A stretch of 64,000 nucleotides of DNA from Balanoglossus misakiensis (Eukaryota > Animalia > Hemichordata), in assembly GCA_040954595.2 (NCBI GenBank), contig CM082584.2, positions 2,077,344 through 2,141,343 of the forward strand, read 5' to 3'. A program made the position numbers and the translations under genes. Under the pieces are notes generated by a model. That model saw nothing but the letters and a program-made list of their open reading frames with translations, ran no database searches and was not told where the DNA came from. This document shows, piece by piece, positions 1 to 64,000 of this stretch (the first letter of the stretch is position 1; each line of letters begins with the position of its first letter).

Positions 1-2503
1 GTGTGGACGCACGGAGATTCTGTGGACTAATCCCCTGTGTTTGCAGAGAGTAAACACTGGCATTACACCGGTGTCAAAACTTTTAGTGAGAACAAGACTA
101 TGGAGGTACTAGATAGAAGGAGCGAGGACGCTATTGTTTCCTATAAACCCCATGTTCGTCTTAATCTGTTTGCAGATATCATTAGGATCTCATCCTTTTA
201 TCACCTGATAGGCGTTCATAAAAGCTGTGCGCTTGCGTAGATAAACAAATTATAGCTGGCGGCGTGTCTCCATGATTTACATTTAGCATATTCAACCAGA
301 CCAAACTGCTGTGCCGAAAGTCTCTGCACTAGCAATTACAATGGTGACTATCGGGCATCCCACACCATCCCACGCGAACAAAAATACTTGCATCGGGAAG
401 ATTGGTTTTCAAAGAAAACCTAAGAACTTATTGTTTTTTGCGGAAGTTTGCGAAAAACTCAAAATATACATTTCAAAATCATGCTTTTTGGTTGTACAAA
501 GAAGAAAAATAACGCCACAAGTCTTCCAAGACGTCCGCCTGACACGTTTCCGGTAGTGGTGATGCGTAAACTTCACCCCTAGATGTAAATAAAAGTCACC
601 ACGCATATGTAGTACGCTCGTCCGCGATGTGCGCATTGTGTTTTTAATATCATAGAAATATTACCCCGTAGATCTTGCAAACCTAACTGTAAAATCGGCG
701 GTAACGCACAGTGGGTTCAAAGGACGCTTTCAACACAGAAACACAAAGACTTAAGAAGCTTATCACACTTCAGAAGAAAGGGAGTTAATCCGCTTAAAAT
801 CCGTCCTCGCTCCTTCTCTCTAGTACCTCCATGCACACATGAAACCACGCAACCACGAGGCTGAAGCCTTGGAAACCACCTAAGCTCGGCAATGCGTGTG
901 TGCTCATGAATATGTAATATCTAATTCGCATATTCATGAAAAAGTAACCAAAAAAACAGGAAAACATTTTTAAAATACCAATAAAAAATTAAAAAAACTA
1001 AACATTTGCAGTTTTTCTTTATTTACAATTTGATATATTTTTAGATTTTCAGTCAACATTTTTTTTAATTTTTCGAGTTTTTTTTAAACATGCCGGGTTC
1101 AGAGATTTGTCCTTCCATGACTAGAGAAGCAATCAGGGATCGTCACATACGTCGGGTGCGGGATAACACTGTCCGCGGAAATGTTGATTTTGTTGCCCCA
1201 ACTACTGAAGATAAGACAGCAATTCAACGTAAAATTTCAAAGCTTCGAACTCTGATGAAGGAGGGTAGGGCAACAAATTTTGACGTGTTATCAACGGTAC
1301 TTGATTTCTTCCTGACGAGTCACGAAACGAACGGCAATGGTGGTATGCGTGACGAACCAGAAGAAGGTGCTTTCCACGAACCAGTGTACCAGAGGTGTCC
1401 AATAGAACGGACCAGATGTATTTGACAACGACCCTCTCTGTCCAGAACCTCGTAAAAACTGTCGAATCACACTCCGGAGCATGTCGAGGAACTCTTGCCT
1501 CAAAGCGCACGACTATGATGGGCCACGCGGGGAGGGTCAGTTTCAAGTGCGAGGAAGATCACGGATTCAATTGGAATTCTTCGCCGTATTTACCGAACGG
1601 GAGACTACTCGTCAACTACAGGTAAGTGTAAATACAGTGACATTGTATGATACGGACTTATATTGTTTTGTCATCTTTTATTTACCAAGAATACGTCAAT
1701 GTATTATGCTCTCGCGTCGTAACTTTGAAATGCTATGAACATTATCCAACAGATTGTTACACGGGTTGTTGTCAGCTGGCGTACGGACGCGGACTTATGA
1801 CACTGTAACCAGCAGTGCAAATATGGGGTCGTTGAAGGACAAGTATAGAACGAAATGTAAGCTTACACTTTCTTATAGCTGAAACTATCTAGTTTTATAT
1901 TTATTTGTGATCAGTCCTACTTTTAGTGTGGTCAACTTACATTGATTCTCAGACTGTTTCAATATAGTGTATGACCATGGAGTTACAGACATGACTGCAG
2001 CATATAAAGACATGTCAAGACAATTTTTTTTCCAAATGTATTAACTGTCGACCATCATCACAGTCACCCCATGACTGTGCTGGCATATAAAGTAGGCAAA
2101 TCATCACTAATATTTGGGTCGCTGCAAGGGAAAAGGGCCCTTATGCAAGTGTACGTCATTTTTAGTAATTTGCATTTGAATAGGTGACGTTCTATGTGTG
2201 CTTTTCATATGCAAATATTCGCCTGCACGCTGGAGGAAAATGGATTTGTTCAGTATATTGCCCAACTTTTTTGAGAAAATGACAAAAGATATTCAAAGTA
2301 TATCACGAAACACAGAACATTTATGTCATTTCTTCACTGAATTCGATTTCTATAGCTCAAAAAACACTTCTCACGTAGAGCGTTTACATTGTATCTAATT
2401 TTATTCCCGCCATTTTGCTCAGTTCATATACACGTGACCTCAGCGCTAAGGAGGTCAGAGTCAGAAATCGCTGTGCTACTGATGTTTCCCGTTGCGTAAA
2501 ATC

Positions 2504-5500
2504 ATGGCATTCTCGGTACCTCTCGACCCGCAATTAAATGCCGAGCTGCGGACTTTGCTCGAAGAACGCCACGACGAGTTGGTCGAAACATTTAGTCCGC
2601 CGCAATCTAGGGAGAATTCCCAGTGTTCTGTTTCAGCCGATAGTGTACGCGATCACTGCCACCAGGGAGACGACGACGATAGCGATGAAGACGAGCCAGT
2701 ACCTGAAGCAGAGCCAGTCGAATTGGCGAGACTGTACTCTCAGTTACACCCAGAGATGGGTCAAGAAGATCGCGAAGAAGGAAATGACTGTGACGCCTTG
2801 GATAAGCCATCGGTGGAGGCCGTAATGCGGACTGGGTGTGTTTGTAAACACCAGTGCTACTCGAACTTTGCTGTGGACAGGGTGTGGGAATACCGTTTGA
2901 ACATGTCAGAATTCCAGAAAGACCATCTTGATGTTCTCATCCTTGCAAAGTTAGAACAGTGTGAGGTTCATGGAGAACCTGTCCGTGGTGGTAAACGTGC
3001 GCGACAGTCCTTTGATTAACGTCTTTGAAGGTCAACGCGTGTGTGAAAAAGTTTGGCGTTACATTCACAACTTGGGTGAGTGGCAGGGTATTTTTACGTT
3101 GGCACCAATGATTTATTTACACGTCGTGATATCCTCATCACACCCTGTGCGAGCATGATTACTCGAAATGTGGATTGTTAGGTGAATTATTGCATCCGAT
3201 TGTTGATTTTTAATAGATTCCCCACATCACGTAGTTTACCGTAGTGCAGCAGTGACAGTCAATAAAGGATGATGATGTCATCTTTTTCCTCCCTCACATG
3301 ACCTTTGTTTACTTGGGGATTTTTCTCAAAGAGTTTTCTAAGTGTCCTGGCCCCCACAATCTTGATGTTGATTTTTTAAGAGAAGACACAACTTAACAGT
3401 AATTTCTTTTTAAATGTGTATCAAACGATTTTGAGAAGATTTAAACTACAGAGAAGTCATTGTTTTGACATAATCTTGGGATAGTATTAGTTAGTATTAT
3501 CATCCTATAACTCTAATTATAGGGGAGAAAAGGTTCAAGAATTTAAAGGCCCACTACAAAATCCATGGTGTGGTACCCAGAGATCATGGTCGTCGAGGAA
3601 AACGACCAGCCAATGCCTATTCATTTGAAGTAAGTATTACATTTCTGCATGCCATAACAAATATCTTTAAGAAGTATATTCTTATACCATGTAAATGTGT
3701 ATAAGAGTGTACTTATACTTGGTAATAAATTTCATATTTATGGTTTATTATTATCACGCAAACATGTGCTTTTATGTCAAAGGGACAGGAATAGGTGCTC
3801 AGTACAGACAGGTTTCCAGATTAGACAGGGTTCGGTTTATTGTTGCCTTGAGTCGTAACAAAGGCGTCAGGATTTATTATAACACACCATGCAGCGAACA
3901 CTCGATCGTGATTCGTCAATACGCCGTCACGTGACCTTAGTCATTTCGAACTGTTCCCTAGGGCATGATTTCGATCGGTTTCTGCCTGGTACTGTTGCCT
4001 GGATGTGGTGTGTGTCATGTTTGGTGTGTTATAAAACACATGATGACTGACATATTCGGGCAACGGTGTATTTTTGATGACCTCGGGACTGCTAGTCACA
4101 ACTAAAACAGTCTTGTTTTCCCTATGCCCTCAGTCCCAAGGTCATCAAAAATACACTGTTGCCCTCATTGTCACAGTCAGTCATCATGTGTATACAGTAA
4201 TACTGTATCTGGGCCCCTCAATATCTTGTCTCCTCCTCCTGACAGCTGCTTCATATGCTGGCCATCTTGAAGTAGTATTTTTCACCCACAGTTTGGAGCA
4301 TGCCCAATTGACACTGAGACTTTCACATGGACCCTCCGACATTGAATCAGTGCTCGACCACACACAACATCCACTTTGCAGGATGAGAATAAAAATCTTG
4401 TCAAAATGAATAAATGGTAGAGACCGATTATTCATTTCGGCCAGTTTTTCACTCTCGCATCTTCAAGTGGGATGGAAGTTGTGTTTGGTCAACATTGATT
4501 CCCTATATCCACACGTAGAATAACAAATGGTGTCTTGTATCAAACATAATTAATGGAAAAAAGGGCAGTGAGAGAGAGACTTTGTCCCTTTAGGTGGTTT
4601 GCTATCTAACCTGTATATGTGTTCTCAGTGTTCACTAATTTATTTTGAGTGACTTAACTATTCTTTTTTCCAAACAGACAGTGCAAGATGCTGTTCAGTT
4701 CCTGGTCAGATATGCAGATGACAATGGTCTGCCTATGCCAGCTGCTCCTTGTGGTAGAGATGGAAGGCCTCCAATTTATCTTCCATCCTGTGACACCAAG
4801 GCTGGTATGTATAAGAAGTATGTGGAGGCCTGTAATGTTTGTCAGCCAACCAAGCAGCCTGTGGGGGAGACAACTTTCCGAAATATCTGGAAATTGTGTG
4901 TACCACACATTCAGCGAATGGAACCTCGTACAGATGTGTGTGCCAAATGTGAACACTTCCGGAATGAAATTCAGTTTGCCTCAACAGAAGAAGACAAACT
5001 GAACTCTAGTATTGCATTCTCAGGACACATTTTGAAATCACAAAATGAAAGAGAATTTCTGAACTTGTGCATTAGAAAGGCACAGGATGAACTCAGAGAC
5101 ATTGAAGTTCAGCCCCCATGTAGTCCTTGCTCTTATGATTTACATAATGTTCATTATACATTTGATTTTGCACAGAGTTTTCTGCTGCCCCATCAGTCTC
5201 GTCAAGTTAGTCCACTGTATTTTCTGAATCCACTACGTGTAAATTGCTTTGGTATATGTAATGATAGTCAACAATCTCAAATGAATTATCTGTTTGATGA
5301 GTCTGAGACCATTGGCATTGATAACAGAAAGTGCCATGGTGCCAATAATGTAGTTAGCATGCTTCACAATTATTTTGAGGAGCATGGATTGGGTGAAAAG
5401 AGTTGTCATTGCCATGCTGACAACTGTGGAGGTCAGAATAAAAACAAAACTGTCATTCATTATTTTTGTTACCGTACCAGTACTGGTTAACATGACGAAA

Positions 5501-5991
5501 TTAATTATCATTTCTTGGAACCAGGTCATACAAAGTGCATTTGTGATGCTTGTTTCGGTAAGATTCGGCAAGTGTATCGTAGAAGTGATGTTGACACAGT
5601 TCAGCAGCTGGCAGACATTGTGTCAAAAAGTTCACGAATAAACAATGTGAAATGTTATGGCAGTCGGAATTCTGATCCCAACTTTCAATGGTTTGAGTGG
5701 GATTCATTTTTTTCTTCATTTCTCAAACCATTGAAGGGAATTCGTGTTTATCATCATTTTAGATTCACCAAGAATGATCCTGGTGCTGTATATGTTAGAA
5801 AATTAGTCACAGATGATGAAATCCGTATAGATCTGCTCAAAAGAAATGCTACTTGGCCTCCATCACCACATATAAAACCCTCTGTATTGCCTGCTGGAGG
5901 AATGAGTTTAGCCAGATGGAGAGAGTTACATAAGGAAATTGTTCCATTTGTCAGACAGCCATTTAGACATGCATTTTGCCCTGAAGAGTAA
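2504..5991 (+). pseudogene. Sola transposase, 3 exons (2504-3076, 3523-3629, 4678-5991), disrupted
   Basis: Motifs PRDHGRRGKRPANA, TDVCAKC, HYTFDFAQ, HADNCGGQNKN and EPGHTKCICDACFG (DDD triad typical of Sola); phase-compatible GT-AG introns; +1 frameshift at ~3016 and in-frame TAA at 5488-5490. Confidence 0.88.
4380..4501. repeat. Short dispersed repeat with internal hairpin (copy 1, in Sola intron)
   Basis: Reverse-complement similarity to 13870-13994; both contain the AAAATGAATAA...TTATTCATTT inverted repeat and AAGTGGGATGGAAGTTGTG. Confidence 0.7.
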
Positions 5992-8900
5992 ATCCAAAAA
6001 CCCACTGAATACTCTTGCATGTATGTAGTACTGAAAATAAATGCAAACTTGTAAATATTTAAATGTTATCTGAAAAAAATGATAGTTAGAATTGTATGTA
6101 GCAATATCAGTGATGTAATGGTTGGAGTTCTGACACTACAGGTAGCCATGGCAACAGTTTAGATGGAGACTGCTGGTAGCCATGGCAACAGTTATGTCAA
6201 TAATGTCATGTAAATATTCATATTTTCGGAGGATGTGATGTGTAGAGTTTTGGCACTTGTGGTGTCTAATAAAATGTATTTTTAAATAGAACTAGCATCA
6301 TCTTGTGTGCTTTCCACCCCTATGATATAATGGAATGACAGACACCCCCTCTCCCCCTAAAAAGTTGATTTAGTCAGTACCTACGGTATAAATGGATACA
6401 GATCTTCCATGTAGTTGGGAAAAGATGTTTGGTTTTTAAACCTCTTTATTGTGAAAAAAAAACAGTGAATTTTATTTGTGGGCTGAGGTCAAAGGTCATA
6501 TGTCACATTCAATGGGCCACAAATGCCATTTCCAGGTGTAAGTTCATAGTGAGCGGCACACATATGAAAAGAGGAGCACAGGTACTATCAAAAAACGACA
6601 AAAAATAAAAATCGAAAAATCCATGCATAAGGGCCCTTTTCCCTTGCGGCGGCCCATTTCTCGTCTGTCTTTTTTTTTTATTCAGTTTTTGAGAAGTACC
6701 GACAAACTGTCCACAATGAAGCGGTCAAATCCATGGATGATGCATTAAACGAGGTATGACATTTCACCACCCAAAAACAACTAAATAAATGTTATTTGAT
6801 ATTTTTATCATGCCACATTTTATCCGTGTGTTCATATAGGCCTAATACATTTTGTTTTTGAATCCAATTTCAGGAAATCGCATCGGAAGACCGCACCATT
6901 AAGCTGGGGATTGAAAATATGAGCGATGCACGACACGGTACATGAAAGAATGCACAAAACTCTGACATAGTTGTACTTGGTGACATGTATGTAACAACTT
7001 TTCGTTAGAAATAACATTTTTCATCTCTATGGCAATGATGGTTATATGTATGGTAATGTGTTACCCTTACACGCACTCAATCGCATCGCTATTTCTGTCG
7101 ACAGTGAGTATTGTGTTTGGCATCAACACACTTCTCCGAACTGACATGCCACATGCTTTGACGTATACTGTTATTGTAATATATGGCAATTTTGGATTAA
7201 ATTCGAATAACTTTATTTGTAACTATTTTTCTTTGTTTTCGAACCCATAAGTGCATCCATAAGAAGTTGGTCAGGAAGCACGATGACCCGTGTTCCCAAA
7301 GACACGAGATGGTTGGGATCAGGCGATTTTATAACTGGGCTGATGAAAAAGGTAAAACATAGTATTAACACGGTGCTTTCCCATCAGTATCAGTAAAATC
7401 CTTGCTAAATGTTTTTACAAAACTTGAGGCATGTACATGGACCACATATAAAACGATAATTATAATTCTATGCAAGAAAATATGTCACACTGACAACCGG
7501 CTATTGCAAATGATTACATTTACAGGGGTTCCAATTTTAGTTCATGGCCACGACAACAACGCGTCTGTAAACAAATTCCTGCGAGAGGAAAGGCCAGATA
7601 CCATCAGCAGCAACGACACATGGCATGGTAAGGCTTCATTCTTACTTGACAGGGGAAGGTGTAGCAGCAAAAACACTCCAATTTAGTACATGTACATAAG
7701 GACGTCACATACATTTTTAGCTGACGACTTTTGATCATCTGTAAACTTATAATTTGAAAGTGAATATGTGTATTCAGGTTTGTTTTCAAGGCAGAGTTGC
7801 ATCAATCCAGGTACCATTAATTGATTCTGTTTCATCGTGTACACGTAGGCGAGGAGCTGTAACATCAATGCTTGTTTTTATTTTACAGTTACCAAGGCAA
7901 TAGGCCGAGAGATGAAACGAGTAACCACGGGGACACAACGAAACATGAACGTAACCTGGCACCCTGAACTTGCAGATAAAGGTAAAATCACACACATTTT
8001 ATGTTTTCTCAATCGCAATGTTAAGTTTTCACTTTTGGTCAGGTATCTGTGGTTACGAGTTTCTGTTTCATGTTCAGTTTTATGCGTTGAATATTTTTTT
8101 TCCTCTTATGCAGCTTTGAAAATGGAGATATTAAACGTAAAGCCATTTCGTTTGTGATAACAATTATTACAAATTCAACTATGTGTTCACCTCTCCACAG
8201 GGGCCAATGTAAAGACACATTGCTACTGGGCCATGACACGGGCAAAACAACACCTTCTGGACAATGGCAACACAACCCGGGCACGAACCGAAGCAGCGGC
8301 GCTAATCCGAAAAAAAATTAGACAATATTGTCGCTCATTATCAGGTAATTACCTTTGAATGAAACAAAAATAACTTTTTTGATTAAATAAAATAGTTGAA
8401 AATGTAACCATCGCCATCACACATTCTTTTAAAGTTATCTGTGGATGCCAACATCAGGACAAAACCGTGACTGTGCTTCTTAAATTCCATCAAATAGACG
8501 GTACATGTTATCTTTTCGATCTGTAGGATAATCACGCTGGGTGTGACCCAAAATCGAGGTGTCGGAATAGCGCGAATTACGAAGCATCGTTCCGCCCAAT
8601 CAGGCAATCGAAAGCAGCTGACCTCCTGAGGCATGCAGTAAGAAAGACGCAGCTGTACAAGAAGCCAGAGAATTATGTTGATGTGAGTTTTTTAAGTATT
8701 ACATAGCATGAGGTAAATGTAGGTGTGCTTAGCTATGTGTATTGAATGACAATGTTTAGCTTGAAACACGATTTCAGAATACAGGTACATGTAGTTACAA
8801 TGTGCAGTGTTTGAACACCACCATGCAGCAGATAGAGCATAGCAGTATTTCTCTCAGGCTTTCTTGTACCGAGATTATGCTGTAGTTTTTGTCAGCTATA

Positions 8901-11753
8901 TGCAGACACGATTATGGAAAACCAAAGTCTCTACTCTTTGTAAAGATTTTATTTTATTTTCCATTCTAGTGTAAAGACACACACTATGTTGAGAGCTTCA
9001 ACAATGTTGCGCATCCCATTAAAAAAAACTCCTATAAATTCAGGAGTGATCTCACCTGTCTGGACTGGGTAAGTTTTATTTTATTTCCGAGTGTGTTCAT
9101 GTTTTCCCCATGATAATTTACAATGTTTCTGTGCAAGCTTATCACTGACAAAACAATAAAATATGACGCAGAAGCGAAAGTGGTGTCAACCAATACCAGG
9201 AAGAGTCGGCGAGGAAGGCAGTACAGGAGGAGGTCTGAGCGCAGGGTATTGACGGAAAAAAACAAGTCGTTGGAGGACCAATGTGTGGAGGCGTTTTGTC
9301 GAAGAAGTTTTTAGTGCCTCTCTGTAGAAACCCAGAGACGTATGCTCTAGTGCATACACATACCAAACGGCCCTTATCAGGGCCACCACATCCTTCAAAA
9401 AGAGAACTACCGTAATCACCAAAACACTTCGTAATAAAAAATTAAAAAGAAATGCACAAATCATTACACAGGCACACATACTCACATATAAAAGTGAATA
9501 AAGAAGTACACTACACACCCGAGGATATGACTTTGGTGTTATTTTAATGTACCATTCATTTTTGTCAAAAACAATCACCACTCAAAGAAAACTGCCAAAA
9601 ATAAAGATGTATCGCATTATAATATGTAAAATAATGTCGTCTCTTAAAAAACCTTAAACGGACTCTTCACTTCAGTGATGCCCGGATTTGATGAAATATC
9701 GAAACGTACGGAAACGCAGAAAGTCAGTCAAAGAATTGTTTTGCTATCAATCACGTGATCTGGCCATGTGACCCACGGCGTTGTCATTTCCAAGTGACGG
9801 GCAAGCAATATTTCGCCATTCAGTAAAAGATTTTTCCAAGTATGTTTTTATTTTAAAAACCGCCAGACACGTACCATGTATCAGGTATAATGCCTCCACG
9901 CTATTGAAGTTGCCCGTCATCTGGATATTTGAATGCTAACGTAACTGTGCCTGAGCGTGCGTGCTGCTGTACACGGGCGCGACAGCTTCACGAGTGCATA
10001 TAGCCGCGCCTATAGGCCCATGTCGCAATAGCAATAGATAGGACTTTCTACCTGCAAATCATGACGCACCAAGTATCAAGACATGCTGCCAATCATTTAT
10101 AGTTTTGGTAATTCGACTTGTATTCCTTTCATGTGGAATTTTCGACAAGCATCTGAGCTCCCTTCAAAAATTACCGACGCCACGATCGCGATTGTCAGCA
10201 ATTAAAACAATGCGGACATTTTCGCATCGTTCATTTCCGGGGATCAGTCTAGCTTGAACTGGGTTTGTATCGATGTCGATCTATAAACTTGATGATCGCG
10301 AATTCAGACATTTCAACGCCTATTTTGAGTAGCGATCCGCTCTCAAGTTGATAGGAAAATTATAGACAGGCCTGTGCCGAGCCGCCCCAGCCGTGCGCAA
10401 GTGGATTGACCGACGCGTGGTACGGTAGCCGGTCATGCATGCAGGATGACTGTTTTGCATGCTGCCGGCTGCGCCTCCAATCACAATTGCTTGAGGTCAA
10501 AGTCGTCATCAAGACGGTCCTGCCTCGCAGGACAAATGCAAGTAAGAATCAATACACGCTGATTTCAGATCATAGTGAGGTGAATACAGCTTCTTTGTGC
10601 GAGATTGCGTTGTAGGGCTTACTTTACAGAGCATTGTCCGAAGTTTCGCGATCGCATTCCAGAGCTTGCACCTGTGCGCGCTTGGGAGAATTGAGCGTCG
10701 AAGTGGTTAGAGCGATCGGCCTCTTGCTTTCCAGTTGACCGTAAACAGTCTCTACTGTACTCGTGTGCAGCTAGACCATGGCACGGCCGTTATCGTTATC
10801 TGTAATACCTAGCACCCTTTATAGGATTAGCTAAGGTGGTAAACTGTTGTGATTGGAGTGTGTTTTTAACGTACTGTAGGTTAAACATCGCAACTAGCCT
10901 AATGTTTGACTAGGAGGAGCACCTACTAATGCGAAAACCAGGGATTGAAAATTGCCCCTTTAAACATCGACAGACAAATGACACATTTTTCCCCCTTTAT
11001 TTTGTAGAACAGAAGTAAAATGTTCTTGGAGAAGCAAATTTAAATTGTTTTGTGTTCTTTTCACAATTTTAGAAAAATGAAATATGACGACAAGTTGACT
11101 GTAGAAACGGAAGGTTTGGGGTACTTTAGGCACATCACAGATAAATAAACACGAAACGCATTAATTTTTCAGCTGGAAAACTAAAGCCCTAGGCCTGCCC
11201 ATCAGTTTCCTCCCATAGACAACCTTCACAATGGGACACCATCCCTGTTTCGTTCAGGAATCTCCCTGGGTTACCTCCAGGGGACGTATAGAATGCATTA
11301 GTGACAATTAAAACGCCATCGACTTTATCCTGTATTATTTTGTAATATTTTCACGGAATCTGAGATTGAAAATTAAGTATTCCAACCATCAGCAATAATT
11401 TACTTTCAAAAAGTCTAACCGTTGAGAGCTATTTATAGAATAGAGTAATTTTGACATTAAGGCCGAACCCTGTTGTTGAGTATTAAGATTTAATTTTAAT
11501 TTTTCGATTAGTGATCTATTTCTTATGCATGAATGAAAAAAAATAATTGACAGATCTCAGTCTTACAGATGTTTATTTTATCACCATGGTAACAACTTCT
11601 TATCGGTATATAGAGGGTTGTTTGTCTCGTATCGCGCTACTGATATTGAAAAGTAACCTTCCTAATTTCAACAAGCTGTAAATTTTATAGACGTGTAACT
11701 CGTGCTCATTTTCTTCTTCTTCTTCTTCTTTTTAATTTCTGTGCCGACGGCTT

Positions 11754-11897
11754 CAGTGCCCAACGTTCGATTCTGGCAGGTGGTTTCGAAATTGGATTGT
11801 TGTATATGTGGACCAACGGCTTGTGGTCTGTCACAATGGTGAATTTCTGACCATATACATACAAGTGGAATCGTTCGCATGCCCATACAACGGCAAG
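11754..11897 (-). mobile_element. Ty3/Gypsy LTR retrotransposon Pol (RNase H) fragment
   Basis: Translates to LAVVWACERFHLYVYGQKFTIVTDHKPLVHIYNNPISKPPARIERWAL, the Gypsy RNase H TDHKPL...RIERW signature; no LTRs or other Pol domains nearby. Confidence 0.9.
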
Positions 11898-13869
11898 GCC
11901 GGGATCCAGCCGGGATCGAGCATTAAACATGAAGCAGACGACAAAAAGTGACAAGACGGGCATCGCGCGTGGCAAAGTGAAAAATATTTCCACAGAGCAA
12001 TTTCAAAATAAAACGTCCGTTAATTCAACAGTATTGTTGTTTTATTTATTTGGTTTAAACACGCGCGACTGTGGTTTTTGCTGCCATATGCTAGTTCAGC
12101 AGGGGCCCGTTTTAGCTCTGCCAGCAGTGCATTATGAGTATTTTAGCATCGCTGGATTGAGCTCTCGTCCAATCAGAATTGCGGACGGTAGCATGATATA
12201 ATATAATACTGTATATATACCATTTATATATTTGCGACAAAATTATGGTCATATATTGCCAAAGAAAACAATGGATTTCAAATAGAATTGTTTTATCAAA
12301 CTCTGGATATATTTATTATTTAGCAGCATTCAAAAATGGCTAACGATGCAGTTTTTAATTTATTAAATTCATCCATATCAAACACAGAAATGTTGTCTAC
12401 CTAGGATAGGATGACTAGAACAATCATCTATACAAAGTCAGTCCCCCCAGATCAATGAGAATAAAAAGTGCCTTGCTCAAGGGCACAAAATCATTGAAGT
12501 TTATGCCATTTCCACTCAAGTTGGACTGGAAGTCAAATATGAAGACATTTGTTGGAATTTCTCTTATCTCATATACTTATCTGCATTCTGATTGTGAGCT
12601 GATATGTTATGAGGGATTTTATTCTGAAATTGTTCTTTTTGGTGCTATGGTCTATTTATTTCCTAAGTGTCACATTCCACTGGAATGAATTGTCTCTCCC
12701 ATCAGAAAACAGCATCTAGACCCCCCCCTGGGGATACCAAATGATGACTCCCTGAGTACTTAACTCACTCCAAAATAAAATCAACCCAGTGCCAATTCTT
12801 CAAACATTTCAAGTAAAATTTGCCTGATAGAAGTTTCTCTTGATGAAAATCACTTGTGACTCTGAAGTGTTGCACAGAAAAGAACTTGTTTCTTTTTTTC
12901 TTTCTTCAAAGGGTGGAAAGTGTACCAGTCACAAATCAACGTCGTAACCAGGGTAACTACCAATTTCATGTCAAAGTTCATACATGCTATCCTCTGCTCG
13001 CATTAATAGCGATGTTTTGGGCGATTTCTGAGGGAGACTACACTTTCTACATGCTCAATCATGAAGGTAGCTGTGTTGTGATTGGTTATCTACACATTTG
13101 TCTCAGTCAGCAACCAATCAAAGCACAGCTTACTTTCCAGTAGTTGAGTGAAAAAACAAATCATTAAGTTGGTTATTTTCACAAAGATCAGTCCTCCAAA
13201 CTCTTCCATGTTTTTGTATTAAAGTGTATATGAAGTCGATTTGAAAAAAAAAAAGATTTTCATCACCTTGGTTTCATAAAAAAATAAACAATGTTCACCA
13301 TGGAGTTATAGCGGCCATTTTGAATTTCAAATTTGAGACAATTTTTGTCATTCAAATTTTTACGGTGAATAATTAATCTGTATTCTTTGTTTTAAGCAAG
13401 AATAATCTAAAGTTGTATTGAGGAGAATATGACTGATTTTGAAGGTGCACATTAAAACCAAACATGAGAAGCAGTAGGAATAGTTCATGTCTTGTATTGC
13501 AATAATTTGGCAGCCCGTGTTCAACTCGGGGGGTGGGGGGTGGGGGGGGGGGGGAATGCTAACAATGGACACACATATACACAAAAGATTGCAAAAGTAA
13601 AAGATTTATTTTGAACACATCAAGGATTTTAAAAACCTATAAAGAATCTTTCTGGCTGTGAAGAAGCAGTAAATAATTCATTTCTCAAGTCCTCATGAAA
13701 AAGAACTGTAAAACTGCAGTTATGGAAACTGCATTGCAAGGATTGGTAACAGATAATATTCATATCCAAGATGAGGTCATACATGGAATAACATTTAAAG
13801 GGACAAAATCTCTCTCTTGCTGCCATTTTTCTGTTAATTATGTTTGATACAAGACTGTGGATATATAGT

Positions 13870-13994
13870 GAATCAACGTTCGACCACCCACAACTTCCAT
13901 CCCACTTGTAGACACGAGAGTAAAACACTCGTCAAAATGAATAATCAGTCTCTACCGTTTATTCATTTTGGCGAGATTTTTACTCTTATATCCT
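13870..13994. repeat. Short dispersed repeat with internal hairpin (copy 2)
   Basis: Inverted homolog of 4380-4501; followed by TTAA (tcctTTAA), compatible with a TTAA-targeting non-autonomous element end. Confidence 0.65.
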
Positions 13995-15395
13995 TTAAAC
14001 AGGCATAATTTTGAATGATAAAGCGAAACTGATTCAAATTTTAAAATCAAGATGGCCACCATTCAATGTGTATTGAGAAAATTTGAAGTATTTTTATTTT
14101 TGAGAAAGCAAATTTTTTTCTGTTTTCAAAGTGACTCTTCCCACATTTTAATACTAAAAATATAAAGATATGTCGACCACCTAAATAGCATGTCTGCAAA
14201 ATGTGAATGGTGATGTCTGTATTAGTTTATAATTCAAAATTAAGAAAATAGTTTCTCAATCCTAATATGAATGATCTTGAAGTGACAACTTGTGTACATA
14301 GAAAAAAGATGTTGAGAGTGTGTTCAATGTAATTGAAAGCAAGAAGTGTATGACAACCTCTCTTAAATTGCATATTCTTGGTTAGTCATTTGCTTTTGGG
14401 AAATAGTACACATCAAAACTGAAGTCCAGAACATTACACAAAATCATTGTGAACATGTTCTTAACAAGTGTTTCAGATTTCTGCTTAAACTTATTGGAAT
14501 TATTGTTAGTGCAATTTGAAACAAACTAACTCTTTACAAACTAATTTGGCTTTACAAATCAGAGACATTGTATACTGACAGGATATGTATGTTTCAGCTT
14601 TTTTGGCTCAAAATGAACATCTGCAAAACATAGAGTGAATTTCCTAAATCTGTCAACAAACAAAAGTAATGTTTCTACTGAAGATATTGATGATCAGGAT
14701 TAAAAATATTACTGTACAGCTTTTTGGTGAAAACAATAATTTGAATAAAAAATGTTGCAACAAATCACAAAAATCACTAGAATTTTTAAAAAATCAACTT
14801 TATTTTGCTATAATGGTCATTGATGTCATTAGCTGCAGTTTGTAAACTCAACATGACAATTTCTTAGTTGTCACTTTCTCATAATTGTAATTGACTCACT
14901 TTATTTGCATGTGTCTCCATCCTGTGAAGCTGACATGACATCATGTTCCTTAGAGTGATTTAATTTGTAATTAACCATTACATACACTTCAAATAGGTCA
15001 GTATCTGCAGGATGGTCTTGTACTGTATTTGGGTAATTCACTTTCTGTTATCTCATGCTAGATCTATGTCACAGATTCCATTCATTTATCTTTAGTTGTG
15101 TCACCTGTTGGTAGCTGTTTCTGCAATCACCATCTCCTCGTTGTACAGCCTGGTTATTGAGAAGACAGTAATGGTGGAGGGTGGTTTGGTGTATTGGCTT
15201 TGATTTCTCTGCAGGGCTTATAACAGTATGTGTGTACGGAACCTTTTCCTTGCACACACACATTACGTTACTCAGTTAAATTTCTCAGACATTGCAACAA
15301 GTTCCATGGAAATACTGCCATCGTTTGCCATACTAATCAGAAATTGATATACTGACGTCACAATGGTCTGCTTCAGAGATGTTGATGTCATCATC

Positions 15396-16655
15396 TTAAG
15401 ATGTAAGATGTAGATTAGCCATGTCACCTTCAACATCATGATGATCAGCTGACACACCAAGTTTTCGGAACATCTCATGTATTTCTTCTCTGGCAGCGTA
15501 GACATCACAACTTTCTTGCTCAAAATTTTTAACCAGGTTGGAAAAATTGCTCTTACAGAATTTCTTATCTGCAGTTGGCTGTTGGCCTGCACGTTGTTGT
15601 CCTCCACAGCCCTTGGACCAAACAGATAAAGCATGTTGTGTTGGGGATTGAATCAATGCACTGTATTGCCATGAATCCACCTCCATGCGAGGGATCCCCA
15701 TCAAGTCTGCCATAGCCCTGTAGTCATTGCCGGATAAACGGATGATATCCATGATATTAGAAAATATCTTGAGGGCATCCTTCAGCATCCACTTGACATC
15801 ACTTTCATATCCACTGTGTCAGAGGATGGTTGTATCATACCCAGCACAAAGAAAGTCAGTAGCTGCTTCTGAAATCACCATCTCCTCGTTGTACACCTTC
15901 TCATTCCTCTCTTCTGCTTCCCGAATTTGCTTCAATGTATAGAATGTGACATCTTCAGGGTTGCGATGGATTCGAAGAGAATCTGAACTCAACACGTGGA
16001 TGTCAAGTCTTGTACCAGGACAGCAGATCTCTAACACTTCATAGACAATATCAGTTATTGTCTCTAATAATTTGTAGCACTCGCCGATTTCCTCTTCTTT
16101 CTCTGCTCTAACACAAACATGGATAGCTCTCCAACCTTTTGTCATATACACCAAGCCTTCTGCATTGTGACACACTTTGATGCCATTTTTCCATATACCA
16201 CTTGTCCGTCGGTTGATCTTTCGGAAATGGCGTTCTATTCGGGCGTTAAGTCGGGGAGAAAATCCTGGCGAGAAACTATCAGCATCATCTCTGCATTGGA
16301 ACCGTCTACCATAGTAAATCTTCTTAGTAGCATCCTGTTTCCACTGATTTGCAGGCATATCTGTGTCCAACAACTCAGGTATTACATACCCAGTTACAGT
16401 ATTGGATTCAGAAATGACCTCATAGAGAAGGGCAAACTCTTTGAGAAGATTTATCAGCAAATCAATATCTGCCAGACCATGGAAAACTTCCTCAATTTCG
16501 CTTCTCATATGTAAGGACTTCCGCGGCAAGCGGTTTGCAAACTGCTCAAATATTTCAGGAGCCAGCATGGTACCGAATATTCTAGAACATAACCATTGGG
16601 GATCAAGAACAATGACGTCATCTGAATCTGGTAGGGTACTCTCGATTTGGAACAT
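15396..16655 (-). pseudogene. Terminal exon of a DAPK1-like ROCO gene (COR domain + C-terminal death-domain-like region) with in-frame TGA
   Basis: Acceptor ...TTCACAG at 16657-16656. ORF 16655-15819 has IVLDPQWLCSRIFG, YVIPELL, YYGRRFQC, FSPGFSPRL and IWKNGI (COR of DAPK/ROCO). It continues in the same frame past TGA 15821-15819 into GNDYRAMADLMG...QSPTQHALSVW (death-domain-like) to the stop at 15396. Upstream exons not seen in the window. Confidence 0.78.
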
Positions 16656-17059
16656 CTGTGAATAAACAATGGGGAAAAATACTTATGTTTTGAGACATTT
16701 ATTCAAATGAAATTGTGCATATATCTTAGTGACACACATACCAGTATGTAGATGTGTGCATGGCTGATCATACATAGGGAAACCGCGAAACCCAGGCCAA
16801 GTCTAGCCTTGCCTGGCCAAACCATCTCGGCTATAGTGATCGAAAAAAAACTCATCAACGCCACAATATTGCCACTGGTGATTTAGGAACAATGTCAGGG
16901 CTATACCCACACTAGTGACACACATGGACCACAAAAACATGTTTATAGCAGAGGGCCTTTTCTGGGTTTTTTTCTCAGTCTTGAATCCCTGTCTAGATCC
17001 TCAGCAAAAGGCTCTGTCAAGCCTTTCACCCTCAGATCCCTCTTAAGAGAACCCAGCCT

Positions 17060-17353
17060 GTGATTGGAACTGCGCTGAGTACTACAGCTGGCCTCCAAGG
17101 CGCAAGACCGTGGCGTGTATGTACACTTTTCGTGTCCCGGCTGAATCCAGCAACAACATGTGAAAATGTTGAGCGCTATGCTGCAGACAAATTTGATGTA
17201 GGTGTGAACTGTACAAAACTGAAAACAAAGTATGATATGTATGCTTCTTTTATGGTTGAATTATCTGATGTAGACATTAGAGTTGCCCTTGATCCTGTAA
17301 ATTGGCCTCAGGATACTCTTGTAAGAAAATACTATAAATCTCAGACGCCATGA
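17060..17353 (+). pseudogene. LINE ORF1 C-terminal part
   Basis: LFVSRLNPATT...CTKLKTKYDMYASFMV...LDPVNWPQDTLVRKYY, a typical non-LTR ORF1 tail; its TGA overlaps the ORF2 ATG (ATGA, 17350-17353). Confidence 0.8.
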
Positions 17354-18966
17354 CAAAACGCAAAAATAGTTTACGGATTGTGTCATTTAACTGTCGCTCT
17401 GTGAAATCAAGCTTTCATTCTGTGTATGAATTATGTGAAACCCATGATATCTGTCTTTTACAAGAACACTGGCTTGCTAAGGAAGAGCTGTCAATTTTAC
17501 ATGACATACATCTGGATTTTATGTCATTCGGAGTATCTGCTTTTGATTCGTCTGAACTCCGTATTGGTAGACCGTACGGGGGGGTTGCAATTCTTTGGCG
17601 TAGATCGCTTGGCAAACTTGCCAGTATTGTTGAGTTTGCTGATAGTCGCTTGCTTGGTTTAGTTTTAGAAAATGATACTGACAAACTTGTTATTGTAAAC
17701 TGTTATTTGCCCACCAATACTAATGATAATTTTGAAGTGTTCAGTGAGTACTTGGCGAAAATCAATTCCATTGTTTCTGATATTAACACTGGGAATGTCT
17801 TTTTTATTGGTGACTGGAATGCTGATGTAACTACTGATACAGGCTTTGGCCGTGAGTTGATGGAGCATTGTGAGCAATTTGGTTACATCGTTTCTGATGT
17901 TGAGCTGCTAGGCAGGGATTCTGGTACGTTTACTTAGATTAGCGATGCTCATGGCAGTACTTCATGGATTGACCACTGTGTTACCACTGAAGTTTCTCAT
18001 AGCAATGTTCTTTCAAGTTCGAGCCTTTGCAATGTTGTTGACTCCGACCATATTCCTGTTTCAATAGAGGTTCATTTCAACACTTCTGCTGATGAAAGCT
18101 TCAGCAGTAGTTCCTTCAAGCAATGTAATTTTCGAGTTGATTGGAAAAAAATTGTCACAGCAGAATATATCCGCCTACACCCTTGTACCAAAGCCAAGAT
18201 TGATAAGATTAATTTATCCGAACAGTTATTCTGCACTAATGTGAACTGTACAGACCCTTCGCATTTACAGGCAATTGATACTTGTTATAGTAGTATTGTG
18301 GACGCATTGAATTGTGCTGCAAAATATACCATTAGGGGTAAGTTTCACCAGAAAGTTCATGTTGTACCTGGCTGGAACGATTTTGTAAAAGAAAGTCACG
18401 ACTATGCCCGTTCCATGTTTTTTATTATGGGTTAATGGGGGTAAACCTAAACAAGGCCCGCTTTTTGAAACCATGAAATCTTTCAGAGCTCGTTTTAAGT
18501 ATGCTTTACGTGCTTGTAAAAAGATTGAGAATCAAAATAGGGCTGACAAGATGGCTGACAATTTATGCTGCCACAAACAGAACGACTTCTGGAAGGAAGT
18601 CAGAAAGCAAACTAGCAGAAAAACGCCACTTTCTGACACTGTAGGTGGAGCGACTGGTGAGAGTGAAATTGCAATTATGTGGCACAAGCATTTCAGTGAT
18701 ATTTTGAATTCTGTCCAGGCTCAGACTGGTAAAAATGACATCGAGGAGAAAATGAAGTATGTTAACTTTTCTTCTGATATGTATGTTTCTGAAGACGAAG
18801 TAATTTCTGCTATACACAAGTTACCTGACGACAAGACAGCTGGCATTGACAATATTTCAGCTGAGCACCTCAAATTCTCAGACTCCTCTATTTTACCATT
18901 TTGACTTGTTGTATTAATGCTATGATTGTTCATGGTTACCTGCCAACTGAGGCTATCAAAGTTATT
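17350..18966 (+). pseudogene. LINE ORF2 (AP endonuclease + linker + RT start), RTE-X-like, 5' piece
   Basis: APE motifs SFNCRS, LLQEHWL, GRPYGGVAILW, NCYLP, IGDWNAD, SWIDHC, DSDHIP; linker VPGWNDFVK...GGKPKQG...RARFKYALR; KTAGIDNISAEHL. TAG at 17935-17937 plus several frameshifts; broken at ...HGYLPTEAIKVI by cluster 1. Confidence 0.88.
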
Positions 18967-21900
18967 AGGGCCCAAGCGCATACCAGCGCTTGGGCCCTAT
19001 TGGTTTCGTTGGGGTTTTTCTGTCTTTAGGGCCCAAGCGCATACCAGCGCTTGGGCCCTATTGGTTTCGTTGGGGTTTTTCTGTCTTTCTTTAGGGCCCA
19101 AGCGCATACCAGCGCTTGGGCCCTATTGGTTTCGTTGGGGTTTTTAGGGCCCAAGCGCAAGCAAGCGCTTGGGCCCTATTGGTTTCGTTGGGGTTTTTAG
19201 GGCCCAAGCGCGCGCAAGCGCTTGGGCCCTATTGGTTTCGTTGGAATTTTTCTTTCTTTATTCTCCTGTCAATTCTTCGGCCAACTAAATCTCTGAAACT
19301 ACTGCAGGTACACTGCTCAAACTTACTACAGTGGTCAAGGTCAATGAGTAGATGTGCAGTGGCTCGTGAATATTTAATTAGTCACGTGACCTGGCGGCCA
19401 TATTGGATTTTCTGAAAAAATGTAAATGACTTCTTCTCAAAAACTACAAGGCAAATCAAGTTCAAATTTGGTACATAGTACACATGGCCTCTGCCCAACA
19501 AAGTTTGATAATAAGATCTCGAGCGGTCACGTGACTTTGGCCGCCATATTGGATTTTCGAAAAATCCAACTAAAACTTCAAAAATCTTCTTCTCAAGAAC
19601 CGGCGATAACCGAGTCGCGGGATTTGGGGTATGTGGTCACCTAACTGATGTCTATCAAGTTTGATAAGAAGCATTGTGATTGGTCGAAGATTATGGCGGC
19701 CATATTGGATTTTCGAAAAACCATAGTAAAACTGCAAAAATCTTCTTCTCCAGAACGGGCGATAACTGAGTCGCAAGATTCGGGGAGTATGGTCACTACA
19801 CTGATGTCTATCCAGTTTGCAAAGAGCATTGTGATTGGTCGAAGATTATGGCGGCCATATTGGATTTTGTAAAAAGCAGTGAAAACTTGAAATTCCTTTT
19901 CCTAGTCTAAAAATTGATAGCATACAAATTTTTTTCATGGATATCAATCGTCATATGACTAAAATATGTTACAAATTTTTGGCGATTTTTCACATGACCT
20001 TTGACCTACTTTTCACACGATATTATTTCTGCATATCTATTTTCTGGCTAACCTATAGGGCTAGACGTTTGGTTTTTGATGCATGTGGATTAGTGTGTGA
20101 TCAAAATATTTTGCTACTTTTCATGACCCCTTTGACCTCTGTTGACCTCATTAATTATGTGCATCGCTAATTACAAGCGAACCAATAAAGCTAGTGGTTT
20201 GGTTTTTGTTGGAAATGGACCAGAATGGGGTCAATTTTTTTTGCCCAAATGTTGCATGACCTCTGGTGACCTTTGACCTACTTTCGCATATCTTAGCATC
20301 CAGAGCAGATACAGCCTTGGCATTTGGCAGGATGGGACGAAAATGTAAAGCCACATTTTTGGGTCACCTGTGACACCTGCTGACCTCATTAAATATGCAC
20401 ATACCTAATTACAGACGAACCAATAGAGCTAGAGTTTTGGTTTTTGTTGGACATGGACAAATATGGGTCAAAAAAATTTCCCAAAATTTAGATGACCTCA
20501 GGTGCCCTTTTACCTACTTTACTCTATTTCTGCAGCAAAAATACATACGTCCTTGTTATGTCATGAGATAAAAAACATGATAGAGCATTCTGTTTCTTCT
20601 CATTCATACTGTGCATATGTAATTCAAGATCAGCGCTTGGGCCCGACAATGCTGCTTGCAGCTTTAATTCTTTCTTTCTTTCTTTCTTTCTTTCTTTATT
20701 CTCCTGTCCATTTTTTATCGCTCTAGATCTCAGACACCGCTGCAGGTACAGTTCTCAAACTTGCTACAGTGGTCAAGGTCAATGAGTAGTCGTGCATTGA
20801 ACCCATGAATTTTTAATTAGTCACGTGACATGGCGGCCATATTGGATTTTCTGAAAAAATGCAAATCTCAGATCTCAGAAACTACAAGTCAGATTTACTT
20901 CAGATTTGGCGTGTTGGTAGTGTACCTTCTGCCCATCATTTTTGTAATTGGATATTTTGCTGTCAATGTTGCAGTTTTTTTGCTACAGTTGTTTTTCTGA
21001 AATCTGGTCAAAATTTCAAAAATCTTCTTCTCCAGAACCGGCGATAACGGAGTCACGCGGTTTGGGGTATGGGGTCACCTATCTGAGGTCTATCAAGTTT
21101 GCGAAGATCATTGTGATTGGTCGAAGATTATGGCGGCCATATTGGATTTTCGAAAAACCATAGTAAAACTCCCAAAATCTTCTTCTCCAGAACGGGCATA
21201 ACTGAGTCACAAGATTCGGGGAGTATGGTCACTACACTGATGTCTATCAAGTTTGCAAAGAACATCGTGATTGGTCGAAGATTATGGCGGCCATATTGGA
21301 ATTTGTAAAAAGCATTGAAAAATTGAAATTCCTTTTTCTAGTCTAAAAATTGATAGCATAGAAATTCTTTGTATGGATATCAATCGTCATGTGACTAAAA
21401 TATGTTACAAATTTTTGGCGATTTTTCACATGACCTTTGACCTACTTTTCACATGTTATTATTTCTGCATATCTAATTCCAGGCTAACCTATAGGGCTAG
21501 ATGTTTGGTTTTTGATGCATGTGGATAAGTGTGTGATCAAAATATTTTGCTACTTTCCATGACCCCTTTGACCTCTGCTTACCTCATTAATTATGTGCAT
21601 AGCTAATTACAGGCGAACCAATAGAGCTAGAGGTTTGGTTTTTGTTGGACATGGACCTGTATGGGATCAACATTTTTTGCCCAAATGTTGGGTGACCTCT
21701 GGTGACCTTTGACCTACTTTCGCATATCTAAGCATCCAGAGCAGATACAGCCATGGCATTTTGACAGGATGGGACCAAAATGTAAAGCCACATTTTTGGG
21801 TCACCTGTGACACCTGCTGACCTCATTAAATATGCACATACCTAATTACAGGCGAACCAATAGAGCTAGAGTTTTGGTTTTTGTTTGACATGGACCAGTA

Positions 21901-24900
21901 TGGGTCAAAAAAATTTGCCCAAATGTTGGGTGACCTCAGGTGACCTTTGACCTACTTCACCCTATTTCAGCAGCAAAAATACACATGTCCTTGTTATGTC
22001 ATGAGATAATACACCCGATAGAAAATTCTGTTTCTTCTCATTCATACTGTGCATATATAATTCGAGACCAGCGCTTGGGCCCGACAATGCTGCTTGCAGC
22101 TTTAATTCTGTCTTTCTTTCTTTCTTTATTCTTCTGTCAATTCTTTGTCGCTCTAGATCTCAGACACCGCTGCAGGTACACTTCTGAAACTTGCTACAGT
22201 GGTCAAGGTCAATGAGTAGTCGTGCATTGAACCCTTGAATTTTTAATTAGTCACGTGACCTGGCGGCCATATTGGATTTTCTGGAAAAATGCAAATCTCA
22301 GATCTCAGAAACTACAAGTCAGATCGACTTCAAATTTGGTGTGCAGGTAGTCTACCTTCTACCCATCATTTTTGTAATTGGATATTTTGCTGTAAATGTT
22401 GCAGTTTTTTTGCTACAATTTTTTTTCTGAAATCTGGCTTAAATTTCAAAAATCTTCTTCTCCAGAACCGGTGATAACTGAGTCACGCGGTTTGGGGTAT
22501 GTGGTCACCTAACTGATGTCTATCAAGTTTGCGAAGATCATTGTGATTGGTCGAAGATTATGGCGGCCATATTGGATTTTCGAAAAACCATAGTAAAACT
22601 TCAAAAATCTTCTTCTCAAGAACGGGCGATAACCGAGTCACAAGATTTGGTGTGTGAGGTCATTCAACAGATGTCTATCAAGTTTGCGAAGGGGAATGTG
22701 ATTGGTCGAAGATTATGGCGGCCATATTGGATTTTGTGAAAAACGATTAAAAAGTAAAAATTCCTTTTCTAGCCTAAAAATTGATAGCACAGAAATTCTT
22801 TTTATTGATATGAATCATCATATGACAAGAATAAGCTATAAATATTTTGGTAATTTTGGCAATGACCTTTGACCTACTTTTGACGCATCATTTTTCTGCA
22901 TATCTAATTCCAGGCTAACCAATAGGGCTATAAGTTTGGTTTTTGATGTATGTGGATTTGTATGTGATCAAAAAATTTTGCTACTTTTCATGACCCCTTT
23001 GACCTCTGGTGACCTCATTAAATATGCGCATACCTAATTAATGATGAACCAATAGACCTAGAGGTTTTGTTTTTGTTATACATAGACCAGTATGGGGTCA
23101 AAATATTTTGCCCAAATGTTGGGTGACCTCGGGTGACCTTTGACCTACTTTTGCATATCTCGACATCCACAGCAGATACAGCCTTGGCGTTTGGAGGTAT
23201 GGAGCCATAATGAAAAGCCAAAGTTTTGGGTCACCTGTGACACCTGCTTAACTCATTATTTATGTGCATACCTAATTCCGGGCTAACCAAAAGGGCTAGA
23301 GGTCTGGTTTTTGTTGGACATGGACCACTATGGGTCAAAATTTTCTGCCCAAATTGTGGGTGACATCTGGGTGACCTTTGACCTACTTAACACTATGTCA
23401 ACACCAAACATGGATATAACCTTGATATTTCATGGGGTAAAACAGCATTATGTTTCTACTCATTAATTATGTGCATATCTAATAATCAGATCAGATAATA
23501 GAGCTTGGGCCCGGACAATGCTGCTTGCAGCTTTAATTCCTTCTTTATTCTTGTGTCATTTCTTTGTCGCTCTAGATCTCAGACACCGCTGCAGGTACAC
23601 TTCTCAAACTTGCTACAGTGGTCAAGGTCAATGGGTAGTCGTGCATTGAACTCTTGAATTTTTAATTAGTCACGTGACATGGCGGCCATATTGGATTTTC
23701 TGAAAAAATGCAAATCTCAGATCTCAGAAACTACAAGTCAGATCGACTTCAAATTTGGTGTGCAGGTAGTCTACCTTTTACCCATCATTTTTGTAATTGG
23801 ATATTTTGCTGTAAATGTTGCAGTTTTTTTGCTACAATTTTTTTTCTGAAATCTGGCTTAAATTTCAAAAATCTTCTTCTCCAGAACCGGTGATAACCGA
23901 GTGACGCGGTTTGGGGTATGTGGTCACCTAACTGATGTCTATCAAGTTTGATAAGAAGCATTGTGATTGGTCGAAGATTATGGCGGCCATATTGGATTTT
24001 CGAAAAACCATAGTAAAACTGCAAAAATCTTCTTCTCCAGAACGGGCGATAACTGAGTCGCAAGATTCGGGGAGTATGGTCACAACACTGATGTCTATCA
24101 AGTTTGCAAAGAGCATTGTGATTGGTTGAAGATTATGGCGGCCATATTGGATTTTGTAAAAAGCAGTGAAAAATTGAAATTCCTTTTCCTAGTCTAAAAA
24201 TTGACAGCATACAAATTCTTTTCATGGATATCAATCATCATATGACTAAAATATGTTACAAATTTTTGGCGATTTTTCACATGACCTTTGACCTACTTAT
24301 CACGCGTTATTATTTCTGCATATCTAATTCCAGGCTAACCTATAGGGCTAGACTTTTGGTTTTTGATGCATGTGGATTAGTGTGTGATCAAAATATTTTG
24401 CTACTTTTCATGACCCCTTTGACCTCTGCTGACCTCATTAATTATGTACATAGCTAATTACAGGCGAACCAATAAAGCTAGAGGTTTCGTTTTTGTTGGA
24501 CATGGACCAGTATGGGATCAAAATTTTTTGCCCAAATGTTGGGTGACCTCTGGTGACCTTTGACCTTCTTTCGCATATCTCAGCATCCAGAGCAGATACA
24601 GCCTTGGCATTTTGTAGGATGGGACCAGAATGTAAAGCCACATTTTTGGGTCACCTGTGACACCTGCTGACCTCATTAAATATGCACATACCTAATAACA
24701 TCCGAACCAAAAGAGCTAGAGTTTTGGTTTTTGTTGGACATGGACCAGTATGGGTAAAAAAAAATTGCCCAAATGTTGGGTGACCTTAGGTGACCTTTGA
24801 CCTACTTCACCCTATTTCAGCAGCAACAATATATACATCCTTGTTATGTCATGAGATAATACATCCGTTAGAAAATTCTGTTTCTTCTCATTCATACTGT

Positions 24901-27900
24901 GCATATATAATTCAAGATCAGCGCTTGGGCCCGACAATGCTGCTCGCAGCTTTAATTAGGGCCCAAGCGCATACCAGCGCTTGGGCCCTATTGGTTTCGT
25001 TGGGGTTTTTAGGGCCCAAGCGCATACCAGCGCTTGGGCCCTATTGGTTTCGTTGGGGTTTTTCTGTCTTTCTTTCTTCTTTCTTTATTCTTCTGTCATT
25101 TCTTTGTCGCTCTAGATCTCAGACACCACTGCAGGTACAGTTCTCAAACTTGCTACAGTGGTCAAGGTCAATGAGTACTCGTGCATTGAACCCATGAATT
25201 TTTAATTAGTCACATGACCTGGCGGCCATCTTGGATTTCCTGAAAAAATGCAAATCTCAGATCTCAGAAACTACAAGTCAGATCGACTTCAAATTTGGCG
25301 TGCAGGTAGACTACCTTCTGTCAAACATTTTTGTAATTGGAAATTATGCTGTCAATGTTGCAGTTTTTTTGCTACAATTTTTTTTCTGAAATCTGGCTTA
25401 AATTTCAAAAATCTTCTTCTCTAGAACCGGTGGTAACCGAGACACGGGGTTTGGGGTATGTGGTCACCTAACTGATGTCTATCAAGTTTGCGAAGATCAT
25501 TGTGATTGGTCGAAGATTATGGCGGCCATATTGGATTTTCGAAAAACCCTAGTAAAATTTCAAAAATCTTCTTCTCGAGAACCGGTGATAACCGAGTCAC
25601 AAGATTTTGTGTGTGTGGTCATTCCCCAGATGTCTATCAAGTTTGCGAAGAGGAATGTGATTGGTCGAAGATTATGGCGGCCATATTGGATTTTGTGAAA
25701 AACGATTAAAAAGTAAAAATTCCCTTTCTAGCCTAAAAATTTATAGCACAGAAATTCTTTTTATGGATATGGATCATCATATGACTACAATATGCTATAA
25801 ATATTTTGGTAATTTTGGCAATGACCTTTGACCTACTTTTGACGCATCATTTTTCTGCATATCTAATTCCAGGCTAACCAATAGGGCTATAAGTTTGGTT
25901 TTTGATGTATGTGGATAAGTGTGTGATCAAAATTTTTTGCTACTTTTCACGACCCCTTTGACCCCTGCTGACCTCATTAATTATGTGCATAGCTAATTAC
26001 AGGCGAACCAATAGACCTAGAGGTTTTGTTTTTGTTGGACAGGACTAGTATGGGGTCAAAAAATTTTACCCAAATGTTGGGTGACCTCTGGTGACCTTTG
26101 ACCTACTTTTGCAAATATCAGCATCCACAGCAGATACAGACTTGGCGTTTGGAGGTATGGGGCCATAATGAAAAGCCAAAGTTGTGGGTCACCTGTGACA
26201 CCTGCTTAACTCATTATTTATGTGCATACTTAATTCCGGGCTAACCAAAAGTGCTATAGGTCTGGTTTTTGTTGGACATGGACCACTATGGGTCAAAATT
26301 TTCTGCCCAAATTATGGGTGACCTCTGGGTGACCTTTGACCTACTTAACACTTTATCAGCACTAAACATAGATATAACCATGATATTTCATGGGATAAAA
26401 CACAGCATTATGTTTCTACTCATTAATTATGTGCATATCTAATAATCAGATCAGATAATAGAGCTTGGGCCCGGACAATGCTGCTTGCAGCTTTAATTCT
26501 GTCTTTCTTTCTTTATTCTTCTGTCATTTCTTTGTCGCTCTAGATCTCAGACACCGCTGCAGGTACACTTCTCAAACTTGCTACAATGGTCAAGGTCAAT
26601 GGGTAGTCGTGCATTGAACTCTTGAATTTTTAATTAGTCACGTGACATGGCGGCCATATTGGATTTTCTGAAAAAATGCAAATCTCAGATCTCAGAAACT
26701 ACAAGTCAGATCGACTTCAAATTTGGTGTGCCGGTAGTCTACCTTCTGCCCATCATTTTTGTAATTGGATATTTTGCTGTCAATGTTGCAGTTTTTTTGC
26801 TACAGTTGTTTTTCTGAAATCTGGTCAAAATTTCAAAAATCTTCTTCTCCAGAACCGGCGATAACCGAGTCACGCGGTTTGGGGTATGTGGTCACCAAGC
26901 TGAGGTCTATCAAGTTTGCGAAGATCATTGTGATTGGTCAAAGATTATGGCGGCCATATTGGATTTAAAAAAAAAACTAGTAAAATTTCAAAAATCTTCT
27001 TCTCAAGAACCGGCGATAACTGAGTCACAAGATTTGATGTGTGTGGTCATTAAACAGATGTCTATCAAGTTTGCGAAGAGGAATGTGATTGGTCAAAGAT
27101 TATGGCGGCCATATTGGATTTTGTGAAAAACGATTAAAAAGTAAAAATTCCCTTTCTAGCCTAAAAATTGACAGCACAGAAATTCTTTTTACGGATATGA
27201 AACATCATATGACAAGAATAAGCTATAAATATTTTGGTAATTTTGGCAATGACCTTTGACCTACTTTTGACGCATCATTTTTCTGCATATCTAATTCCAG
27301 GCTAACCAATAGGGCTATAAGTTTGGTTTTTGATGTATGTGGATTTGTATGTGATCAAAAATTTTTGCTACTTTTCATGACCCCTTTGACCTCTGGTGAC
27401 CTCATTAAATATGCGCATACCTAATTAATGATGAACCAATAGACCTAGAGGTTTTGTTTTTGTTATACATGGACCAGTATGGGGTCAAAATATTTTGCCC
27501 AAATGTTGGGTGACCTCGGGTGACCTTTGACCTACTTTTGCATATCTCGACATCTACGGCAGATACAGCCTTGGCGTTTGGAGGTATGGGGCCATAATGA
27601 AAAGCCAAAGTTTTGGGTCACCTGTGACACGTGCTTAACTCATTATTTATGTGCATACCTAATTCCGGGATAACCAAAAGGGCTAGAGGTCTGGTTTTTG
27701 TTGGACATGGACCACTATGGGTCAAAATTTTCTGCCCAAATTGTGGTTGACCTCTGGGTGACCTTTGACCTACTTAACACTATATCACCACAAAACATAG
27801 ATATAACCTTGATATTTCATGGCATAAGACACAGCATTATGTCTCTACTCATTAATTATGTGCATATCTAATAATTAGATCAGATAATAGAGCTTGGGCC

Positions 27901-29342
27901 CGGACAATGCTGCTTGCAGCTTTAATTCTTTCTTTTTTCTTGTGTCATTTCTTTGTCGCTCTAGATCTCAGACACCGCTGCAGGTACACTTTTCAAACTT
28001 GCTACAGTGGTCAAGGTCAATGGGTAGTCGTGCATTGAACTCTTGAATTTTTAATTAGTCACGTGACATGGCGGCCATATTGGATTTTCTGAAAAAATGC
28101 AAATCTCAGATCTCAGAAACTACAGGTCAGATTTACTTCACATTTGGTGTGCTGGTAGGGTACCTTCTGCACATCATTTATGTAATTGGATATTTTGCTG
28201 TCAATGTTGCAGTTTTTTTGCTACAGTTGTTTTTCTGAAATCTGGTCAAAATTTCAAAAATCTTCTTCTCCAGAACCGACGATAACCAAGTCACGCGGTT
28301 TGGGGTATTTGGTCACCAAATTGAGGTCTATCAAGTTTGCGAAGATCATTGTGCTTGGTCGAAGATTATGGCGGCCATATTGGATTTTTGAAAAACCCTT
28401 GTAAAATTTCAAAAATCTTCTTCTCAAGAACCGGCGATAACCGAGTCACAAGATTTGGTGTGTGTGGTCATTAAACAGCTGTCTATCAAGTTTGCGAAGA
28501 GGAATGTGATTGGTCAAAGATTATGGCGGCCATATTGGATTTTGTGAAAAACGATTAAAAAGTAAAAATTCCCTTTCTAGCCTAAAAATTGATAGCACAA
28601 AAATTCTTTTTATGGATATGAATCATCATATGACAAGAATAAGCTATAAATTTTTTGGTAATTTTGGCAATGACCTTTGACCTACTTTTGACTCATCATT
28701 TTTCTGCATATCTAATTCCAGGCTAACCAATAGGGCTATAAGTTTGGTTTTTGATGTATGTGGATTTGTATGTGATCAAAAAATGTTGCTACTTTTCATG
28801 ACCCCTTTGACCTCTGCTGACCTCATTAAATATGCACATACCTAATTAAAGGTGAACCAATAGACCTAGAGGTTTTGTTTTTGTTATACATGGACCAGTA
28901 TGGTGTCAAAATATTTTGCCCAAATGTTGGGTGACCTCGGGTGACCTTTGACCTACTTTTGCATATCTTGACATCCACAGCAGATACAGCCTTCGCGTTT
29001 GGAGGTATGGGGCCATAATGAAAAGCCAAAGTTTTGGGTCACCTGTGACACCTGCTTAACTCATTATTTATGTGCATACCTAATTCCGGGCTAACCAAAA
29101 GAGCTAGAGGTCTGGTTTTTGTTGGACATGGACCACTATGGGTCAAAATTTTCTGCCCAAATTGTGGGTGACATCTGGGTGACCTTTGACCTACTTATAT
29201 CAGCACCAAACATAGATATAACCTTGATATTTCATGGGATAAAACACAGCATTATGTTTCTACTCATTAATTATGTGCATATCTAATAATCAGATCAGAT
29301 AATAGAGCTTGGGCCCGGACAATGCTGCTTGCAGCTTTAATT
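18967..29342 (+). mobile_element. Cluster 1: seven nested Helentron-type non-autonomous (HINE-like) elements
   Basis: Heads (AGGGCCCAAGCGC-loop-GCGCTTGGGCCCT ATTGGTTTCGTTGG) at 18967, 19028, 19093, 19146, 19199, 24958, 25011; tails (GCTTGGGCCC subTIR + GCTGC-tt-GCAGC hairpin + TTTAATT) ending 20669, 22107, 23538, 24957, 26498, 27927, 29342; TT junctions; (TTCT)n after the head. Confidence 0.88.
25011..26498 (+). mobile_element. Example uninterrupted HINE-like element (~1.49 kb)
   Basis: Head, microsatellite, ~120-bp ATGGCGGCCATATTGG subrepeats, TGACCTTTGACCT subrepeats and tail are contiguous; no coding capacity. Confidence 0.85.
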
Positions 29343-29445
29343 TTAGTTCCAATTATTAAGGATAAAACTAAGCTTTGTAGTGATGCCAGTAACTACCGGC
29401 CGATAGCACTAGCAACTGTTTTCTCTTAAGTTTTTGAGCATATTT
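29343..29445 (+). pseudogene. LINE ORF2 continuation (RT N-terminal motif)
   Basis: LVPIIKDKTKLCSDASNYRPIALATVFS*VFEHI continues in frame from AIKVI at 18966 once cluster 1 and the duplicated TT are removed. Confidence 0.92.
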
Positions 29446-32400
29446 GGGGGCACAAGCGCCCTCAGGCGGCTTGTGCCCCCATTGTTATTGTTGGAATTTT
29501 TCTTTATTACGGGCCCAAGCCAAGCCAGGCTTGGGCCCGTATTGGTTTCGTTGGAATTTTTAGGGCCCAAGCCAAGCCAGGCTTGGGCCCTATTGGTTTC
29601 GCTGGTATTTTTCAGTCTTTCTTTCTTTCTTTCTTTCTTTCTTTATTCTTATGTCAATTCTTTGTCGCTCTAGATACCAGACACCACTGCAGGTACAGTT
29701 TTCAAACTTGCTACAGTGGTCAAGGTCAATAAGTAGTCGTGCATTGAACCCATGAATTTTTAATTAGTCACGTGACATGGCGGCCATATTGGATTTTCTG
29801 AAAAAATGCAAATCTCAGATCTCAGAAACTACAAGTCAGATCGACTTCAAATTTGGCGTGCAGGTAGACTACCTTCTGTTAATCATTTTTGTAATTGGAA
29901 ATTATGCTGACAAAGTTGCAGTTTTTTTGCTACAATTTTTTTTCTGAAATCTGGCTTAAATTTCAAAAATCTTCTTCTCCAGAACCAGTGATAACCGAGA
30001 CACGGGGTTTGCGGTATGTGGTCAACTAACTGATGTCTATCAAGTTTGCGAAGATCATTGTGATTGGTCAAAGATTACGGCGGCCATATTGGATTTTCGA
30101 AAAACCCTAGTAAAATTTCAAAAATCTTCTTCTCAAGAACCGGCGATAACCGAGTCACAAGATTTGGTGTGTGTGGTCATTAAACAGATGTCTAACAAGT
30201 TTGTGAAGGGGAATGTGATTGGTCGAAGATTATGGCGGCCATATTGGATTTTGAGAAAAACGATTAAAAAGAAAAAATTCCCTTTGTAGCCTAAAAATTA
30301 ATAGCACAGAAATTATTTTTATGGATATGAATCATCATATGCCAAGAATAAGCTCTAAATATTTTGGTAATTTTGGCAATGACCTTTGACCTACTTTTGA
30401 CGCATCATTTTTCTGCATATCTAATTCCAGGCTAACCAATAGGGCTATACGTTTGGTTTTTGATGTATGTGGATTTGTATGTGATCAAAAAATGTTGCTA
30501 CTTTCATGACCCCTTTGACCTCTGCTGACCTCATTAAATATGCACATACCTAATTACAGGTGAACCAATAGACCTAGAGGTTTTGTTTTTGTTATTCATG
30601 GACCAGTATGGGGTAAAACTATTTTGCCCAAATGTTGGGTGACCTCGGGTGACCTTTGACCTACTTTTGCATATCTTGACATCCACAGCAGATACAGCCT
30701 TGGCGTTTAGAGGTATGGGGCCATAATGAAAAGCCAAAGTTTTGGGTCACCTGTGACACCTGCTTAACTCATTATTTATGTGTATACCTAATTCTGGGCT
30801 AACCAAAAGGGCTAGAGATCTGGTTTTTGTTGGACATGGACCACTATAGGTCACAATTTTCTGCCCAAATTGTGGGTGACCTCTGGGTGACCTTTGACCT
30901 ACTTAACACTATATCAACACCAATAATAGATATAACCTTGATATTTTATGGGGTAAAACACAGCATTATGTTTCTACTCATTAATTATGTGCATATCTAA
31001 TAATCAGATCAGATAATAGAGCTTGGGCCCGGACAATGCTGCTTGCAGCTTTAATACTTTCTTTCTTTCTTTATTCTTGTGTCAATTCTTTGACCCACGA
31101 GATCTCAGACACCGCTGCAGGTACACTTCTGAAACTTGCTACAGTGGTCAAGGTCAATGAGTAGTCGTGCATTGAACCCTTGAATTTTTAATTAGTCACG
31201 TGACCTGGCGGCCATCTTGGATTTTCTGAAAAAATGCAAATCTCAGATCTCAGAAACTACAAGTCAGATCGACTTCAAATTTGGCAAGCTGGTAGACTAC
31301 CTTCTGCCCATCATTTTTGTAATTAGAAATTATGCTGACAAAGTTGCAGTTTTTTGCTACAATTTTTTTTCTGAAATCTGGCTTAAATTTAAAAAATCTT
31401 CTTCTCCAGAACCAGTGAAAACCAAGACACGGGGTTTTGGGTATGTGGTCACCTAACTGATGTCTATCAAGTTTGCGAAGATCATTGTGATTGGTCGAAG
31501 ATTATGGCGGCCATATTGGATTTTCGTAAAACCCTAGTAAAATTTCAAAAATCTTCTTCTCAAGAACCGGCGATAACTGAGTCACAAGATTTGGTGTGTG
31601 TGGTCATTAAACAGATGTCTATCAAATTTGCGAAGAGGAATGTAATTGGTCGAAGATTATGGCGGCCATATTGGATTTTGTGAAAAACAATTAAAAAGTA
31701 AAAATTCCCTTTCTAGCCTAAAAATTGATAGCACAGACATTCTTTTTATGGATATGAATCATCATATGCCAAGAATAAGCTATAAATATTTTGGTAATTT
31801 TGGCAATGACCTTTGACCTACTTTTGACGCATCATTGTTCTGCATATCTAATTCCAGGCTACCCAATAGGGCTATAAGTTTGGTTTTTGATGTATGTGGA
31901 TTTGTATGTGATCAAAAAATTTTGCTACTTTTCATGACCCCTTTGACCTCTGGTGACCTCATTAAATATGCGCATACCTAATTAATGATCAACCAATAGA
32001 CCTTAGAGGTTTTGTTTTTGTTATACATGGACCAGTATGGGGTCAAAATATTTTGCCCAAATGTTGGGTGACCTCGGGTGACCTTTGACCTACTTTTGCA
32101 TATCTCGACATCCACACCAGATACAGCCTTGGCGTTTGGAGGTATGGGGCCATAATGAAAAGCCAAAGTTTTGGGTCACCTGTGACACCTGCTTTACTCA
32201 TTATTTATGTGCATACCTAATTCCGGGCTAACCAAAAGGGCTAGATGTCTGGTTTTTGTTGGACATGGACCACTATGGGTCAAAATTTTCTGCCCAAATT
32301 TTGGATGAACTCAGATGACCTTTGACCTACTTTTGCATATATCGGCATCCAAAGCAGGTACAGTCTTGGCATTTGGAGGTATGGGGCCATAATGAAAAGC

Positions 32401-35400
32401 CAAAGTTTTGGGTCACCTGTGACACCTGCTTTATGCATTATTTATGTGCATACCTAATTCCGGGCTAACCAAAAGGGCTAGAGGTCTGGTTTTTGTTGGA
32501 CATGGACCACTATGGGTCAAAATTTTCTGCCCAAATTTTGGGTGACCTCAGATGACCTTTGACCTACTTAACACTATATCAACACCAAACATAGATATAA
32601 CCTTGATATTTCATGGGATAAAACACAGCATTATGTTTCTACTCATTAATTATGTGCATATCTAATAATCAGATCAGATAATAGAGCTTGGGCCCGGACA
32701 ATGCTGCTTGCAGCTTTAATTACGGGCCCAAGCCAAGCCAGGCTTGGGCCCGTATTGGTTTTGTTGGAGTTTTTAGGGCCCAAGCGCAAGCAAGCGCTTG
32801 GGCCCTATTGGTTTCGTTGGAATTTTTAGGGACCAAGCCAAGCCAGGCTTGGGCCCTATTGGTTTCGTTGGTATTTTTCAGTCTTTCTTTCTTTAGGGCC
32901 CAAGCGCATACCAGCGCTTGGGCCCTATTGGTTTCGTTGGGGTTTTTAGGGCCCAAGCGCATACCAGCGCTTGGGCCCTATTGGTTTCGTTGGGGTTTTT
33001 CTGTCTTTCCTTCTTTCTTCTTTCTTCTTCTTTCTTTATTCTTGTGTCAATTCTTTGTCGCTCTAGATCTCAGACACCACTGCAGGTACACTTCTCAAAC
33101 TTGCTACAGTGGTCAAGGTCAATGAGTAGATGTGCATTGAACCCTTGAATTTTTAATTAGTCACGTGACCTGGCGGCCATATTAGATTTTCTGAAAAAAT
33201 GCAAATCTCAGATCTCAGAAACTACAAGTCAGATCGACTTCAAACTTGGTGTGCAGGTAGTCTACCTTCTACCCATCATTTTTGTAATTGGATATTTTGC
33301 TGTCAATGTTGCAGTTTTTTTGCTACAGTTGTTTTTCTGAAATCTGGTCAAAATTTCAAAAATCTTCTTCTCCAGAACCGGCGATAACCGAGTCACGCGG
33401 TTTGGGGTATGTGGTCACCAAACTGAGGTCTATCAAGTTTGCGAAGATCATTGTGATTGGTCGAAGATTATGGCGGCCATATTGGATTTTCGAAAAACCC
33501 TAGTAAAATTTCAAAAATCTTCTTCTCAAGAACCGGCGATAACCGAGTCACAAGATTTGGTGTGTGTGGTCATTAAACAGATGTCTATCAAGTTTGCGAA
33601 GATCATTGTGATTGGTCGAAGATTTTGGCGGCCATATTGGATTTTGTGAACAACGATTAAAAAGTAAAAATTCTGTTTCTAGCCTAAAAATTGATAGCAC
33701 AGAAATTCTTTTTATGGATATGAATCATCATATGACAAGAATAAGCTATAAATATTTTGGTAATTTTGGCAATGACCTTTGACCTACTTTTGACGCATGA
33801 TTTTTCTGCATATCTAATTCTAGGCTAACCAATAGGGCTATAAGTTTGGTTTTTGATGTATGTGGATTTGTATGTGATCCAAAAATTTTGCTACTTTTCA
33901 TGACCCCTTTGACCTCTCCTGACCTCATTAAATATGCACATACCTAATTACAGATGAACCAATAGACCTAGAGGTTTGGTTTTTGTTGGACATGGACCAG
34001 TATTGGGTCAAAATATTTTGCCCAAATGTTGGGTGACCTCGGGTGACCTTTGACCTACTTTTGCATATCTCGACATCCACAGCAGATACAGCCTTGGCGT
34101 TTGGAGGTATGGGGCCATAATGAAAAGCCAACGTTTTGGGTCACCTGTGACACCTGCTTAACTCATTAATTATGTGCATACCTAATTCTAGGCTAACCAA
34201 AAGGGCTAGAGGTCTGGTTTTTGTTGGACATGGACCACTATGGGTCAAAATTTTCTGCCCAAATTTTGGGTGACCTCAGATGACCTCTGACGTACTTAAC
34301 ACAATATCAGCACCAAACATAGATATAACCTTGATATGTCATGGGATAAAACACAGCATTATGTTTCTACTCATTAATTATGTGCAGATCAGATAATAGA
34401 GCTTGGGCCCGGACAATGCTGCTTGCAGCTTTAATTCTTTCTTTCTTTCTTTCTTTCTTTCTTTATTCTTGTGTCATTTCTTTGTCGCTCTAGATCTCAG
34501 ACACCGCTGCAGGTACACTTCTCAACCTTGCTACAGTGGTCAAGGTCAATGGGTAGTCGTGCATTGAACTCTTGAATTTTTAATTAGTCACGTGACATGG
34601 CGGCCATATTGGATTTTCTGAAAAAATGCAAATCTCAGATCTCAGAAACTACAAGTCAGATTTACTTCAGATTTGGTGTGCTGGTAGTGTACCTTCTGCC
34701 CATCATTTTTGTAATTGGATATTTTGCTGTCAATGTTGCAGTTTTTTTGCTACAATTTTTTTTCTGAAATCTGGTCAAAATTTCAAAAATCTTCTTCTCC
34801 AGAACTGGCGATAACCGAGTCACGCGGTTTGGGGTATGTGGTCACCAAAGTGAGGTCTATCAAGTTTGCGAAGATCATTGTGATTGGTCGAAGATTATGG
34901 CGGCAATATTGGATTTTCGAAAAACCCTAGTAAAATTTCAAAAATCTTCTTCTCAAGAACCGGCGATAACTGAGTCACAAGATTTGGTGTGTGTGGTCAT
35001 TAAACAGATGTCTATCAAGTTTGCGAAGATGAATGTGATTGGTCAAAGATTATGGCGGCCATATTGGATTTTGTGAAAAACGATTAAAAAGTAAAAATTC
35101 CCTTTTCAGCCTAAAAATTGATAGCACATAAATTCTTTTTATGGATATGAATCTTCTTATAACAAGAATAAGCTATAAATATTTTGGTAATTTTGGCAAT
35201 GACCTTTGACCTACTTTTGACGCATCAATTTTCTGCATATCTAATTCCAGGCTAACCAATAGGGCTATAAGTTTGGTTTTTGATGTATGTGGATTTGTAT
35301 GTGATCAAAACATTTTGCTACTTTTCATAACCCCTTTGACCTCTGTTGACCTCATTAAATATGCACATACCTAATTAATGATGAACCAATAGACCTAGAG

Positions 35401-35783
35401 GTTTTGTTTTTGTTATACATGGACCAGTATGGGGTCAAAATATTTTGCCCAAATGTTGGGTGACCTCGGGTGACCTTTGACCTACTTTTGCATATCTCGA
35501 CATCCACAGCAGATACAGCCTTGGCGTTTGGAGGTATGGGGCCATAATGAAAAGCCAAAGTTTTGGGTCACCTGTGACACCTGCTTAACTCATTATTTAT
35601 GTGCATACCTAATTCCGGGCTAACCAAAAGGGGTAGAGATCTGGTTTTTGTTGGACATGGAACACTATGGGTCAAAATTTTCTGCCCAAATTTTGGGTGA
35701 CCTCTGGGTGACCTTTGACCTACTTAACACTATATCAACACCAAACATAGATATAACCTTGATATTTCATGGGATAAAACACA

Positions 35784-36687
35784 TTATCACATGAACTGGC
35801 CCTGATCACCACCTGTGTGACGTAGACCAGGACAGATCAAAAATCCTGATCACCCCTGTGTTACGTCATCAACCGGAACTATTTCCACCGATTCGCCGTA
35901 GCTTTGTTGTCAAACAGAAACAGTACGTGTAGCGCGCGGCATTTACAATACAGAAATGAAATAAAAAAATTACGGTTCCATGACAATAACGCTTTGTAAG
36001 CTCAAAACAGAAAGGTGGAATTTGGAAAGAAGACAGTCGACGCAACGATCATGGACGATCGTGGCTGTCAAAGTTTTGGGTCAGGTGTACATAGCCTAGG
36101 CTAGGCGCAAGTCCGGTACGTTCCGAGTCGAATCAGCGTGGGGAATTGTTTCGAGCCAGTTCAGCGTGACGACTGAACCTCTCTATTGCACCGGTCAACG
36201 AAATGTATAAGACGTGGCAACAGGTTGCAGTAAAATTGTTAGAGAATCGATTACATTTGTGTAAGGCCGAACTTCGAGCGAACGGAACTCAACGGGACGA
36301 CTTGTTGGGAGATTTTATGAATGATCAGCGATAGTTCACCATTTGCGTATATGCAAATGATGAACTATCGCTGATCATTCATAAAATCTCCCAACATATA
36401 TCTCCTGGGGGACATAATCCCGCTCAGTAAAATACGACACCGCTCCAAAATTGTTGCAAGGTACTGAATTGTTTTAGTCCTGCCTCTTCTAACGAAAAAT
36501 AAGAAGACTGTTCATGTGATAAATATATAATCCCATGATATCTTTCTTTGTTTAACGTCATCGTATACTCGTGGTTTTCGCGGAAGCGTACAACTTCTCG
36601 CCTGCGGCTCGAAGTTGCACTGCTCCGCGAAAACCACTCGTATACGATGACGTCAAACAAAGAAAGATATCATGGGATTATATGTAA
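35784..36687. mobile_element. Unclassified ~0.9-kb non-coding insertion (TTA...TAA ends, no clear TSD) inside a HINE body
   Basis: Interrupts the conserved AAAACACA|GCATTATG; 13-bp inverted repeats TTATCACATGAAC (35784-35796 / 36510-36522); then a ~160-bp foldback 36525-36683. Confidence 0.75.
36303..36396. repeat. 94-bp spacerless palindrome
   Basis: 47-bp arms TGTTGGGAGATTTTATGAATGATCAGCGATAGTTCA...; 2 mismatches, no loop. Confidence 0.9.
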
Positions 36688-37417
36688 GCATTATGTTTCT
36701 TCTCATTAATTATGTGCATATCTAATAATCAGATCAGATAATAGAGCTTGGGCCCGGACAATGCTGCTTGCAGCTTTAATTCTTTCTTTATTCTTATGTC
36801 AATTCTTTGTCGCTCTAGATCTCAGACACCACTGCAGGTACAGTTTTCAAACTTGCTACAGTGGTCAAGGTCAATGAGTAGTCGTGCATTGAACCCATGA
36901 ATTTTTAATTAGTCACGTGACCTGGCGGCCATATTGGATTTTCTGAAAAAATGCAAATCTCAGATCTCAGAAACTACAAGTCAGATTGACTTCAAATTTG
37001 GCGTGCAGGTAGAATACCTTCTGTCAATCATTTTTGTAATTGGAAATTATGCTGACAAAGTTGCAGTTTTTTTGCTACAATTTTTTTTCTGAAATCTGGC
37101 TTAAATTTCAAAAATCTTCTTCTCCAGAACCGGTGATAACCGAGACACGGGGTTTAGGGTATGTGGTCACCTAACTGATGTCTATCAAGTTTGCGAAGAT
37201 CATTGTGATTGGTCGAAGATTACGGCGGCCATATTGGATTTTCGAAAAACCCTAGTAAAATTTCAAAAATCTTCTTCTCAAGAACCGGCGATAACCGAGT
37301 CACAAGATTTGGTGTGTGTGGTCATTAAACAGATGTCTAACAAGTTTGCGAAGGGGAATGTGATTGGTCGAAGATTATGGCGGCCATATTGGATTTTGTG
37401 AAAAACGATTAAAAAGA

Positions 37418-40400
37418 AATTAAAGCTGCAAGCAGCATTGTCCGGGCCCAAGCTCTATTATCTGATCTTATTATTAGATATGCACATAATTAATGAGTAG
37501 AGACATAATGCTGTGTCTTATGCCATGAAATATCAAGGTTATATCTATGTTTTGTGGTGATATAGTGTTAAGTAGGTCAAAGGTCACCCAGAGGTCAACC
37601 ACAATTTGGGCAGAAAATTTTGACCCATAGTGGTCCATGTCCAACAAAAACCATGACCTCTAGCCCTTTTGGTTATCCCAGAATTACGTATGCACATAAA
37701 TAATGAGTTAAGCACGTGTCACAGGTGACCCAAAACTTTGGCTTTTCATTATGGCCCCATACCTCCAAACGCCAAGGCTGTATCTGCCGTAGATGTCGAG
37801 ATATGCAAAAGTAGGTCAAAGGTCACCCGAGGTCACCCAACATTTGGGCAAAATATTTTGACCCCATACTGGTCCATGTATAACAAAAACAAAACCTCTA
37901 GGTCTATTGGTTCATCATTAATTAGGTATGCGCATATTTAATGAGGTCACCAGAGGTCAAAGGGGTCATGAAAAGTAGCAAAAATTTTTGATCACATACA
38001 AATCCACATACATCAAAAACCAAACTTATAGCCCTATTGGTTAGCCTGGAATTAGATATGCAGAAAAATGATGCGTCAAAAGTTGGTCAAAGGTCATTGC
38101 CAAAATTACCAAAATATTTATAGCTTATTCTTGTCATATGATGTTTCATATCCGTAAAAAGAATTTCTGTGCTATCAATTTTTAGGCTAGAAAGGGAATT
38201 TTTACTTTTTAATCGTTTTTCACAAAATCCAATATGGCCGCCATAATCTTTGACCAATCACATTCCTCTTCGCAAACTTGATAGACATCTGTTTAATGAC
38301 CACACACATCAAATCTTGTGACTCAGTTATCGCCGGTTCTTGAGAAGAAGATTTTTGAAATTTTACTAGGTTTTTTTTTAAATCCAATATGGCCGCCACA
38401 ATCTTCGACCAATCACAATGATCTTCGCAAACTTGATAGACCTCAGCTTGGTGACCACATACCCCAAACCGCGTGACTCGGTTATCGCCGGTTCTGGAGA
38501 AGAAGATTTTTGAAATTTTGACCAGATTTCAGAAAAACAACTGTAGCAAAAAAACTGCAACATTGACAGCAAAATATCCAATTACAAAAATGATGGGCAG
38601 AAGGTAGACTACCGGCACACCAAATTTGAAGTCGATCTGACTTGTAGTTTCTGAGATCTGAGATTTGCATTTTTTCAGAAAATCCAATATGGCCGCCATG
38701 TCACGTGACTAATTAAAAATTTAAGAGTTCAATGCACGACTACCCATTGACCTTGACCATTGTAGCAAGTTTGAGAAGTGTACCTGCAGCGGTGTCTGAG
38801 ATCTAGAGCGACAAAGAAATGACAGAAGAATAAAGAAAGAAAGACAGAATTAAAGCTGCAAGCAGCATTGTCCAGGCCCAAGCTCTATTATCTGATCTGA
38901 TTATTAGATATGCATATAATTAATGAGTAGAAACATAATGCTGTGTTTTATTCCATGAAATATCAAGGTTATATCTATGTTTGGTGTTGATATAGTGTTA
39001 AGTAGGTCAAAGGTCACCCAGAGGTCACCCATAATTTTGGCAGAAAATTTTGACCCATAGTCGTCCATGTCCAACAAAAACCAGACCTCTAGCCCTTTTG
39101 GTTAGCCCGGAATTAGGTATGCACATAAATAATGAGTTAAGCAGGTGTCACAGGTGACCCAAAACTTTGGCTTTTCATTATGGCCCCATACCTCCAAACA
39201 CCAAGGCTGTATCTGCTGTGGATGTCGAGATATGCAAAAGTAGGTCAAAGGTCACCCGAGGTCACCCAACATTTGGGCAAAATATTTTGACCCCATACTG
39301 GTCCATGTATAACAAAAACAAAACCTCTAGGTCTATTGGTTCATCATTAATTAGGTAAGCGCATATTTAATGAGGTCACCAGAGGTCAAAGGGGTCATGA
39401 AAAGTAGCAAAATTTTTTGATCACATACAAATCCACATACATCAAAAAACAAACTTATAGCCCTATTGGTTAGCCTGGAATTAGATATGCAGAAAAATGA
39501 TTCGTCAAAAGTAGGTCAAAGGTCATTGCCAAAATTACCAAAATATTTATAGCTTATTCTTGTCATATGATGATTCATATCCATAAAAAGAATTTCTGTG
39601 CTATCAATTTTTAGGCTAGAAAGGGAATTTTTACTTTTTAATCATTTTTCACAAAATCCAATATGGCCGCCATAATGTTCGACCAATCACATTCCTCTTC
39701 GCAAACTTGATAGACATCTGTTGAATGACCACACACACAAAATCTTGTGACTCGGTTATCGCCGGTTCTTGAGAAGAAGATTTTTGAAATTTTACTATGG
39801 TTTTTCGAAAATCCAATATGGCCGCCATAATCTTCGACCAATCACAATGATCTTCGCAAACTTGATAGACATCAGTTAGGTGACCACATACCCCAAACCC
39901 CGTGTCTCGGTTATCACCGGTTCTGGAGAAGAAGATTTTTGAAATTTAAGCCAGATTTCAGTAAAAAAATTGTAGCAAAAAAACTGCAACATTGACAGCA
40001 TAATTTCCAATTACAAAAATGTTTGACAGAAGGTAGTCTACCTGCACGCCAAATTTGAAGTCGATCTGACTTGTAGTTTCTGAGATCTGAGATTTGCATT
40101 TTTTCAGAAAATCCAAGATGGCCACCAGGTCATGTGACTAATTAAAAATTCATGGGTTCAATGCACGACTCCTCATTGACCTTGACCACTGTAGCAAGTT
40201 TGAGAACTGTACCTGCAGTGGTGTCTGAGATCTAGAGCGACAAAGAATTGACAGAAGAATAAAGAAAGAAGAAAGAAAGACAGATTAAAGCTGCAAGCAG
40301 CATTGTCCGGGCCCAAGCTCTATTATCTGATCTGATGCTGATATAGTGTTAAGTAGGTCAAAGGTCACCCGAGGTCACCCAACATTTGGGCAAAATATTT

Positions 40401-43400
40401 TGACCCCATACTGGTCCATGTATAACAAAAACAAAACCTCTAGGTCTATTGGTTCATCTGTAATTAGGTATGTGCATATTTAATGAGGTCAGCAGAGGTC
40501 AAAGGGGTCATGAAAAGTAGCAAAATTTTTTGATCACATACAAATCCACATACATCAAAAACCAAAATGATAGCCTTAAAGGTTAGCCTGGAATTAGATA
40601 TGCAGAAAAATGATGCGTCAAAAGTAGGTCAAAGGTCATTGCCAAAATTACCAAAATTTTTATAGCTTATTCTTGTTATATGATGATTCATATCCATAAA
40701 AAGAATTTCTGTGCTATCAATTTTTAGGCTAGAAAGGGACTTTTTACTTTTTAATCGTTTTTCACAAAATCCAATATGGCCGCCATAATCTTCGACCAAT
40801 CACATTCCTCTTCGCAAACTTGATAGACATCTGTTTATTGACCACACACACTAAATCTTGTGACTCAGTTATCGCCGGTTCTTGAGTAGAAGATTTTTGA
40901 AATTTTACTAGGGTTTTTCGAAAATCCAATATGGCCGCCATAATCTTCGACCAATCACAATGATCTTCGCAAACTTGATAGACCTCAGTTTGGTGACCAC
41001 ATTTCCCAAACCGCGTGACTCGGTTATCGTCGGTTCTGGAGAAGAAGATTTTTGAAATTTTGACCAGATTTCAGAAAAACAACTGTAGCAAAAAAACTGC
41101 AACATTGACAGCAAAATATCCAATTACAAAAATGATGGGCAGAAGGTACACTACCCGCACACCAAATCTGAAGTAAATCTGACTTGTAGTTTCTGAGATC
41201 TGAGATTTGCATTTTTTCAGAAAATCCAATATGGCCGCCATGTCACGTGACTAATTAAAAATTCAAGAGTTCAATGCACGACTACCCATTGACCTTGACC
41301 ACTGTAGCAAGTTTTAGAAGTGTACCTGCAGCGGTGTCTGAGATCTAGAGCGACAAAGAAATGACACAAGAAAAAAGAAAGAAAGACAGAATTAAAGCTG
41401 CAAGCAGCATTGTCCGGGCCCAAGCTCTATTATCTGATCTGATATTAGATATGCACATAATTAATGAGTAGAAACATAATGCTCTGTTTTATCCCATGAA
41501 ATATCAAGGTTATATCTATGTTTGGTGTTGATATAGTGTAAAGTAGGTCAAAGGTCTCCCAGGGGTCACCCACAATTTGGGCAGAAAATTTTGACCCATA
41601 GTGGTCAATGTCCAACAAAAACCAGACCTCTAGCCCGTTTGGTTAGCCTGGAATTAGGTATGCACATAAATAATGAATTAAGCAGGTGTCACAGGTGACC
41701 CAAAACTTTGGCTTTTCATTATGGCCCCATACCTCCAAACGCCAAGGCTGTATCTGCTGTGGATGTCGAGATATGCAAAAGTAGGTCAAAGGTCACCCAA
41801 GGTCACCCAACATTTGGGCAAAATATTTTGACCCCATACTGTATAACAAAAACAAAACCTCAAGGTCTATTGGTTCATCATTAATTAGGTATGTACATAT
41901 TTAATGAGGTCAGCAGAGGTCAAAGGGGTCATGAGAAGTAGCAAAATCTTTTGATCACATACAAATCCACATACATCAAAAACCAAACTTATAGCCCTAT
42001 TGGTTAGCCTGGAATTAGATATGCAGAAAAATGATGCGTCAAAAGTAGGTCAAAGGTCATTGCCAAAATTACCAAAATATTTATAGCTTATTCTTGTCAT
42101 ATGATGATTCATATCCATAAAAAGAATTTCTGTGCTATCAATTATTAGGCTAGAAAGGGAATTTTTACTTTTTAATCGTTTTTCACAAAATCCAATATGG
42201 CCGCCATAATCTTCGACCAATCACATTCATCTTCGCAAACTTGATAGACATCTGTTTAATGACCACACACACCAAATCTTGTGACTCGGTTATCGCCGAT
42301 TCTTGAGTAGAAGATTTTTCAAATTTTACTAGGGTTTTTCGAAAATCCAATATGGCCGCCATAATCTTGGACCAATCACTATGATCTTCGCAAACTTGAT
42401 AGACATCAGTTAGGTGACCACATACCCCAAACCCCGTGTCTCGGTTATCACCGGTTCTGGAGAAGAAGATTTTTGAAATTTAGGCCAGATTTCAGAAAAA
42501 AAATTGTAGCAAAAAAACGGCAACTTTGTCAGCATAATTTCCAATTACAAAAATGATGGGCAGAAGGTAGTCTACCAGCATGCCAAATTTGAAGTCGATC
42601 TGACTTGCAGTTTCTGAGATCTGAGATTTGCATTTTTTCAGAAAATCCAAGATGGCCGCCATGTCACGTGACTAATTAAGTATTCACAAGTCACTGCACA
42701 TCTACTCATTGACCTTGACCACTGTAGCAAGTTTGAGAACTGTACCTGCAGCGGTGTTTGAGATCTAGAGCGATAAAGAATGGAACCAAGAATAAAGAAA
42801 GAAAGAAAGACAGAAAAACCCCAGCGAAACCAATACGGGCCCAAGCCTGGCTTGGCTTGGGCCCGTAAAAACCCCAACGAAAGGCTAGTTATACTTTGCG
42901 AAACAACGAAACGGCGAAACGACGAAACCATTATTAAAATAGGGGCCAGTCATCAAGACGGTGGCGTATGATTTTTTAAAAAGTTTCCAAATTAAAACTT
43001 AAGCGAGCCAAGAAAACTACAGGTCAGATAAATTGTTTTCTCGGAAATTCAACATTAGAATCAAATTTGGCGTTGGAAACAAACGGCGGGTCGCCAGTTC
43101 CTGGTCTGCGGCCTGGTACTATGTAGTGGTAGAGTCGACGTCGTGTGCGCGCAAACGATTCATGCCAAACTGCTACATATACACAGTGAATATACGCGCG
43201 CGCACAACGAAACCACAAAAGATCGAAACCTCAAAATGCGGCAGCAACTGACACTATTTCCTTAAATACCACAAGGCGGGGAGGCATGAATTGCAATTAA
43301 GATAATAAAGAAATTTCGACAATGATACTGTGTTGTGTGAGTTACATGTGTTTCTATATATAACTACTACTCTTACCCCCCATCAGTGTTTGACCCTCGA

Positions 43401-46400
43401 AAGCTTACGGACACTACTGCTTTGTTTCAACTAATCCTTAGCCCTGTGAATATACTCGTACATTGACCTTTTGGGGCGGGATTCTTTTTTGGCGCGCAAC
43501 CACTAGTACCAGGCCGCAGACCAGGAACTTATTTGGAAACTTTAAAAAAAATCATACGCCGCCGTCTTGATGACTGGCCCCTATTTTAATAATGGTTTCG
43601 TCGTTTCGCTGTTTCGTTTCGCTGTTTCGTTGTTTCGCAAAGTATAACTAGCCCAACGAAACCAATAGGGCCCAAGCGCTGGTATGCGCTTGGGCCCTAA
43701 TTAAAGCTGCAAGCAGCATTGTCCGGGCCCAAGCTCTATTATCTGATCTGATTATTAGATATGCACATAATTAATGAGTAGAAACATAATGCTGTGTTTT
43801 ATCCCATTAAATATCAAGGTTATATCTATGTTTGGTGTTGATATAGTGTTAAGCAGGTCAAAGGTCACCCAGAGGTCACCAACAATTTGGGCAGAAAATT
43901 TTGACCCATAGTGGTCCATGTCCAACAAAAACCAAAACTCTAGCTCTATTGGTTTACGTGTAATTAGGTATGTGCATATTTAATGAGGTCAGCAGGTGTC
44001 ACTGGTGACCCAAAAATTTGGCTTTTCATTATGGCCCCAAACCTCAAAACGCCAAGGCTGTATCTGCTTTGGATACCGAGAAATGCGAAAGTAGGTTAAA
44101 GGTCACCTGAGGTCACCCAAAATTTGGGCAAATTATTTTGACCCCATACTGATCAATGTCCAAAAAAGACCAAACCTCTAGGTCTATTGGTTCATCTGTA
44201 ATTAGGTATGCGCATATTTAATGAGGTCAGCAGAGGTCAAAGGGGTCATGAAAAGTAGCAAAATTTTTTGATCACATACAAATCCACATACATCAAAAAC
44301 CAAACTTATAGCCCTATTGGTTAGCCTGGAATTAGATATGCAGAAAATTGATGCGTCAAAAGTAGGTCAAAGGTCATTGCCAAAATTACCAAAATATTTA
44401 TAGCTTATTCTTGTTATATGATGATTCATATCCATGAAAAGAATTTCTGTGCTATCAATTTTTAGGCTAGAAAGGGAATTTTTACTTTTTAATCGTTTTT
44501 CACAAAATCCAATATGGCCGCCATAATCTTCGACCAATCACATTCCTCTTCGCAAACTTGATAGACATCTGTTGAATGACCACACACACAAAATCTTGTG
44601 ACTCGGTTATCGCCGGTTCTCGAGAAGAAGATTTCTGAAATTTTACTATGGTTTTTCGAAAATCCAATATGGCCGCCATAATCTTCGACCAATCACAATG
44701 ATCTTCGCAAACTTTATAGACATCAGTTAGGTGACTACATACCCCAAACCCCGTGTCTCGGTTATCACCGGTTCTGGAGAAGAAGATTTTTGAAATTTAA
44801 GCCAGATTTCAGAAAAAAAATTGTAGCAGAAAAACTGCAACATTGACAGCATAATTTCCAATTACAAAAATGTTTGACAGAAGGTAGTCTACCTGCACGC
44901 CAAATTTGAAGTGGATCTGACTTGTAGTTTCTGAGATCTGAGATTTGCATTTTTTCAGAAAATCCAAGATGGCCGTCAGGTCATGTGACTAATTAAAAAT
45001 TCATGGGTTCAATGCACGACTACTCATTGACCTTGACCACTGTAGCAACTTTGAGAACTGTACCTGCAGTAGTGTCTGAGATCTAGAGCGACAAAGAAAT
45101 GACAGAAGAATAAAGAAAGAAAGAATTAAAGCTGCAAGCAGCATTGTCGGGCCCAAGCGCTGATCTTGAATTATATATGCACAGTATGAATGAGAAAAAA
45201 CAGAATTTTCTATCGTATGTATTATCTGATGACATAACAAGGATGTGTGTATTTTTGCTGCTGAAATAGGGTGAAGTAGGTCAAAGGTCACCAGAGGTCA
45301 CGCAACATTTGGGCAAAAAATTTTGATCCCATACTGGTCCATGTCCAACAAAAAACAAAACTCTAGCTCTATTGGTTCGCCTGTAATTAGGTATGTGCAT
45401 ATTTAATGAGGTCAGCAGGTGTCACAGGTGACTCAAAAATGTGGCTTTACATTTTGGTCCCATCCTACCAAATGCCATGGCTGTATCTGCTCTGGATGCT
45501 GAGATATGCGAAAGTAGGTCAAAGGTCACCAGAGGTCACGCAACATTTGGGCAAACATTTTTGATCTCATACTGGTCTGTGTCCAACAAAAACCAAACCT
45601 CTAGCTCTATTGGTTCGCCTGTAATTAGCTATGCACATAATTAATGAGGTCAGCAGAGGTCAAAGGGGTCATGAAAAGTAGCAAAATATTTTGATCACAC
45701 ACTAATCCACATTCATCAAAAACCAAACGTCTAGCCCTATAGGTTAGCCTGGAATTAGATATGCAGAAATACTAACGCGTGATAAGTAGGTCAAAGGTCA
45801 TGTGAAAAATCGCCAAAAAATTGTAACATATTTTAGTCACATGACGATTGATATCCATAAAAAGAATTTGTATGCTATCAATTTTTAGACTAGAAAAAGG
45901 AATTTCAATTTTTCACTGCTTTTTACAAAATCCAATATGGCCGCCATAATCTTCGACCAATCACAATGCTCTTTGCAAACTTGATAGACATCAGTGTAGT
46001 GACCATACTCCCCGAATCTTGCGACTCAGTCATCGCCCGTTCTGGAGAAGAAGATTTTTGGAGTTTAACTATGGTTTTTCTAAAATCCAATATGGCCGCC
46101 ATAATCTTCGACCAATCACAATGATCTTCGCAAACTTGATAGACATCAGTTAGGTGACCACATACCCCAAACCCTGTGTCTCGGTTATCACTGGTTCTGG
46201 AGAAGAAGATTTTTGAAATTTAAGCCAGATTTCAGAAAAAAAATTGTAGCAAAAAAACTGCAACATTGACAGCAAAATTTCCAATTACAAAAATGATGGG
46301 TAGAAGGTAGTCTACCTGCATGCCAAATTTGAAGTCGATCTGACTTGTAGTTTCTGAGATCTGAGATTTGATTTTTTTCAGAAAATCCAATATGGCCACC

Positions 46401-49400
46401 AGGTCACGTGACTAATTAATTATTCACAAGTCACTGCACATCTACTCATTGACCTTGACCACTGTGGCAAGTTTGAGAAGTGTACCTGCAGTAGTTTCAG
46501 AGATCTCGTTGGCCGAAGAAATTGACACAAGAAAAAAGAAAGAATTAAAGCTGCAAGCAGCATTGTCCGGGCCCAAGCACTATTATCTGATCTGATGCTA
46601 ATACAGTGTTAAGTAGGTCAAAGGTCACCCAAGGTCACCAACATTTGGGCAAAATATTTTGACCCCATACTGGTCCATGTATAACAAAAACAAAACCTCT
46701 AGGTCTATTGGTTCATCATTAATTAGGTATGTGCATATTTAATGAGGTCAACAGAGGTCAAATGGGTAATGAAAAGTAGCAAAATTTTTTGATCACATAC
46801 AAATCCACATACATCAAAAACCAAACTTATAGCCCTATTGGTTAGCCTGGAATTAGATATGCAGAAAAATGATGCGTCAAAATTAGGTCAAAGGTCATTG
46901 CCAAAATTACCAAAATATTTATAGCTTATTCTTGGCATATGATGATTCATATCCATTAAAAAGAATTTCTGATCTATCAATTTTTAGGCTGGAAAGGGAA
47001 TTTTTACTTTTTAATCGTTTTTCACAAAATCCAATATGGCCGCCATAATCTTCGACCAATCACATTCATCTTCGCAAACTTGATAGACATCTGTTTAATG
47101 ACCACACACACCAAATCTTGTGACTCAGTTATCGCCGGTTCTTGAGAAGAAGATTTTTGAAATTTTACTAGGGTTTTTCGAAAATCCAATATGGCCGCCA
47201 TAATCTTCGACCAATCACAATGATCTTCGCAAACTTGATAGACCTCAGTTTGGTGACCACATACCCCAAACCGCGTGACTCGGTTATCGCCGGTTCTGGA
47301 GAAGAAGATTTTTGAAATTTTGACCAGATTTCAGAAAAAAAATTGTAGCAAAAAAACTGCAACATTGACAGCAAAATATCCAATTACAAAAATGATGGGC
47401 AGAAGGTACACTACCAGCACACCAAATCTGAAGTAAATCTGACTTGTAGTTTCTGAGATCTGAGATTTGCATTTTTTCAGAAAATCCAATATGGCCGCCA
47501 TGTCACGTGACTAATTAAAAATTCAAGAGTTCAATGCACGACTACCCATTGACCTTGACCACTGTAGCAAGTTTGAGAAGTGTACCTGCAGCGGTGTCTG
47601 AGATCTAGAGCGACAAAGAAATGACAGAAGAATAAAGAAAGAAGAAAGAAAGAAAGACAGATTAAAGCTGCAAGCAGCATTGTCCGGGCCCAAGCTCAAT
47701 TATCTGATCTGATAATTAGATATGCACATAATTAATGAGTAGGAACATAATGCTGTGTTTTATCCCATGAAATATCAAGGTTATGTTTGGTGTTGATATA
47801 GTGTTAAGTAGGTCAAAGGTCACCCAGAGGTCACCCACAATTTGGGCAGAAAATTTTGACCCATAGTGGTCCATGTCCAACAAAAACCAGATCTCTAGCC
47901 CTTTTGGTTAGCCCGAAATTAGGTATGCACATAAATAATGAGTTAAGCAGGTGTCACAGGTGACCCAAAACTTTGGCTTTTCATTATGGCCCCATACCTC
48001 CAAACGCCAATGCTGTATCTGCTATGGATGTCAAGATATGCAAAAGTAGGTCAAAGGTCACCCGAGGTCACCCAACATTGGGGCAAAATATTTTGACCCC
48101 ATACTGGTCCATGTATAACAAAAACAAAACCTCTAAGTCTATTGGTTCATCTGTAATTAGGTATGTGCATATTTAATGAGGTCAGCAGAGGTCAAAGGGG
48201 TCATGAAAAGTAGCAACATTTTTTGATCACATACAAATCCACATACATCAAAAACCAAACTTATAGCCCTATTGGTTAGCCTGGAATTAGATATGCAGAA
48301 AAATGATGCGTCAAAAGTAGGTCAAAGGTCATTGCCAAAATTACCAAAATATTTATAGCTTATTCTTGTCATATGATGATTCATATCCATAAAAAGAATT
48401 TCTGTGCTATCAATTTTTAGGCTAGAAAGGGAATTTTTACTTTTTAATCGTTTTTCACGAAATCCAATATGGCCACCATAATCTTCGACCAATCACAATG
48501 CTCTTTGCAAACTTGATAGACATCTGTTTAATGACCACACACACCAAATCTTGTGACTCAGTTATCGCCGGTTCTTGAGAAGAAGATTTTTGAAATTTTA
48601 CTAGGTTTTTTTTAAAATCCAATATGGCCGCCATAATCTTCGACCAATCACAATGATCTTCGCAAACTTGATAGACATCAGTTAGGTGACCACATACCCC
48701 GAACCGCGTGACTCGGTTATCGCTGGTTCTGGAGAAGAAGATTTTTGAAATTTTGACCAGATTTCAGAAAAACAACTGTAGCAAAAAAACTGCAACATTG
48801 ACAGCAAAATATCCAATTACAAAAATGATGGGCAGAAGGTACACTACCAGCACACCAAATCTGAAGTAAATCTGACTTGTAGTTTCTGAGATCTGAGATC
48901 TGCATTTTTTCAGAAAATCCAATATGGCCGCCATGTCACATGACTAATTAAAAATTCAAGAGTTCAATGCACGATTACCCATTGACCTTGACCACTGTAG
49001 CAAGTTTGAGAAGTGTACCTGCAGCTGTGTCTGAGATCTAGAGCGACAAAGAAATGACACAAGAATAAAGAAAGAAAGAAAGAATTAAAGCTGCAAGCAG
49101 CATTGTCCGGGCCCAAGCTCTATTATCTGATCAGATTATTAGATATGCACATAATTAATGAGTAGAAACATAATGCTGTGTTTTATCCCATGAAATATCA
49201 AGGTTATATCTATGTTTGGTGCTGATATAGTGTTAAGTAGGTCAAAGGTCATCTTAGGTCACCCAAAATTTGGGCAGAAAATTTTGACCCATAGTGGTCC
49301 ATGTCCAACAAAAACCAGACCTCTAGCCCTTTTGGTTAGCCCGGAATTAGGTATGCACATAAATAATGAGTTAAGCAGGTGTCACAGGTGACCCAAAACT

Positions 49401-50856
49401 TTGGCTTTTCATTATGGCCCCATACCTCCAAACGCCAAGGCTGTATCTGCTGTGGATGTCGAGATATGCAAAAGTAGGTCAAAGGTCACCCGAGGTCATC
49501 CAAAATTTGGGCAAAATTTTTTGACCCAATACTGGTCCATGTCCAACAGAAACCAAACCTCTAGCTCAATTGGTTCGCCTGTAATTAGCTATGCACATAA
49601 TTAATGAGGTCAGCAGAGGTCAAAGGGGTCATGAAAAGTAGCAAAATATTTTGATCACACACTAATCCACATGCATCAAAAACAAAATGTCTAGCCCTAT
49701 AGGTTAGCCTGGAAATAGATATGCAGAAATAATAATGTGTGAAAAGTAGGTCAAAGGTCATGTGAAAAATCGCCAAAAATTTGTAACATATTGTAGTCAT
49801 ATGACGATTGATATCCATAAAAAGAATTTGTATGCTATTAATTTTTGTACTAGAAAAAGGAATTTTAATTTTTCACTGCTTTTTACAAAATCCAATATGG
49901 CCGCCAAAATCTTCGACCAATCACATTCCTCTTCCCAAACTTGATAGACATCTGTTTAATGACCACACACACCAAATCTTGCGACTCGGTTATCGCCGGT
50001 TCTTGAGAAGAAGATTTTTGAAATTTTACTAGGGTTTTTCGAAAATCCAATATGGCCGCCATAATCTTCGACCAATCACAATGGTCTTCGCAAACTTGAT
50101 AGACATCAGTTAGGTGACCACATACCCCAAACCCCGTGTCTCGGTTATCACCGGTTCTGGAGAAGAAGATTTTTGAAATTTAAGCCAGATTTCAGAAAAA
50201 AAATTGTAGCAAAAAAACTGCAACTTTGTCAGCATAATTTCCAATTACAAAAATGATTGACAGAAGGTAGTCTACCTGCACGCCAAATTTGAAGTTGATC
50301 TGACTTGTAGTTTCTGAGATCTGAGATTTGCATTTTTTCAGAAAATCCAAGATGGCCGCCAGGTCATGTGACTAATTAAAAATTCATGGGTTCAATGCAT
50401 GACTACTCATTGACCTTGACCACTGTAGCAAGTTTGAGAACTGTACCTGCAGTGGTGTCTGAGATCTAGAGCGACAAAGAATTGACAGAAGAATAAAGAA
50501 AGAAGAAAGAAAGAAAGAAAGAAGGAAAGACAGAAAAACCCCAACGAAACCAATAGGGCCCAAGCGCTGGCTTGCGCTTGGGCCCTAAAAACCCCAACGA
50601 AACCAATAGGGCCCAAGCGCTGGTATGCGCTTGGGCCCTAAAAAACCCCAACGAAACCAATAGGGCCCAAGCGCTGGTATGCGCTTGGGCCCTAAAGAAA
50701 AACCCCAACGAAACCAATAGGGCCCAAGCGCTTGCTTGCGCTTGGGCCCTAAAAACCCCAACGAAACCAATAGGGCCCAAGCGCTGGTATGCGCTTGGGC
50801 CCTAAAAACCCCAACGAAACCAATAGGGCCCAAGCGCTGGTATGCGCTTGGGCCCT
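37418..50856 (-). mobile_element. Minus-strand nest of HINE-like elements (8 heads, 9 tails) inserted within one plus-strand copy
   Basis: Minus heads starting at 50856, 50803, 50750, 50693, 50639, 50586, 43698, 42866; tails at ~49083, 47661, 46543, 45124, 43699, 41391, 40283, 38848, 37418. The host body breaks at CGATTAAAAAGA (37417) and resumes AAAATTCCCTTTC (50857). Confidence 0.88.
42883..43653. mobile_element. 771-bp MITE with ~110-bp TIRs and 8-bp TSD (GG...CC ends; Merlin- or MULE-like)
   Basis: TIR GGCTAGTTATACTTTGCGAAACAACGAAAC...GTTTCCAAAT mirrored at ~43530-43653; TSD CAACGAAA at 42875-42882 and 43654-43661; extra internal inverted pair ~43098/43500. Confidence 0.88.
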
Positions 50857-51667
50857 AAAAATTCCCTTTCTAGCCTAAAAATTGATAGCACAGAAATTCT
50901 TTTTATGGATATGAATCATCATATGCCAAGAATAAGCTATAAATATTTTGGTAATTTTGGCAATGACCTTTGACCTACTTTTGACGCATCATTTTTCTGC
51001 ATATCTAATTCCAGGCTAACCAATAGGGCTATTAGTTTGGTTTTTGATGTATGTGGATTTGTATGTGATCAAAAAATGTTGCTACTTTTCATGACCCCTT
51101 TGACCTCTGCTGACCTCATTAAATATGCACATACCTAATTACAGGTGAACCAATAGACCTAGAGGTTTTGTTTTTGTTATACATGGACCAGTATGGGGTG
51201 AAACTATTTTGCCCAAATGTTGGGTGACCTCGGGTGACCTTTGACCTACTTTTGCATATCTTGACATCCACAGCAGATACAGCCTTGGCGTTTGGAGGTA
51301 TGGGGCCATAATGAAAAGCCAAAGTTTTGGGTCACCTGTGACACCTGCTTACTCATTATTTATGTGTATACCTAATTCTGGGCTAACCAAAAGGGCTAGA
51401 TATCTGGTTTTTGTTGGACATGGACTACTATGGGTCACAATTTTCTGCCCAAATTGTGGGTGACCTCTGGGTGACCTTTGACCTACTTAACACTATATCA
51501 ACACCAAGCATAGATATAACCTTGATATTTTATGGGGTAAAACACAGCATTATGTTTCTACTCATGAATTATGTGCATATCTAATAATCAGATCAGATAA
51601 TAGAGCTTGGGCCCGGACAATGCTGCTTGCAGCTTTAATTCTTTCTTTCTTTCTTTCTTTCTTTTTT

Positions 51668-53128
51668 AGGGCCCAAGCCCAGCAGGCTTGGGCCCTATTG
51701 GTATTACTGGGGTTTTTCTTCTACTTCTTCTTCTTTTTCTTCTTCTGTCATTTTCTTTGGCGAGGTAGATCTGGAAAACTGCTAAACCTACCAATTTCAA
51801 ACTTGGCACAATGGTGCAGGCCAATGAGAGCTAGTGCAGTACCCTTGTGAATGTTTAATTAGTCACGTGACCTGATGACCATATATGGGCAAAATTTTCA
51901 AATCCGCCTTATTTGCATATGAATGGAGATATCACAATTCTTTTAGCAACTTTTGCGGACCATGTGGTCAGTGTCCTACATGCCAAATGTCAAGGCCATT
52001 GGCCATGCCAATTTTGAGAAGAAGATTTGTAAGTATTATTTTCCATATTTTTTGACCAAGCCATGGGCCTATACTTTACATAGTAAAGCTATGACCACAT
52101 ATTATTTTGGATAAATATGCATACATATCTCAAAATCTGTTAGGCCGATCATCTCCAACTTTGGTGTGCAGCAAGCCTAGCATTTGTCAATAATTTTAAG
52201 CAGAAAAAAATAATATGAAAAATCGACAGATTTTTTTATATTAATTTGTTTATTAAATTTATACCTTTGCTTATACCTCTATGGTTAAGCTATGTCCATG
52301 TCTTATTGTGGAATTCTGGTCAGTGCGATAGTCCTGTACAGTGAGTGTCTATTGGTCAGTGAGCACAATGGCACCAAAATAAAAGGCAAAATTTTAGGCT
52401 CACCTGTAACACCTGCTTAACTCATTAATTATGTGCATACCTAATTCTGGGCTAACTAAGAGGGCTAGATGTTTCGTTCTTGTGGGACATGGACCAGTAT
52501 AGGGCCAACATTTCTTGCCCAAATTTGGGGTGAACTCAGGTGACCTTTGACCTACTTTCCTATATCTCGGCATCCAGAGCAGGTACAGACTTGGCGTTTG
52601 GAGGGTTGGGACTAAAGTTGAAAAGCCAAAATAGGGGTCACCTGTGACACCTGCATATCTCATTAATTATGTGCATACCTAATTCCAGGCTAACCAATAG
52701 GGCTATAGGTTTTGTTTTTGTTGAACATGGACCAGTACAGGGTCAAAATTTCTTGCCCAAATTTTGCATGACCTCAGGTGACCTTTGACCTACTTAACCA
52801 GATCTTGGCATCGAGACCAGATACAGACTTGGCGTTTGGAGGGTTGGGACTAAAATTGAAAAGCCAAATTGGGGGGTCACCTGTGACACCTGCCTACCTC
52901 ATTAATTATGTGCATACCTAATTCCAGGTTAACCAATAGGGCTATAGGTTTGGTTTTTGTTGAACATGGACCAGTATAGGGTCAAAATTTCTTGCCCAAA
53001 TTTTGCATGAACTCAGGTGACCTTTGACCTACTTTACCATATCTTGGCATCCAGAGCAGATATGCTTATTGCTATGTTGCTATGTGCTATGTCGGCTTGG
53101 GCCCGCTATTGCTGCTTGCAGCTATATT
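51668..53128 (+). mobile_element. Divergent HINE-like family member
   Basis: Head AGGGCCCAAGCC-CAGCA-GGCTTGGGCCCT, (TTC)n microsatellite, largely unrelated 5' interior, related ~240-bp 3' repeats, tail GCTTGGGCCCGCTATTGCTGCTTGCAGCTATATTT. Confidence 0.82.
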
Positions 53129-56100
53129 TTATTCTTGTGTCAATTCTTCGGCCAACGAGATCTCTGAAACTACTGCAGGTACACTTCTCAAACTTGCTAC
53201 AATGGTCAAGGTCAATGAGTAGATGTGCAGTGACTTGTGAATACTTAATTAGTCACGTGACCTGGCGGCCATATTGGATTTTCTGAATAAATGCAAATCT
53301 CAGATCTCAGAAACTACAAGTCAGATCGACTTCAAATTTGGCATGCAGGTAGACTACCTTCTACCCATCATTTTTGTAATTGGAAATTTTGCTGTCAATG
53401 TTGCAGTTTTTTTGCTACAATTTTTTTTCTGAAATCTGGCTTAAATTTCAAAAATCTTCTTCTCCAGAACCGGTGATAACCGAGACACGGGGTTTGGGGT
53501 ATGTGGTCACCTAACTGATGTCTATCAAGTTTGCGAAGATCATTGTTATTGGTCGAAGATTATGGCGGCCATATTGGATTTTCGAAAAACCATAGTAAAA
53601 CTCCAAAAATCTTCTTCTCCAAAACGGGCGATGACTGAGTCGCAAGATTCGGGGAGTATGGTCACTACACTGATGTCTATAAAGTTTGCAAAGAGCATTG
53701 TGATTGGTCCAAGATTATGGCGGCCATATTGGATTTTGTAAAAAGCAGTGAAAAATTAAAATTCCTTTTTCTAGTCTAAAAATTGATAACATACAAATTC
53801 TTTTTATGGATATCAATCGTCATGTGACTAAAATATGTTAAAATTTTTTGGCGATTTTTCACATGACCTTTGACCTACTTATCACACGTTATTATTTCAG
53901 CATATCTAATTCCAGGCTAACCTATAGGGCTAAACGTTTGGTTTTTGATGCATGTGGATTAGTGTGTGATCAAAATATTTTGCTACTTTTCATGACCCCT
54001 TTGACCTCTGCTGACCTCATTAATTATGTGCATAGCTAATTACAGGCGAACCAATAGAGCTAGAGGTTTGGTTTTTGTTGGACATGGACCAGTATGGGAT
54101 CAAAATTTTTTGCCCAAATTTTGGATGACCTCTGGTGACCTTTGACCTACTTTCGCACATCTCAGCATCCAGAGCAGATACAGCGTTGGCATTTGGCAGG
54201 ATGGGACCAAAATGTAAAGCCACATTTTTGGGTCACCTGTGACACCTGTTGACCTCATTAAATATGCACATACCTAATTACAGCCGAACCAATAGAGCTA
54301 GAGTTTTGGTTTTTGTTGGACATTAACCAGTATGGGTCAAAAAAATGTGCCCAAATGTTGGGTGACCTCAGGTGACCTTTGACCTACTTCACCCTATTTC
54401 AGCAGCAAAAATACACACGTCCTTGTTATGTCATGAGATAATACACCCAATAGAAAATTATGTTTCTTTTCATTCATACTGTGCATATATAATTCGAGAT
54501 CAGCGCTTGGGCCCGACAATGCTGCTTGCAGCTTTAATTCTTTCTTTATTCTTATGTCAATCTTTGCTCTCCTAGATCTCTGAAACGGCTACAGGTACAC
54601 TTCTCAAACTTGCTACAGTGGTCAAGGTCAATGAGTAGATGTGCAGTGGCTTGTGAATATTTAATAAGTCACGTGACCTGGCGGCCATATTGGATTTTCT
54701 GAAAATCTTTAAATGGCTTCTTCTCAAAAACCACAGGGCCAATCAAGTTCAAATTTGGTGTATGGTACACATGTCCTCTGCCCTTCAAAGTTTGACAATA
54801 AAATCCTGAGCGGTCACGTGACTTTGGCCGCCATATTGGATTTTCGAAAAAGTACTGTAAAATCTTCAAAAATCTTCTTCTCCAGAACCGGCAATAACCG
54901 AGTCATGGGATTTAGGGTATGACATTACCTAACTGATGTCTATCAAGTTTGCGAAGAGCGTTGTGATTGGTCGAAGATTATGGCGGCCATATTGGATTTT
55001 GTAAAAACCAGCGAAAATTAAGAAATCATTTTTCTAGTCTAAAAATAGATAGCATACAAATTCTTTTTATGGATATGAGTCGTGATATGACTAGAATATG
55101 TTGCAAATATTTGGGAAATTTTCACATGACCTTTGACCTACTTTTTTAAGAACCTGCATATATGCATATATAGCTCATACTACGTGTTCTAAATGTACCA
55201 GAGTTCTGATTTTTGTGCACATTGGTATCATCCCTGCCAGGACCTACCCCAAATATTTTGGTAATTTTGGCAATGACCTTTGACCTACTTTTGACACATC
55301 ATTTTTTTCTGCATATCTAATTACAGGCTAACCTATAGGGCTATGATTTTGGTTTTTGATGTATGTGGATTTGTATGTGATCAAAAAATTTCGCTACTTT
55401 TCATGACCCCTTTGACCTCTGCTGACCTCATTAAATATGTGCATACCTAATTACAGATGAACCAATAGACCTAGAGGTTTGGTTTCTGTTGGACATGGAC
55501 CAGTATTGGGTCAAAACTTTTTGCCCAAATTTTGGGTGACCTCGGGTGACCTTTGACCTACTTTTGCATATCTCGACATCCACAGCAGATACAGCCTTGG
55601 CGTTTGAAGGTATGGGGCCATAATGAAAAGCCAAAGTTTTGGGTCACCTGTGACACGTGCTTAACTCATTATTTATGTGCATACCTAATTCCGGGCTAAC
55701 CAAAAGGGCTAGAGGTCTGGTTTTTGTTGGACATGGACCACTATGGGTCAAAATTTTCTGCCCAAATTTTGGGTGACCTTAGATGACCTTTGACCTACTT
55801 AACACTATATCAGCACCAAACATAGATATAACCTTGATATTTCATGGGATAAAACACAGCATTATGTTTCTACTCATTAATTATGTGCATATCTAATAAT
55901 CTGATCAGATAATAGAGCTTGGGCCCGGACAATGCTGCTTGCAGCTTTAATTATTACGGGCCCAAGCCAAGCCAGGCTTGGGCCCGTATTGGTTTCGTTG
56001 GGGTTTTTTAGGGCCCAAGCGCGCACAAGCGCTTGGGCCCTATTGGTTTCGTTGGAATTTTTAGGGCCCAAGCGCACGCAAGCGCTTGGGCCCTATTGGT

Positions 56101-59100
56101 TTCGTTGGAATTTTTAGGGCCCAAGCGCGCGCAAGCGCTTGGGCCCTATTGGTTTCGTTGGGGTTTTTCTTTCTTTCTTTTTTCTTGTGTCAAATTCTTC
56201 GGCCAACGAGATCTCTGAAACTACTGCAGGTACACTTCTCAAACTTGCTACAGTGGTCAAGGTCAATGAGTAGATGTGCAGTGACTTGTGAATACTTAAT
56301 TAGTCACGTGACCTGGCGGCCATATTGGATTTTCTGAAAAAATGCAAATCTCAGATCTCAGAAACTACAAGTCAGATCGACTTCAAATTTGGCATGCAGG
56401 TAGACTACCTTCTACCCATCATTTTTGTAATTGGATATTTTGCTGTCAATGTTGCAGTTTTTTTGCTACAATTTTTTTTCTGAAATCTGGCTTAAATTTC
56501 AAAAATCTTCTTCTCCAGAACCGGTGATAACCGAGACACGGGGTTTGGGGTATGTGGTCACCTAACTGATGTCTATCAAGTTTGCGAAGATCATTGTGAT
56601 TGGTCGAAGATTATGGCGGCCATATTGGATTTTCGAAAAACCATAGTTAAACTCAAAAAATCTTCTTCTCCAGAACGGGCAATGACTGAGTCGCAAGATT
56701 CGGGGAGTATGGTCACTATACTGATGTCTATCAAGTTTGCAAAGAGCATTGTGATTGGTCGAAGATTATGGCGGCCATATTGGATTTTGAAAAAAGCAGT
56801 AAAAAATTGAAATTCCTTTTTCTAGTCTAAAAATTGATAGCATACAAATTCTTTTTATGGATATCAATCGTCATGTGACTAAAATATGTTACAATTTTTT
56901 GGCGATTTTTCACATGACCTTTGACCTACTTATCACGCGTTATTATTTCTGCATATCTAATTCCAGGCTAACCTATAGGGCTAGACGTTTGGTTTTTGAT
57001 GAATGTGGATTAGTGTGTGATCAAAATATTTTGCTACTTTTCATGACCCCTTTGACCTCTGCTGACCTCATTAATTATGTGCATAGCTAATTACAGGCGA
57101 ACAAATAGAGCTAGAGGTTTGGTTTTTGTTGGACATGGACCAGTATGGGATCAAAATTTTTTGCCCAAATGTTGGGTGACCTCTGGCGACCTTTGACCTA
57201 CTTTCGCATATCTCAGCATCCAGAGCATATACAGCCATGGCATTTGGTACGATGGGACCAAAATGTAAAGCCACATTTGTGGGTCACCTGTGACACCTGC
57301 TGACCTCATTAAATATGCACATACCTAATTACAGGCGAACCAATAGAGCTATAGTTTTGGTTTTTGTTGGACATGGACCAGTATGGGTCAAAAAAAATTG
57401 CCCAAATGTTAGGTGACCTCAGGTGACCTTTGACCTACTTCACCCTATTTCAGCAGCAAAAATACACACGTCCTTGTTTTGTCATGAGATAATACATCCG
57501 ATAGAAAATTCTGTTTCTTCTCATTCATACTGTGCATATATAATTCGAGATCAGCGCTTGGGCCCGACAATGCTGCTCGCAGCTTTAATTCTTTCTTGCT
57601 TGCTTTCTTTCTTTCTTTCTTTATTCTTGTGTCAATTCTTCGGCCAACTAAATCTCTGAAACTACTGCAGGTACACTGCTCAAACTTGCTACAGTGGTCA
57701 AGGTCTATGAGTAGATGTGCAGTGACTTGTGAATACTTAATTAGTCACGTGACCTGGCGGCCATATTGGATTTTCTGAAAAAATGCAAATCTCAGATCTC
57801 AGAAACTACAAGTCAGATCGACTTCAAATTTGGCGTGCTGGTAGTATACCCTCTACCCATCATTTTTGTAATTGGATATTTTGCTGTAAATGTTGCAGTT
57901 TTTTTGCTACAATTTTTTTTCTGAAATCTGGCTTAAATTTCAAAAATCTTCTTCTCCAGAACCGGTGATAACCGAGACACGGGGTTTGGGGTATGTGGTC
58001 ACCTAACTGATGTCTATCAAGTTTGCGAAGATCATTGTGATTGGTCGAAGATTATGGCGGCCATATTGGATTTTCGAAAAACCATAGTTAAACTCCAAAA
58101 ATCTTCTTCTCCAGAACGGGCGATGACTGAGTCGCAAGATTCGGGGAGTATGGTCACTACAATGATGTCTATCAAGTTTGCAAAGAGCATTGTGATTGGT
58201 CGAAGATTATGGCGGCCATATTGGATTTTGTAAAAAGCAGTGAAAAATTGAAATTCCTTTTTCTAGTCTAAAAATTGATAGCATGCAAATTCTTTTGATG
58301 GATATCAATCGTCATGTGACTAAAATATGTTACAATTTTTTGGCGATTTTTCACATGACCTTTGACCTACATATCACACGTTATTATTTCAGCATATCTA
58401 ATTCCAGGCTAACCTATAGGGCTAGACTTTTGGTTTTTGATGCATGTGGATTAGTGTGTGATCAAAATATTTTGCTACTTTTCATGACCCCTTTGACCTC
58501 TGCTGACCTCATTAATTATGTGCATAGCTAATTACAGGCGAACCAATAGAGGTAGAGGTTTGGTTTTTGTTGGACACAGACCAGTATGGGATCAAAATTT
58601 TTTGCCCAAATGTTGCATGACCTCTGGTGACCTTTGACCTACTTTCGCATATCTCAGCATCCAGAGCAGATACAGCCTTGGCATTTGGTAGGATGGGACC
58701 AAAATGTAAAGCCACATTTTTGGGTCACCTGTGACACCTGCTGACCTCATTAAATATGCACATACCTAATTACAGGCGAACCAATAGAGCTAGAGTTTTG
58801 GTTTTTGTAGGACATGGACCAGTATGGGTCAAAAAAAATTGCCCAAATGTTGGGTGACCCCAGGTGACCTTTGACCTACTTCACCCTATTTAAGCAGCAA
58901 AAATACACACGTCCTTGTTATGTCATGAGATAATACATCCGATAGAAAATTCTGTTTCTTCTCATTCATACTGTGCATATATAATTCAAGATCAGCGCTT
59001 GGGCCCGACAATGCTGCTCGCAGCTTTAATTCTTTCTTTCTTTCTTTATTCTTGTGTCAATTCTTCGGCCAACTAAATCTCTGAAACTACTGCAGGTACA

Positions 59101-62100
59101 CTGCTCAAACTTGCTACAGTGGTCAAGGTCAATGAGTAGATGTGCAGTGACTTGTGAATACTTAATTAGTCACGTGACCTGGCGGCCATATTGGATTTTC
59201 TGGAAAAATGCAAATCTCAGATCTCAGAAACTACAAGTCAGATCGACTTCAAATTTGGCATGCAGGTAGACTACCTTCTACCCATCATTTTTGTAATTGG
59301 ATATTTTGCTGTCAATGTTGCAGTTTTTTTGCTACAATTGTTTTTCTGAAATATGGCTTAAATTTCAAAAATCTTCTTCTCCAGAACCGGTGATAACTGA
59401 GACACGGGGTTTGGGGTATGTGGTCACCTAACTGATGTCTATCAAGTTTGCGAAGATCATTGTGATTGGTCGAAGATTATGGCGGCCATATTGGATTTTA
59501 AAAAAAACACAGTTAAACTCCAAAAATCTTATTCTCCAGAACGGGCGATGACTGAGTGGCAAGATTCGGGTAGTACGGTCACTACACTGATGTCTATCAA
59601 ATTTCCAAAGAGCATTGTGATTGGTCGAAGATTATGGCGGCCATATTGGATTTTGTAAAAAGCAGTGAAAAATTGAAATTCCTTTTTCTAGTCTAAAAAT
59701 TGATAGCATAGCAATTCTTTTAATGGATATCAATCGTCATGTGACTAAAATATGTTACAATTTTGGGGGGATTTTTCACATGACCTTTGACCTACTTATC
59801 ACGCGTTAATATTTCAGCATATCTAATTCCAGGCTAACCTATAGGGCTAGACTTTTGGTTTTTGATGCATGTGGATTAGTGTGTGATCAAAATATTTTGC
59901 TACTTTTCATGACCCCTTTGACCTCTGCTGACCTCATTAATTATGTGCATAGCTAATTACAGGCGAACCAATAGAGCTAGAGGTTTGGTTTTTGTTGGAC
60001 ATTAACCAGTATGGGTCAAAAAAATGTGCCCAAATGTTGGGTGACCTCAGGTGACCTTTGACCTACTTCACCCTATTTCAGTAGCAAAAATACACACGTC
60101 CTTGTTATGTCATGAGATAATACACCCAATAGAAAATTATGTTTCTTTTCATTCATACTGTGCATATATAATTCGAGATCAGCGCTTGGGCCCGACAATG
60201 CTGCTTGCAGCTTTAATTAGGGCCCAAGCGCATACCAGCGCTTGGGCCCTATTGGTTTCGTTGGGGTTTTTCTTTCTTTCTTTCTTTCTTTATTCTTCTG
60301 TCAATTCTTTGTCGCTCTAGATCTCAGACACCGCTGCAGGTACACTTCTGAAACTTGCTACAGTGGTCAAGGTCAATAAGTAGTTGTGCATTGAACCCTT
60401 GAATTTTTAATTAGTCACGTGACCTGGCGGCCATATTGGATTTTCTGAAAAAATGCAAATCTCAGATCTCAGAAACTACAAGTCAGATCGACTTCAAATT
60501 TGGTGTGCATGTAGTCTACCTTCTACCCATCATTTTTGTAATTGGATATTTTGCTGTAAATGTTGCAGTTATTTTGCTACAATTTTTTTTCTGAAATCTG
60601 GCTTAAATTTCAAAAATCTTCTTCTCCAGAACCGGTGATAACTGAGTCACGCGGTTTGGGGTATGTGGTCACCTAATTGATGTCTATCAAGTTTGCGAAG
60701 ATCATTGTGATTGGTCGAAGATTATGGCGGCCATATTGGATTTTCGAAAAACAATAGTTAAACTCCAAAAATCTTCTTCTCCAGAACGGGCGATAACCGA
60801 GTCACAAGATTTGGTGTGTTTGGTCATTAAACAGATGTCTATCAAGTTTGCGAAGGGGAATGTGATTGGTCGAAGATTATGGCGGCCATATTGGATTTTG
60901 TGAAAAACGATTTAAAAGTAAAAATTCCTTTTCTAGCCTAAAAATTGATAGCACAGAAATTCTTTTTATGGATATGAATCATCATATGGCAAGAATAAGC
61001 TATAAATATTTTGGTAATTTTGGCAATGACCTTTGACCTACTTTTGACGCATCTTTTTTCTGCATATCTAATTCCAGGCTAACCAATAGGGCTATAAGTT
61101 TGGTTTTTGATGTATGTGGATTTGTATGTGATCAAAAATTTTTGCTACTTTTCATGACCCCTTTGACCTCTGCTGACCTCATTAATTATGTGCATAGCTA
61201 ATTACAGATGAACCAATAGACCTAGAGGTTTTGTTTTTGTTATACATGGACCAGTATGGGGTCAAAATATTTTGCCCAAATGTTGGGTGACCTCGGGTGA
61301 CCTTTGACCTACTTAACACTATATCAGCATCAGATCAGATAATAGAGCTTGGGCCCGGACAATGCTGCTTGCAGCTTTAATTCTTTCTTTATTCTTATGT
61401 CAATCTTTGCTCTCCTAGATCTCTGAAACGGCTACAGGTACACTTCTCAAACTTGCTACAGTGGTCAAGGTCAATGAGTAGATGTGCAGTGGCTTGTGAA
61501 TATTTAATTAGTCACGTGACCTGGCGGCCATATTGGATTTTCTGAAAATCTTTAAATGGCTTCTTCTCAAAAACCACAGGGCCAATCAAGTTCAAATTTG
61601 GTGTATGGTACACATGTCCTCTGCCCTTCAAAGTTTGACAATAAAATCCTGAGCGGTCACGTGACTTTGGCCGCCATATTGGATTTTCGAAAAAGTACTG
61701 TAAAATCTTCAAAAATCTTCTTCTCCAGAACCGGCAATAACCGAGTCATGGGATTTAGGGTATGACATTACCTAACTGATGTCTATCAAGTTTGCGAAGA
61801 GCGTTGTGATTGGTCGAAGATTATGGCGGCCATATTGGATTTTGTAAAAACCAGCGAAAATTAAGAAATCATTTTTCTAGTCTAAAAATAGATAGCATAC
61901 AAATTCTTTTTATGGATATGAGTCGTGATATGACTAGAATATGTTGCAAATATTTGGGAAATTTTCACATGACCTTTGACCTACTTTTTTAAGAACCTGC
62001 ATATATGCATATATAGCTCATACTACGTGTTCTAAATGTACCAGAGTTCTGATTTTTGTGCACATTGGTATCATCCCTGCCAGGACCTACCCCAAATATT

Positions 62101-64000
62101 TTGGTAATTTTGGCAATGACCTTTGACCTACTTTTGACACATCATTTTTTTCTGCATATCTAATTACAGGCTAACCTATAGGGCTATGATTTTGGTTTTT
62201 GATGTATGTGGATTTGTATGTGATCAAAAAATTTCGCTACTTTTCATGACCCCTTTGACCTCTGCTGACCTCATTAAATATGTGCATAGCTAATTACAGG
62301 CGAACCAATAGAGCTAGAGTTTTGGTTTTTGTTGGACATTAACCAGTATGGGTCAAAAAAATGTGCCCAAATGTTGGGTGACCTCAGGTGACCTTTGACC
62401 TACTTATCACGCGTTAATATTTCAGCATATCTAATTCCAGGCTAACCTATAGGGCTAGACTTTTGGTTTTTGATGCATGTGGATTAGTGTGTGATCAAAA
62501 TATTTTGCTACTTTTCATGACCCCTTTGACCTCTGCTGACCTCATTAATTATGTGCATAGCTAATTACAGGCGAACCAATAGAGCTAGAGGTTTGGTTTT
62601 TGTTGGACATGGACCAGTATGGGATCAAAATTTTTTGCCCAAATTTTGGGTGACCTCTGGTGACCTTTGACCTACTTTCGCATATCTCAGCATCCAGAGC
62701 AGATACAGCCATGGCATTTGGCAGGATGGGACCAAAATGTAAAGCCACATTTTTGGGTCACCTGTGACACCTGCTGACCTCATTAAATATGCACATACCT
62801 AATTACAGGCGAACCAATAGAGCTACAGTTTTGGTTTTTGTTGGACATGGACCAGTATGGGTAAAAAAAAAATTGCCCAAATGTTGGGTGACCTCAGGTG
62901 ACCTTTGACCTACTTCACCCTATTTCAGCAGCAAAATACACACATCTTTGTTATGTCATGAGATAATACATCCGATAGAAAATTATGTTTCTTCTCATTC
63001 ATACTGTGCATATATAATTCAAGATCAGCGCTTGGGCCCGATAATGCTGCTCGCAGCTTTAATCTTTCTTTCTTTCTTTCTTTATTCTTGGTTCATTTCT
63101 TTCTCGCCTTAGATCTCAGACACCGCTGCAGGTACAGTTCTCAAACTTGCTACAGTGGTCAAGGTTAATGAGTAGATGTGCAGTGACTTGTGAATACTTA
63201 ATTAGTCACGTGACATGGCGGCCATATTGGATTTTCTGAAAAAATGCAAATCTCAGATCTCAGAAACTACAAGTCAGATCGACTTCAGATTTGGCGTGCT
63301 GGTAGTATACCCTCTGCCCATCATTTTTGTAATTGGATATTTTGCTGTCAATGTTGCAGTTTTTTTGCTACAGTTGTTTTTCTGAAATCTGGTCAAAATT
63401 TCAAAAATCTTCTTCTCCAGAACCGGCGATAACCGAGTCACGCCGTTTGGGTTATGTGGTCACCTAACTGATGTCTATCAAGTTTGCGAAGATCATTGTG
63501 ATTGGTCGAAGATTATGGCGGCCATATTGGATTTTCGAAAAACCATAGTAAAACTTCAAAAATCTTCTTCTCCAGAACGGGCAATAACCGAGTCACAAAA
63601 TTTGGTGTGTGTGGTCATTAAACGGATGTCTATCAAGTTTGCGAAGGGGAATGTGATTGGTCGAAGATTATGGCGGCTATATTGGATTTTGTGAAAAACG
63701 ATTAAAAAGTAAAAATTCCTTTTCTAGCCTAAAAATTGATAGCACAGAAATTCTTTTTATGGATATGAATCATCATATGACAAGAATAACCTATAAATAT
63801 TTTGGTAATTTTGGCAATGACCTTTGACCTACTTTTGACGAATCATTTTTCTGCATATCTAATTCCAGGCTAACCAATAGGGCTATAAGTTTGGTTTTTG
63901 ATGTATGTGGATTTGTATGTGATCAAAAAATGTTGCTACTTTTCATGACCCCTTTGACCTCTGGTGACCTCATTAAATATGCATATACCTAATTACAGAT

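Follow-up and report, generated by a model that had tools for sequence, protein, structure and literature searches.

Seven non-coding transposons of about 1.48 kb, likely of Helentron type, probably formed the array at positions 18967-29342 of a Balanoglossus misakiensis window (the whole 64-kb stretch of DNA analysed) by successive insertion into resident leaders in the same orientation. Their ends pair last-in-first-out (LIFO). Helitron-derived arrays are usually ascribed to rolling-circle concatemers or to unequal exchange, and to our knowledge the target choice of Helitron-like elements is poorly known. A nest of paired ends is a third route to such arrays, and it gives the relative ages of subfamilies without a clock. 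Repeat annotators are likely to label arrays of this kind as satellites or fragments, and to miscount the insertions. What we observed directly is the parse of the array, the element lengths, the register of the interrupted LINE, the clustering of the insertion points and the LIFO fit across the window.

The first nest and the LINE that it interrupts

Nest 1, read along the plus strand, starts with five heads, followed by four bodies, two more heads and three bodies, written as ((((( )))) (( ))), with seven heads and seven tails in total. These are the coordinates and the order given in the original prediction. A stack parse, which it had also proposed, was carried out by repeatedly excising whichever head-to-tail unit was innermost. 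All seven heads were paired with tails, with zero left over, and the excised elements were 1469, 1489, 1482, 1482, 1486, 1480 and 1474 bp long.

The innermost unit of the first stack, element 5 (19199..20669), is intact and consists of a head hairpin, a (CTTT)n leader, two 155-bp repeats and a tail. Outwards from it, head 4 (19146..19198), of the CAAGC-loop type, is paired with the headless body and tail of element 4 (20670..22107), head 3 (19093..19145) with those of element 3 (22108..23538), and head 2 (19028..19092) with those of element 2 (23539..24957), a mosaic with a type A leader and a type B remainder. Head 6 (24958..25010) abuts the tail that ends at 24957, and is followed by the intact element 7 (25011..26498) and by its own partner body and tail (26499..27927). 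The latter body is 99.4% identical to an unpaired body on the minus strand (37419-38847). The outermost head 1 (18967..19027), cut after CTGTCTTT, has its body and tail at 27928..29342, where the nest closes. The break and resume points agree with those claimed, as CTGT begins the bodies at 22108 and 26499 and is absent from the start of those at 23539 and 27928. All bodies of nest 1 are distinct, with pairwise identities of 81-96%.

The nest lies in a dead LINE. On its left (17338..18966, plus strand), ORF2 is present from the endonuclease domain up to a point shortly ahead of the RT domain, with a Pfam match to Exo_endo_phos (E=5.7e-9). On its right, the LINE continues in register for 103 bp (29343..29445, plus strand) up to nest 2, and this flank (28 aa) gave zero Pfam matches. 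Nine homologs of the LINE were retrieved, eight of them with RVT_1. When the two flanks were searched separately, homolog residue numbering was continuous over nest 1, for example in P0001 (308|309), P0003 (532|533), P0004 (301|302) and P0006 (513|514). After excision of the nest, the junction showed 0 gaps against 9/9 homologs. The LINE bears stops and frameshifts outside the junction, and therefore excision restores the local frame only. The claim that the LINE frame resumes right after the seventh tail thus holds for the local register, but not for a contiguous ORF2.

The elements start with the 5' arm GGGCCCAAGC and carry GCTTGGGCCC about 25 bp from their 3' end. Their 5' and 3' subterminal inverted repeats (subTIRs) match over 10-12 bp, varying with the tail type. 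GCTTGGGCCC occurs twice in the same orientation, in the 5' hairpin as its second arm and near the 3' end as the subTIR. The hairpin has a 14-bp stem (-18.9 kcal/mol, z=-6.6), matched by 0/200 shuffles, and is followed by a T-run and the (CTTT)n leader. Each body contains two repeats of 154-156 bp, plus further internal repeats. A tail palindrome with 5-bp arms, GCTGC/GCAGC, is present in 29/29 matched tails and is shared by the outside loci too, but it folds weakly, the tail doing no better than its shuffles (z +0.9 and +1.2). TT immediately precedes all 29 heads. The element ends, TT-AGGG and TTTAA in T|T sites, differ from those of a canonical Helitron (HLE1; 5' TC, 3' CTRR, A|T insertion).

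No RepHel ORF of at least 120 aa was found within the 64-kb window, and Rfam gave 0 matches at gathering scores in 18900-31200. The elements are non-coding and likely HINE or DINE-1-like, i.e. of Helentron type. Since the window contains no transposase, this membership rests on structure: the subTIRs, 5' hairpin, microsatellite, central repeats and TT insertion are all present, in line with the Helentron/HINE reading first proposed.

Order of pairing and target sites across the window

Two further nests were found in the window, and no family copy at positions 1-18966. Nest 2 (29446..64000, plus strand) begins 103 bp deeper in the LINE and is still open at the window end, with 14 heads and 13 tails seen. 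Its outermost head (29446) has a different subTIR, and it includes a diverged sister element of about 60% identity (51668-53129). Nest 3 (37419..50856, minus strand; eight heads, nine tails) lies inverted within a nest 2 body, which rejoins once nest 3 is removed. The equality of heads and tails predicted earlier thus holds in nest 1 (7/7), but not in nest 3. Two unrelated insertions were also present. A TIR element of 771 bp (42883..43653), flanked by an 8-bp target duplication, splits a nest 3 head, and a sequence of about 0.9 kb with long palindromes (35784..36688, ends approximate) lies in a nest 2 body. Altogether the window contains 29 heads. The LINE accounts for two of them and a body for one; the remaining 26 each lie in another copy's leader. 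Two diverged sister families also serve as host or guest. Three short copies, at three separate places, have similarly shortened 3' ends.

The order of pairing was evaluated with a type rule from eight intact copies, in which CAAGC-loop heads go with type B bodies and other heads with type A, and CTGT never occurs twice. The type table was hand-coded, with features picked after inspecting the data. LIFO pairing satisfied the rule for 16 of the 19 interrupted heads, against 11-13 for FIFO and a mean of 11.7-12.6 for random order-respecting pairings (P=0.033 by leader type, 0.008 by whole-body type), and three LIFO pairs missed it under each definition. A sequence-distance test pointed the same way across the window with 60 bp (P=0.0012) and 150 bp (P=0.0007) of body, but not with 400 bp (P=0.35). 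The bodies are mosaics of subtypes. Single pairs can be followed as well. For example, the LIFO body of head 32828 shares 97.9% identity with that of the only intact copy carrying this rare head, and the rebuilt leader of head 50750 is almost the same as the leader of the intact copy at 56116.

Nest 1 alone does not distinguish LIFO from chance, as 4 or 16 of its 48 order-respecting pairings equal it and its sequence-distance test gave P=0.25. Four of its five interrupted heads share one loop type. Nest 3 alone gave P=0.20. LIFO pairing is supported window-wide, with the statistical proof coming from nests 2 and 3, outside the coordinates for which it was reported. The LIFO claim thus stands for the window (P 0.0007-0.03), but not for nest 1 by itself or in the version with 400 bp of body.

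The insertion points are narrowly clustered. Among the 27 insertions into family DNA, 26 lie in the T-rich leader, and all 26 have the orientation of their host. In the eight intact copies, the 60-bp zone behind the hairpin contains 165 of 2533 TT sites (~6.5%), its share of TT, TTT or TTTT sites being 3.8-6.5%, and the many T-runs of the bodies took a single insertion. The preference is therefore far beyond T-richness. Enrichment over the TT background (P=4e-30; same-strand only, 4e-24) concerns the position within elements and not a genome-wide rate, since the window was chosen for its nests. Twenty of the 26 leader insertions are 22-26 bp behind GCTTGGGCCC, 16 after heads and four after tails. 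The other six are at 29-53 bp, and the motif spacing is thus loose, not fixed. Upstream of element 60219 lies a copied tail but no head, and the source junction at 54539 lacks this element. If the duplication reading given below is right, a tail-side site can be a target and the hairpin is not needed. Preferred insertion behind the own 5' hairpin or after a tail had been predicted, and the leader zone bears it out.

A TT duplication at the target had been predicted as well, and here our results differ. The nest 3 junction pair at 50639 has six T on the left and one T on the right, which fits an element that brings its TT along and inserts one base further into the T-run, without duplication. 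The 1-T tail at 40285, with a 5+1 junction, is inconsistent with such T conservation. Overall, the TT at the ends is probably not a target duplication.

Neighbouring bodies have an identity of 89.0%, and other pairs of 88.3% (21 vs 385 pairs; P=0.14; diverged sister element omitted). The best match of a body is its neighbour for only 2/30 bodies overall and 0/7 in nest 1. Neighbours are not more alike than distant units, which argues against a satellite made by tandem duplication, as had been claimed for adjacent bodies.

Headless bodies were also added by recombination. A 2.6-kb segment within one nest 2 body (60003..62610, plus strand) is a copy of the tail/body junction at 54324-55445, with 215/216 and 930/931 identical positions. 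It also holds a later element at the copied junction (60219-61382) and a 222-bp duplication. Once the segment is removed, a body of 1425 bp is restored, another 6-T junction finds a 1-T tail as its partner, and the leader that falls to head 55956 resembles the one in the intact copy sharing its head type. This removal is an after-the-fact correction, needed before two raw nest 2 pairs fit. The extra body of nest 3 is the near-identical relative of the element 6 body mentioned above. A composite copy of elements 6 and 7 as the source of the outer two bodies of nest 3 was rejected, because 63 scattered differences separate the bodies at 25064 and 40282. The proposal of self-insertion rather than rolling-circle replication or unequal crossing-over therefore needs amending, as recombination contributed bodies too.

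Proposed mechanism and rival explanations

A RepHel transposase encoded elsewhere would copy donors at other loci, as suggested by bodies that are 4-20% apart and of differing subtypes. Every copy would bring its own TT and enter a T|T site without duplication. Each insertion would displace the host body, so that heads accumulate to the left and bodies without heads to the right. A likely landing cue would be the GCTTGGGCCC motif, with the T-run 22 bp behind the head nicked as target. This motif occurs in the hairpin and in the 3' subTIR, behind which the element's own 3' end follows at 23-24 bp, and the head T-run would thus mimic the 3' cut site. We give such terminus mimicry via GCTTGGGCCC just short of an even chance of being the cue. 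The pyrimidine/T-rich leader itself is a possible but more doubtful cue, and a combination of the two, or something other, is unlikely. Ectopic recombination and slippage may later gain or lose units, which would keep the bracket balance close, not strict.

Under terminus mimicry, each insertion would create two fresh landing pads, and growth would be autocatalytic, leading to satellite-like arrays that store the insertion order. If true, mimicry would serve as a safe-harbour strategy of general use, would let transposons turn into satellite DNA by a route not recognised so far, and would suggest a short sequence directing Helitron insertion. The predicted target is a site 22-26 bp behind the subTIR, or else the leader tract. 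Tentatively, and at somewhat less than even chances, animal Helentrons may in general target their own kind, with the transposase binding a resident subTIR and nicking the T-tract 22-26 bp behind it.

Several features of the window could also arise if slippage and unequal crossing-over had multiplied the 53-bp heads and the headless bodies independently at this locus, the balance being a coincidence. Several adjacent heads are identical, the window contains a recombinant segment as well as an extra body, and the bodies are subtype mosaics. This explanation covers the exceptions, but not the main pattern, and we regard it as very unlikely: neighbours are not closest kin, head loops and cut points vary as LIFO predicts, and the LINE and one host body rejoin exactly. 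About as improbable is the insertion of ready-made rolling-circle concatemers with multiple or truncated ends, following the model of Xiong et al. 2016 or an end-bypass. In the accessible text of two papers (PMC12628747, PMC8268682), concatemers with many 5' ends and one 3' end are proposed for plant Helitrons, and tail-head junctions were seen in 6/26 insertions here and at 3/30 outside sites. However, one circle yields near-identical full or 3'-truncated copies, whereas the nests combine several head subtypes with bodies 4-20% apart, and the composite-copy origin of the extra nest 3 body failed. The concatemer explanation is therefore disfavoured.

Nested insertion might also be untargeted, the leader being struck merely through its T-richness. 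The leader is a T/C microsatellite, and HINEs are described as favouring T-rich sequence in the part of PMC4067079 available to us. Yet a zone with so small a share of the T sites received 26/27 insertions in a single orientation, which makes this reading highly improbable; a longer pyrimidine-tract motif, if preferred, falls under our best explanation. An assembly artefact has the smallest chance of all. One 931-bp stretch of nest 2 is duplicated with one mismatch, but the distinctness of the nest 1 bodies, flanks that rejoin to the base and secondary insertions with a target duplication of their own speak against it. Successive leader insertion, with later recombination, accounts best for the nests.

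Comparison with outside sequences and known systems

The tail pattern matched 34 loci in metagenome contigs, and the head pattern 0. These loci represent a related family from other animal DNA, which shares just the last ~32 bp with the Balanoglossus misakiensis family; neither prokaryote genomes nor viral contigs gave a match to the tail pattern (0 each). We dropped one locus (L002) by eye as a likely chance match and merged three pairs that were the same site, leaving 30 distinct tails. Three of them lead directly into a head, and one meets an oppositely oriented head. A headless body followed 0/30 tails, a count from short contigs that is compatible with stacks or none.

The DINE-1/HINE definition (PMC4067079, Thomas et al. 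2014; PMC7492417, oyster Cg_HINE), as given in the portions consulted, shares many features with our elements. Common to both are a 5' subTIR with an adjacent inverted repeat, a microsatellite with a 4-nt unit, tandem repeats in the centre (about 155 bp), a 3' subTIR, no coding capacity, and TT insertion with the target unmodified. The definition also has a short palindrome, whose counterpart here is the weakly folding one of the tails. The 3' subTIR is about 25 bp from the end here, versus 38-60 bp in mite HINEs. Clustering and T-rich targets appear in these accounts, but own-leader insertion or bracket-paired stacks are not described in those portions.

Our literature search, with most subscription journals and supplements outside its reach, found no description of bracket-paired stacks or of leader targeting in the texts it covered. 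Nested or composite elements are mentioned in PMC11417382, PMC13085455 and PMC4224331, whose accessible parts contain no bracket-paired stack. The original prediction knew of no description of such an architecture. This stands for the bracket-paired stacks, but not for stacked 5' termini formed by self-insertion, which have been proposed for Fusarium HLE2 (PMC5148889, PMC13342296, excerpts).

Plant centromeric Helitron arrays (Xiong et al. 2016, via passages of PMC12628747 and PMC8268682) are likewise tandem with unequal termini. They are 3'-truncated rolling-circle products, whereas the bodies here lack the 5' end and come from different donors. The rice MITEs Castaway and Gaijin (Jiang and Wessler 2001, via part of PMC5172404) likewise form multimers by independent self-insertion, but these are cut-and-paste TIR elements, and that part describes neither a fixed landing zone nor a deep stack. 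In Crassostrea gigas, 'shuffled' Helitron/satellite loci (PMC12628747, same passages) likewise have truncated, tandemised parts within other elements, yet the account given is of scrambled loci without an ordered parse.

A further likeness comes from Fusarium. Chellapan et al. 2016 (PMC5148889) proposed self-insertion for the repeated 5' termini of FoHeli (HLE2), and a 2026 paper (PMC13342296) gives as many as five termini. According to the excerpts of both papers, HLE2 elements have several short 5' ends (31-85 nt), ascribed to self-insertion, together with one 3' end, and nesting was proposed. In the Balanoglossus misakiensis nests, in contrast, the displaced bodies and tails are retained, their ends are LIFO-paired, and the target zone is narrow.

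Diverged and shortened members of the nests

Targeting, that is, insertion into the leader behind the 5' hairpin of a resident copy, crosses family boundaries. Members of two diverged sister families are included in the nests. One is a head with a different subterminal inverted repeat (29446-29508), which is host to three insertions, and the other an element with 60% identity that is itself located in a leader (51668-53129).

Three bodies measure only about 1.11 kb, one at 60272-61382 and two on the reverse strand, at 46543-47659 and 40283-41389. Their 3' ends are shortened in a similar way, which suggests a deletion subfamily that moved independently.

Other elements and genes in the window

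Two secondary insertions were found within the nests. A head of nest 3 holds a 771-bp element (42883-43653) with an 8-bp target duplication and long terminal inverted repeats, which begin GGCTAG. A body of nest 2 carries an insertion of ~0.9 kb with approximate ends (about 35784-36688), containing palindromes of 78 bp and 47 bp, as well as a 13-bp inverted pair.

The broken transposase-like ORFs at 2115-6656 (DUF7869 match, E=2.9e-10) are flanked by a 58-bp inverted pair, and likely represent a DNA transposon in decay. An inverted pair of 108 bp (85%), accompanied by additional inverted arms, lies at 4383-4632 and 13561-13989, separated by 9.4 kb, and possibly represents two copies of a different small element. 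ORFs on the reverse strand at 15272-16682, with a weak COR-B match under the Pfam cut-off (E=1.2e-4), are possibly the 3' portion of a ROCO/death-domain gene.

A shared tail in other animal DNA

In one metagenome-contig locus of the related family (L011, about 1266-1350), a tail adjoins an oppositely oriented head, just behind the hairpin of that head. Over its final ~32 bp the element shows about 90% conservation in this family (L001-L034), which comes from other animal DNA and is unrelated in the rest of its sequence.

Follow-up and report, generated by a model that had tools for sequence, protein, structure and literature searches.

How does an element of about 1.45 kb come to form an array in which its 5′ ends are piled up ahead of bodies and tails that may lie many kilobases downstream? 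This question is raised by 64,000 nt of Balanoglossus misakiensis (CM082584.2:2077344-2141343), hereafter the window; every absence from the window reported below refers to this whole stretch. A sequence-only reading of positions 29446 to 64000 had proposed that the copies were inserted into one another, with heads and bodies pairing last in, first out (LIFO), and had drawn from this order a relative chronology for about 30 copies.

Results

Anatomy of the element

Each copy consists, in order, of a 5′ hairpin, a T5 run, a CTTT microsatellite, the body, a 3′ subterminal repeat, a palindrome and TTTAATT. The hairpin (GGGCCCAAGC-loop-GCTTGGGCCC) unites a 5′ subterminal repeat with a complementary inverted repeat in 29/29 heads; in the three heads that were folded, z ranged from -4.2 to -6.0 and 0/200 shuffles were as stable. 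The 3′ subterminal repeat is inverted with respect to the 5′ one, with GCTTGGGCCC in 28 of the 29 tails and a single change in the remaining tail. The palindrome GCTGC-T(T/C)-GCAGC, with 5-bp arms, occurs in 29/29 tails with variation confined to its loop, the pattern itself being part of the tail search, and the 3′ hairpin of two tails folded no better than shuffles (z 1.36 and 0.29). Internal repeats between 29446 and 33100 comprise (TCTT)7, a 155-bp unit present twice and a 237-bp unit in 2.4 copies. TT ends the left flank of all 29 insertions. The element is devoid of coding capacity: two of the 15 stop-to-stop frames of at least 120 aa lie inside the array, and both run across stacked heads, on frame reading alone. 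The bodies are mosaics. An exact search of metagenome contigs with two head patterns gave no match.

HINE/DINE-1 elements (PMC4067079; oyster Cg_HINE, PMC7492417) are described with a hairpin-forming 5′ subterminal repeat, a microsatellite, central tandem repeats and a 3′ repeat followed by a palindrome, and TT is given as the target of HLE2 elements (PMC11417382). The copies described here share with HINE/DINE-1 the 5′ subterminal repeat with its inverted-repeat hairpin, the microsatellite, the central tandem repeats, the 3′ subterminal repeat followed, in sequence, by a short palindrome, insertion at TT without target duplication and the lack of coding capacity. They differ in their shared subterminal repeat, which measures 10-12 bp, at the short end of the 11-15 bp published there, and in a deep, site-specific self-nesting that is absent from the HINE passages of both papers. 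Their anatomy is that of a HINE, a non-autonomous Helentron-type (HLE2) element, likely of the rolling-circle type, and by this analogy the element would transpose by a rolling-circle mechanism.

Composition of the array and its host LINE

The parse of 18967-64000 yields 29 heads, 29 tails and 30 body starts, after two of 31 original head hits were dropped as reverse readings of palindromes. The first nest (18967-29342, + strand) balances exactly, with 7 heads, 7 bodies and 7 tails. The interval 29446-64000 contains 22 heads and 23 body starts, and the figure of about 30 copies is reached only when the first nest is added. The + strand of the second nest carries 14 heads and 13 tails, plus a body left open. 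The inverted nest (37418-50856, - strand) has 8 heads for 9 tails, each with its body, and is therefore not balanced; one head has probably been lost there from a run of identical 53-bp heads. The order of the units is that of the assembly as given, which is neither confirmed nor placed in doubt by contigs of public runs, none of which spans the internal junctions of the window's nest.

The array interrupts a LINE. The 5′ part of its ORF2 (17338-18966, + strand) carries an endonuclease domain and then what we take, from a PIxK...YRPI motif, to be the start of the RT region; a stop and frameshifts break the frame. The endonuclease domain matches PF03372 with E 5.7e-9. The first nest lies between Ts of this LINE without target duplication, its flanks read ...AIKVI and LVPIIKDK..., and the frame continues across it into the RT piece between the nests (29343-29445, + strand; LVPIIKDK...NYRPIAL...VFEHI), whose end at VFEHI, as first read, is borne out by translation. 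A 239-bp contig from run X1 covers 29340-29445 with one difference (1 in 106), and its upstream loose end equals window positions 18934-18963. Because this contig joins both LINE flanks, an uninterrupted LINE exists and the first nest entered it without target duplication. Since it also continues past 29445, its downstream loose end, which begins TACTTTCTCGTTGTGAGG and is absent from the window, gives the LINE letters expected after the second nest.

The outermost head, a (29446-29508, + strand, GGGGGCAC type), has neither body nor tail in the window. It had been predicted to be unclosed, and indeed the window holds no GCTTGTGCCCC tail. One X3 contig with an a-type head, the only contig for this continuation, proceeds with (ATT)n CTTCTTCTTCCGAG..., a sequence without a match in the window at up to two mismatches. 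This continuation explains a stray ATT at 55953-55955 (+ strand) as one unit of the (ATT)n linker of head a, left between two elements inserted there. An open head at 29446, with the LINE resuming after the array, would be consistent with the contigs of uninterrupted LINE. The contigs with the empty LINE site, the LINE continuation and the 29446-type continuation do not come from the window's own nest; X1, X2 and X3 are one sample, possibly the assembly's own source. Contigs also show heads of the ACGGG, AGGG or a type coming next after a-type heads, as well as junctions of the form tail-ATT-ACGGG. Stacking therefore occurs elsewhere in this genome as well. In X2 the depths, which are sums and not copy numbers, reach 943 for the head-a/ACGGG junction and 1,144 for the tail/ATT/ACGGG junction.

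Downstream of head a, element b (29509-32721, + strand) has an ACGGG head and a body at 31056-32721, and contains the intact element c (29562-31055). Element d (32722-55952, + strand) opens with an ACGGG head at 32722 and ends with a body at 54540-55952. Within these limits lie element e (32775-54539, + strand), with a CAAGC-loop head, a GGCCAAC-type body at 53128-54539 and the intact but divergent element i (51668-53127) in its microsatellite, and element f (32828-51640, + strand), whose CAGTC head belongs to a body in two parts (36782-37417 and 50857-51640). Element g (32895-36781, + strand) contains the intact element h (32948-34436) and a foreign insertion at 35784-36688. The inverted nest splits the body of f and sits at the element's sole antisense GGAATTTTT site; a head is itself split by a MITE (42883-43653, no strand assigned) whose terminal inverted repeats measure 40 bp and whose target duplication is 8 bp long. 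Element j (55956-64000, + strand) has an ACGGG head at 55956 and a body that, as argued below, starts at 63064 and runs off the window, while element k (56010-63063, + strand) encloses elements l (56063-59031) and m (56116-57590, intact), both on the + strand, and has its body at 59032-60002 and 62611-63063.

A local duplication within the stack

The positions 54324-54539 differ at a single base from 60003-60218, as do 54540-55445 from 61383-62288 (1/906). The duplicated block (54324-55445, + strand) thus totals 1,121 bp with two differences and includes a 779-bp exact match. It joins the 3′ end of e, tail included, to the opening 906 bp of the body of d, parts that are neighbours through nesting alone. 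Its copy belongs to a templated insertion in k (60003-62610, + strand), in which it is split by the intact element n (60219-61382) and followed by a 100-bp junction copy, after which an exact repeat of 222 bp (62389-62610 = 59781-60002) closes the event. Once the block is removed, the body of k measures 1,421 bp and stands 49-58 mismatches (3-4%) from its neighbours. We suggest that a repair-type templated duplication with template switches, later than the nesting, would have added a false tail-body junction to k. Element n inserted afterwards on the copied junction.

Because the duplicated stretch straddles the boundary of two distinct elements, 61383 is not the body of head 55956. This bears on one of the two proofs originally given for LIFO pairing, namely that the only two CAATCTTTGCTCTCC-type bodies (54540 and 61383) meet the two ACGGG heads, 32722 and 55956. 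The two bodies are indeed the only ones of their type, CAATCTTTGCTCTCC being found at 54558 and 61401 alone. There are four ACGGG heads (29509, 32722, 55956 and, on the - strand, 42866), the other two with different bodies, and the near-identity of the CAATCTTTGCTCTCC bodies extends upstream across a tail junction, which deprives them of value as independent support. The pairing of 55956 with 61383 is a coincidence made by the local duplication. The head of j differs by one base from the intact ACGGG head at 42866, and among intact copies it is that one whose body comes nearest to the 63064 body (5.4%, next 11.4%). In the corrected parse, k closes at 63063, j takes the 63064 body, and head a has no body in the window, leaving two heads, j and a, open at 64000. 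The literal parse, in which 61383 is the body of 55956 and 63064 that of 29446, does balance the + strand at 14 heads and 14 body starts and gives both CAATCTTTGCTCTCC bodies ACGGG heads. Yet it leaves heads 32722 and 55956 with 2 differences in about 50 bases while their supposed bodies have 1 in 906, it has the near-identity cross a tail junction upstream, it forgoes the normal 1,421-bp body that removal of the block restores, and the a-type head continues differently on the X3 contig; we regard it as highly improbable.

Congruence of heads and bodies

Nine heads that are contiguous with their own bodies served as ground truth. For each split head, the intact copy closest in body to the assigned body was identified, and the score was the distance of its head from the split head, with a random open head as the null; head a was excluded from the null, its inclusion overstating the gain of the corrected parse. 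With 100, 150 and 300 bp of body, and 20,000 random order-valid pairings each, LIFO under the corrected parse was matched or beaten 23, 25 and 116 times when all nests were used and 110, 92 and 102 times for 29446-64000 only. The corresponding numbers for the uncorrected parse were 25, 83 and 1,210 (all nests) and 106, 325 and 1,282 (interval only). First-in, first-out (FIFO) pairing was no better than random on the same score. The rank correlation between head and body distances was higher for LIFO than for FIFO and than the null mean in 18/18 settings, 2-163 of 1,500 shuffles being as good as LIFO. The weakest LIFO settings, 163/1,500 for the rank correlation and 1,210-1,282/20,000 for the uncorrected parse at 300 bp, are not significant. 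LIFO thus beats random order-valid pairing, which supports nesting, and the predicted congruence of heads with bodies under LIFO, not FIFO, holds across all heads tested by distance.

Discrete characters, chosen after looking at the data, gave mixed results. CAAGC-loop heads are assigned to 4/4 non-contiguous GGCCAAC bodies, as in intact copies (chance 344/50,000). A rule of one CTGT per element fitted the first nest by eye (5/5), failed in g and in the fifth inverted head, gave a weak formal test (about 3,600/50,000) and was rejected. Distance tests were used for the heads, which have too few sites for trees of their own. Body trees join f to c and the intact ACGGG copy to j (5′ 300 bp, support 0.94), and most CAAGC heads form a group in them. 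Against congruence, two of the four ACGGG heads (29509 and 32722) are paired with bodies unlike that of the intact ACGGG copy, and one CAAGC head of the first nest with a body whose 5′ end is not of the GGCCAAC type.

The other original proof concerned c and f. Heads 29562 and 32828 do share GGTATTTTTCAGTC, which is present at 29604 and 32870 only, and the five variants said to be private to their bodies (about 29620 and 36782+50857) each occur in 2 of the 30 bodies; the two bodies are 2.1% apart, with 6 exclusive columns. Since head 29562 is physically contiguous with its body, only the assignment of 32828 to 36782 tests LIFO. The likeness is real, but random order-valid pairing also produces this assignment in 9,924/50,000 cases, so that it proves little. 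The nesting model stands, on better evidence than the two proofs first offered for it, and the original interpretation as a whole is partly supported.

Insertion sites

Two insertions are in the LINE and 27 are self-insertions, 26 of which fall within a zone of about 25 bp behind the 5′ hairpin: 15 after GG(A/G/T)(A/G)T5-6 in the T-run of a head, 7 in the microsatellite behind it and 4 after a tail occupying that site, the duplicated tail among them. The 27th, which is the inverted nest, lies behind an antisense GGAATTTTT within a body. The two strands of an intact copy together contain 37 runs of at least 4 T and 19 of at least 5 T, and GG[AGT][AG]T5 has one match per strand; these two matches are the two sites used, the motif having been picked after seeing the data and the antisense use being one event. 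Both LINE insertion sites are devoid of the GG..T5 motif. The T-rich zone of about 25 bp behind the hairpin is likely the preferred landing site.

Discussion

Based on these data, we propose that the array is very probably a Russian-doll stack of a non-coding HINE-type element of about 1.45 kb that inserted, as single copies and by a rolling-circle mechanism, into its own T-run. A trans-acting RepHel transposase would cut at T^T, favouring GG(A/G/T)(A/G)TTTT^T, and single copies would enter the T-run some 50 bases behind a resident 5′ hairpin. Such an insertion would split its host into a head and a body-tail, and heads would pile up ahead of bodies in bracket order. Because each insert would bring a fresh copy of the site, the hot spot would renew itself.

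The stack gives a partial order of events. Brackets place hosts before guests and leave the siblings b, d and j within a unordered, and bracket order is the order of arrival only if copies moved singly. The structural part of the proposed chronology survives in this form, without independent support from divergence. An age gradient, with inner copies closer to the consensus, is rejected: over 26 of the 30 bodies, nesting depth and private changes per kb are uncorrelated (rho 0.055, p 0.79; the bodies set aside are the divergent one at 51703, the one at 19237 and both of the CAATCTTTGCTCTCC type), and of 18 host-guest pairs 11 show the lower number of private changes in the inner copy. That depth does not track divergence is probably because several subfamilies were active together. 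The outermost unit of the inverted nest (37422-38847) differs from a unit of the first nest (26499-27923) at 10 positions; this sister pair, and the single difference in 106 between the LINE piece and the contig, suggest that the array likely grew fast from several co-active, mosaic subfamilies.

Could heads and body-tails have been multiplied by tandem amplification instead, through unequal crossing-over or rolling-circle concatemers, with the bracket order a product of chance? One genuine local duplication, the runs of identical 53-bp heads, an unbalanced nest and plant Helitron arrays for which a review reports numerous 5′ ends and a single 3′ end (PMC12628747) speak for it. Adjacent bodies, in contrast, are at least 2.9% apart (24 pairs from 27 of the 30 bodies, 2.9-25.5%, median 8.5%) and no closer than in shuffled orders, 1,129 of 10,000 of which were as close, which rejects amplification as the main builder; homogenised neighbours, the classical mark of a satellite, are not seen among these 24 pairs. 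With the exact balance of the first nest, the LIFO congruence and, among the long exact matches listed, only one that extends well on both sides of a junction, amplification is largely refuted and its prospects are remote. More credible, if still improbable, is a version of genuine nesting in which some stacks were assembled at other places and arrived as composites, so that bracket order would not be arrival order. Chellapan et al. observed transposed elements with several 5′ termini and proposed such a route (PMC5148889), the same junctions recur in the genome (the X2 depth sums given above) and depth does not track private changes. On this reading heads should be in surplus, whereas it is a tail that is supernumerary here; the closest sisters, 26499-27923 and 37422-38847, have different neighbours, with 19 differences in the 400 bp upstream; and a shared target would likewise make junctions recur. 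Successive single insertions remain our preferred reading.

Regarding the target, we tentatively advance a broader proposal, somewhat less assured than a balanced judgement would require: Helentron-type elements across animal genomes might be sequence-specific self-targeting elements that use their own GG-purine-TTTT^T, build arrays by nested insertion alone and record co-active subfamilies in bracket order. It would compete with a transposase that binds the resident 5′ hairpin or subterminal repeat and cuts the nearest T-run, with no sequence preference. Such tethering fits the 11 of 27 self-insertions found at a tail junction or within the microsatellite, adjoining a terminus and without a GG..T5 motif, as well as the two LINE sites; the inverted nest, a single event, lies about 700 bp from any terminus and at the lone antisense match to the motif, and we consider tethering rather unlikely.

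The elements are of a known kind, and self-insertion is already in print for fungi; the locus is a large, well-resolved example, not the first. Chellapan et al. described fungal Helitron2 elements (FoHeli of Fusarium oxysporum) with several 5′ termini and proposed self-insertion (PMC5148889). Asymmetric terminal repeats, insertion near the 5′ end of relatives and stacked 5′ termini are common to both systems, but FoHeli has two or a few 5′ termini and one 3′ terminus, nesting being the proposed source, whereas the present array extends over 45 kb and comprises 29 heads, body-tail units that match them in bracket order, several subfamilies and one narrow target. McGurk and Barbash showed that target preference yields tandem dimers of transposable elements able to seed satellites (PMC5932611). 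Here too, target preference turns independent insertions into a satellite-like array; those dimers use a site in host DNA and stand head to tail with a target duplication between copies, while the site here is inside the element, so that copies nest and heads are separated from bodies. A review refers to oyster Helitron loci that are shuffled and nested, and to plant arrays in which 5′ ends are numerous (PMC12628747), and self-nesting does not appear in the accessible passages of PMC12001565 and PMC8268682. Among the open full texts searched, we found no paper on deep, bracket-ordered Helentron stacks.

The locus illustrates a route from independent insertions to tens of kilobases of satellite-like DNA. 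It also offers a natural read-out of Helitron2/Helentron target choice, which the accessible passages of publications give only as "TT" or "T-rich". Counting brackets is nevertheless fallible, a single 1.1-kb duplication having created a seemingly supportive pair and also displaced the partners of two heads. If the broader proposal is true, self-targeting would generate satellite-like DNA by a route other than tandem amplification, and the bracket order of each array would record which subfamilies were active together.

Structural variation within the array

The nested ~1.45-kb HINE-like elements of the array vary in length by internal repeats. Three short copies of ~1.1 kb (46547-47660, 40287-41389 and 60257-61378) lack one such repeat and group as a single subfamily, and the body at 31056-32717 carries one extra. 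Other copies have been interrupted by foreign sequence. One head holds a 770-bp MITE (42883-43653) whose terminal inverted repeats measure 40 bp and which has additional internal inverted repeats. Its target duplication, TTTCGTTG, is 8 bp long, a length that presumably makes the MITE hAT-like. Close to the 3' end of element g, a member of the second nest, lies a 905-bp insertion (35784-36688) with an internal palindrome of 94 bp. It seems to consist of a 160-bp palindromic piece and an element that has short terminal inverted repeats.

In the minus-strand inverted nest, tails outnumber heads by one (50550-50856). The first two heads of this nest are 53-mers of identical sequence, so a head may have been lost through slippage or through collapse in the assembly.

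Sequences outside the array

Matches to DUF7869 (PF25273) in broken reading frames at 2483-5991 are possibly another transposon relic. Minus-strand frames at 15396-16682, adjoining the LINE, have weak COR-A/COR-B (Roco-type) matches under Pfam's cut-offs and could represent a host gene or pseudogene.

Relationships among insertions

The bodies at 26499-27923 and 37422-38847, which lie 10 kb apart in opposite orientation, differ at just 10 positions. They may be sister insertions, or the outcome of a local hop or of gene conversion. All three direct insertions into head a, the outermost head of the second nest, are of the ACGGG type (elements 29509, 32722 and 55956), and the head a/ACGGG junction has a high depth in contigs. 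The (ATT)n linker of head a is thus a possible subfamily-specific target for ACGGG-type elements.
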